Shown here: piece by piece, positions 1 through 64,000 of the stretch
How the letters are laid out: each line of letters begins with the position of its first letter
Numbering within the stretch: position 1 is the first letter of the stretch
DNA from: an uncultured Candidatus Saccharibacteria bacterium
GTDB taxonomy: Bacteria; Patescibacteriota; Minisyncoccia; Phycocordibacterales; PALSA-1337
Length of the DNA stretch: 64,000 nucleotides
NCBI GenBank assembly: GCA_964558375.1
Contig: CAZLCD010000003.1
Location: 155 to 64,154 of the forward strand
Reading direction: 5' to 3'
Translations under genes and position numbers: made by a program
Notes under the pieces: generated by a model
Database searches by the model: none
The model's input: the letters and a program-made list of their open reading frames with translations, nothing else
Told to the model about the DNA's origin: nothing

Positions 1-69
1 GAAGCTCTAGCAACAGTAGGTGGACCTACATATATATCTAGAATAGTTCATGATTCACAAAATCAGGCC

Positions 70-747
70 GTGTATTATCTAGAGCACGATGAAGGGGGTA
101 GAGATTGTCCTGCCATAATTCATAAAATCGATCTGAAAACAAAGGTTGATTCTGAAGTAAAGTCTTGCAGTGAAGCTGAAATTATGAGTTCTGAATCTTA
201 CAGTAGTCTAATGGGGAATACTTTTAAAGATTTCAATTATCTGCACAGTATTAATTTAAAGAAAAATAATATCTCTTTAGATATAAAGACTATCTCAGAG
301 AACAAGGATACTGACGGTTATACAATGTCGACTGATTTTAAAATGTCACTGTTTCAAGATAAGGTAAATAAATCCATTGTTGATTTTAAAGGCTGCTCAG
401 TAGATGATCCTAATACAATAGAAGGCTATATGGTGCCAGATTCTAATACTCTCATTTTATTGATATCTAGAAAGAGAAATTGTTTCGAAGGTGGATATAT
501 TGGAGAAGATTTATATGTTGTAGATGGCATAAATTATCATGACAAAGTTCCGGTTAGAACCTATAAAGATGTAGCCCCTACCGAACCTAATGCGGGTAAC
601 TTGGTCGTCTATCCTTCAGTAGAAGGTGGGGAAGTTAAAAATAATGTTTCTGAGGATAAAAAATTAAATAATAACAATACGATATTAGTAGTTCTAGTGT
701 TTATTGTTGGTTTAATGTTGGGATATATTGTAAAGAGAAAGGTTTAA
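70..747 (+). CDS. hypothetical exported protein with a single C-terminal transmembrane anchor and basic tail (…ILVVLVFIVGLMLGYIVKRKV)
   Basis: Long ORF with no recognisable catalytic motifs. Hydrophobic C-terminal helix followed by KRKV. No LPXTG or PGF motif seen. Confidence 0.4.
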   Translation: MYYLEHDEGGRDCPAIIHKIDLKTKVDSEVKSCSEAEIMSSESYSSLMGNTFKDFNYLHSINLKKNNISLDIKTISENKDTDGYTMSTDFKMSLFQDKVNKSIVDFKGCSVDDPNTIEGYMVPDSNTLILLISRKRNCFEGGYIGEDLYVVDGINYHDKVPVRTYKDVAPTEPNAGNLVVYPSVEGGEVKNNVSEDKKLNNNNTILVVLVFIVGLMLGYIVKRKV

Positions 748-771
748 AAAACTGTGGTAGAATAATGCCAT

Positions 772-1362
772 ATGAAAAACAACAAAAAACTTATAATTGG
801 AATTTCGTTACCCCTATTAGTAATTCTTTTCGTTATCGGAGCTGTGGTTTTTCCCAAGCTATTTTTTAACCCAAAGTATGATTTTGTCTATACTATTGAT
901 CCTATGTGTAATGATTATAATTGCAGATATTATTATAATGTTCCAAATCCGATATACCCATACAATGTGACTGACGGGAAGATTTCTAAAGCAGAAAAAC
1001 TATCTCCAATCACAATCCCTGATCCAAATGATTATCAAAAGAAAGTTACTGTAGAGGCTATTTATCCGAAATTATATATTTACCACGTAGATAAAGAATC
1101 ATTTGAAGAAATATCTCTAGAACAAGCACAGAAACTAAACTTAACTAATGGAGGCTCTGATCCAGATGGTACGGTAGTTACAAATGCTAACAATGGCAGT
1201 AGGGGAATTGTTGGAGAAGTTCTTGGGGGTGGATCTTATTATAATAGATACGACCTTTATCTTAAAAACGGCTCTTTCTCTAAAAAGATCACAATTGAAA
1301 ATGGTGGACGACAAGATTATTATTACAACTCTAATTTTCGTTTAATAGGTTGGGTAAAATAA
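772..1362 (+). CDS. hypothetical protein with N-terminal signal-anchor helix
   Basis: ORF with a hydrophobic stretch (LIIGISLPLLVILFVIGAVVF) near the N-terminus. Asn/Tyr/Gly-rich, no known motif. Confidence 0.4.
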   Translation: MKNNKKLIIGISLPLLVILFVIGAVVFPKLFFNPKYDFVYTIDPMCNDYNCRYYYNVPNPIYPYNVTDGKISKAEKLSPITIPDPNDYQKKVTVEAIYPKLYIYHVDKESFEEISLEQAQKLNLTNGGSDPDGTVVTNANNGSRGIVGEVLGGGSYYNRYDLYLKNGSFSKKITIENGGRQDYYYNSNFRLIGWVK

Positions 1363-1372
1363 TTATTATAAT

Positions 1373-2368
1373 ATGAACAAAGAACAATTGATCGGGGTTC
1401 TTAGAGAGAATTTGAAACTAGGTACTATAAGCAAAGAAGAAGTTTTGGCTTTATGTGATGTTGATCCAGCTGTCTCTGTTAGTAATCCAGAATCGAGTTT
1501 ATTTGAAGGGAAGAAGCGTTTTTCTGTGACAAATATTCTTTATTTTATCGGGGGACTAATTCTTCTTATTGGTATTGGAACACTTCTATTTAGATTTTGG
1601 GATGATTTGTCTAGTTTTGTTAAGGTAGCAATCACTCTAGGAATAGCTGTCGCTGCTTATATTTCAGGTATATTGCTCAGATCAGATACTCAGACAGTTG
1701 GTATCGGAGTTATAGCACAAGTAATATCAGGAGCCCTTTTGCCTGTCGGTATTTTCATCACACTCGATGAAATGGGTTTACAGAATATAGGTATCGGTTG
1801 GATAACTAGTGTATCGATTGCTCTAACCTTACTTTACATACTCTCTCTTGTTCTATTCAGATCAATAGTTTTTTCATTCTACTCAATTGCTTTCGGAACA
1901 TGGGCTTTGTATTCAATCATTACTTATGCTCTTACAGATTCATCAACTCTAATTTCTTTTGATATTTATAGCTATACAACCCTTGCTCTTGGTCTGGGGT
2001 ATCTATTCCTGGCATCTTATGTAAGAGGGACATCTCATCGATCATTAGCGCCAGTACTAGACTTTATCGGAAGTATGGGATTCTTCATTGCAGTTCTTGT
2101 CTTAGGTAAATACGCTCCACGACAGAACGTTTTCTGGGAAATTATCGGTGTATTATCTCTATGTGGAGGATTGTATTTATCTAGTGTTACCCACAATAAA
2201 AATATATTAAAAACTACTGGTTTATTTATATTTATTTTCATAGGTAAATTTACTGGAGAATATTTCGTTGATAGTTTTGGTTGGCCTATAGCACTTATCA
2301 TAAGTGGTCTTGTATTAATTGGTGTAGGTTTCGGTCTACTCCGATTTGGTAACAGAATTAAGCAATAG
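1373..2368 (+). CDS. polytopic membrane protein (soluble N-terminal ~50 aa then at least 8 predicted TM helices)
   Basis: Hydropathy pattern of the translation. No catalytic motif recognised. Confidence 0.45.
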   Translation: MNKEQLIGVLRENLKLGTISKEEVLALCDVDPAVSVSNPESSLFEGKKRFSVTNILYFIGGLILLIGIGTLLFRFWDDLSSFVKVAITLGIAVAAYISGILLRSDTQTVGIGVIAQVISGALLPVGIFITLDEMGLQNIGIGWITSVSIALTLLYILSLVLFRSIVFSFYSIAFGTWALYSIITYALTDSSTLISFDIYSYTTLALGLGYLFLASYVRGTSHRSLAPVLDFIGSMGFFIAVLVLGKYAPRQNVFWEIIGVLSLCGGLYLSSVTHNKNILKTTGLFIFIFIGKFTGEYFVDSFGWPIALIISGLVLIGVGFGLLRFGNRIKQ

Positions 2369-2397
2369 GCGCCATAAGGTATTTCTGCCTAATTTTT

Positions 2398-2426
2398 TTG
2401 CAATCCTCTTTAAAATGTAGTAATAT
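2398..2426 (+). promoter_or_regulatory. sigma70-like promoter, TTGCAA-N17-TAATAT, upstream of pyruvate kinase
   Basis: -35 TTGCAA at 2398-2403, a 17-nt spacer, -10 TAATAT at 2421-2426. About 39 nt of leader without a Shine-Dalgarno sequence before ATG 2466. Confidence 0.45.
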
Positions 2427-2465
2427 ACTACCTTGTGTTTATCAATTAAATAATTTATCTTCAAA

Positions 2466-3881
2466 ATGAATAACGGAAAGAAAACCAAGATTGTATGTAC
2501 TATAGGTCCAGCTACTGAATCTGTAGAAAAGCTCAATGCACTTGTGCTTGCTGGTATGAATGTAATGAGATTAAACTTTTCTCATGGAGACTTCGCTGAG
2601 CATCAAGGTCGCGTTGATAATCTAAAAAAGGTTGCAGAAAAAACTGGAACAACTATTGCTGTTATGCAAGACCTTGGTGGTCCAAAGATCAGAATTGGAG
2701 ATTTTGAAAAAGGCCTCATCACTCTTAAGGAAGGTCAGGTTTTTACTCTAACCACTGAAAAGATTGTCGGTAATGAAAAGATCGTTCATGTAAATTATCC
2801 TCTTTTACCAAAGGAGGTAAAGGTTGGCGGATATATACTACTCCATGATGGTAAAAAGAAATTGCAAATAACTGATATTAAGGGCAATGAAGTTATTACA
2901 AAGGTCTTGGTTGGCGGAGAGATCAAAAGTAAAAGAGGTGTCAATCTTCCTGGTGCTTATCTTTCTATGAGTTCTATAACTGAAAAGGACAGAAAGGATT
3001 TGGAATTTGGTTTGAAGAATAAAGTTGATTTTATTGCTCTCTCTTTCGTAAGACGACCTAGTGATATTACTGAACTTAGAGAAATTTTGAATGCTCGAAA
3101 GTCAAAAGCTGGAATTATTGCAAAGATCGAAACTCCAGAAGCCCTAGATAATATTGACGAAATCATTAACCTCTGTGACGCTATCATGGTCGCTCGAGGT
3201 GATCTTGCTATCGAGATTCCCGCTGAAGAAGTACCGCTTGTGCAGAAAATGCTTATCAGTAAATGTAATGCTGTCGGTAAGCCAGTGATTACAGCTACAC
3301 AGATGTTAGAATCTATGATCAAGAGCCCTGTAGCAACTCGTGCTGAAGTATCTGATATTGCAAATGCTATTATCGATGGAACAGATGCTATCATGCTTTC
3401 AGAAGAGACAACCCTCGGAGATTTCCCAGTAGAAGCTGTAGAGATGATGACTCGTATCGCTTCACGTGTCGAAAAGGATGTTTATACTACAGACACCATT
3501 GCTGAATACGAAGATTCTCACGGTATTACTGACATTACTTGCCAGTCTGCAGTACTTGCTTCACATGAGGTGGAGGCGCGTTTCTTGGTAGCTCTTACAG
3601 AGTCTGGTAATACAGCTCGTATGTTGGCTCGATATCGTCCAGCAGAAAGAGTTATCGCCCTTACTTCAAACAAAGTTACTGCTCAGAAACTCGCTCTAAG
3701 CTTCGGTTGCTACCCTATAGTTGTGCCAAAATTTGAGACTATGGATGATATTATGACAACAGTAAGAAAGACAGCTCTAAAGTACAAAATAGGTGTAAAA
3801 GGTAACAATGTAGTTGTTGTAGCAGGTATGCCTTTCGGCAAAATGAAAGAGACAAATATGATGCTTATCGAGACTTTGTAA
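2466..3881 (+). CDS. pyk: pyruvate kinase
   Basis: N-terminus KTKIVCTIGPATESVEKL…MNVMRLNFSHGDFAEH, then MVARGDLAIEIP and the C-terminal allosteric domain. These are typical PK family motifs. 471 aa. Confidence 0.9.
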   Translation: MNNGKKTKIVCTIGPATESVEKLNALVLAGMNVMRLNFSHGDFAEHQGRVDNLKKVAEKTGTTIAVMQDLGGPKIRIGDFEKGLITLKEGQVFTLTTEKIVGNEKIVHVNYPLLPKEVKVGGYILLHDGKKKLQITDIKGNEVITKVLVGGEIKSKRGVNLPGAYLSMSSITEKDRKDLEFGLKNKVDFIALSFVRRPSDITELREILNARKSKAGIIAKIETPEALDNIDEIINLCDAIMVARGDLAIEIPAEEVPLVQKMLISKCNAVGKPVITATQMLESMIKSPVATRAEVSDIANAIIDGTDAIMLSEETTLGDFPVEAVEMMTRIASRVEKDVYTTDTIAEYEDSHGITDITCQSAVLASHEVEARFLVALTESGNTARMLARYRPAERVIALTSNKVTAQKLALSFGCYPIVVPKFETMDDIMTTVRKTALKYKIGVKGNNVVVVAGMPFGKMKETNMMLIETL

Positions 3882-3952
3882 TAAGGAGATATCGCCACAG
3901 AGCCCTTTTCGAGAGTTATCCACAAGTTCTTAAGATTTGATAAAGTTTTTGT

Positions 3953-3983
3953 AAAAATATCCCCTTGTGGGGATATTTTGTTT
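3953..3983 (+). terminator. intrinsic terminator hairpin (AAAATATCCCC-TTGT-GGGGATATTTT followed by GTTT)
   Basis: Perfect 11-bp inverted repeat with a 4-nt loop and a T-rich tail, 70 nt downstream of the pyk stop. Confidence 0.5.
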
Positions 3984-4745
3984 GGGTATAATTTGGGAAT
4001 GGTAACAAAAACAACAGCAAAATTATATAGTTTGATGGACACCGATCTATTTCTAGACAATAGCAATAGGGAATATGTCTTAAAAATAAAAGACTTACCT
4101 TTGAACGATAAGCCTAGAGCAAAGATGATCAATCATGGACCTGGGTCGTTGTCCTTGGCGGAACTTTTGGCTGTGATTTTTAACACAGGAAGCAAGTCGG
4201 AAGATGTTTTGGAAATGTCCAATCGCATTATCCGTGAATATGGCGAGAAGAGTATTATCTCAGAAAAGAATGTCGAAAGACTTTCTATGGAGCTCAATAT
4301 TCCCATTGTTAAAGCCAGTCAGATTATCGCTTGTGGAGAGATAGGTCGAAGGTTCTATGAGAAAAATAGTTCAGGGCTTACGGTTATTCGTAGTGCAAAG
4401 GATGTGTATGAACATTTGAGAGATATGCACAATCTCCCAAAGGAGCATCTTAGGGGTCTATATTTAAATAGCCACAATCGCATTATTCACGATGAAGTGC
4501 TTTCTATCGGAACCATCAACACCAATATCATTCATCCGAGAGAAGTTTTTCGACCTGCTTTACAGTACAATGCCGCGGCTATTGTCCTAGCTCACAATCA
4601 TCCTTCAAATATCCCCACCCCAAGCGCACAGGATATAGAAGCTACCAATCAGATTATCGAAGCAGGCAAAATCATTGGCATTAGTGTTTTGGACCATGTA
4701 ATAATCACAAAAAGCACTTATGTAAGTATTAATGCGCATTATTAA
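3978..4745 (+). CDS. radC: RadC-like JAB/MPN domain protein (UPF0758)
   Basis: C-terminal JAMM motif LAHNHPSNIPTPSAQD and the N-terminal helix-hairpin-helix-like region typical of RadC. The true start is probably ATG 3999 (MVTKTT…), 6 nt after a TATAAT at 3987-3992, because the 3978 start lies inside the terminator hairpin. Confidence 0.75.
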   Translation: MFGYNLGMVTKTTAKLYSLMDTDLFLDNSNREYVLKIKDLPLNDKPRAKMINHGPGSLSLAELLAVIFNTGSKSEDVLEMSNRIIREYGEKSIISEKNVERLSMELNIPIVKASQIIACGEIGRRFYEKNSSGLTVIRSAKDVYEHLRDMHNLPKEHLRGLYLNSHNRIIHDEVLSIGTINTNIIHPREVFRPALQYNAAAIVLAHNHPSNIPTPSAQDIEATNQIIEAGKIIGISVLDHVIITKSTYVSINAHY

Positions 4746-4773
4746 TTCATTATCAATTTAATTTATATCTATT

Positions 4774-5073
4774 ATGAGTACATATAATATTATTTCCCCA
4801 TCTTTAAGCGGTTTCCTATCAGACGATCACTTGTATTTCGAGGGTATAAAATGCCCGGTTGAGATATACAGAATAAGGGATTGCAAATATATCTCGAGAG
4901 ATTCTGTAGACGTTTTGGAAAAGTATTTTAACGATATACACAATCTTTTTCTAAAAAAGCTTTCAAAGTTTTCTACTTCCGAAAATTCCACAGATGAAGA
5001 AATCACAAAAATGCAGGCTCTTTTGCAAGAATTAGTAAAGGTTAAGGGGCTTATAGAAGGAAGGACGGATTAG
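4774..5073 (+). CDS. hypothetical protein (99 aa)
   Basis: Clean ORF between radC and murD on the same strand. No motif recognised. Confidence 0.3.
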   Translation: MSTYNIISPSLSGFLSDDHLYFEGIKCPVEIYRIRDCKYISRDSVDVLEKYFNDIHNLFLKKLSKFSTSENSTDEEITKMQALLQELVKVKGLIEGRTD

Positions 5074-6389
5074 TGTATAATATGTGGGTGAATTATAAAG
5101 ACTATTTCAAAGACAAGAAGATCGCTATAGTCGGCCTCGGTCCCCACGGTGAGATGTTGGCAGACATTAAGTTTCTATTGAAGAATAAGGCTCAAGTTTC
5201 GCTTTATGATATGCGAAGTGAAGAGAGGGTTAGTAAATATGTACTAGATCTACCTGTCGGCGGTTGTCGCAAATTCTCCTTTGGCAAAATAGATGGTGAC
5301 GAACTTCTTGATGAAGATATCATTATCCTTTCTCCAGAAGTTTCCAAGAAAAGCAATTTTCTAAAGAAAGCTAGTTCTGCCGGTAAGCAGATCGAATTTA
5401 TCGATACAATGTTTTTGAAATTGATACCTCCTATTACTTTGATCGGGGTGATAGGTTCATATGGTAAGAGTGTTGTTTCTCATCTTATATATTCTGTTTT
5501 AAAGAAGGCCTTTGCTTTGAACAAGGATCAAGGGCTTTTTTTCATTGATTCAGATCTAAGCGGAGGCACTTTAAATAATTTAAAAAAGATTAACAAAGGA
5601 GATGTAGTGATATGTCGCATCCCAGAGTATCTAATGGAGTACTATCATAAGCTTCGCATTAGCCCTCATGTAGCTGTCATAACTTCGGTAGTACCTTTCG
5701 ATATACTTGAATTTCAAACCTATAACAATTTTGTTATAGCTTCCGACGAGGTTATAGATGCCATTAAAAAACATTCAAAAAATCCTTCAAAAGCCAAGAT
5801 TTTGCGAACCTATGCAAACTCTATTCCAGCTGAATGGAATATGGCTATCAATAATATTCATGATAAAGAAAATGCGGCCTTGGTTTTACAAACTGCTGAG
5901 CTCTTCAAGGTTTCAACTGATATTGTACGTGAGGTTCTACAAAATTTTACTGGACTTAAGGGACATATCGAATTGGTTAAAAGGGTAGGCGGTGTTGAAT
6001 ATTATAATGATACAAATTCCGTGCATCCTTTATCAACTCTCAATGCTATCAAGACATTATCTTCCAATAAAAATTTAATCTTAATTATGGGTGGTGCATA
6101 TACTGGTTATGACTATGACCATTTGATCGATAAGATTTCAAATTATGTTTCAACTATTATTCTTTTGCCAGGTAGTGGTACGGTCGGCTTGCGCTCAAGG
6201 ATCGACGCCCTAAAAGACGTCACTGTCTTGCAGGCTCTAGATCTGGAGAAGGCTGTAGAGCTGGCCTGTGATAATGCTCAAAAGGGTGAAATAGTGCTGT
6301 TTAGCCCTAGTTTTGAGGCTGTGGGGGTGGATTTATCGAAGAAAGAGAGGGGAGAGAGGTTTGTGAGAGCTGTAAGGAGTTTGTCCTAA
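5073..6389 (+). CDS. murD: UDP-N-acetylmuramoyl-L-alanine--D-glutamate ligase (MurD-like Mur ligase)
   Basis: N-terminal Rossmann-like KKIAIVGLG. P-loop IGVIGSYGKSVVS (compare GSNGKST). C-terminal domain GLKGHIELV…NDTNSVHP…ILIMGG…VLFSPSFEAVGVDLSKKERGERF lines up with MurD GLPHRFE…NDSKATN…LLLGG…[20 protein letters not shown]. Start may be GTG 5073 or ATG 5082. Confidence 0.75.
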   Translation: MYNMWVNYKDYFKDKKIAIVGLGPHGEMLADIKFLLKNKAQVSLYDMRSEERVSKYVLDLPVGGCRKFSFGKIDGDELLDEDIIILSPEVSKKSNFLKKASSAGKQIEFIDTMFLKLIPPITLIGVIGSYGKSVVSHLIYSVLKKAFALNKDQGLFFIDSDLSGGTLNNLKKINKGDVVICRIPEYLMEYYHKLRISPHVAVITSVVPFDILEFQTYNNFVIASDEVIDAIKKHSKNPSKAKILRTYANSIPAEWNMAINNIHDKENAALVLQTAELFKVSTDIVREVLQNFTGLKGHIELVKRVGGVEYYNDTNSVHPLSTLNAIKTLSSNKNLILIMGGAYTGYDYDHLIDKISNYVSTIILLPGSGTVGLRSRIDALKDVTVLQALDLEKAVELACDNAQKGEIVLFSPSFEAVGVDLSKKERGERFVRAVRSLS

Positions 6390-6405
6390 TCTACAGTTAA
6401 TCCTC

Positions 6406-7296
6406 TTAATCTCCACATATTATACAGACCACGGTGCCATCCCAAGATTTTCCTGTATAGACTGCTTGCATAAGTCCTGCAACTGACAGGGCACTATTTG
6501 TAGAAATAGAAATATCCGTATGCTTTTTTGTGATATCTTGCGCCGCTAGTATCTGTTCATTTGAAGCTATCCATGCACTTCCGCCTGTTTTTTCTATAAG
6601 CTTGATCAGTGTATCTTTTCTTTTGGCCATATGATCCACTATTGCATCTGCTATTGATTTTTCATCTATCACATCGCTATCTACAAATGCATTGGCAATC
6701 GGGTGACACGATGAAGTCTGCACTATATGCATCTCAACTTTTTTATTTTTCGAAATAAAGTTTTCTGCCAAAGCTTGCGCTGTTGTGCCGGATGATGTGC
6801 CTATAAAAACCGCCTGCAGATCCGCTATTTCCAAAAGTTCATCAGCAAGTGTCGAATAACCGATAAGTGCATTGTCATCGTTCGATTGTCTAAGAGCTTT
6901 GATCGATGTATCCTTTGTCTTTTGAAATAAAGTCTGAAGAGGCCTATCATGCATAGTGACATTTATATTTTCATTTCTAAAAGTCTCTAAATTATTTAAC
7001 TTTTTTTTAGAAATATGTTGACCAATAAGTATATCAAGTGAAATTTTCTTCTCTCCATTACTTTTTTTATTTTCTTGATTTACTTTGTGTATATGCTGCG
7101 CCGCAGCTAGAGCCGCATTGCCAGAAGAAGAGATGGCAAAGTGTTCAATACCTTGCTTTGAATACATATCTATCATCACGGGTATAGACCTACCTTTATG
7201 TGAACCGTATAGATGCAGATCTTCTCTTTTAAAGACTAGAGAGTCTATCTGCAATGCTTTTGCTAATTCGATATAAGGTTCTTGGGGGGTTATCAT
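6406..7296 (-). CDS. PLP-dependent enzyme, fold-type II (tryptophan-synthase-beta/threonine-synthase/ACC-deaminase superfamily)
   Basis: FKREDLHLYGSHKGRS matches the K(R/D)EDL…G(S/G)xK motif with the PLP lysine, plus a glycine-rich GTSSGTTAQ loop. The 5' end is trimmed to the internal Met (MITPQEPY) so it does not overlap the divergent neighbour. Confidence 0.55.
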   Translation of the reverse strand: MITPQEPYIELAKALQIDSLVFKREDLHLYGSHKGRSIPVMIDMYSKQGIEHFAISSSGNAALAAAQHIHKVNQENKKSNGEKKISLDILIGQHISKKKLNNLETFRNENINVTMHDRPLQTLFQKTKDTSIKALRQSNDDNALIGYSTLADELLEIADLQAVFIGTSSGTTAQALAENFISKNKKVEMHIVQTSSCHPIANAFVDSDVIDEKSIADAIVDHMAKRKDTLIKLIEKTGGSAWIASNEQILAAQDITKKHTDISISTNSALSVAGLMQAVYTGKSWDGTVVCIICGD

Positions 7297-7373
7297 GTTG
7301 ATATAATACAACGTTTTATGTACTATTAAAAGATAAGTTATTAATAAATATGTATTTTCAATCAATAAAAGTC

Positions 7374-7538
7374 ATGAAATCAAATTGTCCAGAATGTAAA
7401 AATGATATAGACCTTTCACGTTACCCATCTGTAGAAGAAGGTATGGTTATCGAATGTAATCATTGCGGTATTACCTTGCTTGCCAAGAATATAGCCGGCG
7501 ACACACTTTCTACTGAGATTGTTGACGAAGGGAAGTAA
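7374..7538 (+). CDS. small zinc-ribbon protein (CPxC…CxxC, 54 aa), LysW-like fold
   Basis: MKSNCPECKNDIDL…EGMVIECNHCGITL has the four-Cys spacing and size of LysW/ArgW carrier proteins, but the C-terminus (…EIVDEGK) lacks the EDWGE tail. Confidence 0.35.
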   Translation: MKSNCPECKNDIDLSRYPSVEEGMVIECNHCGITLLAKNIAGDTLSTEIVDEGK

Positions 7539-8877
7539 TAACTTCTTCTATCATTCCTCGGAAGCCATGAGAGCCTAAGAAAACTATAACTTCTCCGGAA
7601 GTGATGGCCTTTTTTACTAATTCTTTATCATCTTCAATATAGTAAGTGTTTGCATTTGTCTTTTTAATTATTTCAGCCAATCTATCTCCCTCTATAGGTT
7701 TGTTTTCCTCCTCGGATATTTTTAGTCTCGTTAATCGAGGAATAAGAACTATATCTGCATCTTTGAAAGCATTATCGTACATATGAGCTGAGCTTTCTTG
7801 TCTGCCACCGATATTTGGTTCATATATTGCTACTATCTTGTCTTTATAAACTTCTCTTATACTCTCTAAGACAGAAGAAGCTTTCTCTGGTGTGGGGGCA
7901 TGGCAATCAAAAACCGTGACTTTACCTTCTAATCTTTTTTCTAATCTCCTCTTTATGCCTTTAAAATTTTGAATTGCTTCTATGATAGTTTCTGGTTCAA
8001 TTCCTATTTCGGAAGCCATGGCGAAGCTGCCCGCTATATTTTCTGCGTTAAATTTACCTAGCATTGGCGAGTGGATTTTATAACTATTTCCTTTATTTTC
8101 TAAAATAAAATCAATGCCATCTCTCGTTTGGTTGGTTGAATGATAATAATAATCTGAATCAGATGTTTTTCCATAGGTAACAGCAATCTTTCCATTCAAA
8201 GCTTTTTTAATACCTTGATTATCATTACATATAACTATATTTTTAGTTTTTTCTATTAATTCTTCAAAAACTTTGAAATACGATTCTTCTGTAGGGTATA
8301 GGTCTGCATGATCCCAAGATACTGATGTTAATAGTAGGTGATTGGGGTGATAATAGACGAATTTTGGACGCTTATCCGAAATCGATACTTGATATTCATC
8401 ACCCTCTACTATGCTCCACTTTGAATCACTCAAGGCTCCGGTATTATGTGATAGAGATAATCCACCTGTGAAATAACTAGGGTCCATCTTTGCTTCAATC
8501 ATTATAAAAGATAATAGGGAAGAGATGGTAGTTTTGCCCCAAGTTCCGGTGACCACTATCGAGTTTTCTTTTATAAAATACTTTTCTAATATTTCCGGAT
8601 ACGAATATATTGGTATATTGTTTTCTTTGGCATACATTATCTCTGGATTCTTTGGACTAGTGCCTCCGCCGCCTATCATTACCATATCCGGCTTGCCTAT
8701 ATTTTCTGGATGCCAACCAGCGTAAAAGAGGATTCCATGTTTCTCCAATTCTGTAGAAACAGGAGGAAAGAAGCCTTTATCAGAACCAGTGACTTTCCAA
8801 CCCTTTTCCTTGAAAGCAATAGCAATAGCGCTGGTTGCTACACCGCAGATGCCGATGATGTGAAGGTGTTTGGACAT
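7510..8877 (-). CDS. mpl: Mur ligase, Mpl/MurC family (UDP-N-acetylmuramate:L-alanyl-gamma-D-glutamyl-meso-diaminopimelate ligase-like)
   Basis: N-terminus HLHIIGICGVATSAIA…VTGSDKGFFPPVSTELEKHGI closely resembles Mpl (HILGICGTFMGG…VTGSDANVYPPMSTLLEKQGI). P-loop VVTGTWGKTT. EGDEYQVSISDKRPKFVYYHPNHLLLTSVSWDHADLY matches Mpl [37 protein letters not shown]. Confidence 0.75.
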   Translation of the reverse strand: MSKHLHIIGICGVATSAIAIAFKEKGWKVTGSDKGFFPPVSTELEKHGILFYAGWHPENIGKPDMVMIGGGGTSPKNPEIMYAKENNIPIYSYPEILEKYFIKENSIVVTGTWGKTTISSLLSFIMIEAKMDPSYFTGGLSLSHNTGALSDSKWSIVEGDEYQVSISDKRPKFVYYHPNHLLLTSVSWDHADLYPTEESYFKVFEELIEKTKNIVICNDNQGIKKALNGKIAVTYGKTSDSDYYYHSTNQTRDGIDFILENKGNSYKIHSPMLGKFNAENIAGSFAMASEIGIEPETIIEAIQNFKGIKRRLEKRLEGKVTVFDCHAPTPEKASSVLESIREVYKDKIVAIYEPNIGGRQESSAHMYDNAFKDADIVLIPRLTRLKISEEENKPIEGDRLAEIIKKTNANTYYIEDDKELVKKAITSGEVIVFLGSHGFRGMIEEVITSLRQQSQ

Positions 8878-8924
8878 TAGGTTATTATACTGGAAGGTTA
8901 GAGGAAGGTCGATGTTTAGTAAAT

Positions 8925-9227
8925 CTACCCCAACTGAACCTCTTTATTAAAAGCTTTCGCTATGCGATATAGCGTTCCAAGAGAGAAGCTATGTTTTCCA
9001 CTCTCAATACGAGCAATTACAGATTGAGGCATCTTAGCCTCTATTGCTAAGGCTTTCTGTGTAAGTTTATTCTCTATTCGCATTTTTTTTATCTGATAGG
9101 CAAGCTTAAGGCGAGCCATCTCCTCATTGTAATTTTTGACAAAGGATTTGGATTTGAAATATTTACCAAATGACTCCTCAAATGAGTACATCTTAATAGT
9201 TTTATTGTTAACTTTTATTTCTTTCAT
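8925..9227 (-). CDS. XRE-family helix-turn-helix protein (HigA-like antitoxin)
   Basis: HTH LTQKALAIEAKMPQSVIARIESGKHSFSLGTLYRIAKAF. Trimmed to internal Met (MKEIKV…) 11 nt after the upstream partner's stop. The longer 9281 start is also possible. Confidence 0.6.
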   Translation of the reverse strand: MKEIKVNNKTIKMYSFEESFGKYFKSKSFVKNYNEEMARLKLAYQIKKMRIENKLTQKALAIEAKMPQSVIARIESGKHSFSLGTLYRIAKAFNKEVQLG

Positions 9228-9237
9228 TGATTTTGGG

Positions 9238-9555
9238 TTATTGTTTGTTAATAATTTTATATATTTTCTCAGCATACTCAATTTCTGCCCTAGGAGCTTT
9301 TTTGGTTTTCTTTATAAAAATTCTAATGAGATAAATGATACATACCTCAATGAAAAAGATAATTCTATATCTGCCCACAATTAACTCTTTTACTTTTCCT
9401 CTCAATGTCTTTATGTATAAAACACTAAAGTAAGCATTGCATAAAGCCTCAACCTCACTCGTTATCTTCACCCTATCTTTCTCAGGTAGGGAATCAATAA
9501 AATCTTTCACCTCTTCAAGTACAATTAACTTGTAAACATGATTTTCTTTATTCAT
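9238..9555 (-). CDS. RelE/HigB-like toxin (phage Gp49-like, DUF891-type)
   Basis: About 105 aa. VKDFIDSLPEKDRVKI…GKVKELIVGRYRIIFF matches the Gp49/HigB pattern (…LPxKDRAKI…ELRxxxYRILYFF). Directly followed by an XRE HTH gene, the classic HigB-HigA order. Confidence 0.5.
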   Translation of the reverse strand: MNKENHVYKLIVLEEVKDFIDSLPEKDRVKITSEVEALCNAYFSVLYIKTLRGKVKELIVGRYRIIFFIEVCIIYLIRIFIKKTKKAPRAEIEYAEKIYKIINKQ

Positions 9556-9564
9556 ATGTAGTAT

Positions 9565-9584
9565 ATCAATATTGCTATATTGAT
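9565..9584. promoter_or_regulatory. palindromic operator-like site ATCAATAT-TGCT-ATATTGAT upstream of the toxin-antitoxin pair
   Basis: Perfect 8-bp inverted repeat with a 4-nt spacer, about 10-30 nt upstream of the toxin start codon on the minus strand. Confidence 0.35.
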
Positions 9585-9742
9585 GTCAATAATTAATTAA
9601 TAATCCGTGTATGATAGCAAAAAGTTATTAAGAAAAGATAAAGAAAAACTTAAGATTTGATAAAGATTCGCATTTCACAATAAAATTACTAGAATCGACA
9701 AAACCATACCATAATATATACTACGGTAACTTTGTATAAAGT

Positions 9743-10375
9743 TTAAAATCTCAGTAACGTCTTCACCCCCTCCATATCCCCACTCCACACCTTCCCATCA
9801 AACCATTCCATTCCTGAAAATTGTAGTTTATAGGTATCTGTAGGTCTTTGAAGTGAACCTAGATATACATACTGTAAACCATTAGCTTGAGCATATTCTA
9901 TTGCCTTAATCATCATAATCAACCCCATGTCTTTTGAAGCTTTTTCTAAATCATAGAAGGGATATGAATAGTGAAGAATAGAATTATTTTTGTAGCAGAT
10001 AGCGTAACCAAAATCCGAAAAAGAAAAGAGGGTATTGAAGTTATGCTCCTCAGTCAGTAGAACTTTTATTTTATTAACCGAGAAAGACCCACCAGCTTTT
10101 TTGTCATAAAAGTCTTTAGCGAACTTGCCTAGTTGCCAATCATATTTTAAATAGGGAATTGTATTTTCTTTAATAACAATTTCCTCTCCCTTTTTAAGAA
10201 TCCTTCGATTCTCACTTGATAATGAAAACTTTTTTAAATCTATTCGTACACTTCTTGTCTGATGCATTACTCCTTTATCTATACGAGTAAATACAAAACC
10301 TTCATTGTATAGACGAGAGATATTTTCTGGTGAATGATCCGTAATTTTTTCCTGAGCCCAATTTAAATAATTCAT
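9743..10375 (-). CDS. arginyl/leucyl-tRNA--protein transferase-like protein (ATE/Bpt C-terminal domain, GNAT-like)
   Basis: C-terminal LQYVYLGSLQRPTDTYKLQFSGMEWFDGKVW resembles the ATE_C signature (YLYLGYYI..C.KM.YK..F.P.E.L…W). Trimmed to MNYLNWAQ so it abuts the mraY stop at 10378. The eukaryotic N-terminal CGYC motif is not seen. Confidence 0.45.
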   Translation of the reverse strand: MNYLNWAQEKITDHSPENISRLYNEGFVFTRIDKGVMHQTRSVRIDLKKFSLSSENRRILKKGEEIVIKENTIPYLKYDWQLGKFAKDFYDKKAGGSFSVNKIKVLLTEEHNFNTLFSFSDFGYAICYKNNSILHYSYPFYDLEKASKDMGLIMMIKAIEYAQANGLQYVYLGSLQRPTDTYKLQFSGMEWFDGKVWSGDMEGVKTLLRF

Positions 10376-10377
10376 AA

Positions 10378-11505
10378 TTAATGAAGAGCTAGCCAAACAC
10401 CAAAGATTACGAAGACAAAGTGAATAATCCAAAAGCGCATAATGGTCTTCTCTTCACTCCAACCTTTGATTTCAAAATGATGATGTATCGGTGCCATTTT
10501 AAATATTCTGCGACCAAGGATGTATTTGCCGGCGATCTGGATTATGACAGTTAGAGCCTCCACATAAAATAAAAATCCCAAAAAGAAAATCGAACCGATC
10601 TCGCCAATGGCGATAGTGTTGACGGCAAAGAGCGCGCCAAGTCCGAGAGATCCCACGTCTCCCATCATAAATCTGGCGGGCTTTATATTGAAATATGTAT
10701 AAGCGATAAGGGCACCAACGACTGTGGAGTTCAGTATTGCAAGCTCTCCAAAGCCGTTGGTCCAACTGAGAAGGGTAAGTGCACTAAAAGAAAAAATAAG
10801 CATACCTCCAGCGAGACCGTCCATACCGTCGGCGATATTTACAGCGTTCGCAGTAAACATCACAATGAGGATGATGATGGGGATTATGAGCCAGCCAGCG
10901 TATATTTCGTAATTAAAAGGGAAATAAATATAATGCCAAGCTGTTCCTAGTTTGTCATATATCCACCATGCGGTGATACTTCCTGCAGCAAACTGTAATA
11001 GAAGCTTTTCGTGAACATGTACACCCTTGTATGTTCTCGAACCTATCCACACCGAAGTTCTTTTAAAAATTGACCAAGGCAAGGTGATGATATACCAAAT
11101 CCTCATCTTGAGATCACGATGCACACTTATCAATTTGAAAATCTGAGAAAGCTTTCGGGAGCGACGTTCTGAGCCGAAAATATTTAAAAGATCGTCGATC
11201 GCTCCAAGCATTGCAGAGAACATCATCACTCCTATAGGCACCCAAGTATAACCTCTAGACCAGTTCAAAAAATATGTAATGATAGCCACGGTCACTATGA
11301 TGAGCAAGCCACCCATGACAGGTGTATTTTCTTTGCCTTTCTGAGAATCAATGATACTGAGCTCATTCTTTGCGCCTTTGAAGATACGAAAGTGGTAAAG
11401 TCTATTTATAAGAAAAGGTGACCAAGCAAAAGCCAAGACACAAGAAAGCAGTGTAAAACCAAGTATAAAGGCTAAATCGGCTGTACCTTCAAGTATACTT
11501 ATCAT
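10378..11505 (-). CDS. mraY: phospho-N-acetylmuramoyl-pentapeptide-transferase
   Basis: Motifs NAVNIADGMDGLAGG, MGDVGSLGLGA and PIHHHFE, with 10 predicted TM helices over 375 aa. Confidence 0.9.
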   Translation of the reverse strand: MISILEGTADLAFILGFTLLSCVLAFAWSPFLINRLYHFRIFKGAKNELSIIDSQKGKENTPVMGGLLIIVTVAIITYFLNWSRGYTWVPIGVMMFSAMLGAIDDLLNIFGSERRSRKLSQIFKLISVHRDLKMRIWYIITLPWSIFKRTSVWIGSRTYKGVHVHEKLLLQFAAGSITAWWIYDKLGTAWHYIYFPFNYEIYAGWLIIPIIILIVMFTANAVNIADGMDGLAGGMLIFSFSALTLLSWTNGFGELAILNSTVVGALIAYTYFNIKPARFMMGDVGSLGLGALFAVNTIAIGEIGSIFFLGFLFYVEALTVIIQIAGKYILGRRIFKMAPIHHHFEIKGWSEEKTIMRFWIIHFVFVIFGVWLALH

Positions 11506-11546
11506 TGCTCTAGACTAACACAAAATATCTCGCTTTTCTACTTTAT

Positions 11547-11555
11547 TGTGATAAT
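11547..11555 (+). promoter_or_regulatory. extended -10 element TGTGATAAT, 8 nt upstream of ATG 11564
   Basis: TGnGATAAT lies immediately before the start codon with no Shine-Dalgarno sequence, suggesting a leaderless transcript. Confidence 0.35.
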
Positions 11556-11563
11556 CTAATACT

Positions 11564-12340
11564 ATGAATACTAAGTTTATTAGCGACAAATCAAGAGAGA
11601 TTATTGATCAATACAAAAACTTTTCTATAGGTCAGGCCAGCTGTTCCATACCGTATTTTAATAATCGCACCCTAGGTACCAAAGGAGCATTGCGCGCTGA
11701 AGTTGGAAAGGGTAGCCCCTCAGATATATCTGAAGAAATCGAGCATCTTTCTTTAAAAAATAAAATAAAATTAAACACTCTGACATCGGAAGAATTGAAA
11801 AAACTGCTTGTGGATAACAATATCGGTATCGATTGCTCTGGGCTTGCTTATTATATTTTAAATGAAGAAAGTTTATCCAGAAAAAAGGGTGCTTTGGCTA
11901 GTCATATTAATTTTGTAAATGCTGGTGGATTGTGGAGAATTTTCCGAGCCAAGTTTATGCCTGAGAAAAATATAGATGTTTTGACTTTGGCTCACAATAA
12001 AAACAGTAAAGTCATTGCCCTTAAAGAAATAGAGCCGGGAGATATTGTGACTATGGTTAATGGAGAAAATAATGGGGAGCGCAATCATATTTTGATTATC
12101 AATCAAATCGAGTATCAAAATTTCTTACCTATAACCCTTCACTATGTACATTCTGTAGCTTGGCCTACTGACGGTGAATATGGTCATGGAATTCACGAGG
12201 GTAAAATAGAAATATTAGATTTGGAAAAGAATTTAATTGATCAAAGATGGATTGAAAATGGAAAAGAGGGTGAAGAAAACTACACTCATATGAGAGCTAA
12301 AAAATCTACAACGGAATTAAGAAGACTTTTCTGGTTCTAG
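11564..12340 (+). CDS. NlpC/P60-family (papain-like) peptidase-like protein
   Basis: Catalytic-Cys context IGIDCSGLAYYIL and downstream His context GDIVTMV…GERNHILIINQI are arranged as in NlpC/P60/CHAP cell-wall hydrolases. Confidence 0.45.
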   Translation: MNTKFISDKSREIIDQYKNFSIGQASCSIPYFNNRTLGTKGALRAEVGKGSPSDISEEIEHLSLKNKIKLNTLTSEELKKLLVDNNIGIDCSGLAYYILNEESLSRKKGALASHINFVNAGGLWRIFRAKFMPEKNIDVLTLAHNKNSKVIALKEIEPGDIVTMVNGENNGERNHILIINQIEYQNFLPITLHYVHSVAWPTDGEYGHGIHEGKIEILDLEKNLIDQRWIENGKEGEENYTHMRAKKSTTELRRLFWF

Positions 12341-13540
12341 ATCTGGTTCTAGATTATAAAGTAAATTCAAAATCTCCTTGCCTCGACTATTGAGCTTGTT
12401 GTGAGTTTCCATGATGCCTCGAGAACTTCTGATTCTTATAAAATCCAAATTGGGCTTGAAGTTTGGATATTTTATTACTTCATAACCTGCTTCTATAAGC
12501 TTTTTGTCTTCCAAATCTTTGGATGTGGATGTAACCCTCTGCACTATTTGTGCACCATCGTTTATGGGTATAATTTTCATTTCACCTGCATTATTCAAGA
12601 GCGCATCAATATGTATTTCAAATATTGTATTACCTTCCAAACCAATCTTTTTCTGTAAATGAGATTCATAAGTTGTCGAGGCTGGCTGCCTAGCATTTAT
12701 TTCGATCAAGTGTATCTCATCTCTTTCTTCATCAAGGATTACGTCTATGCCAAAAAGGCCTTTCCATCCAGATATGCGCATTTTTTCTGCGATTTTATGG
12801 GCGATTGCATCTATTTTTCCTAGCTGTGCCTCAGTCAAAATAGTATGAGGTAGTGCCCAATCATTACCTATTGTACTAAAAACATTTTCTGTAAAAGGGA
12901 GCATGCCGGTAATCTGATAGCTCAAATTGCCCAGAACAGCGTCCGAGCCGGAAACTACTATGTTCATAGTGAACATCGGTCCTTTTATAAAGTCACTAAT
13001 TCTCGCTTCTCGATGAGGGAATTTGTCTTGCAAAAATTTCAATTCCTCCGCATTTCTTATAAGCACCGTACCTTCTCCGGTGTGTCCATGTGACCATTGC
13101 AAAATGAATGGCTTTTTCTGCCACATCACATCCTTGGTAAAAGTAATAGAGTGAGGCGGAAGCAAAGATGACAATTCTCCTAGCCATTTTACTTGAGAAA
13201 TTTTGTTCTCCACAATATCTGAAAGCTCGGCGCTAGGGTTTAGTAATTTCCAATTTTTATTTTTACAAAATTCCTCAATGTGTATAGTGTTTTTGAAAAC
13301 CAAAACATGGGCATTGTGCTTGGGTACAAGTGCTGCCGTTTCTGGTAAGGTCAATAATTCATATGTGTCGAGTAGTGAAGGGGATTCTACTATATGAACA
13401 TTATCAGGATATTTTTCTTTTATGGTAATGGAGTAGGGAGTTTTGTTGGTTAAAATAAAATAATTATCCACAGGCTCTTGCGCCAAGGCTCGCTCGATTT
13501 CTCTTGTGATGTATAGGATGTTTGGAGATTTTGATGACAT
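12317..13540 (-). CDS. ATP-grasp family ligase (carboxylate-amine ligase)
   Basis: KKPFILQWSHGHTGEGTVLIRNAEE (KP..GS.G.GV loop) and GIDVILDEERDEIHLIEINARQPAST (Mg/ATP-binding E-x-N), with a pre-ATP-grasp N-terminal domain. Confidence 0.6.
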   Translation of the reverse strand: MSSKSPNILYITREIERALAQEPVDNYFILTNKTPYSITIKEKYPDNVHIVESPSLLDTYELLTLPETAALVPKHNAHVLVFKNTIHIEEFCKNKNWKLLNPSAELSDIVENKISQVKWLGELSSLLPPHSITFTKDVMWQKKPFILQWSHGHTGEGTVLIRNAEELKFLQDKFPHREARISDFIKGPMFTMNIVVSGSDAVLGNLSYQITGMLPFTENVFSTIGNDWALPHTILTEAQLGKIDAIAHKIAEKMRISGWKGLFGIDVILDEERDEIHLIEINARQPASTTYESHLQKKIGLEGNTIFEIHIDALLNNAGEMKIIPINDGAQIVQRVTSTSKDLEDKKLIEAGYEVIKYPNFKPNLDFIRIRSSRGIMETHNKLNSRGKEILNLLYNLEPDLEPEKSS

Positions 13541-13624
13541 TGCTCTAGTTTAGTATATTTAAATTTTATGTCTACTGATTTTGGGCAAAGGCAATTCCCC
13601 GATGAGTTTTTAGTTCTCGGGGAA

Positions 13625-14011
13625 TTATTGTATGTAAAGTCCCTTAATTCTCAATGCGAATATTCTGCACTCGCTACTCAAAGACAATCTAAGTTTACCC
13701 TCTTTGGATATAATCCTGAGGATATCAATCGTTCTTGATGGTAATATGGCGATTGGTCTTCCGAAGTACATAACTCCTTTGATGAATAAACTTCCTTGTA
13801 CTGGGATCCAAATATCGTTTACCATTTTAATTTTAATTATCCAAGAGATATCAGCTCTCAGATTCAAAATGTTACCATCTTGGACTGAAGGTCTCAATAA
13901 ACCAACTTCTCCTATTGAGTTTTCAAGACTACCGTCTGGGCCGTAGCTCCTGAGATGTAAAGTTGATGTTTTTCTGTAGGGTGCAATTTTTTCTTCTAAT
14001 GTTTTGTTCAT
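13625..14011 (-). CDS. hypothetical protein (128 aa)
   Basis: ORF with a good Shine-Dalgarno sequence (GAAAGGAGAC, 9 nt upstream of ATG on the minus strand). No motif recognised. Confidence 0.35.
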   Translation of the reverse strand: MNKTLEEKIAPYRKTSTLHLRSYGPDGSLENSIGEVGLLRPSVQDGNILNLRADISWIIKIKMVNDIWIPVQGSLFIKGVMYFGRPIAILPSRTIDILRIISKEGKLRLSLSSECRIFALRIKGLYIQ

Positions 14012-14088
14012 CGTAACCGTCTCCTTTCTGGTATAATGTTAGCATATTAAGGTATAATTACTAACAACTAAAATTTTAATATAAAAAT

Positions 14089-14304
14089 ATGTCAAAAAGA
14101 CAATGGCTTAGCATAATGGGTGTATGGGTGATCATAGTTCCTTTCCTAGGCTTCTTGGAATTTTGGAATCAGGTAATTGCTGCTGTTTCTGGTCTAGTGA
14201 TTGTTGCTATTTCATATAATCTTCCTCCAGAAACTAGAAAGTCAGGCGGACCCGGCAGCGTCTTTGTAGAAAATAGTAAAAGTGATAATACAAATCAAAC
14301 ATAG
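14089..14304 (+). CDS. small membrane protein (two TM helices)
   Basis: 71-aa ORF with two hydrophobic helices. Preceded by TGGTATAAT (14029-14037), GGTATAAT (14051-14058) and TAATAT 6 nt before the ATG. Confidence 0.3.
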   Translation: MSKRQWLSIMGVWVIIVPFLGFLEFWNQVIAAVSGLVIVAISYNLPPETRKSGGPGSVFVENSKSDNTNQT

Positions 14305-14307
14305 ATC

Positions 14308-15471
14308 ATGAAAATAGGGGCTGTAAGTTTTATCGTCATAGGAATATTTGCACTAAGTACAGCTATCGGTTTTTTTGTCCCATTTAAATATGATACTAAA
14401 GATGACTATATAAATGATTCTCTAAGCCTCAATCCTTCAAGTGTGATCGAAGCTGTGACCCTACCTCCACCTTTCAAAGTCACTCATATCGAAACTCCTA
14501 CAGCAGTGAAGGCTTTGTATATGTCTAGCTGGGTAGCGGGTAATGAAAAATTGAGAAGTAATCTTCTGAATATCATCGAGTCTTCAGAGTTGAATTCTGT
14601 GGTTATAGATATAAAAGATTATTCTGGGAAAATTAGCTTTCGTGTTCAAAATGAAAAATTGAAAGAATTTAATTCTACAGAGAATAGAATTTCTGATATC
14701 AAAGAATTTATCGGTAGGCTTCATGATAAAGGGATATATGTCATAGGTCGCATATCAGTTTTTCAAGATTCTTTTCTTGTAAAGACTCATCCAGAATATG
14801 CAGTGAAGAATAAAGCCGGCGAAGTCTGGAAAGATTATAAAGGAGTAAGTTGGCTCGATGCTGGAGCTCGAGGTGTGTGGGATTATATAGCCCTGATCGG
14901 TGACGAGGCTTATTCTGTAGGCTTCGATGAATTAAATTTCGATTATATTCGTTTTCCTTCCGATGGAAATATGCTCGATATTAGTTATCCTTTCAGTCAA
15001 GGTAAAGTTAAATCTCTTGCACTCAAAGAATTCTTTGCTTTTCTCGATAATTATTTTCGTCCAAAGAACATTCCTATATCGGCCGATCTATTTGGTATGA
15101 CTACTTCCAATAGCGATGACTTGGGTATCGGACAAATCCTAGAACATGCTTTAGCACACTTCGACTTCGTCGCGCCTATGGTCTATCCATCTCACTATCC
15201 TAAAAATTTTAATGGTTACACAAAGCCTGCAGAAAAACCTTATGAAGTTATTTCTTATGCAATGTCGAGAGGGGTGCAGAAAGCAGTTAATGCAAGTACT
15301 ACTCCTCTGAAACTTCGACCTTGGATTCAAGACTTTAGTATCGGCGGAACCATCTATACTCCAGAAATGGTACGTGCGCAGATCACTGCAACTTATGATG
15401 TAGGTCTTACAAGTTGGATGCTTTGGAACGCTTCGAATGTATACACAGTCTCTGCTCTTGACACAAAGTAA
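14308..15471 (+). CDS. membrane-anchored TIM-barrel glycoside-hydrolase-like protein (GHL/DUF4015-like)
   Basis: N-terminal TM helix, then KALYMSSWVAGNE…LNSVVIDIKDYSGKISF…GIYVIGRISVFQD…NFDYIRFP, a pattern recalled from putative glycoside hydrolase-like families. Call made by resemblance only. Confidence 0.35.
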   Translation: MKIGAVSFIVIGIFALSTAIGFFVPFKYDTKDDYINDSLSLNPSSVIEAVTLPPPFKVTHIETPTAVKALYMSSWVAGNEKLRSNLLNIIESSELNSVVIDIKDYSGKISFRVQNEKLKEFNSTENRISDIKEFIGRLHDKGIYVIGRISVFQDSFLVKTHPEYAVKNKAGEVWKDYKGVSWLDAGARGVWDYIALIGDEAYSVGFDELNFDYIRFPSDGNMLDISYPFSQGKVKSLALKEFFAFLDNYFRPKNIPISADLFGMTTSNSDDLGIGQILEHALAHFDFVAPMVYPSHYPKNFNGYTKPAEKPYEVISYAMSRGVQKAVNASTTPLKLRPWIQDFSIGGTIYTPEMVRAQITATYDVGLTSWMLWNASNVYTVSALDTK

Positions 15472-15479
15472 TAGCGGAG

Positions 15480-15830
15480 TAAGATTAGTATCCGGATGGT
15501 TGTGTTCTCGCAAAAGGAGGGGAATACTGTTGTACATCTACACGGTTCAACAAAACTAAAACAATTAGCACAAAACTGTTATGGCAAGTAATGGCGATAG
15601 AAATGGTATTCGTGCCAAAGCTACTTCAGTTCAAATTCTGCACGGTCCTGTTCGTAAGGACAAACTCGAACTTTCCAGGACGGAAAGGGTAGAACGTGAA
15701 AAAACCAACCTCATAATGATGGCGAATCTGGTAACTAACGGACAGCCAGTGCCAAGATAAACAAAACAACACCCGGCGGGCTCGCAAGCTTTCTGGGCTG
15801 TTTTTTATATTAAACAAAATATGTTAAAAT
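15480..15830. ncRNA. candidate structured non-coding RNA (unclassified) in a GC-enriched 380-bp intergenic segment
   Basis: No credible ORF on the + strand (the 63-aa minus-strand ORF at 15626-15817 is judged a shadow ORF). Local GC is clearly above the flanks. Local stem potentials are present (GTTCG…CGAAC). Strings loosely resembling RNase P/SRP conserved blocks (GGACGGAAAGGG, CCAGTGCCAAGATAAAC, ACACCCGGCGGGCT) were seen but could not be assigned to a family by eye. Confidence 0.2.
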
Positions 15831-15853
15831 TCTATCCATAAAGAACTTTATAT

Positions 15854-17593
15854 ATGAACGAAGAAAGAGTTACATATTTTGGTCAAACAGACACTAGAAA
15901 TAAAAAGGTAAATTTTGGTATTAAAGCAAAAGATCGAACAAAACATGTTTATGTAATAGGAAAGACAGGTATGGGAAAGTCGACCTTACTTGAAAACATG
16001 GCAGTGCAGGATATTAAAAATGGTGAGGGAATTGCTTTTATAGATCCTCACGGCAAGACAGCTGAGCTACTTTTGGAATATGTGCCAGAGCATAGAATGA
16101 AGGATGTGGTGTACTTTGCGCCATTCGATACAGATTTCCCAGTTTCTTTTAATGTACTTGAAAGTGTAGATCCAGACAAAAGGCATTTGGTGGTTTCTGG
16201 ACTTATGAGTACATTTAAGAAAATCTGGCAAGATGCTTGGTCGGCTAGAATGGAATATATTTTGACAAATACCTTACTGGCACTTCTTGAATATCCAGAA
16301 GCAACCCTTTTGGGAGTGAATAGAATGCTCTCTGATAAGGCTTTTAGGAATCAAGTAGTAGCTTGTGTGACCGATTCTTCTGTGAAGGCTTTCTGGACTC
16401 AAGAATTTGCAAATTATACAGAGAGAATGGCCGCAGAAGCTGTGCCTGCTATTCAAAACAAGATCGGGCAGTTTACTGCCAATGCTCTGATAAGAAATAT
16501 GATAGGGCAACCAAAATCCTCTTTTGATATTCGAAAAATGATGGATGAAAGTAAGATCTTCATTATTAACCTTTCAAAAGGGCGCATCGGTGAGTCCAAT
16601 GCCAATCTCTTGGGTGGTATGCTTATTACAAAGATCTATCTTGCAGCTCTTTCTCGTGCGGACATTCCAGATAGGGTGTTGAAAACTTTGCCAAACTTCT
16701 ATCTTTTCGTTGACGAGTTCCAATCTTTCGCAAATGAAAGTTTTGCGGATATTCTCTCTGAGGCTAGAAAATACAAGTTGAACTTAACTATGGCTCATCA
16801 GTATATTGAGCAAATGGAAGAAGAGGTTAGGGCAGCTGTCTTTGGTAACGTGGGAACTATGATTGTCTTTCGTGTAGGAGCTTTTGATGCAGAAGTTTTG
16901 GAAAAAGAATTTGCGCCACAATTTACTGCCGAAGATATTGTTAATCTTGGAATATTCCAAATCTATTTAAAATTAATGATTGATGGTATCAGTTCTTCAC
17001 CTTTTTCTGCTACGACTCTGCCTCCGATTGCAAAACCTGAGACTTCTAGTATGGATAAAGTGATAGAGAATTCTCGTGCTCAATATTCAAGACCTAGAGT
17101 TGATGTCGAGAAAAAGATCGATGAGTGGATGGCGCCGATGAAAGCTCAAGCTCCTACTCCAAGGCAAGGGCAATCTGGAACATCTACTCCATCAAAGCCT
17201 ATGCCACCAGTCACTCCTTCTCATACTCCTTCACCAATACCACAAAAGCCGGCTGAACCAGTTGTACCAATTCACCAGCATCCTCCTCAATCTGCGCCGG
17301 TTCAAGCTCCTACGCCAACTCCTTCTCATACATTTTCCAAACCTCCAGAGTCACCACAATCATCACAGCAACATCATTCAATTCCTTTACAATCACTAGC
17401 TCAAAAAGATTTTAAAAAAATCCCAGATCCTAAAAAGGTTAATGAATTGAAAGATGCCTTAGCTTCTATACTCTCACAACAAAAACCCAAAACAGAACCT
17501 AAAATTACAACCCCACTTCAAACAAATTCAGTACATCCAAAAACGAATGAAGTCCCCGAAGATGTACTTCGCAATGTTCTTAAGGTAGAGTAG
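15854..17593 (+). CDS. soluble TraD/TraG/VirD4-family-like P-loop ATPase (type IV secretion coupling-protein-like) with Pro/Ser/Thr/Gln-rich C-terminal tail
   Basis: Walker A VIGKTGMGKST. Walker B with a TraM-recognition-like block FYLFVDEFQSFANESFADILSEARKYKLNLTMAHQYIEQM. No N-terminal TM segments. C-terminal ~130 aa is low-complexity (PTPRQGQSGTSTPSKPMPPVTPSHTPSPIPQKPAEPVVP…). Confidence 0.45.
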   Translation: MNEERVTYFGQTDTRNKKVNFGIKAKDRTKHVYVIGKTGMGKSTLLENMAVQDIKNGEGIAFIDPHGKTAELLLEYVPEHRMKDVVYFAPFDTDFPVSFNVLESVDPDKRHLVVSGLMSTFKKIWQDAWSARMEYILTNTLLALLEYPEATLLGVNRMLSDKAFRNQVVACVTDSSVKAFWTQEFANYTERMAAEAVPAIQNKIGQFTANALIRNMIGQPKSSFDIRKMMDESKIFIINLSKGRIGESNANLLGGMLITKIYLAALSRADIPDRVLKTLPNFYLFVDEFQSFANESFADILSEARKYKLNLTMAHQYIEQMEEEVRAAVFGNVGTMIVFRVGAFDAEVLEKEFAPQFTAEDIVNLGIFQIYLKLMIDGISSSPFSATTLPPIAKPETSSMDKVIENSRAQYSRPRVDVEKKIDEWMAPMKAQAPTPRQGQSGTSTPSKPMPPVTPSHTPSPIPQKPAEPVVPIHQHPPQSAPVQAPTPTPSHTFSKPPESPQSSQQHHSIPLQSLAQKDFKKIPDPKKVNELKDALASILSQQKPKTEPKITTPLQTNSVHPKTNEVPEDVLRNVLKVE

Positions 17594-17615
17594 GGTTGTT
17601 TATAAAATAACTCAC

Positions 17616-18740
17616 ATGCGCAAAATACTCATATTTTCACTGATGTACTATCCAAAATCTGTCGGTGGTGCAGAGGTGGCGATAAAGGAAATTACCGATA
17701 GGATTTCTGAAAAAGAGATCGTTTTTGACATGATTACCCTTAATAGTGGCAATGAGGTTTCTTTCGAAAAGATTGGCAATGTGAATATCTATAGAATATT
17801 AAATGGAAAAGGTTTCATTCAAAAAATGCTCTACCCATTTGTGGCTTTCAAAAAGTCTCTAAGCTTACAGCGCAAAAATAAATATGATGCTATATGGTCA
17901 ATGATGGCAAGTTATGCAGGGTTTGCTGGGATGCTTTTTAAAAAGACAAATAAAAATATTCCTTTTCTTTTGACCTTGCAAGAGGGAGAAAACTTCCGAA
18001 GAAGGGAAGGGGTTTTTAAATTTTTATATAGAAAAATATTTGCTGCTGCCGACAAAATACAAGTCATTTCGAAGTTTCTAGAAGATTGGGCAAGGCATAT
18101 GGGCGCTAGTTGTCCTATAACTATAGTTCCTAATGGTGTTGATTATGAACTTTTTTCAAATAGAAAGTCTGAAGAAGAATTGAATATTTTAAAAAATAAA
18201 TTAAATAAAAAAGCTGATGATATTTTCCTCGTCACTACCTCAAGGCTTGTAGAGAAAAATGCGACAGCTGACGTAATAGATTCTCTAAAGTTTTTACCAG
18301 AAAATGTAAAGTTTCTTATCTTGGGTCAAGGTCATCAAGAAAAAATGTTGAAAGAAAAAGTTACTAGACTTGGCCTTAAAGACCGTGTGATTTTCCTTGG
18401 ATATGTTTCTCATAAAGACTTGCCGCAGTATCTACATATCTCTGATATTTTTGTGCGACCAGCCCTTTCTGAAGGGTTTGGAAATTCATATATCGAGGCT
18501 ATGGCTTCTGGTATCCCTGTAATCGCCACCGAAGTTGGTGGTATTGTGGACTTTCTTAAAGATGGCGAGACTGGACTTTTTTGTGAAGTGAAGAATCCAA
18601 GAAGTATTGCTCAGAAGGTAGAGAAGTTGATTAAAGACCGAGAGTCTCGGGACTATATTATAAAAAATGCAAGGGAGATGGTTCTAGAAAAATATAGATG
18701 GGAAGAGGTGGTGAAGGGGATGGGGGAGGTATTTAAATAG
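17616..18740 (+). CDS. glycosyltransferase family 4 (GT4, RfaB/WcaL-like)
   Basis: C-terminal retaining-GT motif RPALSEGFGNSYIEAMASGIPVIATEVGGIVDFLKDGETGLF (E-x7-E region). Confidence 0.8.
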   Translation: MRKILIFSLMYYPKSVGGAEVAIKEITDRISEKEIVFDMITLNSGNEVSFEKIGNVNIYRILNGKGFIQKMLYPFVAFKKSLSLQRKNKYDAIWSMMASYAGFAGMLFKKTNKNIPFLLTLQEGENFRRREGVFKFLYRKIFAAADKIQVISKFLEDWARHMGASCPITIVPNGVDYELFSNRKSEEELNILKNKLNKKADDIFLVTTSRLVEKNATADVIDSLKFLPENVKFLILGQGHQEKMLKEKVTRLGLKDRVIFLGYVSHKDLPQYLHISDIFVRPALSEGFGNSYIEAMASGIPVIATEVGGIVDFLKDGETGLFCEVKNPRSIAQKVEKLIKDRESRDYIIKNAREMVLEKYRWEEVVKGMGEVFK

Positions 18741-18751
18741 AATAAAAAATT

Positions 18752-18770
18752 CCAGCCCGGGAGAGGCTGG
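18752..18770. terminator. bidirectional intrinsic terminator hairpin (CCAGCC-cgggaga-GGCTGG) between convergent genes
   Basis: 6-bp GC stem flanked by an A-run upstream (aataaaaaatt) and a T-containing tract downstream. Confidence 0.45.
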
Positions 18771-18796
18771 AAGGTGTTAGTTTGGGATGGGCGAGG

Positions 18797-19495
18797 CTAA
18801 TAAGTGAAATTATCAGCAATAGGAATGCCGGAAACTGTAATCCCTTTACAAGTTCCACTCATGGTCGTAGCTACTTCTTCATCATTGATGATTCTGATAG
18901 CTGGTGAAGTGCAAATTTTGTCAAACAACTCCCTGCTCATGACCATGGTGAAGTTGTGGAAGATTCGACGAGCTCCACCTAGTGGTGAGGTTCCTGCTCC
19001 ATCTTTAGGTGGCAACTGCCTCACTGTCCTATCGTAAACAATTCCAATTTTCATAGCTTCTTCCAAGCTCAAAATTGGCAGTATTCCCTTGAGTTCAGTT
19101 CCTGTTAGCTCATCGATCATTTCACTACGAGGGTCAGTGTTAAAATAACCACAATCACGGGTTCCGAAGAATTCAATAGCCCTTTCTGCAATCTCCGGGT
19201 TTTCAACTTTAAACCTCGCATCATGTCCATCCTCTTTGTTTTGGTGAATCTCCTTTGCCATAAAGGTGAGTTTTACGTAATCAATTCCTCTGGTGGTGAG
19301 TTGCGCAGCACCTCCGATAGGTACAAGGAGTCTGTCTCCTTTTTCCCAGGCTCCTGAATTGAAAATGCCTAAGCGATACCTCTCTTCAGTCCCAATTATA
19401 GAAACAAACGGAGCTAATAATCCACAAGATACTCTATATGCCATACTAATAAGCTTTCTCTTTCGATCGTTAAAGGTGTGAAGAACGATAACCAC
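18797..19495 (-). CDS. conserved hypothetical protein (232 aa)
   Basis: Clean ORF with globular composition and motifs DCGYFNTDPRSE and GGARRIF. Not matched to a known family by eye. Confidence 0.35.
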   Translation of the reverse strand: MVIVLHTFNDRKRKLISMAYRVSCGLLAPFVSIIGTEERYRLGIFNSGAWEKGDRLLVPIGGAAQLTTRGIDYVKLTFMAKEIHQNKEDGHDARFKVENPEIAERAIEFFGTRDCGYFNTDPRSEMIDELTGTELKGILPILSLEEAMKIGIVYDRTVRQLPPKDGAGTSPLGGARRIFHNFTMVMSRELFDKICTSPAIRIINDEEVATTMSGTCKGITVSGIPIADNFTY

Positions 19496-19586
19496 GCTTG
19501 GTCACCACTCTATTTTTTATACTAAATGCTTTTTAAGCATCTGTCAAGGTTACGACAATTAAGTCTAGGGTTATAATCATCCTCAT

Positions 19587-20363
19587 ATGAACAAGAACCG
19601 CCACTCATTCACCCTTGCAACCATAGTCTCTGCCGGAGAATTACTTTTAAAAGAAAGAGATAAAAATTTCACCACCTCCTCAAAAGAAGGTGACTATCGC
19701 AATCTAGTTACCTCGGTAGATATTATTGTTGATGACTTTATAAAAAAGTCTATAAAATCTTCTTTTCCAGATGACCAAATATATTCCGAAGAATCGACGG
19801 AGAACGTGGCAACTTTAAATTCTTTCTGGTCTATTGACCCTATCGATGGAACTTCAAACTTTGCTAGAGGCATTCCTCATTTTGCTGTATGTCTTGCTTA
19901 TATAGAAAATGGCGCGGCGGTGTCTGGAGCTGTCTATAATCCTGTCACTAAAGAGCTTTATAGTTTTGAAAAAGGCAAAGGGGCCAAGCTCAATGGAAAT
20001 AAAATTGAAGTATCTAAAGTTAATCTTTTAAAAGAAGCCTATGTTTTATTGCATATCGGTCGCAAAGAATCTCTTAGGGATTGGGGTTTGAATCTACAAA
20101 GAAAGTTTTTGGGTGAAGCAAAGAAAACTATAAACCTCGGTTCATCTGCGCTTGATCTATGCTTTGTGGCTTCAGGAAAAGTCGATGCTACTATATACGG
20201 AACTCTCACCACTCTAGACTGCGCATCAGCTATTGGTATTGTTCGTGAGGCTTTGGGTGAGGTTTATGATTCTTCTGGACAGATGATCAAGCTTGATAAA
20301 AATCCACAGAAGATTTTTGCTACTTCAAATAAGGACTTATTTGATCAAATAGTTAAGCTTTAG
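19587..20363 (+). CDS. suhB: inositol monophosphatase family protein (SuhB/CysQ-like)
   Basis: WSIDPIDGTSNFARGIPHFAVCLA (DPIDGT motif) and downstream GSSALDLCFVASGKVDA (WDxAAG-like). Confidence 0.8.
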   Translation: MNKNRHSFTLATIVSAGELLLKERDKNFTTSSKEGDYRNLVTSVDIIVDDFIKKSIKSSFPDDQIYSEESTENVATLNSFWSIDPIDGTSNFARGIPHFAVCLAYIENGAAVSGAVYNPVTKELYSFEKGKGAKLNGNKIEVSKVNLLKEAYVLLHIGRKESLRDWGLNLQRKFLGEAKKTINLGSSALDLCFVASGKVDATIYGTLTTLDCASAIGIVREALGEVYDSSGQMIKLDKNPQKIFATSNKDLFDQIVKL

Positions 20364-21390
20364 CAAATTCTCTTTGTCGACTTTTTTCTTCTTCCGAGCG
20401 TAAAGTATTTCTTTCTTTTATATAAGAAGAAATAAAATTTCTGTCCAACTGTTCCTCATTTAAGATCGATTCAAGAATTTTATGCCATAGATCTATCCTT
20501 GACTCGGTAAGTGTACGTAGATCACCAGAAGTCTTCGGAAGAGATTGTGCATAAAACGAAAGTAGAAAACCGATTTTATATATACGCATGATTTTTAGAC
20601 TAAGGTATTCTTCTTTACTACGATTTTCTAAAATATATTGGCTAAGAGCTTTTTCGATATCTGGATTATGGATTATCATATAATTTAAGAAGCGTGCCCA
20701 GCCCTCGTATTTGTTACCAAACTGCACCGCTGAACAATCAAGCATATAAAGCGATTGATTTTTTATTCTAAAGTTATGTGGGACAAAGTCGCTATGGGTT
20801 AGATAGTTGGTGTATTTATCAATTAAGGCCTTATTTGATTTGATTAACTCCAATGATCGGGTATGAATTTCTTTATTCATAGAGAAGTCTCTAAAAGACT
20901 CTATGTATTTTTTTGAATTCCAAATTGGAAATGTCTTCTCTATAGATTTTATATGTTCAAATGTTGTAGCATGAAAGTTTTCTTGAGCTTCAAAAGCTTT
21001 GAGAGCAATGAAAAATTGTTCTTCTAACGCATGATCCACAAAAACTTTTTCTTGTGTAATGAAGAGGGTGATAAAGATCAGATAATTTTCCCGAACACCA
21101 TAATATAATTCTTGAGGAAAAGAAATACTGTCATCTGCAAAAGAGAGTGATTTTAATAAATCTCGAGATTTCTTCTCATTTTCAATCTCTATTTTGCCGT
21201 GAGGATGATTGGCAATTTTAATTATAACTTTAGCTTTATCTGAGAGTCTATTTCCAACAAGAACTAGTTTGTTCTTGGTCATGAGATAACGCTCTCCACC
21301 TATGTGAAGTTGATCTTTGTCCAAAGAAAATCCAAGCCCCGCAATGATTCCTCTGATATTTTCAAGGTCTATAGTGATTGATTTTGTCAT
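20353..21390 (-). CDS. phosphotransferase-family kinase-like protein (APH/choline-kinase fold)
   Basis: THSDFVPHNFRIKNQSLYMLDCSAVQFG matches the Brenner/APH catalytic-loop pattern HxDxxxxNxx…(L/I)DxE. Confidence 0.4.
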   Translation of the reverse strand: MTKSITIDLENIRGIIAGLGFSLDKDQLHIGGERYLMTKNKLVLVGNRLSDKAKVIIKIANHPHGKIEIENEKKSRDLLKSLSFADDSISFPQELYYGVRENYLIFITLFITQEKVFVDHALEEQFFIALKAFEAQENFHATTFEHIKSIEKTFPIWNSKKYIESFRDFSMNKEIHTRSLELIKSNKALIDKYTNYLTHSDFVPHNFRIKNQSLYMLDCSAVQFGNKYEGWARFLNYMIIHNPDIEKALSQYILENRSKEEYLSLKIMRIYKIGFLLSFYAQSLPKTSGDLRTLTESRIDLWHKILESILNEEQLDRNFISSYIKERNTLRSEEEKSRQREFAKA

Positions 21391-21451
21391 TTTTTTATTC
21401 TACAATAATAACACTTTTTAACCAACTAATAGCTATATTAACCAATACAAT

Positions 21452-22405
21452 ATGAATACTGTTATTTTAACCGGAGGTGCTGGATTCATCGGATCGAATC
21501 TTATTCCAAAGCTTTTGAACAAAGGCTATAAGGTTATCTGTGTAGATAATTTTGACGATACTTATGATCCAGGTATAAAAGAAAAAAATATATCGATTTT
21601 TAAGGATAATCCTAATTTTGTTTTGGAGAGAGTGGATATTCGCGACATCGATAAGTTGAAAAAAGTTTTTGAAAATAATAAACCTAAGTTCGTGGTCCAT
21701 CTAGCCGCAAAGGCCGACACTCGCGATGCTGTAGATAATCCTTTCATCTATACTTCTATAAACATAGACGGCACTCTAAACGTTCTTGAATGTGCCAGAA
21801 TTTTTGCTATAGAAAATATCGCTCTAGCCTCATCTTCTTCTGTGTATGGCAATACAGAAGCTGTACCATGGAGCGAAAATGAAACCGCTGACAAGCCTCT
21901 TTCTCCATACGGTGCTACAAAAAGAGCTGTTGAACTTATGGCCTATACCTATCATCACAATTTCAAAATGAACATTACATGCCTGCGTTATTTTAATGCT
22001 TATGGAGAAAATAACAGACCAAACATGGTGCCTTATAAATGGGCCGATCTACTGCTTCATGATAAAGAAATAGAAATTTCTGGAGATGGAAGTCGTAAGC
22101 GAGACTATACTTATGTCGGGGATATTGCAGATGCTACATTGCTTGCTATGGAAAAACCATTAGGTTTTGAGATTCTAAATATCGGTAACAAAAACCCAAT
22201 TTCTCTAAATGAACTTCTGGCTGTTTTTGAAAAAATTATTGGTGTCAAGGCTAAGGTTGTTTCTAGAAAAAGTAATTCGGCAAGTGTAGAAATAACTTAT
22301 GCTGATATTGCCAAAGCTAAAAATTTGCTCAATTGGGAACCAAAGGTTTCTCTCGAAGAGGGGATAGGGAAGTTAGTGAAGTGGTTTCGTGACAACAGAC
22401 TCTAA
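21452..22405 (+). CDS. NAD-dependent epimerase/dehydratase (UDP-glucuronate 4-epimerase/GalE-like SDR)
   Basis: ILTGGAGFIGSNL Rossmann motif, catalytic YGATK (YxxxK), and SSSSVYG. Confidence 0.8.
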   Translation: MNTVILTGGAGFIGSNLIPKLLNKGYKVICVDNFDDTYDPGIKEKNISIFKDNPNFVLERVDIRDIDKLKKVFENNKPKFVVHLAAKADTRDAVDNPFIYTSINIDGTLNVLECARIFAIENIALASSSSVYGNTEAVPWSENETADKPLSPYGATKRAVELMAYTYHHNFKMNITCLRYFNAYGENNRPNMVPYKWADLLLHDKEIEISGDGSRKRDYTYVGDIADATLLAMEKPLGFEILNIGNKNPISLNELLAVFEKIIGVKAKVVSRKSNSASVEITYADIAKAKNLLNWEPKVSLEEGIGKLVKWFRDNRL

Positions 22406-23581
22406 AATTTTCTCTAGGTTTTCTATATGGGCCTCCCAAGAGAATTTGGTTTTTAAAAGGTCCACTCCGTTATGTACAAGTTTTTCTTGCAAAGTTTTAT
22501 CTGTAAGTAGACGCAAGATGGCCTCAGCAAGGCCTTTTTCATCACCTGGTTCTACTAGTAATCCAGTCTTCTCATGATATATAGCTTCATTGGTACCACT
22601 TATATTTGTAGCGACTACGGGTATCATAGCTGCAAAACTTGTAAGAACTACATGTGGCAATCCTTCATATGTGGAATTTAAAACATAAACAGATGATTTC
22701 TTTCTCAATTGCCATGTCTCTGCACGTGAGACATTACCCTTAAATACTACATTATCAATAACTCCAAGTTCGCGGGCGAGATTTTGTAAATTTTCTAATT
22801 CTGGACCTTCTCCAGCGACTATGAGTTTGATATTAGGAATTTTTTCTTTAAGAATTGCTACGGCTTTTATAATGCCATCTATACCTTTCCATACTACCAA
22901 TCTGGCTGTTGTGACTATTTGATTCTCTACTTTCTCTACGTTGAAAGGTAAAATCTCAGAATTTTCTGAGGCATTGTAATTTACGACTACTTTTTCTCTT
23001 GGTACTTTGTATGCCTTAATAATTTCCTCTCCGAGATAGGCTGATGGGGTAGTGACAATAGAAGCACGACGTAATACAAAACCTTGTATCCACATCATTG
23101 TTTTTATTTTGATCCCGCCATCCGGGTTTTTTAAAAATTCCTCAAGTCTCTTTTCTGTTAGTCTGCGCTGCGCCGCTCTTTCCCAAGCTTCATCTCCTAC
23201 AAATTTTAAAATAAATGGCACATGAAAAATACTACAAGCTATAGCTGTAGGTAAGCCAGCTGCCATGGCGTTCTGAACATAGACAATATCAAAACCCCTT
23301 ACTACTTTTAAAAGTTCAATTGTATATTTTAATAATCTTTTTATCAGAGCCTGATTTTTTTCAACTACTATAAGTTTGGTACCGACGAATGGTTCCTGCT
23401 TATGGGTGTAGGCAGTAACAGTTATTTCATGTTTTGTGTGAAGTCGCTCACATAGTTCTTTGATATAGGTCGCAGGCCCGCCAATTTCTGGTGGATAGAT
23501 CGGTGTTGCTAGAAGAATTTTCATAATTTTCGATAATAACACAATTATATATCTTTGTGATAGTATGTACAAATAACCCAT
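22373..23581 (-). CDS. glycosyltransferase family 4
   Basis: N-terminus MKILLATPIYPPEIGGPATY. C-terminus NSTYEGLPHVVLTSFAAMIPVVATNISGTNEAIYHEKTGLLVEP. Confidence 0.75.
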   Translation of the reverse strand: MGYLYILSQRYIIVLLSKIMKILLATPIYPPEIGGPATYIKELCERLHTKHEITVTAYTHKQEPFVGTKLIVVEKNQALIKRLLKYTIELLKVVRGFDIVYVQNAMAAGLPTAIACSIFHVPFILKFVGDEAWERAAQRRLTEKRLEEFLKNPDGGIKIKTMMWIQGFVLRRASIVTTPSAYLGEEIIKAYKVPREKVVVNYNASENSEILPFNVEKVENQIVTTARLVVWKGIDGIIKAVAILKEKIPNIKLIVAGEGPELENLQNLARELGVIDNVVFKGNVSRAETWQLRKKSSVYVLNSTYEGLPHVVLTSFAAMIPVVATNISGTNEAIYHEKTGLLVEPGDEKGLAEAILRLLTDKTLQEKLVHNGVDLLKTKFSWEAHIENLEKILESVVTKPLH

Positions 23582-23586
23582 AGTCT

Positions 23587-24606
23587 ATGAAAATCCTCAT
23601 TTCTACAGGTATATACCCTCCCGATATAGGCGGATCAGCTCAATATGCTCGTAATCTATATGAGACATGGAAAGCTGAGGGTCATGAAGTGAAAGTGGCT
23701 GCATACAGATGGGAGAGAGCCTTTCCCAATTTTGCTAGGCATTTTCTTTTTTTTACAAAAATCATTCGCAAAGGTTGGAATGCCGATATGATACTCGTTC
23801 TCGATACTTGGAGTGCTGCGGTGCCTACTATGTATGCCTGTGCTTTGATGAGAAAGAAATACATTATAAGAACCGGTGGAGATTTCCTCTGGGAAACTTA
23901 TGTTGAAAGAACTGGAGATCTTGTCCTATTTAAAGATTTTTATAATACTCGCCTCAATAAACTTTCAAAAAAAGAAAGAGTTATTTTTAAGTTAGGTGGA
24001 GAATCTTTGCGTAAGGCTTCAAAGGTAATCTACAGTACAGAATGGCAAAGAAAGATTTTTGAAAAAGTCTATAAGCTTGATAAAAACAAAAGTGTAATTG
24101 TTGAGAATTATTGTGGTGAAAGGGAAGAACCTGTGGAACCAGAGGGAAGAGTTTTTCTTGCTGGAACTCGCAATCTCAAATGGAAAAATGTCGAAGCTCT
24201 CAAAGAGGCTTTCAAACTTGCGCAGAGTGAAGTAAATAAAAGGGGACTATTACCAATAGAATTCGATACCACCAAGGCTATATATGATAATTTTCAAGAT
24301 AGAATGAGAAGGGCATATGCCGTAATTCTTACATCTCTTGGAGATATTAGCCCCAATATGATTTTGGACGCTATACGTCTTGGTGTGCCTTTTATTTTAA
24401 CCAAAGAAACTGGCATAGCAGACAAAATAAAAGACTGTGCAATCTTTGTCGATCCTTTGAATGAAAGAGATATTGTAGAGAAAATACTCTGGATATCTGA
24501 TCCTAAAAACCGCGCTTCGCAGGCGGAAAAAGTAAAAAGATTTAATTGGGTGCATAGTTGGAAGGATATCGGTAAAGAGATAATTGATATACATGGACGA
24601 AAATAA
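23587..24606 (+). CDS. glycosyltransferase-like protein (GT4-type N-terminal domain)
   Basis: N-terminus MKILISTGIYPPDIGGSAQYARNLYETW is paralogous to the neighbouring GT4 N-terminus. The C-terminal half is divergent. Confidence 0.5.
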   Translation: MKILISTGIYPPDIGGSAQYARNLYETWKAEGHEVKVAAYRWERAFPNFARHFLFFTKIIRKGWNADMILVLDTWSAAVPTMYACALMRKKYIIRTGGDFLWETYVERTGDLVLFKDFYNTRLNKLSKKERVIFKLGGESLRKASKVIYSTEWQRKIFEKVYKLDKNKSVIVENYCGEREEPVEPEGRVFLAGTRNLKWKNVEALKEAFKLAQSEVNKRGLLPIEFDTTKAIYDNFQDRMRRAYAVILTSLGDISPNMILDAIRLGVPFILTKETGIADKIKDCAIFVDPLNERDIVEKILWISDPKNRASQAEKVKRFNWVHSWKDIGKEIIDIHGRK

Positions 24607-25717
24607 TAATAAAAAAGTATTAGAAAATTTTAATACTGAATATAAAGATTATAACGATTATACAGCGATAATGATTTCGACTGATCGAGCAATTTTTATT
24701 GAAACAAGTGCAGTGCGTGCAAGGATGATCGAATATTCTAAGCTTTACAAAGAACTACATATTATTGTTTTCTCTACAAATAATTTTGAGACCGTAAATC
24801 TTTCTGAAAACTGCAAGATCTATTCTACAAATTCTCTTACCAAGCTTGATTATATAAGAGGTGCTTATAATGTCGGCAAAGAAATTTTAAAAAATATCCC
24901 AGTGGGTGAGAAGGTTTTGTTTACCTGTCAGGATCCATTTGAGACGGGATTGGTTGGAGCAAAACTATCTTCGATTAGGAATGGTTCAGAATTATTGTTA
25001 CAAATTCACACGGATTTATTTAGTCCATATTTTGGTTCTTTGAAAATAGGCTTTAAAAACTTTATATTAAATAATCTTCGACTTTTTATTTCCAGATTTA
25101 CTTTACCCAGAGCAAATACTATTCGTGTTGTTTCAAAAAAGATTGCAGATTCTTTGGAAAAGCGAGGCTTCTCAATTGAAAAAATAATTGTAAAACCGAT
25201 CGAAGTAAATGTTGATTTTTTTAAAAATAGCGTCCCCGCCTTTTCTTTGAAAGAAAAATTTCCTCAATTTAAAAAGATAGTGCTTATGGTTTCGCGACTA
25301 GAAACTGAGAAGAATATTGATATGGCTATAAGGGCGGTGGCTAAAGTTATAGAACAAAGAAAAAGTCAGGCTGATGGACAGGTAAATGGCCGGGGCCATG
25401 GGCAAAATAGCGACCTAGGACTGGTCATTGTAGGCTCTGGCAAAGAGATGCAAAAGCTCAAAAAACTAGCCTATACACTCAAAATTGAGGCTCAAGTGGC
25501 CTTTGAAGGCTTCCAAAGTGACCTTATTCCTTATTATAAAGGTTGTGATATATTTCTAGTAACTTCTTGGTATGAAGGTTATGGTATGGTTTTTAAAGAG
25601 GCTCAAGCCGCAGGGTGTAGAATCATTTCTACTGATGTGGGGATTGCCCGCGAAGTTGGAGTAGAGATTGTGGGGTGGGAGGTTGAAGATATTGTAGAGG
25701 TACTTAATGAAATTTGA
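24584..25717 (+). CDS. glycosyltransferase family 4
   Basis: C-terminus SWYEGYGMVFKEAQAAGCRIISTDVGIAREV. Confidence 0.7.
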   Translation: MIYMDENNNKKVLENFNTEYKDYNDYTAIMISTDRAIFIETSAVRARMIEYSKLYKELHIIVFSTNNFETVNLSENCKIYSTNSLTKLDYIRGAYNVGKEILKNIPVGEKVLFTCQDPFETGLVGAKLSSIRNGSELLLQIHTDLFSPYFGSLKIGFKNFILNNLRLFISRFTLPRANTIRVVSKKIADSLEKRGFSIEKIIVKPIEVNVDFFKNSVPAFSLKEKFPQFKKIVLMVSRLETEKNIDMAIRAVAKVIEQRKSQADGQVNGRGHGQNSDLGLVIVGSGKEMQKLKKLAYTLKIEAQVAFEGFQSDLIPYYKGCDIFLVTSWYEGYGMVFKEAQAAGCRIISTDVGIAREVGVEIVGWEVEDIVEVLNEI

Positions 25718-26681
25718 GATGAAAGAGAAAATTAATTTAAAAGGTAAAAAAATAGTTATTACTGGAGGCGCGGGATTTATTGGGTCTCATATTGCCGATG
25801 CGCTTTTATCTGAAGATGCTCAAGTGATAATTGTTGATATAAAAAAGGAAAATCAATTAGATTCAATTGCTCACATAAAAGATAAAATTGAATATCATAA
25901 TGTAAGTATTGTTGATACAGCAAAGCTCACGGATATTTTTAAAGGTGCATATGCAGTCTTGCATCAAGCAGCTTTACCATCTGTACCTAGAAGTATTGAA
26001 TTTCCACTGGAGACTCAAAATATAAACTCGACAGGAACCATCAGTGTTTTTGTGGCAGCAAAAGATGCTGGAGTAGAAAGACTAGTATATGCATCATCAA
26101 GTTCTGTGTATGGTAATACCCCTGTTCTTCCAAAAGTTGAAACGATGATACCTGACCCTCTATCACCTTATGCTGCTCAGAAACTTACAAATGAATTATA
26201 TGGAAAGATTTTTTATACAATCTTTGGATTAAAAACAATTGGTCTCAGATATTTTAATGTTTTTGGACCAAGACAAAATCCTGATTCAGAATACGCTGCG
26301 GTTATACCCAAATTTATAAAACTTATGAAGAATGGTCATCAGCCTACTATATTTGGAGATGGAGAAAACTTCAGAGATTTTACTCATGTTAAAAATGTGG
26401 CCGATGCTAATATTTCCGCACTCAAGGCTGACTCAGGTTTCGGTGAAGTATTTAACATTTCTTGTGGTGAGCCAATCTCATTAAATTGTCTCGCTTCTCA
26501 GATTAACAGTATATTGTCTAAAACAATTGAATCTAATCATCTACCTCTTCGTAAGGGTGACATTAAAGATAGTTTCGCGGATATAAATAAAGCTAAAGAA
26601 ATTCTAGGTTATAAACCAACTATCTATTTTAATGATGGATTAAATTTAACTGTAAAGTGGTTTTTGGAAGGAGGTTTCTAA
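25707..26681 (+). CDS. NAD-dependent epimerase/dehydratase (UDP-GlcNAc/UDP-Glc 4-epimerase-like, WbpP/GalE family)
   Basis: VITGGAGFIGSHIADAL, SSSSVYG and YAAQK (YxxxK). Confidence 0.8.
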   Translation: MKFEMKEKINLKGKKIVITGGAGFIGSHIADALLSEDAQVIIVDIKKENQLDSIAHIKDKIEYHNVSIVDTAKLTDIFKGAYAVLHQAALPSVPRSIEFPLETQNINSTGTISVFVAAKDAGVERLVYASSSSVYGNTPVLPKVETMIPDPLSPYAAQKLTNELYGKIFYTIFGLKTIGLRYFNVFGPRQNPDSEYAAVIPKFIKLMKNGHQPTIFGDGENFRDFTHVKNVADANISALKADSGFGEVFNISCGEPISLNCLASQINSILSKTIESNHLPLRKGDIKDSFADINKAKEILGYKPTIYFNDGLNLTVKWFLEGGF

Positions 26682-26703
26682 ATTTGATTAAAACCCTCTT
26701 TTC

Positions 26704-26711
26704 TGTATAAT
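26704..26711 (+). promoter_or_regulatory. extended -10 TGTATAAT, 8 nt upstream of the gmd ATG
   Basis: TGnTATAAT with no Shine-Dalgarno sequence between it and the start codon. Confidence 0.35.
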
Positions 26712-26719
26712 GGACAAAT

Positions 26720-27742
26720 ATGAAAAAAGCCCTAATCACTGGTATTACTGGCCAAGATGGTTCCTATTTAGCTGAATTTCTCTTAAAGAAAGGATATGAG
26801 GTTTATGGCCTTGTGAGAAGAACCAGCAATGATCCTTTTGCTCGTTTCGACTACCCAAATATAAAGATACATAAAATTGATGGGAACTTGAGAGATCTTG
26901 GAACAGTGCGTAGAGCGATGGAAGAAGTCGTTCCTGATGAAATTTACAATCTTGCTGCGCAGTCTCACGTAGGAGTTTCTTTCAATTGTGCTGAAGAAAC
27001 AGAAGATATTAATTATTATGGAGTAGGTAGAGTTGTAAATGAAGCTATCAGGGTTAACCCAAAAGTAAAAATTTATCAAGCATCAACTAGTGAAATGTTT
27101 GGCTCTAGTAAACCTCCGCAGAATGAAAAAACTGAGTTTAATCCAGTTAGTCCTTATGCAGATGCAAAAAGACGAGCCCATGATGATTTTGTGGTGAATA
27201 TTAGAGATAAAGGATACTTTATCTGCTCTGGAATACTTTTTAACCATGAATCTCCAAGAAGAGGAGCACAATTTGTAACAAGAAAGATCACGATTTCTTT
27301 GGCTAAGATAAAATTAGGATTACAGGATTGTTTAGAATTAGGTAATCTTGATGCAAAAAGAGATTGGGGTTTTGCGGGAGACTATGTAGAGATTATGTGG
27401 AAAATGCTTCAACAAAAACAACCCAAGGACTATGTTATTGCTACCGGAGAGTCTCACACTGTAAGAGATTTCGTCAATGCTTCCGCAGAAGTTTTGGGTA
27501 TAAAAATAAAATGGTCTGGAAAAGGTGAAAAAGAAATAGGTAAAGATGAAGATGGTAAAGTCATTGTTAAAGTAAATCCCAAATTCTACCGTCCTGCAGA
27601 AGTAAATTATCTTTGTGGAGATCCTTCAAAAGCAAAGAAAGATTTAAATTGGAAGCCAAAGGTAACTTTTAAAGAATTAGTCAAAATGATGGTTGAGCAT
27701 GACCTAACTGTTTTTAGTTTTCATAAACAACATCAGAAGTAA
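26720..27742 (+). CDS. gmd: GDP-mannose 4,6-dehydratase
   Basis: MKKALITGITGQDGSYLAEFLLKKGYEVYGLVRRTS is the hallmark GMD N-terminus. YADAK catalytic pair. 340 aa. Confidence 0.85.
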   Translation: MKKALITGITGQDGSYLAEFLLKKGYEVYGLVRRTSNDPFARFDYPNIKIHKIDGNLRDLGTVRRAMEEVVPDEIYNLAAQSHVGVSFNCAEETEDINYYGVGRVVNEAIRVNPKVKIYQASTSEMFGSSKPPQNEKTEFNPVSPYADAKRRAHDDFVVNIRDKGYFICSGILFNHESPRRGAQFVTRKITISLAKIKLGLQDCLELGNLDAKRDWGFAGDYVEIMWKMLQQKQPKDYVIATGESHTVRDFVNASAEVLGIKIKWSGKGEKEIGKDEDGKVIVKVNPKFYRPAEVNYLCGDPSKAKKDLNWKPKVTFKELVKMMVEHDLTVFSFHKQHQK

Positions 27743-27755
27743 TTGGTTTAATTTT

Positions 27756-28784
27756 GTGAAAATACTAATTATTACCCAAAAATTAGATGCTTCAGATCCA
27801 ATTTTAGGTTTTTTCCATCGCTGGATAGAGGAATTTTCTAAGCATGTAGAAAGTTTAACTGTCATATGCTTGTATAAGGGTGAATATGATTTACCTAAAA
27901 ATGTAAAAGTTCTTTCTCTTGGAAAAGAGGCTGGTGAGTCAAGAATAAAATATATAATTAACTTTTATAAATATATTTGGCGAGAAAGAAAAAATTACGA
28001 CAATGTTTTTGTACATATGAATCAAATATATGTTCTGCTAGGAGGTATATTCTGGAAGTTAGTGGGGAAGAAAATATCGCTTTGGTATACGCATAAGAGT
28101 GTGACTGTATCTTTGAGAATTGCTTTGATAATAGTTGATAATATCTTTACTGCATCAAAAGAAAGTTTCCGTATCAAGAGTGATAAGTTAAAGGTAACTG
28201 GTCATGGAATTGATACGGGGATATTTAAACCAATACAAAGAGAGGGGAATAATATGGTTAAAATAATATCTGTTGGAAGATTGAGTTCAGTAAAAGGATA
28301 TGAATATATTATTTCAGCTATGGATTTGATGAATAATAAAACCATATGTGAAATATGGGGGAGTGCTAGCCTTTCTTCTGATAAAGAATATGTAGATAAG
28401 TTAAAGATTGATATAGAAAAACAGATACCACAAAAAGTTTTTCTAAAAGGCTCAATACCTCAGGATAAATTGAATAATGTTCTAAATACTGCAGATATAT
28501 TCATCAATATAAGTTCAACTGGAAGTTTAGATAAAGCAATACTAGAAGCTATGTCTGCTGGAGTTATTGTAATAACTTCTAATGAAGCATTTAGTGATAT
28601 TTTGTCGATCTATCCATATATATATGTATCAAGGGATGTAAAAAAAATAGCTGAATCAATAGAAAAAGTTATATCTCTTTCTCTAGAACAAAAGATGGAA
28701 ATATCAAATTATTTCAGAAAATATGTACAAGAAAATCACTCACTCAAAACACTAATCCCTAAACTAGTTTCTTATATTAAATAA
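27756..28784 (+). CDS. glycosyltransferase (GT4-like)
   Basis: Two-domain GT-B-like layout. C-terminal …TGSLDKAILEAMSAGVIVITSNEAFSDIL resembles the GT4 E-x7-E region. Confidence 0.5.
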   Translation: MKILIITQKLDASDPILGFFHRWIEEFSKHVESLTVICLYKGEYDLPKNVKVLSLGKEAGESRIKYIINFYKYIWRERKNYDNVFVHMNQIYVLLGGIFWKLVGKKISLWYTHKSVTVSLRIALIIVDNIFTASKESFRIKSDKLKVTGHGIDTGIFKPIQREGNNMVKIISVGRLSSVKGYEYIISAMDLMNNKTICEIWGSASLSSDKEYVDKLKIDIEKQIPQKVFLKGSIPQDKLNNVLNTADIFINISSTGSLDKAILEAMSAGVIVITSNEAFSDILSIYPYIYVSRDVKKIAESIEKVISLSLEQKMEISNYFRKYVQENHSLKTLIPKLVSYIK

Positions 28785-29993
28785 ATGAAAAAGATACTTG
28801 TCGTATGTCCCATAATTCCATATCCTGAAAATGGAGCTGAGCAGTTAGATCGTGCTAATGGAATAAGGCAATTAATAAGACTTGGATATGAAGTTAGAGT
28901 AATTGCAAAACGTCGTCCATACCAAAAGGATATTGATATTGAAGCTTTTTCGAAATCTGTTGGAGGGGTTATTGTTAAAACTGTTCTATATAAATACACT
29001 CTTTCAGGTAAGTCTCTTTTAAATAAGATATCGATCATACTAAAACGTTTAAGAAAACTATCATATCTAGATGGTGCAGCTTTTGAATACAGTGATCCGG
29101 AAATACAGAATCTGGTTGATAAAGAAATAAAAGAATGGAAACCAGATGCTCTATGGTTTGAATATACATACCTATGGTCTCTGTATCACTTGGCAGAGAA
29201 AAACAACATTCCAATTATTACCAGATCAATTAACTACGAACCTAATCATTTTCTAGATGAAGATGGAAGAACAATTCTAAACTATATAAAATCTATACCA
29301 AAATTTTTAAGTGAAAGAAAGGTTGTCAAAAGCAGTGATCTAGTTTGTTCTATCACTCCACTAGAAGAAAAGATATATATAAAACTAGGAGCAAAAAATA
29401 CAATAACTCTACCGCTAAGAGGTCTACCAGGTTTGCCTGAACACATATTTAGGGTCAATGATGGAAAAGTAAACTTGTTTTTTATGGGATCTACATATAA
29501 TGTTTCTCATAACAAAAATGCTGCATTGTTCATAATAGACTCCATAGCTCCCGCTCTGGCTTCAATATCTCCTAAATTTAATATATACATAACAGGTTCA
29601 AAGCTACGTAGTGACATTGAAACCAGATTACCTTCTAATGTTATATACAAAGGATTTGTAAAAGATTTAGATGTTTTTCTGAATGATATGGATATCGCAA
29701 TAGTACCTTCATTGTTTGGGGCCGGTATGCAGCAGAAAATATTTGAACCATTAATGCGAGGATTTCCAACAATTACTTCTAATCGAGGAATTGCTGAATA
29801 TCCATTTGTTGACGGTGTAGATTTTTTGAATGCAGATACTGTTGATGAATATATTTCTTGTATAAAAAAGTTGAGTAGTGACTATGAATCTTCTGTAAGA
29901 ATTGGAAAAGCTGCCAGAGAGAAATCTTTAGAGATTTTTAACCAATCAGCTACAGATGAGAAGCTATCCCAAGCCTTAAGAAAGATAGTGTGA
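28785..29993 (+). CDS. glycosyltransferase family 4
   Basis: …VPSLFGAGMQQKIFEPLMRGFPTITSNRGIAEY… GT-B C-terminal domain pattern. Confidence 0.6.
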   Translation: MKKILVVCPIIPYPENGAEQLDRANGIRQLIRLGYEVRVIAKRRPYQKDIDIEAFSKSVGGVIVKTVLYKYTLSGKSLLNKISIILKRLRKLSYLDGAAFEYSDPEIQNLVDKEIKEWKPDALWFEYTYLWSLYHLAEKNNIPIITRSINYEPNHFLDEDGRTILNYIKSIPKFLSERKVVKSSDLVCSITPLEEKIYIKLGAKNTITLPLRGLPGLPEHIFRVNDGKVNLFFMGSTYNVSHNKNAALFIIDSIAPALASISPKFNIYITGSKLRSDIETRLPSNVIYKGFVKDLDVFLNDMDIAIVPSLFGAGMQQKIFEPLMRGFPTITSNRGIAEYPFVDGVDFLNADTVDEYISCIKKLSSDYESSVRIGKAAREKSLEIFNQSATDEKLSQALRKIV

Positions 29994-30028
29994 CTTTTAA
30001 CTGTCCATCCAGTATACTTTTGACATAA

Positions 30029-31843
30029 ATGTGTGCTATAAACGGCTTTAACTGGGAGGACAAAGAACTTATCGAAAAGATGAATCGATGCTTGTCTCAT
30101 CGTGGTCCAGATGGATCTGGCACCTTCTTAACTCCAGAAATATCTCTAGGTCATAACCGTCTAAGTATTATCGACACAAGAGTCATGGCTAATCAACCAA
30201 TGAATAGTGATGACGGAAGATATATTATTGTTTTCAATGGAGAAATATATAACTTTGGAGATATAAAAAGGGAATTGGATGGATACATATTCTCAACCAA
30301 CAGTGACACTGAAGTTATCTTGGCTGCATACAAAAAGTGGGGAAAGGAATGTGTTAGTCGACTAAATGGAATGTTTGCCTTTGCGATTTGGGATACTATT
30401 GAAAAAAGTTTGTTCATAACAAGAGATCCTGTAGGAATAAAACCTCTGTACTATCACTTTGATGGTAAAAAATTAATATTTTCATCTGAGATAAAAGCAA
30501 TATTAGAACACCCACTTCCTAGAATATTGAATACTGAAGCCTTTTCTTTGTATATGAGAGTCCTATATACTCCAGAACCCCATACTCTTTTTGAGGGAAT
30601 AAATAAGCTTACACCTGGCCATACAATTTTTTTAAAGAACAATAATTTAAGTATTAATAAATACACTCCATACAAAGTAAACTATCAAAAAGAGGAATAT
30701 GGTAATCCTTCAAAACTAAAGGAGAAGATAGGGTTGGCGGTTAAGAGACAGCTGATATCTGATAGACCACTCGGAGTATATCTTTCTGGAGGTGTAGACT
30801 CTACAACTGTTTTGAATGCAGTTTCTAATGTTCAGAAAAATATTACAACATTTAGTGTTGGTTTTGAGTTGAGTGAGGGGGAACAAGAAGAGAAGTTTAA
30901 TAAAGATATGCTCTTAGCTAGAAAGACTGCTCAATTGTATAAAACTGATCATCATGAAGTTCTAGTTAAGAAAGATGAGGTTATAAATCTTTTGGAAGAA
31001 GCTTCCTACATCTTTGATGAACCAGTTTCTAACCCAACAATTATTCCTATGATAAAGCTTGCACGTTTTGCTAAAGAAAAAGTCACAGTTGTACTAGGTG
31101 GTGATGGAGGAGATGAGCTTTTTGGAGGATATGAAAGATATAGACTGAGTCTTATTTCTCAATACTATCAACTCCTTCCTTCTTTTATAACAAAAATTCT
31201 TAATAATTTTAGTAAGTTCAATAAGTTAGATACCCATAAAGGTGTTGAACAATTCATGTTGTTTATGTTCCAGAAAGACAAGAATGTAAGTAGAGTTTTA
31301 AATGAGAAAAATAACTCCTTACCAAAAGAATTTTTCGATAAGAAATACTTTAGTGATACATATAAATCAGGTCCTGAACTTCTAATGAATGTAGATCAAA
31401 ACAGTTGGCTCGTAGATGAATCCCTACTTCGAAGTGATAAGACTTCAATGTCTGCAGGTCTTGAACTCAGAGTTCCTCTACTGGATCTGGAAATAGTAGA
31501 TTATGCAAAACATATTCCTGTAAAAGAAAAAGTTAGTCCTAATTCAACTAAAAAGATTTTAAAGAATGCTATGAAAGGTATTCTTCCAGAATATATCCTA
31601 AAACAACCTAAGAGAGGATGGTTTTCTCCTGGAGCAAAATGGCTCCGAGATCCTAAGGTTTTAGTGTACGTAACTAATGTTTTGAGTGAGGAATACTACA
31701 CTCCAACGAAAGATATATTTAACTGGAAAGAAGTTAAAGATATGCTTGATGAGCATGCAAGAGGTGATTCATATCATTTTACTATGCTCTGGGCTATAAT
31801 ATCTTTTCAGTTGTGGGCTAAGAGGTATAATATAAAGCTATAA
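30029..31843 (+). CDS. asnB: asparagine synthase (glutamine-hydrolysing)-family amidotransferase (AsnB/WbpS-like)
   Basis: N-terminal nucleophile MCAINGF, Ntn glutaminase domain, and the PP-loop SGGVDSTTV of the synthetase domain. 604 aa. Confidence 0.85.
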   Translation: MCAINGFNWEDKELIEKMNRCLSHRGPDGSGTFLTPEISLGHNRLSIIDTRVMANQPMNSDDGRYIIVFNGEIYNFGDIKRELDGYIFSTNSDTEVILAAYKKWGKECVSRLNGMFAFAIWDTIEKSLFITRDPVGIKPLYYHFDGKKLIFSSEIKAILEHPLPRILNTEAFSLYMRVLYTPEPHTLFEGINKLTPGHTIFLKNNNLSINKYTPYKVNYQKEEYGNPSKLKEKIGLAVKRQLISDRPLGVYLSGGVDSTTVLNAVSNVQKNITTFSVGFELSEGEQEEKFNKDMLLARKTAQLYKTDHHEVLVKKDEVINLLEEASYIFDEPVSNPTIIPMIKLARFAKEKVTVVLGGDGGDELFGGYERYRLSLISQYYQLLPSFITKILNNFSKFNKLDTHKGVEQFMLFMFQKDKNVSRVLNEKNNSLPKEFFDKKYFSDTYKSGPELLMNVDQNSWLVDESLLRSDKTSMSAGLELRVPLLDLEIVDYAKHIPVKEKVSPNSTKKILKNAMKGILPEYILKQPKRGWFSPGAKWLRDPKVLVYVTNVLSEEYYTPTKDIFNWKEVKDMLDEHARGDSYHFTMLWAIISFQLWAKRYNIKL

Positions 31844-31844
31844 A

Positions 31845-32900
31845 ATGAAAGCACTCTATATATATTCTGGAGATAGATCACAAAAGTTTAAAGGAGTTGC
31901 TGGCGTTGACTATCCTGATACACAGTTCTACGGAATGAATCATCTATATCAATTTGGAATAGATGCAGAATACAAAGAATTTGAAACATATCCTCTAGGA
32001 AGATTTCTTGCAAAGATATTTGGCTTTAGAATAAAACATTTGTTCATGTACTTTGTAGCTCGTAAATATGATGTCGCTTTCGGTATTTCCATAATGTACA
32101 TGCTTTTCTGGAAGAAGTTTCTTCGTTCAAAAACAAAGTTTATAATATTCAACTCGGTACTAAATAGAATGTTCATAGTTCACAAGGAAGGGTCTTTTAA
32201 GAGAAAAATGTTGTTATGGTTCCTAAAAGAAGTAGATGGAATTGTATTTCTAGCCAAGGTTCATATGGATCGTGTATTGGAAAGAGCTCATTTTTTGAAA
32301 GACAGAGTATTTTTTGTGCCAATGGGAGTGGATTCAAAATACTACAAACCAATCTATGAAGACAGGGAAGACTTCATTTTGTCTGTAGGTAGGGACAATG
32401 CTAGAGACTACAAAACAGTTATTGAAGTTGCTCGAAAAATGCCTAATGAACAATTTCATATAGTATGTCTACCTAGAAATATACAGGGAAATAAAGATAT
32501 ACCATCAAATGTTCATGTCCATTTCAATATTCCTCTTGCAGAGCTACAAAGAATGTACAAAAAAGCTAAGGTTTTGCTTCTCATAATGCATAATGATACA
32601 TATATCGATGGTTCAGATTCTTCTGGTCCGACCGTACTACTCGAAGCTATGGCTATAGGTTTACCGATAATATCAAGTAAGAAAGAATACCTAAAAGACT
32701 ATATAGATCATGGAAAAGATGCTCTAATTGTCGATTTTTACGATACTGATGATATAGTAGAGAGTATTAAAAAGCTTTCAGATGCATCTTTACGAAAGGA
32801 GATGGCAATGAATGCAAGAAAGAAGGTTGATTCAGTGTTTAATACAAAAGAGATGGCGCGAGGTATTTCTGAAGTATTCAAAAAAGTATATGCAAAATAA
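31845..32900 (+). CDS. glycosyltransferase (GT4-like)
   Basis: C-terminus GSDSSGPTVLLEAMAIGLPIISSKKEYLKDYIDHGKDALIV. Confidence 0.55.
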   Translation: MKALYIYSGDRSQKFKGVAGVDYPDTQFYGMNHLYQFGIDAEYKEFETYPLGRFLAKIFGFRIKHLFMYFVARKYDVAFGISIMYMLFWKKFLRSKTKFIIFNSVLNRMFIVHKEGSFKRKMLLWFLKEVDGIVFLAKVHMDRVLERAHFLKDRVFFVPMGVDSKYYKPIYEDREDFILSVGRDNARDYKTVIEVARKMPNEQFHIVCLPRNIQGNKDIPSNVHVHFNIPLAELQRMYKKAKVLLLIMHNDTYIDGSDSSGPTVLLEAMAIGLPIISSKKEYLKDYIDHGKDALIVDFYDTDDIVESIKKLSDASLRKEMAMNARKKVDSVFNTKEMARGISEVFKKVYAK

Positions 32901-33828
32901 TCAATACAACATACCAGTTCTCTCAAAAGATATATATTGGGGTAAGATTCCTGAACAAGAGTTGGGGGATATTATAGATCTAATAGAAGAAAAGGGATTT
33001 TCTGTGTTTGATTCAAAGATGCAAAAGAAACTAGATTTCACTTATGATGAAGACCGTGCAGATTGGAGAGTAAATATCCCATTAACAAAAGATTCAACAA
33101 TACTAGATATTGGTGCTGGTCTTGGACGTATATCAATTCCCCTAGCTAGAGTTTCTAAAAAAGTTGTTGCTTGTGATACATCTCTTTCGAGAATGCGTTT
33201 TCTAAAGAAAAGAGCAGAGGCTGAAGGACTTTCTAATATAGAAGTAATGGTTGCAGATGTTTATAATCTTCCATTCAAAGAAAATACTTTTGATTTGATA
33301 GTTATGAATGGTGTTTTGGAATGGGTTGGTCTGACTGATCTATACAAAGACCCTAGAGAAGCTCAGATAAAGAGTTTGGAGATATGTAAGAAGCTATTGA
33401 AGAAAGGCGGATATCTGTACGTTGGTATAGAGAATAGATGGGCTTTGGTATACACAAGAGCTGCAGATCATGGAGGTTTGTTGTATACAAGTTATATGCC
33501 AAGATTTCTAGCTAGCATCTATTCACGTATCAGAGGAAAAGGATCATATAGAACATATACATATTCAAAGAAAGGATATGAAAATGTTTTTAAAGAAGCT
33601 TCGTTTGAAAATAAACCTGATTTCTATCTCCTTTACCCAGGATACAATCTTCCTCGAACTATAATTCCATACAGTAATCTGAATGCATTTAGATTTATGA
33701 TAAGTTCATTCAAGAGATCTAAAAACACCATCATAAACAAGGTTGTATCTCTCTTGGTTAAATCTTCAATATTCCTTCGAATATACCGATTCGTATTCTT
33801 CAGCTTTGGTATAATTATAAAAAAATGA
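32890..33828 (+). CDS. class I SAM-dependent methyltransferase
   Basis: Motif I ILDIGAGLGRISIPLA and acidic motif II VVACDTS, then DLIVMNGVLEW. Start trimmed to the internal Met (MQNNQ…). The track start 32812 overlaps the upstream gene by 89 nt. Confidence 0.65.
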   Translation: MQNNQYNIPVLSKDIYWGKIPEQELGDIIDLIEEKGFSVFDSKMQKKLDFTYDEDRADWRVNIPLTKDSTILDIGAGLGRISIPLARVSKKVVACDTSLSRMRFLKKRAEAEGLSNIEVMVADVYNLPFKENTFDLIVMNGVLEWVGLTDLYKDPREAQIKSLEICKKLLKKGGYLYVGIENRWALVYTRAADHGGLLYTSYMPRFLASIYSRIRGKGSYRTYTYSKKGYENVFKEASFENKPDFYLLYPGYNLPRTIIPYSNLNAFRFMISSFKRSKNTIINKVVSLLVKSSIFLRIYRFVFFSFGIIIKK

Positions 33829-34706
33829 TTTCTACTATAGAAAAAGTATTAAGAAAGGAGATGAATATCTCTCCAAAAACTAATTTAAGCTATCTTAAAT
33901 ACAGCACTCCGATTTCTGGTAAGGGTGTCGGATGCAAAGTTATATTTTTCGTATTTGTTGGAGAAAATAAGATGCCAAGTTTTGTTGTTAAGTCTGTAAG
34001 AACAGAAATTAATGCTTTTAGCATACGAGAAGGATACGAGAATATGTCACTTCTTAATAACCTTACAAAAAATACAGAATTTGATTCCATGTTTCCAAAG
34101 ATGATACATATCCATGATGATAATGGTGGTATTTTTACAATAGAAACTATGTGTTCAGGTTTAAAGATGGGTAGAGACGAGAATATAGATAAAGTATTTA
34201 AAATATATACCTCTTTTTCTAAACATCTTCTCTCTTCTTCTAAAGATAAAATCCTGTTAAACTTTGAGTATGGCAAAAAAATACTAGAAAGTTTAAATGG
34301 TTCTAAGGAAGATATAGATAACCTCTCTAAATATCTCTTAGGGTTATGGAATAACCTCAATGTTGAACTACCTTCCATATATCAGCACGGAGATCTAACT
34401 ATCGATAATATATTGTTGGATAGAGGAAATGTGAGAATGATAGACTGCGATACTTTTGGAAATATTAGAGTTCCAGGATTCGATATCTCCCATCTATCAA
34501 CGAGAAAAAAACTATTTAACTCTCTAGATAGACTAAATACATATTTTAAGGATATGAATATTAGTTATACGGTAGATAAAAAGATATTGTCCATATATTT
34601 CCTTCATGAACTCTACATTAAAAAAGACTATATCCTACTCAAAAAAAATTCTGAAGAGGTAATTAAAGATTTTGAAAATATATTAAAGATATATAACCTT
34701 AACTAA
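33825..34706 (+). CDS. phosphotransferase-family kinase-like protein (APH/choline-kinase fold)
   Basis: YQHGDLTIDNILLDRGNVRMIDCDTFG matches the HGDxxxxN…IDxD catalytic loop plus DFG-like pattern. Confidence 0.45.
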   Translation: MISTIEKVLRKEMNISPKTNLSYLKYSTPISGKGVGCKVIFFVFVGENKMPSFVVKSVRTEINAFSIREGYENMSLLNNLTKNTEFDSMFPKMIHIHDDNGGIFTIETMCSGLKMGRDENIDKVFKIYTSFSKHLLSSSKDKILLNFEYGKKILESLNGSKEDIDNLSKYLLGLWNNLNVELPSIYQHGDLTIDNILLDRGNVRMIDCDTFGNIRVPGFDISHLSTRKKLFNSLDRLNTYFKDMNISYTVDKKILSIYFLHELYIKKDYILLKKNSEEVIKDFENILKIYNLN

Positions 34707-34707
34707 T

Positions 34708-35895
34708 ATGACTACAATTCTGCATATAACTAGAATGAACTTCCTTTCAAACAAGGCTCATGTGTATACAACTACAAAAACATGTGAAGCTTTGGCTATG
34801 CAGGAGAATACCAAAGTCATACTTCTAAGTTCTGATAACAGTTTGATTTCAAATGATGCTAAGGATAGTTTCTTTAAAAAACACGATATATTAAAAAGAT
34901 TTGATATTGTTTCGCTAAACTCATTCTCGAATAAACTAAAGGGAAGTAAGATTCGTCCAGTAAACTGGATGGAAACAATTTCAGTTAATATATCCATATT
35001 GAATTATGTCCTTTTTAACTCAAAGAAATTTGATATTTTGTACTATAGAGACTGCTCACTAATCCTACCAATCCTAGCTTCAAAATATATTCTAAGTAAA
35101 CCCATATTCATAGAACTTCATGCTGTACTTCATAAGAAACACGGACAGTTTTCAATTAACTTCTTCTCAAAGATATCGAATGGTCTAATTACAATAAGTT
35201 ATAGTTTGAAAGAATACTATAAAAAGATTAATTCAAAAATAATGGTTGCTTTCTGTGCTGCTGCAGAACCAGAAAGATTTGCTTTGATTAAAGAAAGTAA
35301 TGGAGAGTTAAGAAATATATTAAACCTACCAAAAGACAAGACAATACTCATGTATTCTGGAAATCTGTATAAAACAGGAAACTATGATTCATATGGTATA
35401 GAAGATATTGTAAATGCCATGCCTTTTGTAAGTAATTCATTCGTGTTTGTTGGAGTGGGAAAAAAAGGAAATGAGACAAAGGAACATGAGGAACTGGCTT
35501 TAAGGCTTGGAATACAGAATAAAATAATATTTCTTCCTTGGGTGAGTAAACAAAAAGTATATGAATATTGGAAAGCTTCTGATATGCTCCTGCTTCCAGC
35601 TGCGGGAGCACAGATAGGTAATTCTCCAACAAAAATGTTCGAATACCTTGCTGCGGAAAAACCAATAATCTCTGCCCGCACTAAAGCTATTGAAGAAGTG
35701 CTTGAAGATAAAAAGAATGCTCTATTAATTTCAAACTATAAAGATCCACAAGAGTGGGCACGAGCAATAGAAAGTATGGCTAGTGATGTTGTTTTGCGTG
35801 ATAATCTAATAAAACAAGCTATGCTTGATAGCAAGAGATATACATGGGAGAATCGAGGTCTTGAGATATTGAAATTCATTAATAAAAGTCTATGA
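34708..35895 (+). CDS. glycosyltransferase family 4
   Basis: GT-B C-terminal domain: …LLLPAAGAQIGNSPTKMFEYLAAEKPIISARTKAIEEVLEDKKNALLI. Confidence 0.6.
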   Translation: MTTILHITRMNFLSNKAHVYTTTKTCEALAMQENTKVILLSSDNSLISNDAKDSFFKKHDILKRFDIVSLNSFSNKLKGSKIRPVNWMETISVNISILNYVLFNSKKFDILYYRDCSLILPILASKYILSKPIFIELHAVLHKKHGQFSINFFSKISNGLITISYSLKEYYKKINSKIMVAFCAAAEPERFALIKESNGELRNILNLPKDKTILMYSGNLYKTGNYDSYGIEDIVNAMPFVSNSFVFVGVGKKGNETKEHEELALRLGIQNKIIFLPWVSKQKVYEYWKASDMLLLPAAGAQIGNSPTKMFEYLAAEKPIISARTKAIEEVLEDKKNALLISNYKDPQEWARAIESMASDVVLRDNLIKQAMLDSKRYTWENRGLEILKFINKSL

Positions 35896-36818
35896 ATCTA
35901 AAAGGTATAATATATTACATACTTCACTACACTGGATTTAACTATATCTACAGTCTTTTCCTCAACAAAAAACTCTTCATTGTTATGTATCACAGTATAG
36001 GGAACAAAGAGAATGCGGATCGACTATTAAATCATCTATACAGTCACATATCAGTAGACTCTAAGAAGTTTGAAGAACATATTGAATACCTTAAAAAAAG
36101 TGGTCATACATTCATATCGTTTAAAGATATATCTAGAATAAAGTCTGATAACATAAAGAAACCAACTATCATATATTTCGATGATGGATTCAAAGATGTT
36201 CTTGAAAATGCTCTGCCAATACTCGAAAAAAATAATATCCCAGCTACAATTTTTGTAGTTACAGGTATTCTAGATAAGACTGAGATGCTATGGACTATTC
36301 TATACAAAGAAGCTTTAACAAAACAGAATATTTCTCTAGAAAAACAAGCTGAAATGATAGAGAAAATAAAGACTGGTACAGAACAAGATAGAATAAATGT
36401 AATGAATCAATTTTCTTTAAAAGACTATCAATACCTTTTTGATATATTCCTTTCTTGGGATGATCTGAGAAATATATCTAAAAGAAATGTTCACACAGCT
36501 TCTCATAGTGTTTCTCATATGCGAATGAATGAGCTATCAGAATCAGACTTCAAAAAAGAAATAGCTGTTTCTAAGAATCGCACTGAGGAAGAATTGAGAG
36601 AAAAAGCTATATCATTCTCATTCCCATATGGTAGAGGAAGTGAAGAAATGGTTAAGGAGTTGTATAAAACTGGATATTCATATGTTGTATCGAAGGGTTG
36701 TGGAATAAATGAAGTAAATGAGACTAAAAATATATATCTAAAGAACATTTCACCTAAACCAAATGATTCTCTAATGATGTTTAAGTTAAGACTATACTCT
36801 CTAAATATAAACAAATGA
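35892..36818 (+). CDS. polysaccharide deacetylase (NodB-homology domain, CE4)
   Basis: IIYFDDGFKDVLENALPILEKNNIPATIFVVTG (DD metal-binding motif 1) and TASHSVSHMRM (H-x-x-H-like motif 2). Confidence 0.7.
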   Translation: MNLKGIIYYILHYTGFNYIYSLFLNKKLFIVMYHSIGNKENADRLLNHLYSHISVDSKKFEEHIEYLKKSGHTFISFKDISRIKSDNIKKPTIIYFDDGFKDVLENALPILEKNNIPATIFVVTGILDKTEMLWTILYKEALTKQNISLEKQAEMIEKIKTGTEQDRINVMNQFSLKDYQYLFDIFLSWDDLRNISKRNVHTASHSVSHMRMNELSESDFKKEIAVSKNRTEEELREKAISFSFPYGRGSEEMVKELYKTGYSYVVSKGCGINEVNETKNIYLKNISPKPNDSLMMFKLRLYSLNINK

Positions 36819-37579
36819 TTACTGTAAAGAATCATCTTTTCCTAAAAACAGCCACTGTAATTTTTGAGGACGATCAAATAACTCCTCTGTTTAAAACTGG
36901 AAAATATTCTTCAATAGTTGCTGTGTCATACAAGAAGATGGATATTCCAAAGTTTGTTATGTACTCAAAACCAACTTTGTTAATAGATTTAACTAGAACC
37001 GAAGATGATATAATGGCAGGGTTTAATGATACTACTCGTAATGAAATACGAAAGACATTCAAGGATAATAGACTTAAGTTTGTAATAAAAGATTCTCCAG
37101 ACAAAGAATCCTATGAGATGTATAGAGAATTTGAATATTCTCAAGGAAGAGCCCCTGTAAGTATGAATGTTCTAAAGGAATCATTCTTTCTAGGTATTTC
37201 ACTCGACGATAAGTTAATTTCTGGTATATATGTGACTAAGAGTGATCCATATCTAAGAATTAGATCAATCTTCTCTAAGAGATTGAAGGTGGAAGATAAA
37301 GAAATATATAAACTAATAGCATATTCAACAAGAAGATTGATATGGGAAGCTTGTTCTTGGGGAAAGAAAGAGGGATATATTTCTCTCGATATGGCCTCTG
37401 TAAATATAAACAATCCAAAGACTGAAAGCATCGCTAGATTTAAGATGTCTTTTGGTAAAGATCTTGTAGATGAATATACTTATATATATAAATCTCCATT
37501 ATTTTCTTTTCTAGAGAAAATGGTTAGAATTAAGCTTCTCTTGAGAAAAGCTATATTCAAAATCAGAGAACTCTTTTAA
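36815..37579 (+). CDS. FemAB-family-like GNAT-fold transferase (aminoacyl-tRNA-dependent transferase-like)
   Basis: TTRNEIRKTFKDNRLKFVIK resembles the FemAB KTR.NIRKAEK.GV block. SIARFKMSFGKDLVDEYTY resembles the FemAB ..RFK..FGG block. Only 254 aa, so a single-domain version. Confidence 0.4.
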   Translation: MITVKNHLFLKTATVIFEDDQITPLFKTGKYSSIVAVSYKKMDIPKFVMYSKPTLLIDLTRTEDDIMAGFNDTTRNEIRKTFKDNRLKFVIKDSPDKESYEMYREFEYSQGRAPVSMNVLKESFFLGISLDDKLISGIYVTKSDPYLRIRSIFSKRLKVEDKEIYKLIAYSTRRLIWEACSWGKKEGYISLDMASVNINNPKTESIARFKMSFGKDLVDEYTYIYKSPLFSFLEKMVRIKLLLRKAIFKIRELF

Positions 37580-38697
37580 TGAAAATACTCATTCTCACAA
37601 ACTATCTCGGTAATCATGGAGGACTAGGAAGATACTCCTCTCAAGTAGTTAAAGCTTCCTCAGACCTTTCTTTGGATGTTAAGGTTTTAACTGAGGCTAA
37701 AGTGTCGACTTCTCCCATAGAACTCAATGTATTAAAACCAGTTTTTAATCAAAAGAAATGGAGGTTAATGTGGAATATAATTTTCAATATCATATCTGTT
37801 AGATGGTACAGTCGTGGGGTCGATGTAATCCACGCTCATGATGGTTGGCCATATGGATTCTATGCTTGGTTTGCTGTGTTGGGGACAAAAAAGAAACTGT
37901 ATATAACTGGTATTGGAACATATACAATCGCCCCACTAAAGGAAACGATACGAGGAATACTTCTACGTATGGCATACAAAAGAACTTCTAATATATTTTG
38001 TATAAGTGAATACGTGAGAGATAGGTTGTTAAAACTATGCCCACAAGCAAAAACATCTGTGGTGTTCATGGGAACAACTAGACTACCTGAAGTTTCAAAA
38101 GAAAAGATAGAAGAGAGTCGAATAAAGTTTGGATTAGAGAATACAAACCCCATCTTTCTAACTGTAGGTGATATAAAAAAGAGAAAGGGTCAATTAGATA
38201 CTCTGAAATCACTTAATTTGATAAAGAGTAAATATCCTAATTTTAAATATGTGATGATTGGAGATGATGCAGATACTAACTACATTAATTTAATAAAAAA
38301 TTTTGCTAAGGAGAATAATATTGAGAAAAATGTCTTAATAATCTCAAAGATGTATGATGATCTAGTACTGTCCTCTATGTATTCAATGTGTGATATCTTT
38401 ATGCTCAATTCTAATAATGATAGTGATCATTTTGAAGGCTTCGGACTGGTATTTCTAGAGGCGGCACAGTTTGGAAAACCAGTAATTGGTAGTAAAAATT
38501 GCGGTATTGAAAATGCCTTTAAGAACTGCTACAATGGGTTTTTAACAGAGCAGGGGAATCATAAGGATATAAGTGAGAAAGTGGAGAAGATTCTATCGGA
38601 CAAAGTAGGGGTTTTTGGTAAGAATTCGATGGAATTTTACAAAGGTTTCTCTTGGGAACATACCGCAAAGGCTTATGTAGATAACTACAAAAAATAA
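37579..38697 (+). CDS. glycosyltransferase family 4
   Basis: DHFEGFGLVFLEAAQFGKPVIGSKNCGIENAFKNCYNGFL is a classic E-x7-E GT4 motif. Confidence 0.7.
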   Translation: MKILILTNYLGNHGGLGRYSSQVVKASSDLSLDVKVLTEAKVSTSPIELNVLKPVFNQKKWRLMWNIIFNIISVRWYSRGVDVIHAHDGWPYGFYAWFAVLGTKKKLYITGIGTYTIAPLKETIRGILLRMAYKRTSNIFCISEYVRDRLLKLCPQAKTSVVFMGTTRLPEVSKEKIEESRIKFGLENTNPIFLTVGDIKKRKGQLDTLKSLNLIKSKYPNFKYVMIGDDADTNYINLIKNFAKENNIEKNVLIISKMYDDLVLSSMYSMCDIFMLNSNNDSDHFEGFGLVFLEAAQFGKPVIGSKNCGIENAFKNCYNGFLTEQGNHKDISEKVEKILSDKVGVFGKNSMEFYKGFSWEHTAKAYVDNYKK

Positions 38698-38701
38698 ATA
38701 T

Positions 38702-40132
38702 ATGCTTACTGTAATCGGAAATATCAGAATAAATTCCCTCTCACATCTTGAACACTTTAAGAATTCATTAAAATCTTTTGATGGAGCGAGTGATAACTGG
38801 CTAATAAATATCCGTGGAACTTTCCGTGATGAAGCAATTACTTTCCTAAAGAGTGAGTTAGGTAATAAACTAGTACCCTTTAAACTACTGGATGAATCTA
38901 GAGGGTGGATGGTTAATTCCCTTGAAATGCTCAAGGAGGCTAAGTATGACTATGTTTTAGTTTGGAATGAAGATCATCTAAACATTGCATCAGCAAAAGA
39001 TTTGGTTGATGTAGTTTCAGATATGAAAAAGGTAAAAGCTGACTACCTCTGCTATAGTTGGTGGCTTCTGGGAAAGTCTAGAGAAGCTTTTGATAAGTTG
39101 GGAAATAAAATAGGGTTTAAAAAAGAAAAATACATTAGTCACTTAAAACTAGATCAAGATAAGTGGAAAATGATACGAGATACTGGATATCCATATTTCA
39201 TAATATCCATGTGTGGAATTTTTAGAAAAGAATTTCTTCAGTCTATGTGGAAAAAAGACCAAAGAAGATTGCCGTTTTTCTTCAAAAAGATGGTATTCAA
39301 ATTCTTTGGATTGTTCACTAAGCTTAAAATTATGTCTCCTTATGGACACAAGGAGTTGTTTGAGAAGATAAATAGATTTGTATTTAGAAACAAGATTCGT
39401 AAATATCCGACGTATCTTCCTTTTGAAATGGAAAAGGGTCCAGAGAGAGTAGATATGTTACCTCTAAACTTTGCCTTCTCTAACAAAGAAATATTTGCTT
39501 GTATTGACGATAATGTGAATATGGAAGGATACTCATTGAGTGATAGAGGGTTGTATAAAAATTCAAAGAACAATAGACCTATAAAGGAACACCTAGACAC
39601 CATACTTTCAGAGATAAGAACTGTTCTTTCTAAGGTAGATGAAAAACAGGTTGATATGTTTGTTAAGTATATACTTTCTGCAAGAAGAATTGTTGCTTCT
39701 GGGGCGGGAAGAGTTGGAATGGCTGTGAAGGGTTTTGTTATGAGACTAAAGCATATGGGACTTGATGCATATATTCTAGGTGACGCTAACGTTCCCTCGA
39801 TAAAGCCACAAGATCTTTTCTTGGTGTGTTCTGGATCTGGTGAGACTCAGACAATATATGAACTAACTTTAATTGCTCAGAAAAATCAAACACCAATCGC
39901 TCTTGTAACAGGAAATCCTGAATCTCGCATGGGAAAGATTGCTAATACAATAGTTGAGATTAAAGCCCCTTCAAAAGTTAAAAAGGTTGATAACTTTGTA
40001 TCAATACAACCTATGACAACTCTAAACGAACAATCCCTAGCTATATTTTTTGATGCAATAGTTTTGAAGTTGATGGATGAACTGAACGAAACACACGAGA
40101 CTATGTGGGAGAGACATTCTAATTTGGAATAA
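38702..40132 (+). CDS. two-domain protein: uncharacterised N-terminal domain (~300 aa) plus C-terminal SIS (sugar-isomerase) domain
   Basis: C-terminal SIS motifs RIVASGAGRVGMAVKGFVMRLKHMG…LFLVCSGSGETQTIYEL…ALVTGNPESRMGKIANTIVEI, as in GmhA/KpsF/PHI-type phosphosugar isomerases. Confidence 0.6.
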   Translation: MLTVIGNIRINSLSHLEHFKNSLKSFDGASDNWLINIRGTFRDEAITFLKSELGNKLVPFKLLDESRGWMVNSLEMLKEAKYDYVLVWNEDHLNIASAKDLVDVVSDMKKVKADYLCYSWWLLGKSREAFDKLGNKIGFKKEKYISHLKLDQDKWKMIRDTGYPYFIISMCGIFRKEFLQSMWKKDQRRLPFFFKKMVFKFFGLFTKLKIMSPYGHKELFEKINRFVFRNKIRKYPTYLPFEMEKGPERVDMLPLNFAFSNKEIFACIDDNVNMEGYSLSDRGLYKNSKNNRPIKEHLDTILSEIRTVLSKVDEKQVDMFVKYILSARRIVASGAGRVGMAVKGFVMRLKHMGLDAYILGDANVPSIKPQDLFLVCSGSGETQTIYELTLIAQKNQTPIALVTGNPESRMGKIANTIVEIKAPSKVKKVDNFVSIQPMTTLNEQSLAIFFDAIVLKLMDELNETHETMWERHSNLE

Positions 40133-40133
40133 T

Positions 40134-40826
40134 ATGAAGAAGAATATAAAAACTAAAAAGAATAATACTTATGGACTAGCTGCATCTCTAGTATGTGCAG
40201 ATATGTTGAATATAAGAGGAGAGATAGAGAAACTTGAAAGAGGTGGAGTAGAATATATCCACTTTGACGTAATGGATAATCAATTTGTACCAAGATTCGG
40301 ACTTCATCCAGAAATTCTTCAATCAATAAAGAAAATAACTAAGATTCCTGTAGATGTTCATCTAATGGTTGATGATCCAGAGAATGCAATAAAGGTATTT
40401 GCAGACGCTGGAGCAGATATTATAGTAGTTCATGAAGAATCAACAGCTCAACTTCATAGACTAATAAAACTAATAAAAGCTACTGGAAAGAAAGCTGGAG
40501 TTGCTCTAAATCCTGCTACAAGCCTATCAACCCTAGACTATATTCTAAACGATATAGATCTTGTAATGCTAATGGCTATTAATCCTGGAATACTAGGTCA
40601 TAAATTGATTCCTGAAATGATGGACAAGATATCTGCGTTAAAGCTTAAACTTAGAAATTATCCCAATATGATAATAGAAATTGATGGAGGGGTAACACCT
40701 GAAAGTGCTAAAGAAATGGTTAAAAGAGGAGCAAATCTGCTAGTTTGTGGTACTTCAACTATATTTAAACCAGAGGGTGATGTTGATGTAAAGATAAAGG
40801 AATTGAAGAAAATTCTTGATAAATAG
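40134..40826 (+). CDS. rpe: ribulose-phosphate 3-epimerase family protein
   Basis: LAASLVCADMLNIRGEI…YIHFDVMDNQFVPRFGLHP…DVHLMV…MAINPGILGHKLIP…IEIDGGV…CGTSTIF follows the Rpe signature (SILSAD…HxDVMDGxFVPN…DVHLMV…NPGFGGQ…VDGG…GSAIF) throughout. Confidence 0.8.
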   Translation: MKKNIKTKKNNTYGLAASLVCADMLNIRGEIEKLERGGVEYIHFDVMDNQFVPRFGLHPEILQSIKKITKIPVDVHLMVDDPENAIKVFADAGADIIVVHEESTAQLHRLIKLIKATGKKAGVALNPATSLSTLDYILNDIDLVMLMAINPGILGHKLIPEMMDKISALKLKLRNYPNMIIEIDGGVTPESAKEMVKRGANLLVCGTSTIFKPEGDVDVKIKELKKILDK

Positions 40827-40850
40827 CAATAGAAAGAGTAATGTAAACAC

Positions 40851-42056
40851 ATGAAAGTCTTAATCCCGATAGATGAGACAAAGTTCCATTTCGGTGAACT
40901 AACTAAACATACAAACCCTGGTCTAATTCGTGTTGGAAAGAAGCCAATAATTTCATATATTATAGAATCATATCCAAAAGATACTGAGTTCATTTTAGCC
41001 CTAGACTACAAAAAAGATCATATAAAAGATTTCCTAACTCTCGTATATCCTAAACAAAGTTTCAAGATAATCTCGCTATCAGAAATAGATTCTTTTTCAA
41101 AAGAACCTTTTCTATATCATCCAACAAACTTAATTAGAGATATTAAAGCTCTACATAAAGCACGTAAGAATACTTATGATAAGTTTGATAATCTTGATAA
41201 GGTAGATGAGTCACTCTTCTTCTTTGAAGATTTCGCTATAAAATTCTTTGCGGATGGTAGAAAAATAAAGAGTCGTGTGCAGAGAGGGAAGATGTTGGGG
41301 AATCTGGTGCCAAAAACTCTACAGGTAAAAAATAATTTCTATAAATACGCATATATAAAAGGAGATACATATTCTGATGTAGCTACTCCACATAATTTCT
41401 CACAATTCCTGCACTGGGCAAAGGTAAAACTATGGAAGCCGAAGAAACACCTTTCAGAAAAAGAATTCAATAGTGTCTGTTTTGATTTCTATCAAACAAA
41501 GACAAAGGAAAGAATTGCTAAGTTTCTAGATTCTCATAATATTTCAGATTCAGAAATGATAATAAATGGAGAGAAGATTCCATCTATTGAAACTCTGCTA
41601 TCTCAAATTGATTTTGGTCATATTTCATCAGGAATCCAGACACAATTTCATGGAGATCTGATTCTTGAAAACATTCTTCTAGATAAGAAAGAATATACAC
41701 TTCTAGATTGGAGACAAGATTTTGGAGGAGTATTGCATGCTGGAGATATGTACTACGATCTAGCTAAACTTTATCATAATCTAGTTGTTAACCATGACAT
41801 AATAAGTAAGGATAGGTTTGTTATAGACGTTAAGAAGAACAGAGTTATATGTTCAATAGAAAGAAAACCTCATCTCGTTGTATGTGAGAAAACTTTTGAA
41901 GAATTTGTAATATCTCAGAAACTAGACTTAAGAAAGATAAAAATACTAAGAGCTATAATATGGCTAAATATGTCTCCATTACACCATCATCCATTCAGTC
42001 TTTTTCTTTACTACTTCGGGAAGTATAATCTTTGGAAAGCCGTTAATGAAAAATAA
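40851..42056 (+). CDS. fusion protein: degenerate sugar-phosphate nucleotidyltransferase-like N-domain plus APH/choline-kinase-like C-domain (LicC-LicA-like architecture)
   Basis: N-terminus VLIPIDETKFHFGELTKHTNPGLIRVGKKPIISYIIESYPKDTEF is a clear paralogue of the standalone nucleotidyltransferase at 42580 but lacks the G-x-G-(T/S)-R loop. C-terminus FHGDLILENILLDKKEYTLLDWRQDFGG is a kinase catalytic loop. Confidence 0.55.
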   Translation: MKVLIPIDETKFHFGELTKHTNPGLIRVGKKPIISYIIESYPKDTEFILALDYKKDHIKDFLTLVYPKQSFKIISLSEIDSFSKEPFLYHPTNLIRDIKALHKARKNTYDKFDNLDKVDESLFFFEDFAIKFFADGRKIKSRVQRGKMLGNLVPKTLQVKNNFYKYAYIKGDTYSDVATPHNFSQFLHWAKVKLWKPKKHLSEKEFNSVCFDFYQTKTKERIAKFLDSHNISDSEMIINGEKIPSIETLLSQIDFGHISSGIQTQFHGDLILENILLDKKEYTLLDWRQDFGGVLHAGDMYYDLAKLYHNLVVNHDIISKDRFVIDVKKNRVICSIERKPHLVVCEKTFEEFVISQKLDLRKIKILRAIIWLNMSPLHHHPFSLFLYYFGKYNLWKAVNEK

Positions 42057-42578
42057 ATGAAAAAAAAGATAATAAAAAACTTAATATTAGATGTTGACGG
42101 AGTCTTCACTGATGGTCAGTTTCACTATACCACAGAAGGCAAGACTGCAAAGATATTTGGTCCAGATGATAACGATGGTCTAGCTCTAATAAGACCATAT
42201 CTTAATATAGTTGCTGTAACAGGTGACAAGAAGGGGTTTGAGATCACAAAGAAGAGAATTGATGATATGAAAATTCCTCTTTTTCAAGTCAGTACTTTTG
42301 AAAGAATACATTGGATAAAGTCACAAGGATACAATCTTTCAGAAACTGTATACATGGGAGATGGAATATTTGATGCTATGGTTTTTGATAAGGTTGGATA
42401 CAGTATTGCTCCAGCAAATGCATTCCCAGCAATAAAGAAATACGCTGATCATGTTACGAAACTTAGTGGAGGACATGGGGCTGTTGCTGAAGCTTGTCTG
42501 CATCTTCTAGAAAAGTTCTTTAAGAAAGTAGATATGCTTAATTTGAAAATACAGGAAGGAGAGTGGGGAAATAAATAA
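42057..42578 (+). CDS. HAD-superfamily IIIA phosphatase, KdsC-like (sugar-acid/sugar phosphate phosphatase)
   Basis: LILDVDGVFTDGQFHYTTEG (DxDG motif I), VTGDKK (motif II region), YMGDGIFDAMVFDKVG (motif III), and GGHGAVAEACLHLL as in KdsC. 173 aa. Confidence 0.7.
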   Translation: MKKKIIKNLILDVDGVFTDGQFHYTTEGKTAKIFGPDDNDGLALIRPYLNIVAVTGDKKGFEITKKRIDDMKIPLFQVSTFERIHWIKSQGYNLSETVYMGDGIFDAMVFDKVGYSIAPANAFPAIKKYADHVTKLSGGHGAVAEACLHLLEKFFKKVDMLNLKIQEGEWGNK

Positions 42579-42579
42579 T

Positions 42580-43302
42580 ATGAAATATAAAGTACTCATC
42601 ACTACATCAGGTACAGGTTCACGTTTGGGAGAACTGACAAAGAATACAAATAAGGCTATGGTTTTAATTAATGGAAGACCAACCATTAAATATATCTTTG
42701 ATTCATATACAAAAGATACTACTTTCGTAATAACTCTAGGATTTCTAGGTGATCAAGTTAAGGATTTTCTTCTAAAGAGATATCCAGAATATAACTTTGA
42801 ATTTGCTGTTGTAGATAAGTATATAGGAGATGGAAGTAGTCTTCTATACTCAATGCTATGTGCTAAAGACTATCTACAATGTGCATTTATCTTCCATGCA
42901 TGTGACACTATCGTTACAGAAAAGATTCCAGAACCAATAGAGGATTGGGTAATTGGGTATGTCATAGATCCTGCAACAACTACGATGGATGTAAAACAAT
43001 ATCGAAGTCATGATGTTAAGGATGGGTATCTAGCTAAGGTTAATGACAAGGGGGTAATGAAGTTCAATTCAATTCATATTGGTATGACTGGAATATATAG
43101 CTACCAAACTTTTTGGAAAGTCGTAGAAGAGATGTATAAAAATGATCCAACGAATCAGGCTCTAGGAGATGTTCCTGTTATAGAAAAACTTATGGATTTA
43201 GGAGTAAGGTTTAAATGGATTCCTTTTAAAAATTGGCTTGATACTGGTAACCCCCAAGCACTTAAGGAGACTGAACAATTTATTATAAAAAGTAGTTTAT
43301 AA
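42580..43302 (+). CDS. sugar-phosphate nucleotidyltransferase (LicC/RmlA/GlmU N-domain family)
   Basis: VLITTSGTGSRLGELTKNTNKAMVLINGRPTIKYI matches the G-x-G-T-R-L…T…PK…L nucleotide-binding signature. Confidence 0.65.
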   Translation: MKYKVLITTSGTGSRLGELTKNTNKAMVLINGRPTIKYIFDSYTKDTTFVITLGFLGDQVKDFLLKRYPEYNFEFAVVDKYIGDGSSLLYSMLCAKDYLQCAFIFHACDTIVTEKIPEPIEDWVIGYVIDPATTTMDVKQYRSHDVKDGYLAKVNDKGVMKFNSIHIGMTGIYSYQTFWKVVEEMYKNDPTNQALGDVPVIEKLMDLGVRFKWIPFKNWLDTGNPQALKETEQFIIKSSL

Positions 43303-43312
43303 TAACTCATGT

Positions 43313-44200
43313 ATGACATACAAATCTCTAAAGACTAGAATAAAGGATATAACTAGAAAATATGCTCCATTGATATATCCTTTTGTATATAAAGCGTCTC
43401 TAAGATTTTCTAATTCTAAAATTGAGAAAAGTAGGATAGAGAAATACTCACGATTTGTAAGACCTGGATTCTATCCATTCGAACTTGGGAAAATTAAATT
43501 CGATATGAAGCTCGATCCAGCTAATGGGGGAGTTGATATGGATATCTTTGCTGATAAATACTATGAATCAAAGATACTTGAGTTAGTAGGTTCTCTTTTG
43601 AAAAAGGAAGATACTTTCATAGATATTGGAGCTAATATTGGTCAACATTCTATGTATGCTTCATATTTCTGTAAACATGTATATAGTTTTGAACCAGTAA
43701 AGAAACTTTTCAATCAGTTTAATGAATCAATCTCGAAGAATGTAATTTTAAATATATCTACATATAACTACGCTTTAGGAAATGAGAAAAAGAGAATGCC
43801 AATATATTCAAATGGAGTCAGTATGGCAGCTTCTTCTATAAATACAGTTAAGAACAAGAAGTATATACAAGATATACAAATATTAAGATTTGATGATGTA
43901 TATGAAAAAATGAATATTGGAAAAGCTGAATTAATTAAAATAGATGTGGAAGGGTATGAGTTAGAAGTCCTTTTGGGGGCAAAGGAGTATATCAATAAAT
44001 ATAAACCAAAGATTCTTCTAGAATTCAGTCCATATTTCTATAGAAGAATAGATGCAACAATATCAGACAAGATTATTTCTTTCCTCGTCGACTCTAAATA
44101 TAAAGTATATGACTTAGGAGAATATAATGATAAGAGAATTCCCATATTTAAATTAAAGGATATAAGTAATACAGATCAGGTTAATCTTTTGTGTGAATAA
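43313..44200 (+). CDS. FkbM-family SAM-dependent methyltransferase
   Basis: FIDIGANIGQHSMYAS (motif I, FkbM type) and LIKIDVEGYELEVLLGA (the FkbM-family DxEGxE block). Confidence 0.65.
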   Translation: MTYKSLKTRIKDITRKYAPLIYPFVYKASLRFSNSKIEKSRIEKYSRFVRPGFYPFELGKIKFDMKLDPANGGVDMDIFADKYYESKILELVGSLLKKEDTFIDIGANIGQHSMYASYFCKHVYSFEPVKKLFNQFNESISKNVILNISTYNYALGNEKKRMPIYSNGVSMAASSINTVKNKKYIQDIQILRFDDVYEKMNIGKAELIKIDVEGYELEVLLGAKEYINKYKPKILLEFSPYFYRRIDATISDKIISFLVDSKYKVYDLGEYNDKRIPIFKLKDISNTDQVNLLCE

Positions 44201-44263
44201 TAAACGGCACTTTTAGATATAAGTCAATATATCGTTATCTGTATAAATAAGTACAATTACTTC

Positions 44264-45415
44264 ATGAAAATATTTAATGATTATATCGAAAGAAAAAAGA
44301 GTATTATCACTAACAAAGAAGGTTTGGAACATCTATATACATTCAAAAACTTCCCAATTTTTTTTGGTTGCGTAGACTCCCCACAAGATGAGGATTTGTT
44401 TGCTAATATGGAATGGGCTATTGATAAGGAGACGGGAGTAATACAACTTACTAAACTAATACCTCTGGATATTTTGTACCAGGCTCAACATGTTGATGGA
44501 TATGGACCAACTTGGCAACAGTATTATAAAGATCTCGCTGATTATATAGTTAAATATAATCCAGAATTAGTTCTAGAAATAGGTGGTGGACAAGGTCAAT
44601 TAGCTACATTTGTTACAGATAAATTAAAAAATTTAAATTGGACTATAGTTGAACCAAACTCTTGGCATGAGGGAAATGACAGAATTAAGACAGTTTCTGC
44701 TTTTTTTGATAAAAACTTTTTGTACGATAAAAAAGTAGACGCTGTTGTTTTTTCACAAGTACTTGAACATGCTTTTGATCCTAATGAATTTATCTCCGCT
44801 ATCTCTAAGTTTCTAAAACCAGGAGGAAAACTTATATTTGCTTACCCACAACTTGAGGTGTGGCTTAAAAATAAATTTACTAATGCTTTGAATTTTGAAC
44901 ATACAATGTTCCTAACCGATTATTTTGTAGATTTTATCCTAGAATCTAATTCATTTAAAATTTTAGATAAATATACTTACAAAACACACAGTCATTTTTA
45001 TGTAGCTGAACGTCTAGGTGTAGATACTCCAGCTGTTAATCTTGCTAAACTTGATAATAAATATGAATCATACAAAGAGATATTTAATGATTTTATTAAA
45101 TATCATCAAGATATGGTTGATGATATCAATAAAAAAATTGAAAATGCAAAAGACCCAGTGTATTTATTCGGTGCTCATATATTCTCAGAATACCTACTTG
45201 CTTTCGGTCTTAATGATAAAAAGATAGTTTCTATACTAGATAATAGTCCCACTAAGAATAAAAAAAGATTATATGGAACTAGATTTGTTATAGAATCACC
45301 AAAGATTCTAGAAGGTAAGGGTAAGGTTAATCTAATACTGAAAGCTGGAATATATAATGAAGAGATCAAGAAAGACATATTACAAAATATTAACAGTGAA
45401 GTGGAATTTTGGTAA
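44264..45415 (+). CDS. class I SAM-dependent methyltransferase with C-terminal extension (sugar C/O-methyltransferase-like)
   Basis: LVLEIGGGQGQLATFV (motif I), VFSQVLEHAFDP, and ISKFLKPGGKLIF (motif III), plus a C-terminal ~130-aa domain as in three-domain sugar methyltransferases. Confidence 0.6.
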   Translation: MKIFNDYIERKKSIITNKEGLEHLYTFKNFPIFFGCVDSPQDEDLFANMEWAIDKETGVIQLTKLIPLDILYQAQHVDGYGPTWQQYYKDLADYIVKYNPELVLEIGGGQGQLATFVTDKLKNLNWTIVEPNSWHEGNDRIKTVSAFFDKNFLYDKKVDAVVFSQVLEHAFDPNEFISAISKFLKPGGKLIFAYPQLEVWLKNKFTNALNFEHTMFLTDYFVDFILESNSFKILDKYTYKTHSHFYVAERLGVDTPAVNLAKLDNKYESYKEIFNDFIKYHQDMVDDINKKIENAKDPVYLFGAHIFSEYLLAFGLNDKKIVSILDNSPTKNKKRLYGTRFVIESPKILEGKGKVNLILKAGIYNEEIKKDILQNINSEVEFW

Positions 45416-45424
45416 TAAAGTAAG

Positions 45425-46282
45425 ATGAACAAGCCAACTATATCGATCTGTACACTGATAAGAAGCGAAGCTCATCAAATGGAGAGTTTTCTCCTTGACC
45501 TTAAGGGCTTTGCTGATGAGGTAATTTTTGTTGACTCTGGCACTTCAACTGATGCAACAATTCCAATAATTAAAAAACATATTGATACGGGGGAGAATCA
45601 TATAAAACACCATAGCTTCATTGAGGAAGGTAAACCTCACTTCGGAAAAATAAGAAACTTTTGTTTGGAAAAGGCAACTATGGACTATGTAATTTTCCTC
45701 GATGCTGATGAGAGATTGAGTGAGGATTTCAAGAATGATATAAGAAAATATTTAAAGGAAAAGAATCCAAATGTAGTAAAGATCATAAGAATAGATGATT
45801 TGGTAACTAATCTTGTTGAGAATATAGATAGAATAATAAAGAATGATAAAAATATTTGGTATGGTACTGATGAAGGATCTAGAGCTCATGAGTATCCAAT
45901 ACATTCAGATAAATCAGAGATATTTCCGGAACCAATATGGCATAGTCAGAAAGAAGGACATTGGCTGCACTCTCCGCAGAGAATTCTTCACTGTATAGAT
46001 CTAGAAATATATCGTACTCCTAAAACAAAGACCTTCTTCGGACATTTACTACGAGGCTTGTGGCTGTTTCAATTCAAGTTTAAAAAAGTATATTTTCAAC
46101 AGAATGTACGTAAGAATGGCAGAGTTGGTTTAAAATATGCATTTATGAGAGCCCTTCAGGTGTTTATCATTCAATTGTTCGTAGGTCTTAAGCCTGGAGG
46201 GAAATATAAGTATTGGGAGAATCCAAATTATGAAAAGAATATGAAGTCAGCTTTAGATGAGCTTCATTTTAAAAACAAATAA
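45425..46282 (+). CDS. glycosyltransferase family 2-like protein
   Basis: ISICTLIRSEAHQM…EVIFVDSGTSTD…YVIFLDADERL (GT-A fold with DxD-type DAD/DADE). Confidence 0.55.
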   Translation: MNKPTISICTLIRSEAHQMESFLLDLKGFADEVIFVDSGTSTDATIPIIKKHIDTGENHIKHHSFIEEGKPHFGKIRNFCLEKATMDYVIFLDADERLSEDFKNDIRKYLKEKNPNVVKIIRIDDLVTNLVENIDRIIKNDKNIWYGTDEGSRAHEYPIHSDKSEIFPEPIWHSQKEGHWLHSPQRILHCIDLEIYRTPKTKTFFGHLLRGLWLFQFKFKKVYFQQNVRKNGRVGLKYAFMRALQVFIIQLFVGLKPGGKYKYWENPNYEKNMKSALDELHFKNK

Positions 46283-46931
46283 ATTTATGTATATATTTCA
46301 ACCAGAACGCATCATTCTTCGAGAGCAGGTAATAAAACACTCCAGCTATATCACTGGAAAAACTCTAGATGTTGGGGCTGGTGAAGGGGGAAGATACAAA
46401 GGATTGTTTCCATGTACTGAATATATAACTATGGATGTAGATAAGAATGCTGGAGTTGATATTGTGGGAAGAGCAGAGAAAATACCCCTAGCTGACGCTA
46501 GTGTTGATTCTATAGTTTGTACTCAGGTTATGGAACATCTCAATTTACCTTTCGACGCAGTTAAAGAGTTTTATCGTATATTAAAACCTGGAGGTCATAT
46601 ACTCGTAACTGCTCCTCAGATGAATGAATTACATGAAGAACCTAATGATTTCTTTCGATATACAAAATTTGGACTATTGAGTATGTTTGAAAAGGTTGGT
46701 TTCAATACAATCAAATATGAACAGAGAGGTGGTTTTTTTACCACTAGAGCCCAGATTCTAATACGTTATCTGATTGATCGTCTAAGATTATATAAGAGAC
46801 CAATTTTAGGTAAAATATTAGGTAAGTTTATTCTTGTGTATGGTAAGTTTATGATGTGGCTTGATACTCTAGACAAGAGTGAAGCTAACAGAAAAAATAC
46901 ACTAGGTTGGTGTTTTGTATTTTCTAAATAA
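46257..46931 (+). CDS. class I SAM-dependent methyltransferase
   Basis: TLDVGAGEGGRYKGLF (motif I), IVCTQVMEHL, and YRILKPGGHILVTAP (motif III). Confidence 0.65.
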   Translation: MSFILKTNKFMYIFQPERIILREQVIKHSSYITGKTLDVGAGEGGRYKGLFPCTEYITMDVDKNAGVDIVGRAEKIPLADASVDSIVCTQVMEHLNLPFDAVKEFYRILKPGGHILVTAPQMNELHEEPNDFFRYTKFGLLSMFEKVGFNTIKYEQRGGFFTTRAQILIRYLIDRLRLYKRPILGKILGKFILVYGKFMMWLDTLDKSEANRKNTLGWCFVFSK

Positions 46932-46939
46932 TTTTATAT

Positions 46940-47653
46940 ATGATCAATAAAAAAGAACTAGCAGGGATATTGTCAGGAATAGAGGGCTTCTTAACTCTAG
47001 AGGAAGGAAAATTACTTTTTGATTTGGCTAAAAATACCAAAACAGATTCAATAGTTGAAATAGGTTCTTGGAAGGGAAAGTCTACTGTATGTTTAGGGTT
47101 AGGATCAAAAGAAGGATCTGGAATAAAAATATATGCAATAGATCCACATACAGGAAGTCTGGAGCATCAAAATGAATTTAAGGGAAATGTTTGGACATTT
47201 GATATTTTTAAAGAAAATGTTAGAAGGTCAGGTATTGAAGATATGATAGTGCCTATAGTCAAACCTTCTGGAGAAGCTGTGAAGGATTTCAATCAAGAAG
47301 TATCTCTTATATTTATTGATGGAGCTCATGAGTACGATGCCGTAAAAAAAGATTTTGAAGATTGGATTTCAAAGATTGTTGATGGAGGTGTTGTTGCCTT
47401 CCATGATACTATTGGTTGGGCTGGTCCACGTAAGGTTGTAGAAGAGTATCTTTATAAATCTAATAACTTTATAAATATAGGATTCGTAGATTCCATTACT
47501 TACGGAACTAAGGTGTCTAATAATAACCTATTAGATAGGATTAAAAATAGATATATTTTATGTCTAAGAGATTTTTCGGAATATGTTCGTCCTCTACCAA
47601 TACCTAAAGTTATTAAAAAAACAGGAAAGAAGATATTAAATATATTCACATAA
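46940..47653 (+). CDS. class I SAM-dependent methyltransferase (CmcI/O-MTase family-3-like)
   Basis: SIVEIGSWKGKSTVCL, SLIFIDGAHEYDAVKKDFEDW and GGVVAFHD, the pattern of Methyltransf_24/CmcI-like enzymes. Confidence 0.5.
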   Translation: MINKKELAGILSGIEGFLTLEEGKLLFDLAKNTKTDSIVEIGSWKGKSTVCLGLGSKEGSGIKIYAIDPHTGSLEHQNEFKGNVWTFDIFKENVRRSGIEDMIVPIVKPSGEAVKDFNQEVSLIFIDGAHEYDAVKKDFEDWISKIVDGGVVAFHDTIGWAGPRKVVEEYLYKSNNFINIGFVDSITYGTKVSNNNLLDRIKNRYILCLRDFSEYVRPLPIPKVIKKTGKKILNIFT

Positions 47654-47657
47654 ATAT

Positions 47658-48902
47658 ATGAAGATCTTATTCCTATCAGATGATTTTCCTCCCAAAAGTT
47701 TTGGAGGTGCAGGTATTATAACCTTCAATCTTGCCAAAGGCCTTCTGGATGCTGGGCATAAGATGTATGCAATAACTACAACTCAGGATAGAAAGGAAGA
47801 GGGTTGGAGTAATGTTGAGGGTATAGAGGTATATAACTTGTACGTTGATTATGATGGTAGATTCGCTGCGTATGTTAGTCTATGTAATCCTAAGGTTATA
47901 TTAAAGGTAAAAAAACTAATAAAGGATATAAATCCAGAAGTAATTCATGCGCATAATATCCATCACTATCTTTCATACTACACCCTTGCTGTAGCTCGAT
48001 CATTCACTTCAAAAGTGTTCCTTACAACCCATGATGCTATGTCATTTAACTATGGTAAATTGGTGAATTTTTATGATAGAAAAAATCTTGAAGTTCAAAA
48101 AGATTTCTCATATAAAGTTGGGTTTTTACAAAACCTACGTACAGCCAAGAAAAGATACAATCCAATTCGTAATATAGCTATACGTTGGTATTTAAATACT
48201 TTTCCAAAGAAGATATTCGCTATATCTCACGAACTAAAGAAAGCGTTGAATCAAAATGGAATTAAAAATGTAGAAACAATACACTATGGTATTGAATCTA
48301 GAGACTGGAATGTATCAGAAGAAGAGAAGAAAACATTCAGTACAAAACTTGGACTAGATACCAAGAAAATTGTGTTTTTTGGTGGAAGACTAAGTGAATT
48401 TAAAGGAGGAAAGATTATGATAGATACAATGAAAGAGTTGTCTGAGAAGGATAGAGATATTGTTCTACTTATTGCAGGTACTCTAAATGACTATTCAAAA
48501 TACTTATTAAACTATGCTGAAGAAATCGGAGTGATGAACAATATATTTTTTACTGGTTGGTTGTCGAGAGATGATATGAAAAAAGCATACGCAGTATGTG
48601 ATGTCTGTGTTACTCCATCAATATATTTTGATGCTTTTAATCTTTTTAATATAGAAGCCGGGTCGGCATCTAAACCAGTTGTTGGTACATGTTTTGGTGG
48701 TACTCCTGAAATTGTAATCGATAAAGTTACAGGACTTATTGTTAACCCTAATAATATAGAGATATTAAGTAATGCTATATATACTATAGTTGAAGATAAA
48801 GAATATACTACGAAACTAGGAAAGGCAGGGAATGAGAGGGTTAAAGAATACTTTACTATGGATAGGTATGTTATAGAGACCCTGTCTTGGTATCAGAAAT
48901 AG
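47658..48902 (+). CDS. glycosyltransferase family 4
   Basis: N-terminus MKILFLSDDFPPKSFGGAGIITFNLAKGL. C-terminus PSIYFDAFNLFNIEAGSASKPVVGTCFGGTPEIVIDKVTGLIV. Confidence 0.75.
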   Translation: MKILFLSDDFPPKSFGGAGIITFNLAKGLLDAGHKMYAITTTQDRKEEGWSNVEGIEVYNLYVDYDGRFAAYVSLCNPKVILKVKKLIKDINPEVIHAHNIHHYLSYYTLAVARSFTSKVFLTTHDAMSFNYGKLVNFYDRKNLEVQKDFSYKVGFLQNLRTAKKRYNPIRNIAIRWYLNTFPKKIFAISHELKKALNQNGIKNVETIHYGIESRDWNVSEEEKKTFSTKLGLDTKKIVFFGGRLSEFKGGKIMIDTMKELSEKDRDIVLLIAGTLNDYSKYLLNYAEEIGVMNNIFFTGWLSRDDMKKAYAVCDVCVTPSIYFDAFNLFNIEAGSASKPVVGTCFGGTPEIVIDKVTGLIVNPNNIEILSNAIYTIVEDKEYTTKLGKAGNERVKEYFTMDRYVIETLSWYQK

Positions 48903-50187
48903 TTTGCTGTTGTTTTCGATCTTTCTTAACTATATAGAACCAGATAAACACAGATATTGTAGCTGTAGCTACTAGTAATGTCATTCTTCCGTATACCACA
49001 CTGGTCACTCCTAATTTCTGGATGAAAGAGAAGATGAATATTGTTGATAGGAGACTAGGTATATTCCATAGGTATAACATCTTCTTAGGTAGATAATTTA
49101 CTTTTGAATTTATAGCAGGACTTAACATGGTCAAAGGCATAGATATTAGTATTGTAAGGGCATATATTCTAGATATTCCTACAGATGAAAGATATGCTGG
49201 GAAGAATATCTTAAATATTAGGGGAGCGAATATAATGTAAAGTATTACTATGCCTATAGAGATAATGAATATCATAAATATTCTCTTATATAGAAGTTTG
49301 CCTATATCAGCGATTGGACGTGCTGCCATTTTAGGCATTGCTAGAGTCGGTATATTTCTAAACAGACTTACCATTTGGGTTACTGGCGCTATAGCAAAAC
49401 TATATATTGCTAGTTCTATAGATCCTAAGTAATGAAAGATTAGAATTGAATCTAAAGATCCTATTAAAGTTGCAATAACATCGATAAAGCTCGAATGCTT
49501 ACCCATAGGTATTGTTGCAGGATCAATCCTATCATTAGGGGGGTATCTCTTTATAGTTCTAAAGAAAAATAAAATTCTAATCAGTGTCCATGAGGATAAA
49601 TATACAACTAATATTATGTATATGTTACTTGTTACAAATACAGTAGCTATCATTAATGAACTAGCAATCAATTGACTCAAAGTTATATATCTCGAAGATA
49701 TATCAAATATTTTCTTTCCCTGAAGATAGTCTTGGTAGAGATGGAAAGAATCCATAAATGGAATGAATAGTGAGGCTATTAGGAATACAATAGCTAGCTC
49801 AATGTTTCCATTTGAGTAGTAATAGATTGATACTCCAACACTGACAATTGATCCAACTACACCCCAAGTTATTTTTGTCTTCAATCCTTTTATCAACGAT
49901 CCTTCCAAACCTCTCGCTACGGCCTGAGATATCATGGAACCCATCCCTGTCAGAGTTGTTATTGAAAGTATCCCAAGTATCGATAGGAAGTATTTGTATA
50001 CTCCATATGTATGTGCAGGTATATGGCTAGCAAACACTATGGCAGTCACAAATACCATTGCAGAAGCTGATATATTACTTATAGTAAGCCAAAAACCACC
50101 CCTCGCAAGGTATACCATATCTGTCTTAGTGTATTTCTCACTCGATCTCAATATTAAGTACGTTCTCTGTTTAAGGTGGTGGAACAT
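48871..50187 (-). CDS. wzx: polysaccharide/oligosaccharide flippase (Wzx-like, MOP superfamily)
   Basis: 438 aa, about 12-14 predicted TM helices, basic N-terminal cytoplasmic segment, overall layout of Polysacc_synt proteins. Membership of the glycan island supports the call. Confidence 0.55.
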   Translation of the reverse strand: MFHHLKQRTYLILRSSEKYTKTDMVYLARGGFWLTISNISASAMVFVTAIVFASHIPAHTYGVYKYFLSILGILSITTLTGMGSMISQAVARGLEGSLIKGLKTKITWGVVGSIVSVGVSIYYYSNGNIELAIVFLIASLFIPFMDSFHLYQDYLQGKKIFDISSRYITLSQLIASSLMIATVFVTSNIYIILVVYLSSWTLIRILFFFRTIKRYPPNDRIDPATIPMGKHSSFIDVIATLIGSLDSILIFHYLGSIELAIYSFAIAPVTQMVSLFRNIPTLAMPKMAARPIADIGKLLYKRIFMIFIISIGIVILYIIFAPLIFKIFFPAYLSSVGISRIYALTILISMPLTMLSPAINSKVNYLPKKMLYLWNIPSLLSTIFIFSFIQKLGVTSVVYGRMTLLVATATISVFIWFYIVKKDRKQQQTISDTKTGSL

Positions 50188-50289
50188 ATATACTCATCAC
50201 TATATCTAAAAAAAGGGTACTAAGCTAGTCTGGAATGGTCTAATGTCGAATTAACATTTAAATAGAATAATGCTATCATCTCTCTACAT

Positions 50290-52581
50290 ATGAAAAATAC
50301 CACAAATACAATTATTAAATACAGCATATTTACAATCATTTTTATAATTTCTTTCCTCCCCCTTTACGTCGCCAACCCATTATTCTTTCCGTTCATCACT
50401 GGCAAGGCTTTCGTCTTTAGAATACTAGTAGAACTAGCTTTCGCTCTGTGGCTCATACTTCTTATACGTGAAAAGGGAACTACGGTCGCTGGTACTGAGA
50501 GAAGTGTGGCACCAAGGATAAATGCTATCACTATAGCCATAACAGCTTTCGTTTCAATTATCTTTGTCGCCGACCTCCTAGGTCTAAATGTCTTGCGAAG
50601 CTTCTGGTCAAACTTCGAGAGAATGGAAGGATGGATAACCCTAGTACATCTTTGGGGATATTTCATTGTTCTATCTAGTATTTTTGGCTCCAGTTACTTT
50701 TCGGGCTCCACTGAAAATTCCGAAGCTCATAAAAATTGGCATCGATTCTTCAATGTGGTGCTTATCGCTGGCTTTATCACGGCTATGTACGGCCTATTCC
50801 AATTCTTCGGTTGGGCAGACATTCATCAGGGCTCTAGTCGTGTAGATGCCTCACTAGGAAACTCAGCTTATATGGCGGTTTATATGATCATAAACGCATT
50901 TCTAGCAGGGTATATGGCTTTCGATGCTTATATAAAAAGGTTAAAGTTTTCACTGCTATTCTTTATCTACTCTATCCTTGCCATTTTCTTCTCCTTCATA
51001 ATGTTCCAGACAGCAACTAGAGGAACTATCCTAGGTTGGGTTGCAGCTATCCTCGTTTCTCTGGCTATTTATGCGGTTTTTGGTAAAAATAAAAAGGGCG
51101 GCGTTTCCACAAAATCAAGACTTATAGCTTCAGGTGCAATAGTTCTGGTTTTGCTTATCGGAACCCTCTTCTATTTTAATAGAGATGCGCAGTGGATAAA
51201 GAACAATCAGGTATTAGGACGTATCGCAACCATATCTATTTCCGATACCAAGACTCAAGCTCGAGGATTCATCTGGCCTATGGCACTCAAAGGTGTATTT
51301 GAAAGTCCAAAAACCGCGATCATAGGTGTAGGTCAAGAAAACTTCAATTATATTTTTAACAAAAACTATGATCCGAAGATGTGGGCACATGAACAATGGT
51401 TCGATAGGGCACACAGTGTCTTTATCGACTGGCTTGTAGCTGGAGGGCTCATAGGATTTATATCGTACCTTGCTCTCTATCTCTTTGCTCTTATCTATAT
51501 TATCAAAAGTCACTTGCATATTGGTCAAAAATCAATACTCATAGGACTTTTGGTTGGTTATGGAATACATAACATTTTCGTTTTCGACAATCAGACTAGC
51601 TATATAATGTTCTTCATAGTTTTGGCTTTCATACATTCTTTTGTGCCTGGTAAGGTTCCAAAGTTCTTACACGATACCAAGTCTCATGTTTCAGAGGATT
51701 ATATAACAGTAAGAGATTATATATTTGTGCCAGCTATCATTATCCTTTTGGGTTGTTCACTATATTTTATCAATATTCGTCCAATACAGGCTAATACCGG
51801 ACTTATAGCCGCTCTACGTTCTTGTTCAGATGCCAAAACCTTGTCTACAAAGACTTTTGAAAAAGTATTTGCTCTAGATCAAACCGTAGCCAATCAAGAA
51901 ACCTTAGAACAGCTCTATTCTTGCTCTGGCAATGTACTACGTAGCCAATTGCCACAAGAAAAGAAAATCGAATTCTACAATTTAACTAAGGCAGAAATAG
52001 AAAAACAGGCCTCAACTACTCCAAACGACGCTCGACTATATATTCTCGCTGGAAACTTCTTTGATTCTATAGGAGATTGGTCCACAGGTACTGCATATTT
52101 AGAAAAAGCTCATAAACTCTCTCCAACCAAGCAAAGCATAGCTTCAGAGCTCGCGCTCAACTACTTAAATATAGGGAAAACAAAAGAATCCATAGAAATA
52201 ATGGAGCAGGCTTACAATTCTGATACAGAGAATTACAATGCTCGAACTTCATATATCGTAACCCTGATCTATACAGGAGAAGAAAAGAAAGCTATAGAAC
52301 TATTTGGTAAAAATCTAGAATATTTCGAAAATGAGCAAGTGATCAATGCCTATGTGACTTTGAAACAATACGATAAAGCGATAGCTCTATACAAATCAAT
52401 CATGTTAAAGAATCCAAATGAACAGAAGAATTATTCTGCCCTAGCTTCTATCTACCTTATGAATGGTCAAAAGGCAAAAGCAATTGAGACTATAAAAATC
52501 GCTGGGGATAAGTTTCCAGAAATCAAAAAGCAAGCAGATGCGATAATCAAGCAGATCGAGGAGGGGAAGGTAGGGAATTAA
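50290..52581 (+). CDS. O-antigen ligase/Wzy_C-domain membrane protein with C-terminal TPR repeats (candidate pilin O-oligosaccharyltransferase, PglL/TfpO-like)
   Basis: N-terminal ~450 aa polytopic. Wzy_C-like blocks …MFQTATRGTILGWVAAIL… and …HEQWFDRAHSVFIDWLVAGGLIGF… (compare the aHN.yL..l.E.G..G block of O-antigen ligases). Large periplasmic loop. C-terminal ~250 aa of TPR-like helical repeats. Confidence 0.6.
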   Translation: MKNTTNTIIKYSIFTIIFIISFLPLYVANPLFFPFITGKAFVFRILVELAFALWLILLIREKGTTVAGTERSVAPRINAITIAITAFVSIIFVADLLGLNVLRSFWSNFERMEGWITLVHLWGYFIVLSSIFGSSYFSGSTENSEAHKNWHRFFNVVLIAGFITAMYGLFQFFGWADIHQGSSRVDASLGNSAYMAVYMIINAFLAGYMAFDAYIKRLKFSLLFFIYSILAIFFSFIMFQTATRGTILGWVAAILVSLAIYAVFGKNKKGGVSTKSRLIASGAIVLVLLIGTLFYFNRDAQWIKNNQVLGRIATISISDTKTQARGFIWPMALKGVFESPKTAIIGVGQENFNYIFNKNYDPKMWAHEQWFDRAHSVFIDWLVAGGLIGFISYLALYLFALIYIIKSHLHIGQKSILIGLLVGYGIHNIFVFDNQTSYIMFFIVLAFIHSFVPGKVPKFLHDTKSHVSEDYITVRDYIFVPAIIILLGCSLYFINIRPIQANTGLIAALRSCSDAKTLSTKTFEKVFALDQTVANQETLEQLYSCSGNVLRSQLPQEKKIEFYNLTKAEIEKQASTTPNDARLYILAGNFFDSIGDWSTGTAYLEKAHKLSPTKQSIASELALNYLNIGKTKESIEIMEQAYNSDTENYNARTSYIVTLIYTGEEKKAIELFGKNLEYFENEQVINAYVTLKQYDKAIALYKSIMLKNPNEQKNYSALASIYLMNGQKAKAIETIKIAGDKFPEIKKQADAIIKQIEEGKVGN

Positions 52582-52682
52582 AATATAGTTATCCACATAC
52601 CCCCTTGAACTTATTTGCCTGAGCTTTGCTATACTTATGGCATAAGTTTAATTATTAAGTTTTTATAAGTTAATTTATTCGT

Positions 52683-53144
52683 ATGAAGAAAACATATTTA
52701 GAAAAAGGTTTTACATTGATTGAATTGCTAGTGGTTATTGCTATTATCGGTATTTTGTCATCAGTGGTGTTGGCGAGTTTGAACACAGCTCGAAATAAGG
52801 GTGCAGATGCTGCAGTAAAAGCAAACTTGTCTGGTATTAGATCACAGGCAGAGTTGATTTATGATACTGCTGTTCCAAATTCTTACGCAACTATCTGTAC
52901 AGATACAAATGTTGTTAATGCAATAAATGCTGCAAAGACAGCTGCTGGAGTTTCATCTGCTACCAATGTTACTTATGGTACAGCTGGTGGTGCAGCTACA
53001 GCTACTTGTCATGCTAACGGTGCAACCGGATGGGCTGTAGAAGTTCCATTAAAGTCCGCAGGATTCTTCTGTGTAAACAATTCTGGTACATCTTCAACAA
53101 CAGCTGCAAGTACTCTTGGTGCTAGTGAAACAGATTGTAACTAG
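52683..53144 (+). CDS. pilA: type IV pilin (probable major pilin; class III signal peptide)
   Basis: MKKTYLEKG|FTLIELLVVIAIIGILSSVV shows the prepilin leader, cleavage G, F+1, E+5 and a hydrophobic helix. C-terminal region has paired Cys and is Ala/Thr/Ser/Gly-rich. Followed by its own intrinsic terminator. Confidence 0.75.
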   Translation: MKKTYLEKGFTLIELLVVIAIIGILSSVVLASLNTARNKGADAAVKANLSGIRSQAELIYDTAVPNSYATICTDTNVVNAINAAKTAAGVSSATNVTYGTAGGAATATCHANGATGWAVEVPLKSAGFFCVNNSGTSSTTAASTLGASETDCN

Positions 53145-53170
53145 TGTATATTGTTTGGTTGGTTTGATTT

Positions 53171-53203
53171 AAAAAAACTACGTAGAATATACGTGGTTTT
53201 TTT
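53171..53203. terminator. bidirectional intrinsic terminator AAAAAAA-CTACGTA-gaata-TACGTGG-TTTTTTT
   Basis: 7-bp stem (one G-U), 5-nt loop, flanked by A7 and T7, 27 nt after the pilA stop. Confidence 0.55.
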
Positions 53204-53253
53204 GTTGACTTATTAGATTGTTATATAATTATATTAAGTTTATAATATATAAT

Positions 53254-53742
53254 ATGAAAAAAATAAATAAAGGTTTTACATTAATAGAATTGCTAGTAGT
53301 TATTGCTATAATAGGAATATTATCATCTGTTGTATTATCGAGTCTAAGTACTGCTCGTGTTAAAGGTAGGTCTGCAGCACTTAAGGCAGAAATGGATAGT
53401 TTTAAGAAAACAGCTCAACTTTTCTATGATGATAATAACAATTCATATACAGGAATGTTTTCAAATGATCCTACTATTTTAGCACTGGTAGCTACAACAA
53501 CCACAGATGTTGCAATTCAGAATATATTAATATCTCTAGAACAGAAGTCAGGTAATTTTGCTCTGTATGGTCTTGTGTCTGATAATGCTTACGCACTATA
53601 TACAAGGTTACCAAGTGCAACCAATCTTGACAGTCTTGATCCTGTAGATATTTGGTGTATTGACAGTGAGGGAAAGTCTGGAAATCCTAGTTCAGTAGCT
53701 GTAGATCAATTTACCACTACTCCAGCCAGTGTTTGTTGGTAA
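53254..53742 (+). CDS. type IV pilin
   Basis: MKKINKG|FTLIELLVVIAIIGILSSVVLSSL, with a C-terminal disulfide loop (C…C-W end). The track start 53218 adds 12 unlikely residues. Confidence 0.7.
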   Translation: MKKINKGFTLIELLVVIAIIGILSSVVLSSLSTARVKGRSAALKAEMDSFKKTAQLFYDDNNNSYTGMFSNDPTILALVATTTTDVAIQNILISLEQKSGNFALYGLVSDNAYALYTRLPSATNLDSLDPVDIWCIDSEGKSGNPSSVAVDQFTTTPASVCW

Positions 53743-53771
53743 AGGATAAACAATTCTCCAATTACATTACA

Positions 53772-53797
53772 AAATCCTTCGAAAGAGAGGGATTTTT
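53772..53797 (+). terminator. weak hairpin plus T-tract (AAATCC-N12-GGATTTTT) after the second pilin gene
   Basis: 6-bp stem with a large loop followed by T5. Judged a weaker terminator than the one after pilA. Confidence 0.3.
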
Positions 53798-53885
53798 GGT
53801 ATTAGGTGTAATCTTTACCAAATCTTTATTATTTTTTAATCTTTCCCCCAATCCCCAACTCTCTATACACCAAAGCATTTTTTAC

Positions 53886-53894
53886 TGCTATAAT
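53886..53894 (+). promoter_or_regulatory. extended -10 TGCTATAAT, 6 nt upstream of ATG 53901 (leaderless configuration)
   Basis: Perfect TGnTATAAT. No room for a Shine-Dalgarno sequence before the start codon. Confidence 0.4.
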
Positions 53895-53900
53895 TAGCCT

Positions 53901-54410
53901 ATGAAAAATACTAAAAAAGGATTTACTTTAATTGAGCTTATGGTTTCGATTGCGATTATAGGAATTTTGACTGCCATTATCACCACCAACTTTACTTCAA
54001 GCAAAGCCAAATCAAGAGATGCAAAGAGAGTTTCAGATCTTGCGCAGATACAGCTGGCGTTGTCTCTATATTTTGATAAATTTAATTCTTATCCAGGTGT
54101 AGGTACTGGTCTTGAAGCTGGTGGTGTAACAAGCGGGGCAACTTCTCCTTACAACAGTATTCCTTTTAGTAACTACATTGCTGTGATACCAAAAGATCCA
54201 AATGGAACTGTGTATTCGTATGTGGTAGATGGATCTAAAACAGACTATATTTTGAGGGCCACTTTAGAAACCAACTCCACAGCTCTTAGTGATGATATTG
54301 ATAATACAAATAGACCATCGTGGGCAACAACTGTTTCCTTTGGTGGAGGTAGTGGAATACCTTGCGATGATACTTCTACACCGCTTTACTATTGCGTATC
54401 CCCAAGATAA
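53901..54410 (+). CDS. type IV pilin/pseudopilin
   Basis: MKNTKKG|FTLIELMVSIAIIGILTAII prepilin N-terminus, with a C-terminal Cys pair. Confidence 0.7.
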   Translation: MKNTKKGFTLIELMVSIAIIGILTAIITTNFTSSKAKSRDAKRVSDLAQIQLALSLYFDKFNSYPGVGTGLEAGGVTSGATSPYNSIPFSNYIAVIPKDPNGTVYSYVVDGSKTDYILRATLETNSTALSDDIDNTNRPSWATTVSFGGGSGIPCDDTSTPLYYCVSPR

Positions 54411-55186
54411 TGCCAAGTATATTTTTAATTTTTTCATTTGCACTCGGAACCATCATAGGAAGCTTTTTAAATGTTGTAGCTTTTAGATACAACACCGGCA
54501 TGACCTTGAACGGTCGATCAAAATGCTTTTCTTGTGGACATGGTTTGCATTGGCATGAACTTATCCCTATCTTTAGTTTCTTTTTGCAAAAAGGTAAATG
54601 TAAAAAGTGCAAAAGTAAAATCTCTTGGCAATATCCACTGATCGAGGTTACAGCCGGACTTATATTCCTGATGATCTTTTTTTATTTTCCACCAGTATCA
54701 GTACAAGCAAGTGTTGATACTATCTTCTATCTACTCATAACTTGTATACTTCTAGTAATAACGGTTTACGATATAAAACATAAGATCATTCCAGATCCAC
54801 TAGTCTATACTTTTGCGATTGTAGCTTTTGCCAAACTTTTCATCTCTCCAGAATTTTCTTTTGTCATACCAGAGACCATGGCTATGCTAGCAGGACCGAT
54901 ACTGGCCCTACCTTTCGCTTTGATGTGGCTTCTTTCAAAGGGAACTTGGATGGGCTTTGGGGATGCCAAGCTTGTTTTGGGTATAGGCTTTGTTTTGGGA
55001 CTTATGCCGGGACTTTCGGCTATAGTACTAGCTTTTTGGATAGGGGCAGTGGCTAGTGTTTTGTGGATGTATATAGTTATGAGAAAGTTTAAGTCTCATT
55101 ATGAAATACCTTTTGGGCCGTATCTTATCCTTGGAATGTATCTAGTTTTATTTTTTGGAATAAATGTTATTGATTTTACAATATGA
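54392..55186 (+). CDS. pilD: prepilin peptidase (A24 family, PilD/TadV-like)
   Basis: N-terminal zinc-binding CFSCGH…CKKCKS. Catalytic Asp contexts DIKHKIIPDP and GFGDAKL. About 7 TM helices. Alternative start ATG 54410 (MPSIF…) overlaps the upstream stop as TAATG. Confidence 0.85.
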   Translation: MRIPKIMPSIFLIFSFALGTIIGSFLNVVAFRYNTGMTLNGRSKCFSCGHGLHWHELIPIFSFFLQKGKCKKCKSKISWQYPLIEVTAGLIFLMIFFYFPPVSVQASVDTIFYLLITCILLVITVYDIKHKIIPDPLVYTFAIVAFAKLFISPEFSFVIPETMAMLAGPILALPFALMWLLSKGTWMGFGDAKLVLGIGFVLGLMPGLSAIVLAFWIGAVASVLWMYIVMRKFKSHYEIPFGPYLILGMYLVLFFGINVIDFTI

Positions 55187-55803
55187 GAAAAAATAGATTT
55201 TTAAAATTTAAAGGCGGCTTCACTATCATAGAGCTTATGATCTGTGTTTTTATCTTTGCTATGATGACGACTTTGCTTCTTGCAAAATACGGTTCTTTCA
55301 ATACAAATGTCTTACTTACAAACCTCGCTTATGATGTGGCTCTTACCATACGTAATGCTCAATCATACGGGCTCAATGTAAAGAGTTCACCCAATGAAGA
55401 AAATAAATTCAACTATGCCTACGGAGTACATATTGCATTGGGTACAGAATTTATCTTTTTTGTGGATACAACTCCCAATGGTCTATATGATGCTAATCTA
55501 GGAGAAAAAATTACTTCTACAACTATCAAAAGGGGAATGAGTATAGGTAGAATATGTCCTGGTAGTGCAATATGTTCTTCTTTAAATAGTTATACAGGAG
55601 CTGATAGTATGGATATAACTTATAAAAGACCAAATCCAGAAGCTATTATAAAGTCAACTACTGGCGGTGTGACGATTACTCAAACTTCTTTTTCTTCTTC
55701 ATTTGCTCTTAGAAATAGTTTAAGTACCACATTTCCTGATCTACTTAACTCTATAGATATAGTGGTTAATAAAAATGGCGCAATTTCCATTAAGAAAAAA
55801 TAA
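55183..55803 (+). CDS. pseudopilin/minor pilin (prepilin-type N-terminus)
   Basis: …KFKGG|FTIIELMICVFIFAMMTTLLLA. Start overlaps the pilD stop (ATGA coupling). Confidence 0.6.
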   Translation: MRKNRFLKFKGGFTIIELMICVFIFAMMTTLLLAKYGSFNTNVLLTNLAYDVALTIRNAQSYGLNVKSSPNEENKFNYAYGVHIALGTEFIFFVDTTPNGLYDANLGEKITSTTIKRGMSIGRICPGSAICSSLNSYTGADSMDITYKRPNPEAIIKSTTGGVTITQTSFSSSFALRNSLSTTFPDLLNSIDIVVNKNGAISIKKK

Positions 55804-55804
55804 T

Positions 55805-56473
55805 ATGAAATATATTTCTCAAAAAAAAGGATTTACTTTGGTGGAAATGATAGTATCATTGGCTGTCTTTATGGTTGTTGCAGTTATTGCTGTCGGTGCT
55901 CTTTTAAAAATAACCGATGCTAATAGGAAGTCTCAGGCTTTAAAAACTGCTATCAACAATATAAATTATGCTTTAGATGCTATGTCTCGAGAGATGAGAA
56001 CGGGGAAGAATATGGTGCTTTATACTAATCCACTGGGTACTCCATATGAACTTCACGGTGGCTCAAATCAGTATGCTGATGGTAATAATACAGGTCTAGA
56101 TGATGAATGGGTAATGGTTTTTGAATCTACAAAAAGTCCTGCTGGGGGAACTTGTAAATTGAAAATTGGGTATAAATTTGCATCATATACAACTAATAAT
56201 GATACCTCTAACAAACACACTATTCAAAAAGCTGAGCAGCCTTTAACAGATTCTGATTGTGATGGTCAATTGGGTGATACTCTTGGTTCTGGACCGGAAT
56301 ACGACTTCGTCGACATCCTCTCTCCTGATGTTCAAATCACCAATTCCATTGTCGATGTGGATACTAGCGGAGGTCATGGCAAGGCTTCTTTCTGGTTCAA
56401 GGGCTACGCAGGTAAAACTTCGAAGGATAGAACAGACTTCGAAATACAAACAACGGTTTCTCAAAGAAATTAA
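55805..56473 (+). CDS. pseudopilin/minor pilin
   Basis: MKYISQKKG|FTLVEMIVSLAVFMVVAVIA. Start chosen at ATG 55805, directly after the upstream stop, rather than the overlapping 55775. Confidence 0.6.
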   Translation: MKYISQKKGFTLVEMIVSLAVFMVVAVIAVGALLKITDANRKSQALKTAINNINYALDAMSREMRTGKNMVLYTNPLGTPYELHGGSNQYADGNNTGLDDEWVMVFESTKSPAGGTCKLKIGYKFASYTTNNDTSNKHTIQKAEQPLTDSDCDGQLGDTLGSGPEYDFVDILSPDVQITNSIVDVDTSGGHGKASFWFKGYAGKTSKDRTDFEIQTTVSQRN

Positions 56474-56480
56474 AAAATTT

Positions 56481-57044
56481 ATGTCACTATTTAACTTAAA
56501 AAATAATTCGCAAAATAAAGGTCTTAGAGGCTTCACTTTGGTCGAGACCTTAGTGGCGATTGCTATACTCATGATAGCTATAGCCGGACCGCTTACTATT
56601 GCGAGCAAGGGTCTCACTGCTGCGACTTATGCCAAGAATCAAGTGATAGCATCTTTCCTTGCGCAGGATTTGATCGAATATGTCAAAAGCCAGGAGGTCA
56701 ATCTGGGATTCGATAACTTTCTCTCGCAGTTTGATGAGGGAAGTATAGCCTGTACCTTTGAAGCAGATGAGTGTAATATCGACACTACAGATAGTGCCGC
56801 GAATCTCGATAGAGACAATGACGGACAACTCTACTTTTCTCCTGCCGGGGGTTATAGACCATCCGCTAGTGGCGCCACAATATCTCCTTTCCGTAGAATA
56901 TTTTTTATAAGCAATCCAGACGGCTCTACCCTCACAGATCTAAATACCGATCAGATAAAGATCACGGTAAAGATTTTTTGGAGTACAGGAATACTCGACA
57001 ATGAGCTGGTTTTCGAAAGTTATTTATTTGATGTATTGAAATAG
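56481..57044 (+). CDS. pseudopilin/minor pilin
   Basis: MSLFNLKNNSQNKGLRG|FTLVETLVAIAILMIAIAGPL. The track ORF 56259 starts inside the upstream gene, so the internal ATG 56481 is used. Confidence 0.6.
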   Translation: MSLFNLKNNSQNKGLRGFTLVETLVAIAILMIAIAGPLTIASKGLTAATYAKNQVIASFLAQDLIEYVKSQEVNLGFDNFLSQFDEGSIACTFEADECNIDTTDSAANLDRDNDGQLYFSPAGGYRPSASGATISPFRRIFFISNPDGSTLTDLNTDQIKITVKIFWSTGILDNELVFESYLFDVLK

Positions 57045-57047
57045 AGT

Positions 57048-57581
57048 ATGAAAATGATTAAATTTAATTTAAAAACAATGATGAATAAAGGCTATACACT
57101 TCTTTTTGCGGTTCTAGTTTCATCTATTGTCTTGTCTATCGGTATTTCTATTTTGACAATTAGTAAAAAAGAAGTTTTGCTCGCTTCATCCGCTAGAGAC
57201 TCCATGCTCGCCTTCTATTCTGCAGATAGTGGAATGGAATGTGTGAGATATTGGGATGTGAGAGGTACCATTTCTTCAAGTACCGCATCCGCACCTCAAT
57301 CTTGCGCTGATACTGCTGATCTTCAGCTCGATAGTGCTGGCTTTCACGAATATACTTCAAAGGTCTGGACTGCTTCTTCCTCTCTCAAGCTTGGTAATAG
57401 TGGACAATGTGCTGTAGTTACAGTTCAGAAGACCTATGGTGCCGACGCTGCTCTGGGACGACAGACTATAAAGACAACTATAGACTCCAGAGGCTACAAT
57501 ATAGGCTGGGACAATGCTACTTCCAAATGCAATACTCCAAGTCCTCGCAGAGTAGAACGTGGCTTGAGATTGGTCTATTAA
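57048..57581 (+). CDS. minor pilin-like protein (degenerate prepilin N-terminus, no Glu+5)
   Basis: …MMNKG|YTLLFAVLVSSIVLSIGISIL. Hydrophobic N-terminal helix after a Gly, but Glu5 is replaced, as in some PilX/GspK-type minor pilins. Confidence 0.4.
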   Translation: MKMIKFNLKTMMNKGYTLLFAVLVSSIVLSIGISILTISKKEVLLASSARDSMLAFYSADSGMECVRYWDVRGTISSSTASAPQSCADTADLQLDSAGFHEYTSKVWTASSSLKLGNSGQCAVVTVQKTYGADAALGRQTIKTTIDSRGYNIGWDNATSKCNTPSPRRVERGLRLVY

Positions 57582-57585
57582 ATGA

Positions 57586-59619
<2,034 letters not shown>

Positions 59620-59644
59620 TGGGGTTTATGATAAAATCAATTTT

Positions 59645-59938
59645 ATGATCACATCTACCGAAATAGAAAAATTGGCAAACCTTGCGCGTATCAAGCTTGC
59701 TCCAGAGGAAAAAGAAGGTCTGACCAAGGAGATTGGTTCTATTTTGACTTATATTGATGAAATAAAAAAAGCAACGATAGGTTCAGACTATACGCCTTTA
59801 GCTGGGTCTTTGAGAAACGTTTTTAGAGAAGATATTGCTAAACCTATTTTACCAGAAGATAAAGATAGAATTTTAAACGAAGCTCCGGATCGCGAAGGAG
59901 ATTTTATTGCTGTTAAGAAAATAATCGCTCAAGATTAA
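59645..59938 (+). CDS. gatC: Asp-tRNA(Asn)/Glu-tRNA(Gln) amidotransferase subunit C
   Basis: 97 aa. ITSTEIEKLANLARIKLAPEEKEGLTKEIGSILTYIDEI is a typical GatC sequence. Immediately upstream of gatA. Confidence 0.8.
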   Translation: MITSTEIEKLANLARIKLAPEEKEGLTKEIGSILTYIDEIKKATIGSDYTPLAGSLRNVFREDIAKPILPEDKDRILNEAPDREGDFIAVKKIIAQD

Positions 59939-59956
59939 AAAATTAAAATTATACCC

Positions 59957-61384
59957 ATGATCGACTTGTCTACATTAACAATTAAAAAAGCTCACGAAGC
60001 TTTGAAAAAAGGTGAATATTCTTGTGTAGAACTGACACAAAGATATCTTGAAGAAATAGAAAAGCAAAATAAAGAAATAAACGCCTATCTCGAAGTTTTT
60101 CCCGATGCTATTAGACAAGCCGAAGAAGCCGATAAAAGATTTAAAGATGGCACTGCTACTATCCTTACTGGAATCCCTTTTGCTATCAAAGATAATATTT
60201 TAATAAAGGGTAGAATCGCGAGCTCGGCCTCAAAGATTTTGGAAAATTATCACGCAAGTTATGATGCAACTGTTATAGAAAAACTGAGGGTGGCAGGTGT
60301 CGTTTTTTTGGGTAGAACCAATATGGATGAATTTGCAATGGGAGGGTCTACAGAAAACTCTGCTTTTGGAGTTACAAAAAATCCTCATGACACATCAAGG
60401 GTGGCGGGTGGATCTTCAGGTGGATCATCTGCGGCTATGGCTATGAATGGAGCATTGGCAAGTCTAGGATCTGATACTGGAGGGTCTGTACGTCAACCTG
60501 CTAGTTTCTGTGGTCTTGTGGGTCTAAAGCCAACATACGGCGCAGTCTCTCGTTATGGTGTGATGTCTATGGGATCTTCTTTGGATCAGATAGGTCCTTT
60601 CGGTAAAACTGTAACTGATACAGAAATTATCTTCGATGCTATCTCCGGGCAAGACATAAAAGATAGCACGACTACTCCAAAAGAAACCTTTCAATTGAAA
60701 AATTATGACAAAAAACCTGTGATCGGTGTACCTAGGGATTTTTTTAAAGGAGATGGGATAGATAAAGATGTGATTTTAAATTTTAATGAATCTGTAGAAA
60801 AATTAAAAACACTTGGATACGAAATCAAAGATATTTCTTTGCCAAATATTTCATATTCCTTACCTGCCTATTATGTGATTATGCCAGCTGAAGTTTCTTC
60901 AAACCTAGCACGCTTCGATGGTATGCGTTTTGGTCTTCATAAGGATGGCAAAGATGGCATAGACGATTATTTTGAAACTCGAGGAATAGGTTTCGGCAAA
61001 GAGGTTAGAAGAAGAATTTTACTAGGAACTTATGTGCTTTCGTCAGGGTATTATGATGCATATTACAATCGTGCAAATACTGTTAGAAATATTATCACCG
61101 ATGACTTCGTGAAAGCTTTTGAAAATGTTGATATAATACTAACACCTACAACTCCTGCGCCAGCATTCAAGATAGGTGAGAAAACTTCCGATCCTGTAGC
61201 AATGTATCTTGAGGATATATTTACTGTAACTGCCAACCTTACTGGTATGCCAGCCATTTCTATTCCTTCTGGTTTCAGTGAAGTTTCAGAAAAAAAGCTT
61301 CCACTAGGGATACAGATGACTGGCCGCCACGGAGAAGAGAAAACTTTATTTGATGTAGGTAAAGAATTTTTGGGAGAAAAGTAG
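59957..61384 (+). CDS. gatA: Asp-tRNA(Asn)/Glu-tRNA(Gln) amidotransferase subunit A (amidase signature family)
   Basis: Amidase signature GGSSGGSSAAMA…GSDTGGSVRQPASFCG with the Ser-cisSer-Lys triad context. 475 aa. Confidence 0.9.
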   Translation: MIDLSTLTIKKAHEALKKGEYSCVELTQRYLEEIEKQNKEINAYLEVFPDAIRQAEEADKRFKDGTATILTGIPFAIKDNILIKGRIASSASKILENYHASYDATVIEKLRVAGVVFLGRTNMDEFAMGGSTENSAFGVTKNPHDTSRVAGGSSGGSSAAMAMNGALASLGSDTGGSVRQPASFCGLVGLKPTYGAVSRYGVMSMGSSLDQIGPFGKTVTDTEIIFDAISGQDIKDSTTTPKETFQLKNYDKKPVIGVPRDFFKGDGIDKDVILNFNESVEKLKTLGYEIKDISLPNISYSLPAYYVIMPAEVSSNLARFDGMRFGLHKDGKDGIDDYFETRGIGFGKEVRRRILLGTYVLSSGYYDAYYNRANTVRNIITDDFVKAFENVDIILTPTTPAPAFKIGEKTSDPVAMYLEDIFTVTANLTGMPAISIPSGFSEVSEKKLPLGIQMTGRHGEEKTLFDVGKEFLGEK

Positions 61385-61407
61385 AGAAATAAAGAGAAAA
61401 ATAAAAA

Positions 61408-62007
61408 ATGCAAGACACACCAATAGAAGTTATAACAACCCCCACTATCGATATCCAATCTTATCTAGAAATAGCGATCAACTTTTTTGTTGGCCATTTC
61501 CCTAGTTTTATAAATTTTCTAAAATCTACTATAGGTATTTTAATCGGCGTTTCTATACCGCTCTCCGTTATCCTATTTATAGGGATTATTATTGCCGTTG
61601 AAGGTCTCAAGTCAATTAGAAAAAAGGAGGAGAAAGCCTTAAGTGCAAAAGTTGATATGGGTTATGAAGAAAAAGCAAAGGGTAATCATGATATGGCTAA
61701 TAAATGGCAAAATGTTTTGACACACGTAGAATCCGTTAATCCCAATGATTGGAGGCAAGCGATAATCGAAGCGGATATTTTACTTGGAGAAGTGCTAACA
61801 CATCTTGGATATAGAGGAGAGGGTATCGGAGAGCAATTAAAAAGGGCAAATAAGGCTGATTTTGTAACCCTAAATGATGCTTGGGAGGCTCATAAAGTTC
61901 GAAATGAAATTGCTCACAGTGGCTCAGATTTTCCTCTTACCCAGATCGAGGCTCGACAAGTCATCCATAAATACCGCAAGGTTTTCGAGGAGTTTTTCTA
62001 TATTTAA
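61408..62007 (+). CDS. hypothetical membrane protein (two N-terminal TM helices plus soluble C-terminal domain)
   Basis: ORF with hydrophobic N-terminal third and a charged C-terminal domain. No motif recognised. Confidence 0.35.
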   Translation: MQDTPIEVITTPTIDIQSYLEIAINFFVGHFPSFINFLKSTIGILIGVSIPLSVILFIGIIIAVEGLKSIRKKEEKALSAKVDMGYEEKAKGNHDMANKWQNVLTHVESVNPNDWRQAIIEADILLGEVLTHLGYRGEGIGEQLKRANKADFVTLNDAWEAHKVRNEIAHSGSDFPLTQIEARQVIHKYRKVFEEFFYI

Positions 62008-62062
62008 TTTGATTTTAAATTGCACATCACATTTGCGCATCTTACTACTTGTGTGTTAATAT

Positions 62063-62134
62063 GGTTATCTATAGCGGGGTAGAGTAACAGTAGCTCGTCA
62101 GGCTCATAACCTGAAGATTGTCGGTGCAATTCCG
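62063..62134 (+). tRNA. tRNA-like element with CAU anticodon, non-canonical (possible divergent tRNA-Met/Ile2 or pseudogene)
   Basis: Folds as a cloverleaf. Acceptor AGCGGGG/CTCCGCA (A1·A72 mismatch, one G-U). D-stem GAGT/GCTC with a 7-nt D-loop lacking GG. Anticodon stem TCAGG/CCTGA with loop CTCATAA (U33, CAU, A37). 5-nt variable loop. T-stem GTCGG/CCGAC with loop TGCAATT (G at position 55). No encoded CCA. Confidence 0.3.
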
Positions 62135-62220
62135 ACCTCCGCAACAATCAAGAGGTGCTATTGACTTATATTGCATGATATGTTATACTATGTGGGTAGT
62201 ACCTTTACATAGTGAACTTT

Positions 62221-62264
62221 GTTACAGCTTTAAGGGCATTTGCCTGTGCTTTTGAAGCTGTAAC
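62221..62264. repeat. perfect 10-bp inverted repeat GTTACAGCTT…AAGCTGTAAC (24-nt loop) just upstream of ORF 62300
   Basis: Read directly from the sequence. Could be an operator or an RNA hairpin in the 5' leader of the downstream ORF. Confidence 0.4.
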
Positions 62265-62299
62265 AAAACGTTTCAGCAAACAAAACAAAGGAAAAAGTT

Positions 62300-62806
62300 A
62301 TGAAATTAAGTTCTGATGCAGTTGCATTCCTCCAGATGACGCAGGTTGCCTTAACAAATATTGCTACTAAATATCTCAGTTGTTTTGACAACACAACAGA
62401 GAAACAGTTAGCGGAGGCAAAAATTGCCGGGATGATTGTCGGAGAGACGGAATTGTTTTTTGAAGAAAGAGGTTTGGTTCAAAGAGAGAAAGTCGGTTGT
62501 ATTGAATTTAGGGGCTTCACCCTTAAAGGACAATTGATGAATGGAAACTCTTTTGAATCATACGGGTTTGTAGGTAGGAAGCATGGGAAAGAAAGATGGT
62601 GCTCACTTGGAGTCAGTATTAAAATCACTGATCACGAGTTAGAGGAATCTTTAGCAAGTGGTGCTTTCATTGTTGGGGGTAATCCTAATGATGATCATCA
62701 TACTTTTCTAAGTTATTGTGATGAAGAAGTTCCTTTTCGTCTTTGTCAGATGGCAAATGAGAAGAGGAGGGATTTTGTCCAATGGCTTCTAGAGTGTGAA
62801 AATTAG
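62300..62806 (+). CDS. hypothetical protein (168 aa), compositionally GC-richer than surrounding genes
   Basis: Clean ORF preceded by GGAAAAAG (Shine-Dalgarno-like). Codon usage visibly richer in G/C than neighbours. Several Cys/His (CSLG…HH…C…C). No family recognised. Confidence 0.35.
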   Translation: MKLSSDAVAFLQMTQVALTNIATKYLSCFDNTTEKQLAEAKIAGMIVGETELFFEERGLVQREKVGCIEFRGFTLKGQLMNGNSFESYGFVGRKHGKERWCSLGVSIKITDHELEESLASGAFIVGGNPNDDHHTFLSYCDEEVPFRLCQMANEKRRDFVQWLLECEN

Positions 62807-62941
62807 TAGGTTAATATGCACCATCGTTAGTTAAGTTAATTGTCGGTGTGAGTGTTTTTGTACTTTGTTTCGGTTACTTGAAATGGAAGTTCACTTTTGT
62901 GAATAGGAAAAAAGAAAGTAACCGCGCAGTCTGCAAAGATC

Positions 62942-63712
62942 GTGCGGTTTAATTTTGTCTATTTATATACTCATGATATAGTGTCATATAACATGAATTC
63001 TAAAAGACACTTATTAAATAAAGTTATACAAGATAGAAAAACTGGAATGTCTCTGGGTGATCTGTCTAAGAAGTATAAGATTTCTAAAAGCACCGTTAGC
63101 TTATGGTGTAATGATATTAAACTTTCAAATAAAGTAAAACTCCTCATAAAAGAAAACTGGCTTATAAAAACTACTTCAGCACGTGCGAAAGGTACAATCA
63201 AAATTAAGCAGAAAAGAATAGATAGTATAGAAAGGGAATATATAGAAGCAAAGAAAATAATTAATACTTTAAGTGACAGAGACCTATTGATCATGGGTGC
63301 TGCTCTGTATTGGGCAGAAGGTAGTAAAAAGGAAACAGGATCAGGATTCAGCTTTATAAATTCAGACCCTCTTATGATTAAGATTATGTATAAATGGTTG
63401 ATAAAGATTATGAATATCAAAAAAGATCAATTAACCATTAACTTAGCCATAAATATAGTTCACAAAGAAAGAGAAAAAGAAATATTGAAATTTTGGTCAA
63501 ATCTGCTAGACTTCAACTTGGGAGCTTTTGGTAATACCACTTTCATAAAGACACCCCATTTGAGGATGTATGATAATCATACAAACTATTTTGGTATGTT
63601 GCGTATCAAAGTTAAATCAAGTTCTTGGTTGAGAAGAAGAATTTTGGGTATGATCAAAGTTTTTACCAAAGAAGCCGACGTAGCTCAGGTGGCTAGAGCA
63701 TCGCACTCATAA
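62942..63712 (+). CDS. LAGLIDADG-type homing-endonuclease-like protein with N-terminal helix-turn-helix region
   Basis: LLIMGAALYWAEGSK resembles the LAGLIDADG/…YWxEGS dodecapeptide variants. N-terminal HTH-like LSKKYKISKSTVSLW. The last ~13 codons of the ORF are read from the 5' half of the downstream tRNA (the stop lies in its anticodon loop), so the real C-terminus is probably shorter. Confidence 0.4.
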   Translation: MRFNFVYLYTHDIVSYNMNSKRHLLNKVIQDRKTGMSLGDLSKKYKISKSTVSLWCNDIKLSNKVKLLIKENWLIKTTSARAKGTIKIKQKRIDSIEREYIEAKKIINTLSDRDLLIMGAALYWAEGSKKETGSGFSFINSDPLMIKIMYKWLIKIMNIKKDQLTINLAINIVHKEREKEILKFWSNLLDFNLGAFGNTTFIKTPHLRMYDNHTNYFGMLRIKVKSSSWLRRRILGMIKVFTKEADVAQVARASHS

Positions 63713-63747
63713 AGCGAAGGTCCCTGGTTCGAGTCCAGGCGTCGGCA
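63674..63747 (+). tRNA. tRNA with CAU anticodon (elongator tRNA-Met or tRNA-Ile2/lysidine type)
   Basis: Acceptor GCCGACG/CGTCGGC. D-arm GCTC-AGGTGGCTA-GAGC. Anticodon loop CTCATAA. 5-nt variable loop AGGTC. T-arm CCTGG-TTCGAGT-CCAGG. Discriminator A. G1-C72 indicates an elongator rather than initiator. No encoded CCA. Confidence 0.8.
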
Positions 63748-63802
63748 CATTTAATCAAAGACGCTTTGAAATTATACAGAATTATGTATAATAGATCCTA
63801 TT

Positions 63803-63876
63803 GCGATCGTAGCTCAACTGGTTAGAGCACCCGCCTGTCACGTGGGAGGTTACGGGTTCGAGCCCCGCCGATCGCG
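63803..63876 (+). tRNA. tRNA-Asp (GUC)
   Basis: Acceptor GCGATCG/CGATCGC. D-arm GCTC-AACTGGTTA-GAGC. Anticodon stem CCCGC/GTGGG with loop CTGTCAC. T-loop TTCGAGC. Discriminator G. No encoded CCA. Confidence 0.8.
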
Positions 63877-64000
63877 CAGAGAATTAGACAAAGGGACTTC
63901 GAGAGAGGTTCTTTTTCTGTATTTGATTAACTTCAATAAATAGACTATTCTTACCTCTGTGCCGTTGTAGCTGTTTTGGTAGTTAAACCTGATGGAGTGT

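Follow-up and report, generated by a model that had tools for sequence, protein, structure and literature searches.

An ATE_C-only transferase-like gene behind mraY and a FemX/Sba18-like gene in a glycan island suggest tRNA-dependent aminoacylation of wall and surface glycan in an uncultured Patescibacteria bacterium

The window analyzed here, a 64,000-nt stretch of DNA from an uncultured Patescibacteria bacterium, raised the question of what a gene with an ATE_C-like block (ORF-A) does directly behind mraY, and what a second transferase-like gene (ORF-B) does among glycosyltransferases. The original prediction had taken ORF-A for a Bpt-type enzyme aminoacylating lipid-linked peptidoglycan precursors and ORF-B for a FemAB-like enzyme aminoacylating a sugar. 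To our knowledge, Fem-type enzymes of Firmicutes and their relatives are the only ones known to branch peptidoglycan in a tRNA-dependent manner; literature searches found no paper tying ATE/Bpt-like genes to peptidoglycan or Patescibacteria, and no muropeptide data for the uncultured group that carries ORF-A. The genes around ORF-A were as follows:

5073..6389 (+): MurD-like ligase, end of the conserved block
6406..7296 (-): PLP-dependent enzyme of PALP fold type II, conserved block
7350..7538 (+): LysW-like zinc-ribbon protein (62 aa), conserved block
7510..8877 (-): MurC/Mpl-type Mur ligase downstream of ORF-A, with Mpl-type loop DEYqvsiSDKRpKF
8925..9555 (-): toxin-antitoxin-like pair inserted between ORF-A and the ligase, composed of HTH_3 (8925-9281, -) and Gp49/HigB-like (9238-9555, -) genes
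9743..10375 (-): ORF-A, ATE_C-only aminoacyl-tRNA-transferase-like protein (210 aa; Pfam, NCBIfam, and fold model)
10378..11505 (-): mraY, phospho-MurNAc-pentapeptide translocase (Pfam Glycos_transf_4; NCBIfam mraY, 176 bits), ending in TAA
11564..12340 (+): NlpC/P60-like protein (sub-threshold Pfam match), conserved block
12317..13540 (-): ATP-grasp_3 ligase, conserved block

ORF-A was read on the minus strand from the ATG at 10375 to the stop inside the call at 9743, because its homologs all opened with M-x-Y-L; the upstream TTG at 10432 was rejected as a start on the same ground. Only 2 nt (TT) separated the mraY TAA from this ATG. Pfam ATE_C (PF04377) matched ORF-A at 26.4 bits (cut-off 25; E 1.1e-5), a marginal and partial match over profile positions 58-120 of 122, which bore out the predicted ATE_C-like block (LQYVYLGSLQRPTDTYKLQFSGMEWFDGKVW, residues 167-197) in the ORF abutting mraY. 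The same domain was found in 32/32 close and 20/20 broader family members (E<=1; best 3e-10), and ATE_N in 0/32 and 0/20 (Pfam, E<=1). The NCBIfam Bpt/arginyltransferase models aligned with residues ~40-198 at E 2e-11 to 1e-6, with scores of 43.5 and 42.2 bits lying below the equivalog cut-offs of 267 and 170. ORF-A had one cysteine (C127), the broad ATE_C-only family had no conserved one, and the C4 metal-binding cysteines of ATE_N type, represented by Cys23/26/95/96 in the KlAte1 zinc finger (PMC9351520), were absent from ORF-A.

Searches of PDB sequences with ORF-A alone and as a profile gave chance matches only, and thus the link between ORF-A and ATE1 needed fold comparison. The AF2 model of ORF-A (pLDDT 93, pTM 0.90) had human ATE1 as its top Foldseek PDB match (E 1.4e-7, TMq 0.69), followed by yeast and K. 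lactis ATE1, MprF synthase domains, FemX, and Sba18; every one of the best matches was an aminoacyl-tRNA transferase. ORF-A is a small Cys-less ATE_C-only member of the ATE/Bpt branch of GNAT-like aminoacyl-tRNA transferases. It shared with Bpt/ATE1 the ATE_C GNAT core with motifs HYxYPFYD, YLG, and YK, the catalytic Tyr-Lys pair, and the basic helix after the ATE_N/ATE_C junction (SSENRRILKK, residues 53-62, in ORF-A); the roles of the pair (KlAte1 Y303-K304) and of the basic alpha3 helix were described for KlAte1 (PMC9351520).

A total of 1569 ORF-A homologs were found, and an ORF-A-type gene was present in at least 552 species genomes (185,579 bacterial and archaeal genomes scanned). Y182-K183, the YLG motif, R44, S54, and R58 were invariant family-wide, including branches at 24-36% identity; Y182-K183 lay within the ATE_C-aligned stretch and was invariant in alignments A1 and A3, and 60 columns were invariant in an alignment of 32 sequences. 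The ATE_C-only family comprised >2000 clusters, including Verrucomicrobia, auto-annotated as protein arginyltransferase. Some members adjoined alanine racemase (Verrucomicrobia) or lay inside an NRPS cluster (Pseudomonas purpurea), and therefore the family is not exclusively associated with peptidoglycan. An apparent alanine-racemase::ATE-like fusion (P0410) was rejected as a probable assembly artifact, its contig being full of split genes; in a relative at 81-90% identity, the racemase and ATE-like genes were two genes 115 nt apart, and only the adjacency was retained.

The gene context was compared across 81 loci, the 80 most similar to ORF-A and one retrieved separately, which cover relatives at 51-72% identity only. 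All 81 had mraY upstream of the ORF-A homolog on the same strand (median gap ~18 nt), so the mraY linkage is conserved among these relatives, and 73/81 had the MurC/Mpl-type ligase downstream on the same strand. ORF-A is translationally coupled to mraY, and mraY, the ATE-like gene, and the Mpl/MurC-type ligase form an operon in Paceibacteria-type Patescibacteria. Mean identity across loci was 60% for ORF-A versus 58% for the MurC-like neighbor and 49% for the MurD-like one; both ligases had been named in the original prediction as neighbors of ORF-A. The ORF-A-to-ligase spacer varied among relatives, the toxin-antitoxin-like pair is outside the conserved operon, and the NlpC/P60-like gene occurred in most related loci in varying orientation. 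The ATP-grasp_3 ligase (12317..13540) had weak similarity to pseudomurein 'Ddl_archaea' ATP-grasp; PDB sequence relatives were found for neither it nor the PALP neighbor, and no second Mur-ligase paralog was found in the window. Some related contigs were labeled 'Gammaproteobacteria', 'Arenimonas', or 'Saccharibacteria'; these labels were not trusted, the Patescibacteria-type block being present there too.

More distant homologs were linked to the ligase. In Dojkabacteria, the gene next downstream of an ATE-like gene (P0243) encoded an Mpl/MurC-type ligase, and PgeF, MurB, MurA, mraZ, and rsmH came after it; P0352 was an ATE-like::Mpl/MurC-type ligase fusion with a Pro/Ser linker, located in a dcw cluster and seen in three assemblies; it was the only genuine ligase fusion cluster found. 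In the more distant lineages, the ATE-like protein stays associated with the cytoplasmic Mpl/MurC-type ligase rather than with MraY, and therefore the evidence favors a lipid-linked acceptor no more than a nucleotide-linked or free-peptide one. Of the original prediction, the wall-precursor setting thus stood, while its lipid-linked acceptor was not preferred over the others. The linkage to a cytoplasmic ligase does not by itself identify the acceptor precursor; at the MurC step itself, no amine is present. Mpl has a loop of its own, (S/T)AFFDKRSK with Tyr182 before it, which is absent from MurC-F (Das et al., PMC3060825). An Mpl-type loop was found in the ATE-linked ligases of three separate lineages: (i) DEYqvsiSDKRpKF in the window, (ii) DEAFHGFDKKAKF in P0352, and (iii) DEFVSAFNYDMNAKF in locus L092; these loops aligned gap-free with Mpl 3hn7, but alignment with MurC 6cau opened a gap of 7 residues. 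In NCBIfam, the murC model outscored the mpl model for the ligase at 7510-8877 (257 versus 201 bits), with both scores below their cut-offs.

Most likely, ORF-A aminoacylates a peptidoglycan precursor in a tRNA-dependent reaction. The SSENRRILKK helix and nearby arginines would grip the acceptor end of an aminoacyl-tRNA; Tyr182-Lys183 would stabilize the tetrahedral intermediate in the manner of Ate1 Tyr303-Lys304 and FemX Phe304-Lys305; and the aminoacyl group would be handed to a free amine of a precursor at the cytoplasmic face, the likeliest acceptor being the amine on the side chain of the diamino acid at position 3 of UDP-MurNAc-peptide or lipid I/II. The product would be a branch or bridge residue on the stem, and ORF-A would be a functional counterpart of FemX/MurM whose ancestry lies in the ATE lineage instead of the Fem lineage. 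ORF-A and ORF-B shared with FemX, FemA, and MurM the GNAT-like fold of aminoacyl-tRNA-dependent type and the aromatic-Lys pair, and ORF-A further shared the genomic tie to peptidoglycan precursor synthesis, but it belonged to the ATE branch and lacked a FemAB match. The substrate of W. viridescens FemX is a nucleotide precursor.

It is improbable, if less so than the other alternatives for ORF-A, that the enzyme makes or repairs a free peptide, using aminoacyl-tRNA to add a residue to a scavenged peptide (e.g., an N-terminal D-Glu-containing fragment) or to a free amino acid, in either case at the alpha-amine; the Mpl-type ligase would then load the resulting peptide onto UDP-MurNAc. The Mpl-unique loop in three lineages (PMC3060825), the fusion or adjacency of distant branches to the ligase and not MraY, the NlpC/P60-like protein within the conserved block, and the native acceptors of ATE1 and Bpt, which are alpha-amines of N-terminal Asp/Glu (PMC9351520), are consistent with such a function; against it, the ligase scored better as murC than as mpl, the MurD-like ligase in the same block makes the canonical stepwise route available, and ORF-A read GFVFTR at the position of Ate1 Arg80 (GFRRSG-type motif; motif reading by eye, without an alignment tool), where the acidic-residue-binding Arg of Bpt/ATE1 was apparently not retained. 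Slimmer still is the chance that the ATE-type transferase and the Mpl-type ligase, fused in one lineage, act as a pair to build or repair the stem peptide off the sugar. Amino acids activated on tRNA would first be added to a free or scavenged peptide, UDP-MurNAc would receive that peptide afterwards, and the wall precursor would arise in part by a tRNA-dependent route.

Just as doubtful as such a pair is that ORF-A is the Patescibacteria Bpt enzyme of an N-degron pathway, transferring Leu/Arg to N-terminal Asp/Glu, with its operon position incidental. Bpt/ATE models were its only named relatives, ATE1 was its best fold match, and JGI calls many of the homologs arginyl-tRNA--protein-N-Asp/Glu arginylyltransferase. 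However, ORF-A does not qualify as a genuine Bpt, and the original assignment to that type was not upheld, because it had a single Cys and neither ATE_N domain nor zinc-finger cysteines, and scored 4- to 6-fold under the Bpt equivalog cut-offs (40-43 versus 170-267 bits). Its length of ~210 aa is a further difference from Bpt/ATE1. Bpt/ATE1 have an N-degron context, whereas ORF-A lay in a peptidoglycan precursor operon; the adjacency to peptidoglycan genes was kept across distant lineages together with one ligase fusion, the family member in the NRPS cluster points to small-molecule acceptors, and an unsystematic look at the called genes of the examined loci noted none of clpS, clpA, and aat. 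It is very unlikely that ORF-A is an acyl-CoA GNAT (e.g., acetylating a precursor amine) or a non-catalytic ligase partner independent of tRNA: its GNAT-like fold and the weak secondary matches to Acetyltransf_6 and Acetyltransf_1 in part of the family would fit, but all its top structural neighbors use aminoacyl-tRNA, the invariant Tyr-Lys pair is typical of tRNA-dependent transferases, and the number of invariant columns argues for catalysis.

ORF-B lay, as predicted, inside a glycan island (~17.6-52.6 kb), which contained many GT4/GT1/GT2 glycosyltransferases, NDP-sugar dehydratases/epimerases, and methyltransferases, together with AsnB-like, Wzx-like, and Wzy_C genes. Its immediate neighborhood was as follows:

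34708..35895 (+): GT1/GT4 glycosyltransferase upstream of the deacetylase, conserved module member
35892..36818 (+): NodB-type polysaccharide deacetylase, its end overlapping the ORF-B start by 4 nt
36815..37579 (+): ORF-B, compact FemX/Sba18-like transferase (254 aa; fold model and family profile)
37579..38697 (+): GT4 glycosyltransferase, its start overlapping the ORF-B stop by 1 nt

Within this Wzx/Wzy-type island, ORF-B encodes a compact transferase of FemX/Sba18 type, and its gene is coupled to that of a NodB-type deacetylase. It carried the motifs DTTRNEIRK and RFKMSFG, and 84 homologs were found. ORF-B itself had no Pfam match (FemAB PF02388 included) and no NCBIfam match, and Pfam FemAB was weakly matched by 11/37 of its relatives (best E 1e-3). 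The ORF-B family profile matched the aminoacyl-tRNA-dependent peptide synthases Sbb17/Sba18 at E 2e-5, with FKLGFGG of Sbb17 aligned with FKMSFG, and the invariant F209-K210 of ORF-B was aligned to the FK of Sbb17/Sba18; the catalytic role of an aromatic-Lys pair was described for FemX F304-K305 (PMC12945691, PMC9351520). In Foldseek, the AF2 model of ORF-B (pLDDT 93) had the Fem-type double-GNAT fold: Sba18/Sbb17 with streptothrisamine were the best matches (E 4e-12 to 1e-11, TMq 0.67-0.68), FemX came second (E 3.5e-11, TMq 0.68), FemA and MprF were also matched, and GNAT-fold acyl-CoA relatives stood lower in the list. The FemAB-like label thus held in fold and in the Sbb17 profile match but not as a Pfam FemAB match of ORF-B itself. 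Profile and fold matches placed both ORF-A and ORF-B in the ATE/Bpt/Fem GNAT-like superfamily, and synteny did not show the mraY-adjacent gene to be an unrelated housekeeping gene. The profile-profile comparison of the ORF-A and ORF-B families was not significant (probability 0.09), with YKLQF paired with FKMSF.

A NodB-type deacetylase gene lay immediately upstream of the ORF-B homolog on the same strand in 42/62 testable loci, including, on reading of the locus list, nearly all loci at >=31% identity. Peptidoglycan gene context was absent at ORF-B, and the relatives kept the glycosyltransferase/deacetylase/Wzx/Wzy-type island. The pairing suggests that an amino sugar is first deacetylated and then aminoacylated: acting on a nucleotide- or lipid-linked intermediate, the deacetylase would bare the amine of an N-acetyl amino sugar, and ORF-B would attach to this amine an amino acid taken from aminoacyl-tRNA. 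Such chemistry would be of Orf11/Sba18 type, and the two-step logic would be that of NodB then NodA.

NodB and NodA act in Nod-factor synthesis, where the GlcNAc amine is deacetylated and then re-acylated; NodA has a fold unrelated to Fem-like enzymes and uses a fatty-acyl donor. The deacetylase and ORF-B likewise combine a NodB-family deacetylase with a putative N-acyltransferase for the freed amine, but ORF-B is Fem-like and its presumed donor is aminoacyl-tRNA. Orf11/Sba18/Sbb17 were the nearest solved relatives of ORF-B by profile and fold, at an identity of only ~15%; their acceptor is an amino-sugar amine, Orf11 converting streptothrisamine into glycylthricin with Gly-tRNA (PMC12945691). 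They belong to Streptomyces antibiotic pathways, whereas ORF-B belongs to a Patescibacterium surface-glycan island with a NodB-type deacetylase. The expected non-canonical use of the enzyme family by ORF-B would accordingly be a matter of new context and not of new chemistry. ORF-B also differed from FemX in being ~80 residues shorter (254 versus 335 aa) and in being surrounded by polysaccharide rather than peptidoglycan genes.

A lesser but appreciable possibility is that ORF-B is an acyl-CoA N-acyltransferase, re-acylating the sugar with a non-acetyl group, or a generic exopolysaccharide FemAB-like GNAT. The NodB-NodA precedent with its non-tRNA acyl donor, the tandem-GNAT acyl-CoA enzymes lower in the fold list, and the missing Pfam FemAB match of ORF-B itself are compatible with this; the top 25 structural matches, however, were all aminoacyl-tRNA-dependent (Sba18/Sbb17, FemX, MprF, and FemA), the family profile matched Sbb17 over the catalytic FK..FGG motif, and the invariance of F209-K210 likewise speaks for a tRNA-dependent enzyme.

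The MprF synthase domain, PacB, VlmA, and DhpH belong to the same superfamily as ORF-A and ORF-B. MprF domains were among the top fold matches of both, and the ATE_C-only family member in the NRPS cluster recalls PacB. ORF-A and ORF-B differed from MprF in having no membrane or flippase domain; MprF, PacB, VlmA, and DhpH work in lipid or antibiotic contexts, whereas ORF-A and ORF-B have peptidoglycan and glycan contexts.

The observations on ORF-A and ORF-B are far beyond chance, and from the matches and contexts above we infer donor, acceptor, and tRNA dependence of both. Taken jointly, that ORF-A aminoacylates a peptidoglycan precursor and ORF-B an amino sugar, both from aminoacyl-tRNA, has about even chances of being right; the evidence suggests that amino acids from tRNA decorate the wall and surface glycan of a tiny uncultured Patescibacteria bacterium. 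If the role of ORF-A is true, wall aminoacylation arose independently, from the lineage behind the eukaryotic arginyltransferase, and a branched or otherwise modified wall is predicted for a huge uncultured group. A testable function is thereby offered for a broad, previously uncharacterized Cys-less ATE_C-only family, and the deacetylase and Fem-like pair is a concrete candidate route to N-aminoacyl amino sugars in surface glycans.

The window also contained three tRNA genes (two Met and one Asp) at 62-64 kb, far from both ORF-A and ORF-B and with nothing special about them.

Both genes were present as claimed, and both products belonged, as the original prediction held, to the aminoacyl-tRNA transferase superfamily: ORF-A (the gene adjoining mraY) by an ATE_C match plus an ATE1 fold, and ORF-B (the gene in the glycan island) by an Sbb17 profile match plus an Sba18 fold. 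The window had a low G+C content (35%), and its source was a Patescibacteria (CPR) genome of Paceibacteria/Taylorbacteria type; the closest gene relatives lay on contigs so labelled. The ORF-A neighborhood was composed of the following features:

6406-7296, minus strand: fold-type-II PLP enzyme, member of the conserved peptidoglycan block
7350-7538, plus strand: LysW-like zinc-ribbon protein, block member (66% mean identity among relatives)
7510-8877, minus strand: MurC/Mpl-type Mur ligase
8925-9555, minus strand: Gp49/HigB-like toxin plus HTH_3 antitoxin-like pair (G+C 32%), inserted between ORF-A and the ligase
9743-10375, minus strand: ORF-A, 210 aa, ATG at 10375
10378-11505, minus strand: mraY, its stop TAA separated by 2 nt from the ORF-A ATG
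11564-12340, plus strand: NlpC/P60-like protein (sub-threshold Pfam match), between the ATP-grasp gene and mraY
12317-13540, minus strand: ATP-grasp ligase, block member, weakly similar to the pseudomurein 'Ddl_archaea' protein
14308-15471, plus strand: DUF4015 protein, flanking the block
15854-17593, plus strand: VirD4/TraG-like type IV coupling protein, flanking the block

The ORF-A start codon was fixed by the M-x-Y-L beginning all homologues, and the ATE_C-like block originally quoted corresponded to residues 167-197. ORF-A matched Pfam ATE_C at 26.4 bits (cut-off 25), covering no more than the last half of the model, and seven NCBIfam Bpt/arginyltransferase models over residues ~40-198 (E 2e-11 to 8.5e-3), all far under the model cut-offs. 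ATE_C was matched by all 32 close and all 20 broader family members, among which ATE_N, FemAB, and Leu_Phe_trans gave no match; ORF-A had a single cysteine, and thus the Ate1 C4 metal site was absent. The AlphaFold model built with 32 homologues was confident (pLDDT 93, pTM 0.90), and its best match among solved structures was human ATE1 (E 1.4e-7, TMq 0.69), together with yeast and K. lactis ATE1, followed by MprF aminoacyl-phosphatidylglycerol synthase domains, FemX, and Sba18. All of these (ATE1, MprF synthase domains, FemX, and Sba18) use aminoacyl-tRNA as donor. Y182-K183, the YLG motif, R44, S54, and R58 were among the residues that stayed invariant throughout the family, even in members at 24% identity. 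Work on K. lactis Ate1 (PMC9351520) showed Tyr303 and Lys304, the latter equivalent to FemX Lys305, to be essential, and a basic helix to bind the tRNA. The sub-cut-off Bpt scores, missing ATE_N, lone cysteine, ATE1-like fold, and invariant residues therefore make ORF-A a genuine, stripped-down ATE/Bpt relative and not a Bpt orthologue, and the Bpt-type identity first assigned to it has to be amended.

In the database clustered at 90% identity, the ORF-A family accounted for 1569 clusters, and it was present in at least 552 scanned species genomes. Synteny was compared at 81 loci picked by ORF-A similarity (the best 80 genome loci plus one metagenome locus). The mraY linkage noted at first held at all of them: mraY lay 5' of the ORF-A homologue on the same strand at 81/81 loci (median gap ~18 nt; ≤50 nt at 54), and an Mpl/MurC-type ligase lay 3' on the same strand at 73. 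The spacer before the ligase was ≤100 nt at 39 loci and >300 nt at 31, the latter indicating insertions; relatives carried other cargo there (e.g., a Bro-N gene) or none, so the spacer looks like an insertion hot spot within the operon. ORF-A had a mean identity of 60% across the 81 loci, above both ligases, in a comparison biased by selecting loci through ORF-A similarity. The wider conserved block had the order ATP-grasp, NlpC/P60-like, mraY, ATE-like, ligase, LysW-like zinc ribbon, PLP enzyme, and MurD-like; its LysW-like, ATP-grasp, and PLP members were reminiscent of amino-group-carrier-protein systems, or of a substitute D-amino-acid/dipeptide supply. The NlpC/P60-like gene flipped its orientation relative to mraY among relatives, and the VirD4/TraG-like and DUF4015 genes neighbored the block in relatives too. 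Within the literature library that was searched, no paper tied ATE-like genes to peptidoglycan or Patescibacteria.

A profile search of the full database with the ORF-A family returned only 397 representatives, including one distant branch of 230-270 aa proteins that were likewise ATE_C-only. Two distant homologues were informative: (i) P0243, in a Dojkabacteria genome, directly 5' of an Mpl/MurC-type ligase followed by PgeF, MurB, MurA, mraZ, and rsmH; and (ii) P0352 (645 aa), a fusion in which residues 12-197 matched ORF-A (E 7e-21) and residues 219-645 matched the window ligase (E 9e-38), joined by a Pro/Ser-rich linker (LPSPSVPSPSVPSPSTPSISLTPP). P0352 lay in a dcw cluster between a Mur ligase and murA and was recovered in three assemblies (L082 8001-9938, L083, and L084); its host was a groundwater CPR bacterium. 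This adjacency and this fusion make the cytoplasmic ligase the most persistent partner and tie the family to peptidoglycan precursor synthesis, and the lipid-linked acceptor proposed at first needs revision accordingly.

The window ligase scored higher with NCBIfam murC (257 bits) than with mpl (201 bits), both under cut-offs, but it shared with the fused P0352 ligase and the Dojkabacteria ligase (L092 1947-3362) a DEY...DKRxKF-type loop, described as unique to Mpl by Das et al. (PMC3060825). A YPP/FPP motif was also found near the N-terminus of these ATE-linked ligases (window 7510-8877, L082 8001-9938, and L092 1947-3362), which may represent an intermediate or dual-function class in CPR bacteria. 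On a more radical reading, which we consider improbable, ORF-A would assemble or mend a peptide, and the ligase would attach that peptide to UDP-MurNAc.

The distant-branch profile recovered 2120 clusters, including Verrucomicrobia, Myxococcales, and Pseudomonas purpurea; beyond CPR bacteria, Cys-less ATE_C-only members occurred in Verrucomicrobia and P. purpurea. The verrucomicrobial gene (L176/L177 6695-9484) was located 3' of alanine racemase and 5' of an MBL-fold hydrolase, while that of P. purpurea (L178 7278-16822) was located in an NRPS cluster, beside a large NRPS and flanked by genes for a methyltransferase and an MFS transporter. These racemase and NRPS contexts point to small molecules or peptides, rather than protein N-termini, as acceptors of the ATE_C-only family. 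P0326 (809 aa) had its ATE-like domain fused to PPDK_N plus PEP-utilizers domains (PEP-synthase/phosphotransferase-like module). The racemase::ATE-like fusion P0410 was set aside as a probable assembly artefact, because its contig L175 was full of the broken genes typical of indel-rich assembly (Dus, Glyco_hydro_44, and an alanine racemase whose Ala_racemase_N and Ala_racemase_C domains fell into different ORFs).

ORF-B lay inside a Wzx/Wzy-type glycan island of ~35 kb, which included:

33825-34706, plus strand: 293-aa weakly APH-like kinase of no clear family, kept in the ORF-B module of relatives
36815-37579, plus strand: ORF-B, 254 aa, containing DTTRNEIRK and RFKMSFG
38702-40132, plus strand: 476-aa protein with a C-terminal SIS domain only, of no clear family
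40851-42056, plus strand: 401-aa protein with no Pfam match, of no clear family

As a single sequence, ORF-B had no match in Pfam, NCBIfam, or PDB. A profile of 37 family members matched Sbb17 (E 2e-5) and Sba18 (E 1e-4) with aligned FK..FGG motifs, 11 of the 37 matched FemAB weakly, and the ORF-B model (pLDDT 93) best matched Sba18/Sbb17 (E 4e-12, TMq 0.67), with further matches to W. viridescens FemX, MprF, and FemA. The 5' end of ORF-B overlapped the end of a NodB-type deacetylase gene by 4 nt, and its 3' end overlapped the start of a GT4 glycosyltransferase gene by 1 nt. At 62 loci from metagenomes and look-ups, the sequence reached far enough upstream to look for the deacetylase, which lay directly 5' of the ORF-B homologue on the same strand at 42; by our count, these took in nearly every locus with ≥31% identity. 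The deacetylase was absent beside the more distant Fem-like proteins at the loci examined. In the simplest mechanism, the deacetylase would remove the acetyl group from an N-acetyl amino sugar, and the freed amine would then be aminoacylated. Sugar aminoacylation had been put forward as a non-canonical use of this enzyme family, a point that needs amending: Orf11, a homologue of Sba18/Sbb17, draws on Gly-tRNA to add glycine to the streptothrisamine amino sugar (PMC12945691), and the proposed ORF-B activity thus has a chemical precedent. The combined mechanism for ORF-A and ORF-B, whose functional side we infer, is given an even chance of being correct.

Seven contigs bearing the Patescibacteria-type mraY-ATE-like-ligase block (L035, L055-L057, L060, L073, and L076) were nonetheless labelled 'uncultured Gammaproteobacteria' or 'Arenimonas', probably through mis-binning or generic naming.

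Follow-up and report, generated by a model that had tools for sequence, protein, structure and literature searches.

The 32.7-kb stretch described here is one large glycan-assembly locus of an ultra-small Patescibacteria/CPR bacterium, a block that is exchanged wholesale between close relatives in a fixed slot between a gene for a TraG-like ATPase and a gene for a Wzy_C-TPR membrane protein, called the anchor in the following. Quite probably the island is the part of a surface-glycan pathway that varies in a serotype-like manner, a pathway that depends on a lipid carrier and in which the anchor transfers the glycan en bloc. It covers positions 17616-50187 of the window, i.e. the whole 64-kb stretch of DNA that was analysed, and its neighbours are:

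15854-17593, plus strand: TraG/VirD4/HerA-like P-loop ATPase (Pfam T4SS-DNA_transf, TrwB_AAD_bind, DUF87)
50290-52581, plus strand: predicted Wzy_C (WaaL/PglL superfamily) membrane glycan transferase with C-terminal external TPR domain (Wzy_C 56.2 bits, cutoff 31.7; TPR families)
52683-57581, plus strand: type IV pilin cluster including the prepilin peptidase PilD at 54392-55186 (N_methyl motifs, Peptidase_A24)

How well are the ends of the island defined? The closest relative is 92% identical at the nucleotide level, ending exactly at the stop codon of the TraG-like gene (17593), and 88-89.5% identical from position 50348 onward, 58 nt inside the anchor gene; for 17594-50347 no similarity to this relative was found, which carries a Wzm/Wzt-type island in place of the Wzx-type one. 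The coordinates of the island are meaningful, as its left end lies within 22 nt and its right end within 160 nt of the ends of this replaced block. The TraG-like ATPase gene, 64-90% identical across Paceibacteria, is the conserved left border and lies outside the island; the anchor, omitted in the original prediction, directly follows the island as its right border.

At least 596 GTDB species genomes (Paceibacteria) contain a member of the anchor family, and the anchor is a conserved gene that follows variable glycan loci, which end in Wzx, Wzm/Wzt or an ABC flippase. Sixty-two of 80 related loci have at least 5 kb of sequence upstream of the anchor, and in 45 of them an exporter, as labelled from our ORF calls with a limited set of phmmer seeds, is found among the four genes nearest to the anchor on this side: Wzx in 20, Wzm/Wzt in 19 and an ABC flippase in 6. 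None was recognised among these four genes in the other 17. Recognisable glycan genes make up 43% of the ORFs upstream of the anchor versus 1% downstream, where MurB is found in 39 of 54 loci and SecA in 50 of 54. Hand-checked upstream loci were of teichoic, nonulosonate and GT4 type.

The island is 99% coding and contains a co-directional run of 25 genes (23587-48902) with intergenic gaps of at most 63 nt. Gene content and this run agree with the original proposal of a single dedicated island for a complex, heavily tailored heteroglycan, and the genes are not split into unrelated housekeeping operons. Apart from a cassette at 38702-43302, listed further below, they are:

17616-18740, plus strand: GT4 glycosyltransferase, semi-conserved left module (Glycos_transf_1 149.8 bits)
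18797-19495, minus strand: 232-aa protein, no Pfam or NCBIfam match
19587-20363, plus strand: IMPase-family (inositol monophosphatase) sugar phosphatase (Pfam Inositol_P 185.6 bits)
20353-21390, minus strand: kinase-like protein, 345 aa (motif only: HSDFVPHN, then MLDCS)
21452-22405, plus strand: SDR NDP-sugar epimerase/dehydratase/reductase (Pfam Epimerase 191.7 bits)
22373-23581, minus strand: GT4 glycosyltransferase (Glycos_transf_1 142.8 bits)
23587-24606, plus strand: divergent GT4-like protein (Glyco_transf_4 31 bits, cutoff 28.5)
24584-25717, plus strand: GT4 glycosyltransferase (Glycos_transf_1 101.3 bits; 58-59% identical in L098 and L099)
25707-26681, plus strand: SDR like TviC/WbpP-type UDP-(N-acetyl)hexuronate or hexose 4-epimerase (best NCBIfam match TviC)
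26720-27742, plus strand: GDP-mannose 4,6-dehydratase, Gmd (GDP_Man_Dehyd 401.8 bits; TIGR01472 414.5, cutoff 415)
27756-28784, plus strand: GT4 glycosyltransferase (Glycos_transf_1 66.7 bits; 62% identical in L098)
28785-29993, plus strand: GT4 glycosyltransferase (Glyco_trans_1_4 49.9 bits; 65% identical in L098)
30029-31843, plus strand: AsnB-type glutamine-dependent amidotransferase (Asn_synthase 261 bits, GATase_7 151, TIGR01536 463.8)
31845-32900, plus strand: GT4 glycosyltransferase (Glycos_transf_1 67 bits)
32812-33828, plus strand: class I SAM methyltransferase (Methyltransf_11 64.8 bits)
33825-34706, plus strand: APH/choline-kinase-like kinase, KinA (APH 22.4 bits, cutoff 23.2; HGDLTIDN motif)
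34708-35895, plus strand: GT4 glycosyltransferase (Glycos_transf_1 75.6 bits)
35892-36818, plus strand: CE4 polysaccharide deacetylase (Polysacc_deac_1 72.3 bits)
36815-37579, plus strand: 254-aa protein, no Pfam or NCBIfam match
37579-38697, plus strand: GT4 glycosyltransferase (Glycos_transf_1 112.3 bits)
43313-44200, plus strand: FkbM-family methyltransferase (Methyltransf_21 73.2 bits)
44264-45415, plus strand: 383-aa methyltransferase (Methyltransf_23 44.1 bits, weak C-methyltransferase C-terminal domain)
45425-46282, plus strand: GT2 glycosyltransferase (Glycos_transf_2 47.7 bits)
46257-46931, plus strand: methyltransferase (Methyltransf_11 53 bits)
46940-47653, plus strand: methyltransferase (Methyltransf_24 87.3 bits)
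47658-48902, plus strand: GT4 glycosyltransferase (Glycos_transf_1 111.9 bits; 69% identical in L014)
48871-50187, minus strand: Wzx-type flippase, MOP/Polysacc_synt family (Polysacc_synt 43.5 bits, cutoff 28.2)

Most of the predicted glycosyltransferases held up in profile searches, including the single GT2 at 45425, but the expected count of about 11 GT4 enzymes comes down to ten genes with Pfam Glycos_transf_1/GT4 domains (starts 17616, 22373 on the minus strand, 23587, 24584, 27756, 28785, 31845, 34708, 37579 and 47658). The weak one, 23587, passes the cutoff only with its N-terminal Glyco_transf_4 domain (Glycos_transf_1 22.9 bits, under cutoff) and is at the same time better conserved than any other island gene (76-78% identity in L098 and L099); orthologues of 17616 are 63-66% identical in these two loci and also placed after the TraG-like gene. 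Logan gene calls start the 22373 protein at 23524 (383 aa) and give the 32812 methyltransferase 312 aa, whose true start is probably 32890. Gmd, two epimerase/dehydratase genes (21452, 25707), AsnB, the deacetylase, five methyltransferases (32812, 43313, 44264, 46257, 46940) and Wzx all found profile matches as predicted. The deacetylase is predicted to be cytoplasmic, with no hydrophobic segment detected, the 36815 protein has one weak homologue, in the variable locus L022, and AsnB homologues recur in many variable loci, also in L007.

Other functional assignments need qualification. The three kinases of the original prediction, the third of which is probably 20353-21390, appear as such at the level of the motif only: all three candidates contain H-x-D-x4-N, but the APH matches of 33825 and 40851 are weak and under the Pfam cutoff and the minus-strand gene has no profile match. 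Of the two SDRs, first read as UDP-hexose/uronate 4-epimerase-like, 25707 has its best NCBIfam match in TviC (216 bits, far under the equivalog cutoff of 760) and 21452 in GalE, likewise under the cutoff (185 bits, cutoff 262; Fcl only 77 bits). As had been noted, Gmd lacks an Fcl/Rmd partner, for which the NCBIfam search yielded no equivalog. The predicted uronamide is weakened: AsnB and the TviC-like SDR are there, but a UDP-sugar 6-dehydrogenase was found nowhere in the window.

The island also contains a five-gene sugar-activation cassette:

38702-40132, plus strand: fusion X-PHI of an X domain (aa 1-295) and a 6-phospho-3-hexuloisomerase (aa 296-476; TIGR03127 183.2 bits, cutoff 160)
40134-40826, plus strand: ribulose-phosphate 3-epimerase family enzyme, Rpe (Ribul_P_3_epim 212 bits; TIGR01163 221.1, cutoff 212.6)
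40851-42056, plus strand: kinase KinB with degenerate N-terminal nucleotidyltransferase remnant (HGDLILEN motif; APH 18.2 bits, under cutoff)
42057-42578, plus strand: KdsC-subfamily HAD sugar-phosphate phosphatase (TIGR01670 81.5 bits, under cutoff 106.95)
42580-43302, plus strand: sugar-1-phosphate nucleotidyltransferase (Pfam NTP_transferase 24.7 bits, cutoff 21.2; SGTGSRL motif)

The isomerase part of X-PHI matches YckF (PDB 1m3s) with 125 bits. No Pfam family covers the X domain, for which 72 word-indexed homologues and, among 1.84 billion, 445 cluster representatives were found. It carries the motifs DDSRGW, WNEDH and ELFACIDDD, and its AF2 model (pLDDT 88) has a beta-alpha-beta pattern. 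In distant members the domain is joined to GT2, methyltransferase or radical-SAM domains. Rpe also comes after X-PHI in L092. Residues 2-72 of KinB are 44% identical to the adjoining NTP-transferase with the GxGxR motif lost, and the homologues in L092-L094 are complete NTP-transferase-kinase fusions of 489-533 aa. The HAD phosphatase is 58-66% identical in L092-L094 and 80% in L014; the nucleotidyltransferase, with weak matches to GlmU-like, RmlA and MurU families, is 77% identical in L014. The 44264 methyltransferase travels with the X cassette (53-55% identical in L092, L094 and L014), and in L092 and L093 IMPase-family genes accompany the X/kinase/HAD/NTP-transferase cassette; the IMPase-family gene of the island, 19587-20363, reached no NCBIfam equivalog. 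Of the genes first read as choline-kinase-like, 40851 at least is better explained as member of a phosphatase/kinase/nucleotidyltransferase cassette for sugar activation. The island possibly holds one new sugar pathway. X-PHI, Rpe, the HAD phosphatase, the nucleotidyltransferase and the IMPase-family gene were, like the Wzy_C-TPR gene, missing from the original gene list.

A more distant genome (CAZBLC01, locus L098; anchor 57% identical) has a syntenic island of about 29 kb between the same two border genes, with proteins 49-84% identical to those of the window. Mosaic origin of the island is supported at the sequence level, as the segment 18797-23581 is missing from this island, Gmd is replaced there by a UDP-sugar dehydrogenase (UDPG_MGDP_dh), which follows a 62% identical counterpart of the 25707 SDR, and GC is lower on the right: 0.327 in the right-hand 25.6 kb versus 0.374 in the flanks (p=7e-6). 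The GC of the left 7 kb is not lowered relative to the flanks, and no island gene exceeds the GC of 18797-19495 (0.42). The reason first given for mosaicism, four inverted genes in 18797-23581, was mistaken, as strands alternate there, with three minus genes (18797-19495, 20353-21390, 22373-23581) and two plus genes (19587-20363, 21452-22405).

How could these genes cooperate? Cytoplasmic enzymes would provide activated sugars, among them a GDP-6-deoxyhexose precursor (Gmd) and 4-epimerised UDP-sugars, and X-PHI, Rpe, phosphatase, kinase and nucleotidyltransferase would supply a rare sugar. About 11 soluble glycosyltransferases (ten GT4 and one GT2, possibly also the X domain) may then build a single oligosaccharide of roughly a dozen residues on a polyprenyl-phosphate primer, tailored by the five methyltransferases, the amidotransferase, the deacetylase and the kinase-like enzymes. 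In agreement with the original prediction the 64-kb window yielded no initiating transferase of WbaP/PglC or WecA type, the PglC type being searched with a probe sequence, and MraY (10378-11505) is the sole member of its superfamily there (TIGR00445 176 bits versus 41 bits for WecA). Since in addition only one of the 80 related loci has an initiating transferase within 10 kb, a lipid-linked start is assumed, the initiating enzyme presumably being encoded elsewhere in the genome. The finished unit would be flipped by Wzx, the sole polytopic membrane protein within the island, which has about 12 hydrophobic segments, is oriented divergently to the anchor gene and has the same position and orientation in 20 of the 62 loci. 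As no Wzz was found and no Wzy inside the island, the unit would be left unpolymerised. The earlier statement that there is no Wzy-type gene is correct within the island but overlooks the adjoining Wzy_C-family gene, which is key to island function. The anchor would move the unit en bloc to a surface acceptor on the outward-facing side of the membrane, with its external TPR domain as acceptor-docking module. Phage or host-recognition selection presumably drives the wholesale exchange of the block.

As acceptor a surface protein is favoured, most likely through Ser/Thr residues of type IV pilins or an S-layer protein; the main rival is a lipid or wall acceptor. The anchor directly precedes the pilin genes in the window and in the closest relative, and the TraG-like orthologue of L098 and L099 stands between a type IV pilus operon immediately upstream and the glycan island immediately downstream; both arrangements are leads toward a protein acceptor. 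The C-terminal tails of pilins 52683 and 53218 are rich in Ser, Thr and Ala, and the globular parts of these two could not be aligned with the closest relative despite 88-89.5% identity of the surrounding DNA. Pilins are found beside the anchor in none of 54 other species, which have MurB and SecA there instead, and this adjacency is therefore lineage-specific. Within the favoured protein reading, type IV pilins are candidate acceptors.

The most likely role of the anchor is to link the completed glycan to the cell surface. Its behaviour is that of a ligase or oligosaccharyltransferase; a repeat-unit-specific polymerase is disfavoured, since one conserved enzyme serves loci of both Wzx and ABC type. 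The AF2 model of the anchor (pLDDT 83) has 13 TM helices, of which numbers 9 and 10 are joined by a loop of 80 aa, and the positive-inside pattern predicts this loop and the TPR domain to be outside the cell. The family-invariant residues R244, R325 and H375 align in hhalign with R215, R288 and H338 of E. coli WaaL, the match as a whole being weak (probability 10%, E=0.003 in one comparison); these WaaL residues are reported to be of functional importance and to be conserved also in PglL (PMC3643930). The anchor gave no match to the PglL_A motif family (PF15864), and a sequence search with its membrane-domain profile retrieved no solved structure. The same architecture, Wzy_C followed by a C-terminal TPR, is reported for WsfB, the S-layer O-oligosaccharyltransferase of a Gram-positive bacterium, whose locus also includes an asparagine-synthase homologue (PMC2943079), and this likeness is counted toward a protein acceptor.

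Between a TraG-like ATPase gene and a gene for a polytopic protein with a Wzy_C domain and TPR repeats, the glycan-assembly island of this genome has been exchanged as a block. In the closest relative (SRR284939xx samples) the DNA is 92% identical to the window at the nucleotide level up to the stop codon of the ATPase gene at 17593, and an identity of 88-89.5% resumes at 50348, 58 nt inside the gene for the Wzy_C-TPR protein (referred to as the anchor), from where it spans the pilin, PilD, LigA and GatCA genes. Between 17593 and 50348 nothing can be aligned, and the relative has an island with Wzm/Wzt, AsnB, GT2 and methyltransferase genes on the opposite strand, indicating that the limits of 17616-50187 originally predicted for the island delimit a replaceable cassette. 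The argument concerns the following features.

15854-17593, TraG-like ATPase gene, left border of the island
17616, glycosyltransferase gene of family GT4
18797-23581, segment with genes on alternating strands
19587, IMPase-family gene
20353-21390, minus strand, putative kinase gene
23587-24606, GT4 gene
24584, GT4 gene
33825, putative kinase gene
38702-40132, fusion of an uncharacterised domain, X, to 6-phospho-3-hexuloisomerase (PHI)
40134, Rpe-family epimerase gene
40851, putative kinase gene
42057, KdsC-like HAD phosphatase gene
42580, nucleotidyltransferase gene
44264, gene for a methyltransferase of 383 aa
50290-52581, anchor gene, right border
52683-53848, pilin genes

A syntenic island of ~29 kb with the same two border genes is found in the more distant genome CAZBLC01 (anchor 57%, TraG-like ATPase 74% identical). 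Its proteins are 49-84% identical to those of the window, the segment 18797-23581 is missing and a UDP-sugar dehydrogenase gene takes the position of Gmd, which supports mosaic assembly by module exchange. Mosaic assembly had been proposed before on account of four inverted genes in this segment, but the strands there alternate (-,+,-,+,-), and the proposal is upheld instead by the comparison with CAZBLC01 and by base composition. A lower GC content than in the flanks applies to part of the island, as the left 7 kb are flank-like (0.367 versus 0.374) and the right 25.6 kb are lower (GC 0.327; GC3 0.251 versus 0.313; p=7e-6). A third genome (L099) has the GT4 genes at 17616, 23587 (weak) and 24584 in common with the window (58-78% identity) and differs in the rest of the island, which suggests, as judged from these sequences, that the three genes form a semi-conserved inner module. 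No meaningful direct or inverted repeats were detected around 18797-23581, and neither island border carries a tRNA or mobile-element gene; two tRNA-Met genes and one tRNA-Asp gene are located at the right end of the window (62073-63877), far outside the island. The contigs of all three assemblies of the closest relative (L095, 11693-12116; L096; L097) end ~420 nt past the TraG-like gene inside a minus-strand ORF of coiled-coil-like repeats (IGELK..Q.TEVI). L099 has a related 105-aa ORF in the same position and the window has no counterpart.

How widespread is this arrangement? Full-length homologues of the anchor number in the thousands (35-91% identity), and at least 596 of the GTDB species genomes contain the gene; among the species representatives of GTDB the best match to the anchor is 62% identical. 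In a survey of 80 anchor loci with 10-kb flanks, genes were called anew and labelled with phmmer using a limited set of seeds, namely the Pfam-annotated genes of the window and six hand-checked loci, on which the following exporter and glycan statistics rest. An exporter was found among the last four upstream genes in 45 of the 62 loci with at least 5 kb of upstream sequence (20 Wzx, 19 Wzm/Wzt, 6 ABC flippase), and glycan seeds matched 43% of the ORFs upstream of the anchor versus 1% downstream, where MurB (39 of 54 loci) and SecA (50 of 54) are found. The upstream content is wholly different between species, comprising for example TagF-like glycerophosphotransferases with NeuB and a CMP-sugar synthetase, sets of GT4s and methyltransferases, or AsnB/GT2 sets. 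Judged by the anchor gene, a large class of the CPR thus has one fixed chromosomal slot for its surface-glycan locus, bounded by a WaaL/PglL-like enzyme and, where examined, by pilus genes. An 8.9-kb contig labelled Nitrospira sp. (JBEBJM010000018.1) with the order methyltransferase, GT4, Wzx, anchor is probably a mis-binned Patescibacteria contig.

The gene content of the island was derived from an ORF map and Pfam and NCBIfam profile scans of all window ORFs of at least 100 aa; identical copies of window proteins occur in Logan assemblies of SRR12762303/4. Homologues of several window proteins bear the names Patescibacteria, Candidatus Paceibacterota, Taylorbacteria or Parcubacteria, which assigns the window to a CPR bacterium of the class Paceibacteria. 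The original prediction had counted about 11 GT4 glycosyltransferases, of which the type was confirmed and the number was not: profiles detect ten, nine with clear Glycos_transf_1 scores and 23587-24606 passing the cutoff of the N-terminal Glyco_transf_4 model alone. The single GT2, the AsnB-type amidotransferase, the CE4 deacetylase and the five methyltransferases were all recovered, as were Gmd (Pfam GDP_Man_Dehyd 401.8 bits over the full length; TIGR01472 borderline with 414.5 versus a cutoff of 415) and a minus-strand Wzx flippase (Polysacc_synt 43.5 bits versus a cutoff of 28.2; ~12 hydrophobic segments). The two presumed epimerases are indeed SDR genes but neither reaches an equivalog cutoff, the nearest NCBIfam families being GalE for one and TviC-type 4-epimerases for the other. 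Both score 70-77 bits on the Fcl equivalog (cutoff 500), in agreement with the reported absence of an Fcl or Rmd partner for Gmd, and one of them could still act as its partner reductase. Similarly, all three presumed kinases contain the H-x-D-x4-N loop and none exceeds the APH cutoff of 23.2 bits (22.4 bits for 33825, 18.2 bits for 40851 and no profile match for 20353-21390). For a WbpS-type uronamide route the AsnB-type and TviC-like genes are present in the island, no UDP-sugar 6-dehydrogenase was found within the whole window, and the island of CAZBLC01 has UDPG_MGDP_dh at the position of the window's Gmd. Six genes had been overlooked: the IMPase-family gene, the X-PHI fusion, Rpe, the KdsC-like HAD, the nucleotidyltransferase and the anchor. 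Twenty-five genes form a run in one direction, in which no gap exceeds 63 nt and the frames overlap or nearly touch.

In a hydropathy scan Wzx is the sole polytopic membrane protein of the island, which therefore encodes neither a Wzy, as had been predicted, nor a membrane-bound initiating transferase. The predicted absence of Wzz likewise holds for every window ORF in the Pfam and NCBIfam scans. No initiating transferase of the WbaP/PglC or WecA type was found within the window, and a PglC-type probe sequence had no match there and matched one of 80 related loci. MraY is, as stated before, the only Glycos_transf_4 member of the window, and it was rejected as initiating enzyme given its mur/fem context and a profile score typical of MraY (176 bits versus 41 for WecA). 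The peptidoglycan cluster around it (5073-13540) encodes MurD-like and MurC-like ligases, an NlpC/P60-like protein, a FemX/ATE_C-like transferase (9743-10432), an ATP-grasp ligase (12317-13540) and a PLP-dependent enzyme (6406-7365), a gene content that suggests a non-standard stem peptide or cross-bridge. Between this cluster and the TraG-like ATPase gene a DUF4015 putative glycoside hydrolase (14308-15471, 321 bits) is encoded, which is conserved in the closest relative.

The anchor comprises 763 aa with Wzy_C at residues 230-394 (56.2 bits versus a cutoff of 31.7) and C-terminal TPR repeats at ~550-760. Its AlphaFold model (AF2, 20 homologues, pLDDT 83) contains 13 membrane helices, a loop of 80 residues (297-376) between helices 9 and 10 and a TPR solenoid of 260 residues beyond helix 13. 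The even-numbered loops are enriched in Lys and Arg (positive-inside pattern), which predicts an N-terminus inside the cell and an exterior position for both the large loop and the TPR domain. The predicted topology is thus that of the WaaL/PglL superfamily, with ~12 transmembrane helices and a large external loop before TM10. Moreover, aligning the membrane-domain profile to E. coli K-12 WaaL (hhalign) puts R244, R325 and H375, which are invariant in 19-20 members of the anchor family, onto R215, R288 and H338, a correspondence that is supportive but not conclusive since the alignment is weak overall (probability 10%). In WaaL these residues are reported to be important for function and to be conserved in PglL (PMC3643930). 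The PglL_A motif (PF15864) is absent among the Pfam matches of the anchor at E<=0.01. Foldseek with the full-length model against the PDB returned TPR proteins only and is uninformative on the membrane fold, and PDB sequences matched the anchor profile as TPR proteins only at full length and not at all for the membrane domain. Literature searches yielded no description of a Wzy_C-TPR family, or of its slot, in Patescibacteria.

To which acceptor could such an enzyme transfer a glycan? Within the overall model a protein is favoured, at slightly less than an even chance, on account of the external TPR domain, the WsfB-like architecture and the pilus genes at the slot. The usual ligands of TPR domains are proteins. 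WsfB, the S-layer O-oligosaccharyltransferase of Paenibacillus alvei, is reported to consist of Wzy_C and C-terminal TPR repeats, and the S-layer glycosylation locus of P. alvei also contains an asparagine-synthase homologue (PMC2943079). Pilus genes are located at the slot in four genomes examined, i.e., the window, the closest relative, CAZBLC01 and L099. Directly 3' of the anchor are pilin genes in the window and in the closest relative, the two anchor-adjacent pilins having Ser/Thr/Ala-rich C-terminal tails, and in none of 54 other species. This separation of pilins and anchor in 54 species and the missing PglL_A motif count against the protein reading, and a pilin-dedicated TfpO-like system was rejected as general explanation for the former reason. 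In CAZBLC01 (2223-9883 of its locus) and L099 (899-8548) the TraG-like gene is immediately preceded by a complete type IV pilus operon (pilM, pilB, response regulator, pilT, pilC, pilin), so that the pilin side of the slot is the right one in the lineage of the window and the left one in these two genomes. The pilins of the window (52683-53848) and of the closest relative (12421-14067 of its locus L007) are conserved in the N-terminal helix only (70-78% at the nucleotide level) and their globular parts have diverged beyond alignment, while the DNA on either side is 88-89.5% identical, which makes the globular domains a second hypervariable spot beside the island.

The main rival to a protein acceptor, to which we assign a limited probability well below one half, is that the same assembly line ends in a WaaL/TacL-type ligase, which would join the glycan to a glycolipid of the membrane or to a polymer of the cell wall. 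The products would be of the lipoglycan, lipoteichoic-acid-like or secondary wall polymer kind instead of glycoproteins. TacL, the pneumococcal lipoteichoic acid ligase, is a Wzy_C-family enzyme of a monoderm. Such ligation would be in line with the alignment of the anchor's catalytic residues with WaaL itself and with its lack of PglL_A, and WaaL and PglL are inseparable by simple sequence comparison (PMC3643930). In addition, many sister loci contain TagF-like Glyphos_transf genes and Wzm/Wzt exporters of the sort typical for teichoic-acid-like polymers, and MurB is the usual downstream neighbour. It fits less well with the usual protein binding of TPR domains and with the pilus genes flanking the slot in the four genomes named above; the sole characterised monoderm enzyme reported to have Wzy_C and C-terminal TPR repeats, WsfB, modifies proteins, and genes for the synthesis of an anchor glycolipid were not seen in the window.

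Alternatively, the anchor could be a Wzy polymerase and the island could produce a capsule or exopolysaccharide built of repeat units through the classical Wzx/Wzy pathway, as the Wzy_C domain also occurs in some O-antigen polymerases, Wzx is present and adjoins the anchor divergently, and the hydropathy scan offers no other Wzy candidate in the island. Wzy enzymes are specific to the repeat unit and vary with the locus. The anchor, however, is 35-91% identical across species with unrelated loci, is found equally beside Wzm/Wzt and ABC-flippase loci that do not need a Wzy, and is 91% identical in the closest relative despite the swapped island and export mode. Furthermore, no Wzz/PCP was found in the window, and 11 glycosyltransferases far exceed the need of a usual repeat unit of 3-8 sugars. 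We consider a polymerase improbable; the constancy of the anchor beside both Wzx- and ABC-type loci argues for the behaviour of a ligase or oligosaccharyltransferase and against that of a polymerase specific to one repeat unit.

The run of 25 genes, its soluble glycosyltransferases and tailoring enzymes, the flippase and the conserved anchor of the WaaL/PglL superfamily suggest how the island may work. Briefly, an initiating transferase encoded outside the window would prime polyprenyl phosphate, as WecA does for the O-antigen loci of E. coli. About eleven glycosyltransferases would each add one sugar, whereupon the unit would be methylated, amidated, de-N-acetylated and possibly phosphorylated. 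Wzx would then flip the finished unit and, as Wzy and Wzz are lacking, the anchor would transfer it unpolymerised. In this scheme we infer the initiating enzyme, the lipid carrier, the size of the glycan and the acceptor.

Embedded in the island is a putative sugar-activation module consisting of 38702-43302 and the 383-aa methyltransferase at 44264, which recurs in the glycan loci of three distant Patescibacteria (L092, L093, L094) and to which the IMPase-family gene at 19587 probably belongs. Its constants are X, a sugar-phosphate isomerase (SIS/PHI or cupin), a kinase, a KdsC-like HAD, an NTP-transferase and a methyltransferase of ~380 aa; in some loci GatZ/FBP-aldolase-like genes take the place of Rpe. 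The PHI (HxlB) domain scores 183.2 bits on TIGR03127 (cutoff 160; residues 299-476), with a Foldseek TM-score of 0.85 to YckF. LicCA, HldE and Fkp have a kinase fused to a nucleotidyltransferase domain, and relatives of the island kinase elsewhere occur in fusion with a complete NTP-transferase domain (489-533 aa). The kinase at 40851 begins with ~95 residues (40851-41140) that represent a degenerate version of the N-terminal part of the nucleotidyltransferase encoded two genes further on (42580-42800; 44% identity over 71 aa, GxGxR lost). This kinase had no match among PDB sequences. MupP-AmgK-MurU, LicCA and HldE/GmhB convert a terminally phosphorylated sugar to an NDP-sugar without a mutase, and by analogy the phosphatase, the APH-fold kinase and the nucleotidyltransferase of the cassette together fit the logic of these pathways. 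Common to them and the cassette are a HAD phosphatase, an APH-fold or other sugar kinase and an enzyme of the NTP_transferase family; in contrast to them, the cassette opens with the X-PHI fusion and an Rpe-family epimerase and scores far below the cutoffs of these named equivalogs. Literature searches found no description of a glycan cassette containing a hexuloisomerase.

No Pfam model exists for the X domain (38702-39586, ~290 aa). Its word-indexed homologues number 72, and among 1.84 billion proteins it accounts for 445 cluster representatives; one member is named Nanoarchaeota. X is found by itself or in fusion with SIS/PHI, cupin, GT2, methyltransferase, FkbM or B12/radical-SAM domains. 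The Foldseek matches listed for the X-PHI model in the PDB are SIS domains, none informative on X. Its motifs are DDSRGW, WNEDH and ELFACIDDD, and the model has a beta-alpha-beta pattern with the acidic WNEDH after strand 4, on which basis we suspect a divergent glycosyltransferase-like domain. Comparisons by hhalign with the island GT2 (E=0.19) and NTP-transferase (E=0.62) are not significant, so that a GT-A fold is not claimed as shown, although WNEDH comes to lie opposite the DxD region in the former. CPR genomes have RuMP enzymes that serve pentose synthesis. It is very improbable that the island is a mixture of unrelated genes, with PHI and Rpe (reverse RuMP or pentose-phosphate supply), AsnB (asparagine synthesis), IMPase/FBPase and the kinases as housekeeping genes among glycosyltransferases, because, although PHI, Rpe and AsnB exceed their NCBIfam equivalog cutoffs (asparagine synthase for AsnB), these three and the kinases sit within the 25-gene run, the closest relative is devoid of the entire block, AsnB is recurrent in many variable loci, and X-PHI, Rpe, kinase, HAD, NTP-transferase, 380-aa methyltransferase and IMPase are found together within the glycan loci of distant genomes.

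Taken together, it could be imagined that the anchor is a general O-oligosaccharyltransferase of Paceibacteria that decorates type IV pilins and other surface proteins with an oligosaccharide particular to the strain and determined by the slot, and that 38702-45415 specifies a new mutase-independent NDP-sugar pathway with X as its transferase, a joint reading that we put forward tentatively. The pathway would lead from a ketose phosphate via the HAD phosphatase, an APH-fold anomeric kinase and the nucleotidyltransferase to methylation, and X would found a new glycosyltransferase-like domain family dedicated to the sugar of the cassette. A life in attachment to other microbes, mediated by surface and pili, is assumed for CPR/Patescibacteria, and should the joint reading be correct, the island would be a determinant of episymbiont host recognition and phage evasion. 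Glycosylation processes of Saccharibacteria pili have been called unexplored (PMC11623550). The island takes up ~4% of the genome, assuming the 752,630 bp of a related complete genome. Since close relatives differ by wholesale block replacement, the slot is a concrete candidate for strain-level host or phage specificity; the anchor is a single enzyme candidate for protein glycosylation, and the cassette with its unannotated family points towards a possible new activated sugar. In well-studied phyla the combination of a variable glycan island and a conserved ligase is the norm and the concept is not new for bacteria; the cassette and the acceptor question could be the new parts.

Three known systems invite comparison. 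The slg loci of the monoderms P. alvei (WsfB) and Geobacillus stearothermophilus (WsaB/WsaA) share with the island nucleotide-sugar genes, several glycosyltransferases, methyltransferases and export by Wzx or Wzm/Wzt followed by a Wzy_C-domain transferase, and WsfB has in common with the anchor, by its reported architecture, the order of Wzy_C and C-terminal TPR. Unlike slg loci, the island lacks a nearby WsaP/WsfP-type initiating transferase and no S-layer gene was identified in the window; moreover, the CPR anchor is a conserved syntenic gene outside the swappable locus, whereas slg clusters have no reported preferred chromosomal site. The enterobacterial rfb O-antigen locus is likewise a hypervariable low-GC locus between conserved flanks, with Wzx- or ABC-dependent variants and with the conserved initiating enzyme and ligase (WecA, WaaL) outside the variable block, and the R/R/H residues of WaaL are kept in the anchor. 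The CPR cell, however, has neither an outer membrane nor a lipid A-core acceptor, Wzy and Wzz are missing from the locus, its glycan is probably a single large unit and not a polymer, and the anchor has in addition to WaaL a 13th helix and the external TPR domain of 260 aa. PglL/TfpO (PilO) of Neisseria, Acinetobacter and Pseudomonas have Wzy_C with the conserved R/R/H and transfer Und-PP-linked units en bloc to Ser/Thr, an activity that is putative for the anchor. Their genes are often beside pilin genes (PMC3643930), an adjacency matched in the window and its closest relative and absent in the 54 other species; the anchor differs by the undetected PglL_A and its occurrence in a monoderm. By analogy, the logic of the island is that of the O-antigen/slg type, a variable biosynthetic block with initiation and ligation conserved outside, here in a monoderm ultra-small bacterium without polymerisation genes, and distinguished by a TPR-bearing ligase-like enzyme and an undescribed sugar-activation module.

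Follow-up and report, generated by a model that had tools for sequence, protein, structure and literature searches.

The question raised by this locus is what is made by seven closely spaced open reading frames of a Candidatus Saccharibacteria genome, and from which precursor. They lie on the + strand at 38702-45415 of the window, by which we mean the whole 64,000-nucleotide stretch of DNA that was analysed. A sequence-only reading had taken them for a seven-gene operon encoding a new nucleotide-sugar activation pathway that starts from a pentulose or pentose phosphate.

Gene order and genomic setting

The coordinates and tiny gaps described in that reading all match our own, with stop-to-start distances of, in order, 1, 24, 0, 1, 10, and 63 nt, and HMM annotation of each ORF, a check that it had named, verified every domain call. 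The features are as follows.

38702..39580, + strand: ORF1 N-terminal domain (residues 1-293), GT-A-fold, GT2-like glycosyltransferase domain
39596..40132, + strand: ORF1 C-terminal domain (residues 299-476), 6-phospho-3-hexuloisomerase (PHI/HxlB)-type SIS domain
40134..40826, + strand: ORF2, Rpe-family ketose-phosphate epimerase of a cassette-specific subfamily (TIGR01163)
40851..41135, + strand: ORF3 residues 1-95, decayed remnant of a sugar-phosphate nucleotidyltransferase (NTase) domain (alignment to ∼525-aa homologues)
41136..42056, + strand: ORF3 residues 96-401, choline-kinase/APH-fold small-molecule kinase
42057..42578, + strand: ORF4, KdsC-like (C0-cap HAD) sugar-phosphate phosphatase (TIGR01670; motifs)
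42580..43302, + strand: ORF5, stand-alone sugar/alcohol-phosphate nucleotidyltransferase (alignment to fusions; LicC)
43313..44200, + strand: ORF6, FkbM-family methyltransferase (TIGR01444)
44264..45415, + strand: ORF7, 383-aa homologue of TcaB9/MtmC/KijD1-type sugar C-methyltransferases (family profile matches; dyad)
23587..52581, no single strand: enclosing glycan-biosynthesis cluster (Pfam scans)
52683-57581: type IV pilin genes, after the enclosing cluster

The tight gaps of the proposed operon are real, but its seven genes form neither a bounded nor a natural unit. Tight spacing runs on beyond them (4 nt upstream and 9 nt downstream), the co-directional array that holds them spans about 23587 to 48902, and promoter and terminator scans detected no operon boundaries around the seven ORFs. 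The cassette is embedded in a ∼25-kb glycan cluster that adjoins the type IV pilin genes. In Pfam scans the enclosing cluster was found to encode GT4 and GT2 glycosyltransferases, a GDP-mannose 4,6-dehydratase, an SDR, an AsnB-like amidotransferase, methyltransferases, a second APH-like kinase, a deacetylase, a Wzx flippase (- strand) and a Wzy_C/TPR ligase-like protein. The pilin or surface-glycan setting suggested earlier is borne out by the pilin genes and the Wzy_C/O-antigen-ligase-like gene shortly downstream of the cassette.

Enzymes encoded by the cassette

ORF1, previously described as an SIS isomerase, does contain such a domain, specifically of the PHI type, but also carries an unreported 293-aa N-terminal GT-A-fold domain, in which a W-x-E-D-H motif (DXD-like) is invariant. 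The SIS domain scores 183.2 bits against the NCBIfam PHI model TIGR03127 (cut-off 160) and matches the Bacillus subtilis YckF/HxlB structure 1m3s over its full length (E 3e-35), with only about 20-25 bits for the KdsD/GutQ models; on these matches it is assigned as a bona fide PHI-family member. The ribulose monophosphate pair HxlA (HPS)/HxlB (PHI) shares this domain, but the partner of PHI here is an Rpe-family epimerase, and the genes around it serve glycan biosynthesis, not the fixation of formaldehyde or the supply of pentoses. Since no hexulose-phosphate synthase (HPS) is encoded in the cassette, the canonical PHI and canonical Rpe reactions would be unconnected, a point in favour of a 3-hexulose intermediate.

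ORF2 passes the Rpe cut-off of TIGR01163 (221 bits against 212.6) and falls short of that of the AlsE model (174 bits against 271); among PDB structures, Rpe proteins (171 bits) are likewise preferred to AlsE (3ct7, 133 bits). The catalytic residues H43, D45, H76, and D184 are all kept. In cassette Rpe proteins the loop motif FVPN is altered to FVPR, and NPGFGGQ to NPG[IV][LV]GH. These proteins share 51-83% identity across phyla, compared with 36% to Escherichia coli Rpe, and by sequence they are classed as a distinct subfamily of their own.

The N-terminal 95 residues of ORF3 align with the N-terminal part of the NTase domain in ∼525-aa homologues, with PIDETKFHFG in place of the TSGTGSRLG signature and about 135 aa deleted, losses that justify its earlier description as a dead NTase. 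In the kinase domain the HGDxxxxN and D-W-R-Q-D-F-G-G motifs are invariant, and among known structures choline kinases and LicA match it best; the anomeric kinases NahK, MTR kinase, and maltokinase have the same fold. ORF5 retains TSGTGSRLG, aligns across the entire NTase domain of the NTase-kinase fusions and presumably takes over from the decayed ORF3 domain. Among PDB structures LicC (1jyk, E 2.3e-7) matches it best, its NTP_transferase signal by HMM is weak, and every NCBIfam equivalog model scored far under its cut-off. ORF4 scores 81.5 bits against TIGR01670, under the cut-off of 107, and 69.7 bits against a KDN-9-P phosphatase model, and the DxDGV...GDGxxD motifs, read from the sequence, are intact. 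A choline-kinase/APH-fold or sugar kinase working with an NTase, often as a fusion, is also found in LicA/LicC (fused LicCA), AmgK/MurU of MurNAc salvage and Fkp of fucose salvage; the similarity is remote, and the cassette pair would receive its substrate from a de novo front end and a phosphatase, not through salvage.

For ORF7, described earlier as a three-domain sugar-methyltransferase-like enzyme, the methyltransferase call held and can be made more specific. HMM searches detect Methyltransf_23 and a weak C-methyltransferase C-terminal domain, and the family profile matches the NDP-hexose 3-C-methyltransferases MtmC (4rv9, E 2e-12, near full length at positions 48-363 of 377), TcaB9 (4e-9) and KijD1 (3e-7). 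The Glu-His dyad E224-H225 and H181 of TcaB9 align with the invariant E212-H213 and H169 of the ORF7 family, although the Cys4 zinc site of TcaB9 is absent. With ORF7 as a homologue of this type, the expected product becomes a branched sugar; despite the conserved dyad, ORF7 could be an O-methyltransferase. Unlike the TcaB9, KijD1, and MtmC systems, which serve actinomycete antibiotics and use NDP-4-keto-6-deoxy substrates, the cassette has no 4,6-dehydratase and belongs to a cell-surface glycan setting in CPR and other bacteria.

Conservation and interchangeable front ends

Homologues of the kinase (n=2344) are mostly ∼525-aa NTase-kinase fusions, and the NTase-kinase family (775 representatives at 50% identity, E <= 1e-30) was found in 296 GTDB species. 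Linkage was counted directly in the 59 loci with full flanks. PHI and Rpe adjoin the NTase-kinase in 37 of them, which, together with its subfamily status, places the Rpe gene in the cassette rather than as a stray housekeeping gene. A GatZ-like gene takes this position in 21 loci (17 with a PMI-type cupin), one locus has neither front end, and none of the 59 mixes elements of both, so that the two are mutually exclusive. A KdsC-like HAD gene adjoins the kinase in 53/59. The similarity behind the GatZ-like call is weak: the protein of locus L081 scores 23.5, below the Pfam cut-off of 26.7, which is exceeded only in P0255 (32.5), and PDB matches cover only the N-terminal ∼100 aa.

In a neighbour-joining kinase tree, which is without support values and in which the taxon labels of MAGs are unreliable, GatZ+cupin loci nest at at least four places among PHI+Rpe loci, and the two front ends swap repeatedly on closely related kinases. 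Domain fusions link the same activities: the GT-A domain is fused to PHI or to the cupin, P0255, P0213, and P0234 join GatZ-like and cupin domains to the NTase-kinase, and NTase-PHI and NTase-methyltransferase fusions exist, the latter with an ORF7-type enzyme in L083. ORF7-type genes occur in 36/59 loci, with both front-end variants; within the flanks examined, about 40% of loci lack one. An FkbM gene lies near the cassette in a single one of the 59 (phmmer, bit score >= 60) and among relatives only in L003 and L008, weakly in L016. PHI, Rpe, the (NTase-)kinase, and HAD make up the conserved core, which is often accompanied by the 383-aa methyltransferase and the GT-A protein; the FkbM protein ORF6 (111 bits against TIGR01444) is accessory to this core.

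Conservation in relatives, proposed earlier as a check, was found for this core on a wide scale, and because the arrangement recurs in dozens of distant genomes it is far beyond chance. A literature search turned up no published account of the combination, in agreement with the view that it is not a described pathway. These results support the assignment of the cassette as a widespread, uncharacterised, dedicated NDP-sugar pathway. The choline kinase, LicA, and LicC matches would also suit a CDP-choline, CDP-ethanolamine, or other CDP-alcohol head group made merely beside housekeeping pentose-phosphate or RuMP genes. We consider this scarcely credible, with the kinase linked, sometimes by fusion, to PHI+Rpe or GatZ-like+cupin in 58/59 loci, a sugar-phosphate phosphatase and a sugar C-methyltransferase co-occurring, and the cassette Rpe so distant from the E. 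coli enzyme.

Candidate pathway and starting substrate

In the GDP-D-glycero-alpha-D-manno-heptose pathway (GmhA-HddA-GmhB-HddC), isomerase, kinase, phosphatase, and NTase act in order: a ketose phosphate is isomerised, kinase and HAD phosphatase relocate the phosphate, and the NTase yields an NDP-sugar for a surface glycan. The sequence-only reading saw this logic in the locus, and the conserved cassette retains it with other enzyme families: a PHI-type SIS rather than GmhA, a choline-kinase/APH fold rather than GHMP, a KdsC-like phosphatase rather than GmhB, and a LicC-like NTase, with an epimerase, a C-methyltransferase and a fused GT-A domain as extras.

The pentose start fared less well, a hexulose-6-phosphate being the likelier substrate. 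In the pentose version, canonical Rpe would interconvert Ru5P and Xu5P, a pentulose-5-P would be turned by the SIS domain into a pentose-5-P (arabinose, xylose, or lyxose), and kinase, phosphatase, and NTase would lead on to an NDP-pentose, possibly fixed in the furanose form. ORF2 passes the Rpe cut-off with all catalytic residues, Ru5P is isomerised by KdsD-type SIS enzymes (the weak hits of ORF1), and KdsC-like phosphatases belong to a pathway starting at Ru5P. The SIS domain is nevertheless PHI-type and the substrate-loop motifs of the cassette Rpe are non-canonical. A hexose start is favoured because PHI, GatZ/KbaZ, and PMI-type cupins all canonically act on hexose-6-phosphates; a D-pentose is not readily reachable from the interchangeable front end, and the pentose version is very unlikely.

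On balance, the cassette appears likely to build a rare hexose or hexulose in nucleotide-activated form, starting de novo from a ketose phosphate of central metabolism, with fructose-6-phosphate (F6P) as the most likely one. The product is deduced from the enzyme families and from the swapping of front ends, and we infer the substrate, step order, nucleotide, methylation site and acceptor of this model. The PHI domain and the Rpe-like ORF2 would form an isomerase/epimerase pair yielding a rare hexulose-6-phosphate. In the preferred version, PHI would convert F6P to D-arabino-hex-3-ulose-6-P, and ORF2 would epimerise it to D-lyxo-hex-3-ulose-6-P at C4, which corresponds to C3 of ribulose-5-P, a compound of which hexulose-6-P is an analogue. 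ORF4 and ORF3, in either order, would shift the phosphate off the terminal carbon and onto the nucleotide-bearing position, ORF5, standing in for the decayed ORF3 domain, would form the NDP-sugar, and ORF7 would C-methylate it beside the keto group. The ORF1 GT-A domain would then pass the unit to the glycan of the surrounding cluster, possibly a pilin O-glycan. The product is probably a rare sugar, possibly C-methylated, for a cell-surface or pilin glycan.

The C4-epimerised 3-hexulose is our best guess for the intermediate. PHI with C4-epimerisation and F6P 4-epimerisation with a 2,3-keto isomerisation would give the same compound, the only two-step intersection of the front ends that could be constructed. 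TcaB9-type C-methyltransferases require an enolisable keto sugar, and with no dehydratase or oxidoreductase in the conserved cassette this need would argue for a 3-hexulose, as may the altered capping-loop motif of the cassette Rpe. To our knowledge there is no precedent for an Rpe-family enzyme acting on a hexulose-6-P, or for a 2,3-keto shift by a PMI-type cupin. The front ends could instead supply different epimers to a tolerant kinase.

Such epimers feature in an NDP-aldohexose route run like the heptose pathway, in which an AlsE-type ORF2 would convert F6P to D-psicose-6-P and the SIS domain would yield D-allose-6-P or D-altrose-6-P; once the kinase had formed a 1,6-bisphosphate and HAD had removed its 6-phosphate, NDP-allose or NDP-altrose would result from the NTase, or NDP-talose or NDP-galactose in the GatZ+cupin variant. 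The methyltransferases would act later, ORF7 possibly on oxygen, or once the sugar had been oxidised by an enzyme encoded elsewhere. Aldose-ketose isomerases account for most SIS enzymes and PMI cupins, ORF2 has some AlsE similarity, the kinase fold is that of anomeric kinases, and the GmhA/HddA/GmhB/HddC order is a direct precedent. We nonetheless regard the route as unlikely: the SIS domain passes the PHI cut-off and that of no aldose-ketose family model, ORF2 is nearer to Rpe, a TcaB9-type enzyme with an intact dyad would be left without a keto substrate, and the front ends would yield C3 and C4 epimers respectively, yet swap on near-identical kinases, methyltransferases, and GT-A proteins.

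GatZ/KbaZ, a family of F6P to T6P 4-epimerases (PMC11907403), and E. coli AlsE/RpiB of the allose pathway illustrate comparable ketohexose-6-phosphate epimerase/isomerase chemistry leading from F6P to rare hexose phosphates. The E. coli systems are catabolic or cryptic, whereas the cassette homologues are coupled to a kinase, a phosphatase, and an NTase for biosynthesis; those of the GatZ-like type have diverged strongly. A front end acting on sedoheptulose-7-P, leading to an NDP-heptose or NDP-heptulose of unusual configuration, would mirror the GDP-heptose logic and its SIS/GmhA precedent, but is extremely unlikely, with no GmhA-type (SIS_2) signal, GHMP kinase, or GmhB in the cassette. Besides the cassette, L003, the closest relative, has an HddC/HddA/GmhB-like trio that is separate from it, suggesting that the two are distinct pathways.

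The cassette and its surroundings

A dedicated, conserved gene cassette encodes a ketose-phosphate isomerase and epimerase, a small-molecule kinase, a sugar-phosphate phosphatase and a nucleotidyltransferase (NTase), to which a C-methyltransferase homologue is often added, along with a GT-A protein. The seven ORFs of the sequence-only reading were recovered at the same coordinates, all on the + strand of the window.

Features of the cassette and the adjoining pilin region (window coordinates)
38702-40132, +, ORF1, GT-A domain fused to a 6-phospho-3-hexuloisomerase (PHI)-type SIS domain
40134-40826, +, ORF2, Rpe-like protein
40851-42056, +, ORF3, NTase remnant fused to a kinase
42057-42578, +, ORF4, KdsC-like HAD phosphatase
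42580-43302, +, ORF5, stand-alone NTase
43313-44200, +, ORF6, FkbM methyltransferase
44264-45415, +, ORF7, TcaB9-like methyltransferase (383 aa)
50290-52581, Wzy_C/TPR ligase-like gene
52683-57581, type IV pilin region
54392-55186, prepilin peptidase

The gaps from ORF1 to ORF7 are 1, 24, 0, 1, 10 and 63 nt, and the tight spacing behind the earlier proposal of a seven-gene operon is real, but the unit is not bounded: a GT4 gene lies 4 nt upstream of ORF1 and a GT2 gene 9 nt downstream of ORF7. Since tight spacing runs on at both sides, the seven genes belong to a longer array of co-directional genes (approximately 23587-48902). In consensus scans over 33-51 kb, promoter-like sites were less numerous than in shuffled sequence and no terminator was convincing; being uninformative, the scans do not fix operon boundaries.

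Judged by its Pfam gene content, the array is a glycan-biosynthesis cluster, with GT4 and GT2 glycosyltransferases, a GDP-mannose 4,6-dehydratase, an SDR, an AsnB-like amidotransferase, several methyltransferases, a second APH-like kinase, a deacetylase, a Wzx flippase and the Wzy_C/TPR ligase-like protein. Directly after the gene for the last of these is the pilin region, which encodes three type IV pilins (N-terminal KGFTLIELL motif), the prepilin peptidase and several minor-pilin-like proteins, and the Wzy_C protein may serve as a pilin O-oligosaccharyltransferase of the PglL/TfpO type. The window sequence matches two Logan assemblies, and its closest relative, a MAG, bears the label Candidatus Saccharibacteria.

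The second, choline-kinase/APH-like kinase of this cluster (33825-34706, 293 aa) carries an HGDLTIDN motif (Pfam APH, E 1.2e-4); at the matching position in the homologous locus L003, compared by position alone, is a 296-aa protein without a Pfam match. A 254-aa ORF without a Pfam match (36815-37579) is located between the polysaccharide deacetylase and GT4 genes, and loci L001-L003 have an ORF of 254-266 aa, also lacking a Pfam match, at what is by position alone the same site. The methyltransferase ORF at 32812-33828 (region 31845-33828) shares 89 nt with the GT gene before it and probably starts further downstream.

Enzymes of the cassette

Residues 299-476 of ORF1 score 183.2 bits against the NCBIfam equivalog model for PHI (TIGR03127; curated cut-off 160) and align end to end with Bacillus subtilis YckF/HxlB (1m3s, E 3e-35). 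The SIS domain is hence a member of the RuMP HxlB family and is predicted to interconvert fructose-6-phosphate (F6P) and arabino-3-hexulose-6-phosphate, but it lacks the HxlA (hexulose-phosphate synthase, HPS) partner: no HPS was detected among the Pfam-scanned neighbours (23587-52578), the HxlA model gives ORF2 only 19 bits, and the conserved partner of PHI in relatives is Rpe. The GT2-like domain of ORF1 has a GT-A fold with a DXD-type acidic motif; its homologue is a frequent cassette member, occurring in other loci as a 376-aa protein after the ORF7-type methyltransferase gene (hhalign 99.9%) or fused to PHI or cupin. In the corresponding fusion of locus L040 (2144-3898) an extra segment of ∼114 aa separates the GT-A and PHI domains; considered as a possible cupin, it had no Pfam match.

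ORF2 exceeds the Rpe cut-off (TIGR01163, 221.1 versus 212.6 bits) and its metal and catalytic residues H43, D45, H76 and D184, together with the Met cushion, are invariant, but the canonical loops of Escherichia coli Rpe are missing, FVPN being replaced by FVPR[FYL]G and NPGFGGQ by NPG[IV][LV]GH in members from both CPR and Bacteroidota. The cassette proteins form their own subfamily, with 51-83% mutual identity across these two groups; E. coli Rpe is 36% identical to them and AlsE 33%.

The ORF3 kinase has the choline-kinase/APH fold; structure prediction was required, as a single-sequence PDB search returned only chance matches. The suspicion that a dead NTase is fused to this kinase was borne out: the first ∼95 residues are a decayed remnant in which the GxGxRL motif is destroyed and ∼135 aa are deleted. 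The stand-alone ORF5 is intact and can be aligned across the entire NTase domain of fusions found elsewhere. The same split layout is seen in the closest relative and in the 50%-identity cluster P0218, and extra stand-alone NTase paralogues are common beside intact NTase-kinase fusions, which suggests that the split arose by NTase duplication and subsequent decay of the fused copy. One NTase-kinase homologue (P0281, 724 aa) carries an N-terminal GIY-YIG and NUMOD3 homing-endonuclease module, which reflects either an endonuclease that was inserted or a fusion made in gene calling.

The best PDB match of ORF5 is LicC, and the kinase-NTase pairing is shared with LicA/LicC, AmgK/MurU and Fkp; a LicA/LicC-type head-group pathway lying beside housekeeping genes is nevertheless regarded as extremely improbable. 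ORF4 has intact HAD motifs, as read from its sequence, and scores below the KdsC cut-offs (TIGR01670, 81.5 versus 106.95 bits; PRK09484, 77.3 versus 208).

The FkbM methyltransferase ORF6 is essentially limited to close relatives of the window. The profile of the ORF7 family matches the NDP-sugar 3-C-methyltransferases MtmC (4rv9, E 2e-12), TcaB9 and KijD1 nearly full length (E 2e-12 to 3e-7) across the SAM and C-terminal domains, and the catalytic E224-H225 and H181 of TcaB9 align with the family-invariant E212-H213 and H169 of ORF7. The N-terminal Cys4 zinc site is absent, the TcaB9 CxxC pair aligning with non-Cys residues, and an NTase-methyltransferase fusion in locus L083 shows no more than a faint Methyltransf_13 match. 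C-methylation of an NDP-keto sugar is the predicted activity, for which this fusion is only suggestive.

Two front ends and a proposed pathway

Six-frame ORFs of 81 non-redundant loci, reaching up to 8-10 kb to either side of a hit, were searched with the window proteins, and counts were restricted to the 59 in which each flank measured at least 2.5 kb. PHI and Rpe lie directly upstream of the NTase-kinase in 37 of these, and in 21 a GatZ/KbaZ-like protein takes their place, accompanied in 17 by a small PMI-type cupin; one locus has neither front end, and elements of both modules were found together in none of the 59. The HAD phosphatase is present in 53/59 loci and an ORF7-type methyltransferase in 36/59, with either front end. 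The kinase domains were placed in a neighbour-joining tree, which carries no support values; there the GatZ+cupin loci form one deep clade and also occupy at least four separate positions nested among CPR PHI+Rpe loci, and for six of them the nearest neighbour is a PHI+Rpe locus. The two modules thus look functionally equivalent. All parts of the cassette are tied together by domain fusions (GT-A-PHI, GT-A-cupin, NTase-PHI, NTase-methyltransferase, NTase-kinase-GatZ-like, GatZ-like-NTase-kinase and cupin-cupin-NTase-kinase).

In the cupins, the motifs KPWG, QYHxxKxE and HR resemble those of PMI type II, and their family profile matches only generic cupins and small 'PMI' proteins in the PDB. 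GatZ/KbaZ proteins epimerise F6P to tagatose-6-phosphate at C4 (PMC11907403). The cassette's GatZ-like proteins are very divergent, their profile matching GatZ/AgaZ structures over no more than the N-terminal ∼100 aa.

PHI, GatZ and PMI-type cupins canonically act on hexose-6-phosphates, which argues for F6P as the substrate rather than the pentulose favoured by the sequence-only reading, and makes a pentose pathway improbable. With no HPS detected among the scanned neighbours, the canonical PHI and Rpe reactions are unconnected, and one of the two enzymes must take a non-canonical substrate. Tentatively, PHI would act canonically, converting F6P to D-arabino-hex-3-ulose-6-phosphate, and ORF2 would epimerise C4 of this ribulose-5-phosphate analogue, yielding D-lyxo-hex-3-ulose-6-phosphate as the front-end product. 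The other front end would arrive at the same compound, the only two-step intersection of both front ends constructed, through GatZ-like 4-epimerisation and a cupin-catalysed 2,3-keto shift.

The chemistry of both front ends may be likened to that of rare-hexose phosphate enzymes such as GatZ/KbaZ and AlsE. The main rival is that AlsE-like 3-epimerisation followed by aldose-ketose isomerisation leads to NDP-allose or NDP-altrose, which is rather doubtful, as is its corollary that GatZ+cupin would yield talose or galactose; ORF2 is nearer to Rpe than to AlsE. TcaB9-type C-methyltransferases need an enolisable ketone, and the 3-hexulose scheme would account for such an enzyme where the cassette offers neither a dehydratase nor an oxidoreductase, as well as for terminal phosphate removal, by which O6 would become free for ring closure or re-phosphorylation elsewhere would become possible. 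The product may possibly be a nucleotide-linked C-methyl-branched hex-3-ulose that decorates surface or pilin glycans; two non-homologous enzyme pairs would then converge on its precursor D-lyxo-hex-3-ulose-6-phosphate by performing isomerisation and C4-epimerisation in opposite order.

Relation to known systems and distribution

The parallel drawn earlier with the GmhA-HddA-GmhB-HddC route holds for its logic, but each enzyme comes from a different family, so that the cassette resembles the GDP-glycero-manno-heptose pathway without being a member of it. No GmhA model is among the NCBIfam matches of ORF1, which has PHI in place of a GmhA-type SIS_2 isomerase, the ORF3 kinase is not a GHMP kinase of the HddA type, KdsC-like ORF4 does not match the GmhB equivalog, and ORF5 scores 24 bits against an HddC cut-off of 300; a heptose pathway is therefore highly improbable. 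In L003, the locus of the closest relative, an additional, canonical-looking trio of NTP_transferase, genuine GHMP kinase and HAD (HddC/HddA/GmhB-like; 14547-16741) follows the methyltransferases; the window lacks it.

No published description of the cassette was found in full-text literature whose coverage omits most subscription-journal papers, and it appears to be undescribed, a nucleotide-sugar pathway that is new although the enzyme families composing it are known. Nucleotide-sugar pathways set which monosaccharides a cell can display, and Patescibacteria and DPANN archaea are ultra-small organisms whose surfaces mediate host attachment. Should the prediction be true, the list of activated sugars would grow by one, possibly a branched keto-sugar, PHI, Rpe, GatZ and PMI-cupin proteins would gain new activities, and a two-enzyme module would have undergone a clear non-orthologous displacement. 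If the hex-3-ulose reading is correct, glycan building from an intermediate of the RuMP type (3-hexulose-6-phosphate) would be without precedent, and the sugar would be displayed on surface or pilin glycans in many Patescibacteria and DPANN archaea as well as in scattered free-living bacteria. PHI or Rpe annotations in CPR genomes need not signify RuMP or pentose-phosphate metabolism.

A word-indexed search returned 2344 kinase homologues, mostly NTase-kinase fusions of ∼525 aa, and a full-length profile 775 cluster representatives at 50% identity (E ≤ 1e-30). Among GTDB species representatives there are 296 carrier species, most of them Patescibacteria; further carriers include DPANN archaea, Bacteroidota, Chlamydiae, PVC bacteria, a SAR11 SAG, Arcobacter and cultured Marinomonas colpomeniae SM2066, whose GatZ-like and cupin genes are at 6409-7917 of locus L081. 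Since this Marinomonas is in culture and the enzymes are all small and soluble, the cassette is directly testable, which adds to the interest of its CPR/DPANN spread, the adjoining pilin genes in the window and the clean displacement of one module by another.

A plasmid search gave remote matches only. A variant with cupin, NTase-kinase (46% identical to the cluster representative P0018) and GatZ-like genes occurs in the 66-kb record of Marine virus AG-345-E15 (MH319741.1), which is unannotated, comes from single-cell amplification and is a marine virus by its label. Enterococcus phage 9183 (MT939241.1, 29756-32956) encodes a small HAD hydrolase followed by a full-length, distant NTase-kinase-like protein (22% identity). 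In 86-kb Enterococcus phages this pair is situated inside a nucleotide-metabolism module (thymidylate synthase, dUTPase and thymidine kinase), also near a 'nucleotide sugar synthetase-like' gene, and may be related to DNA modification.
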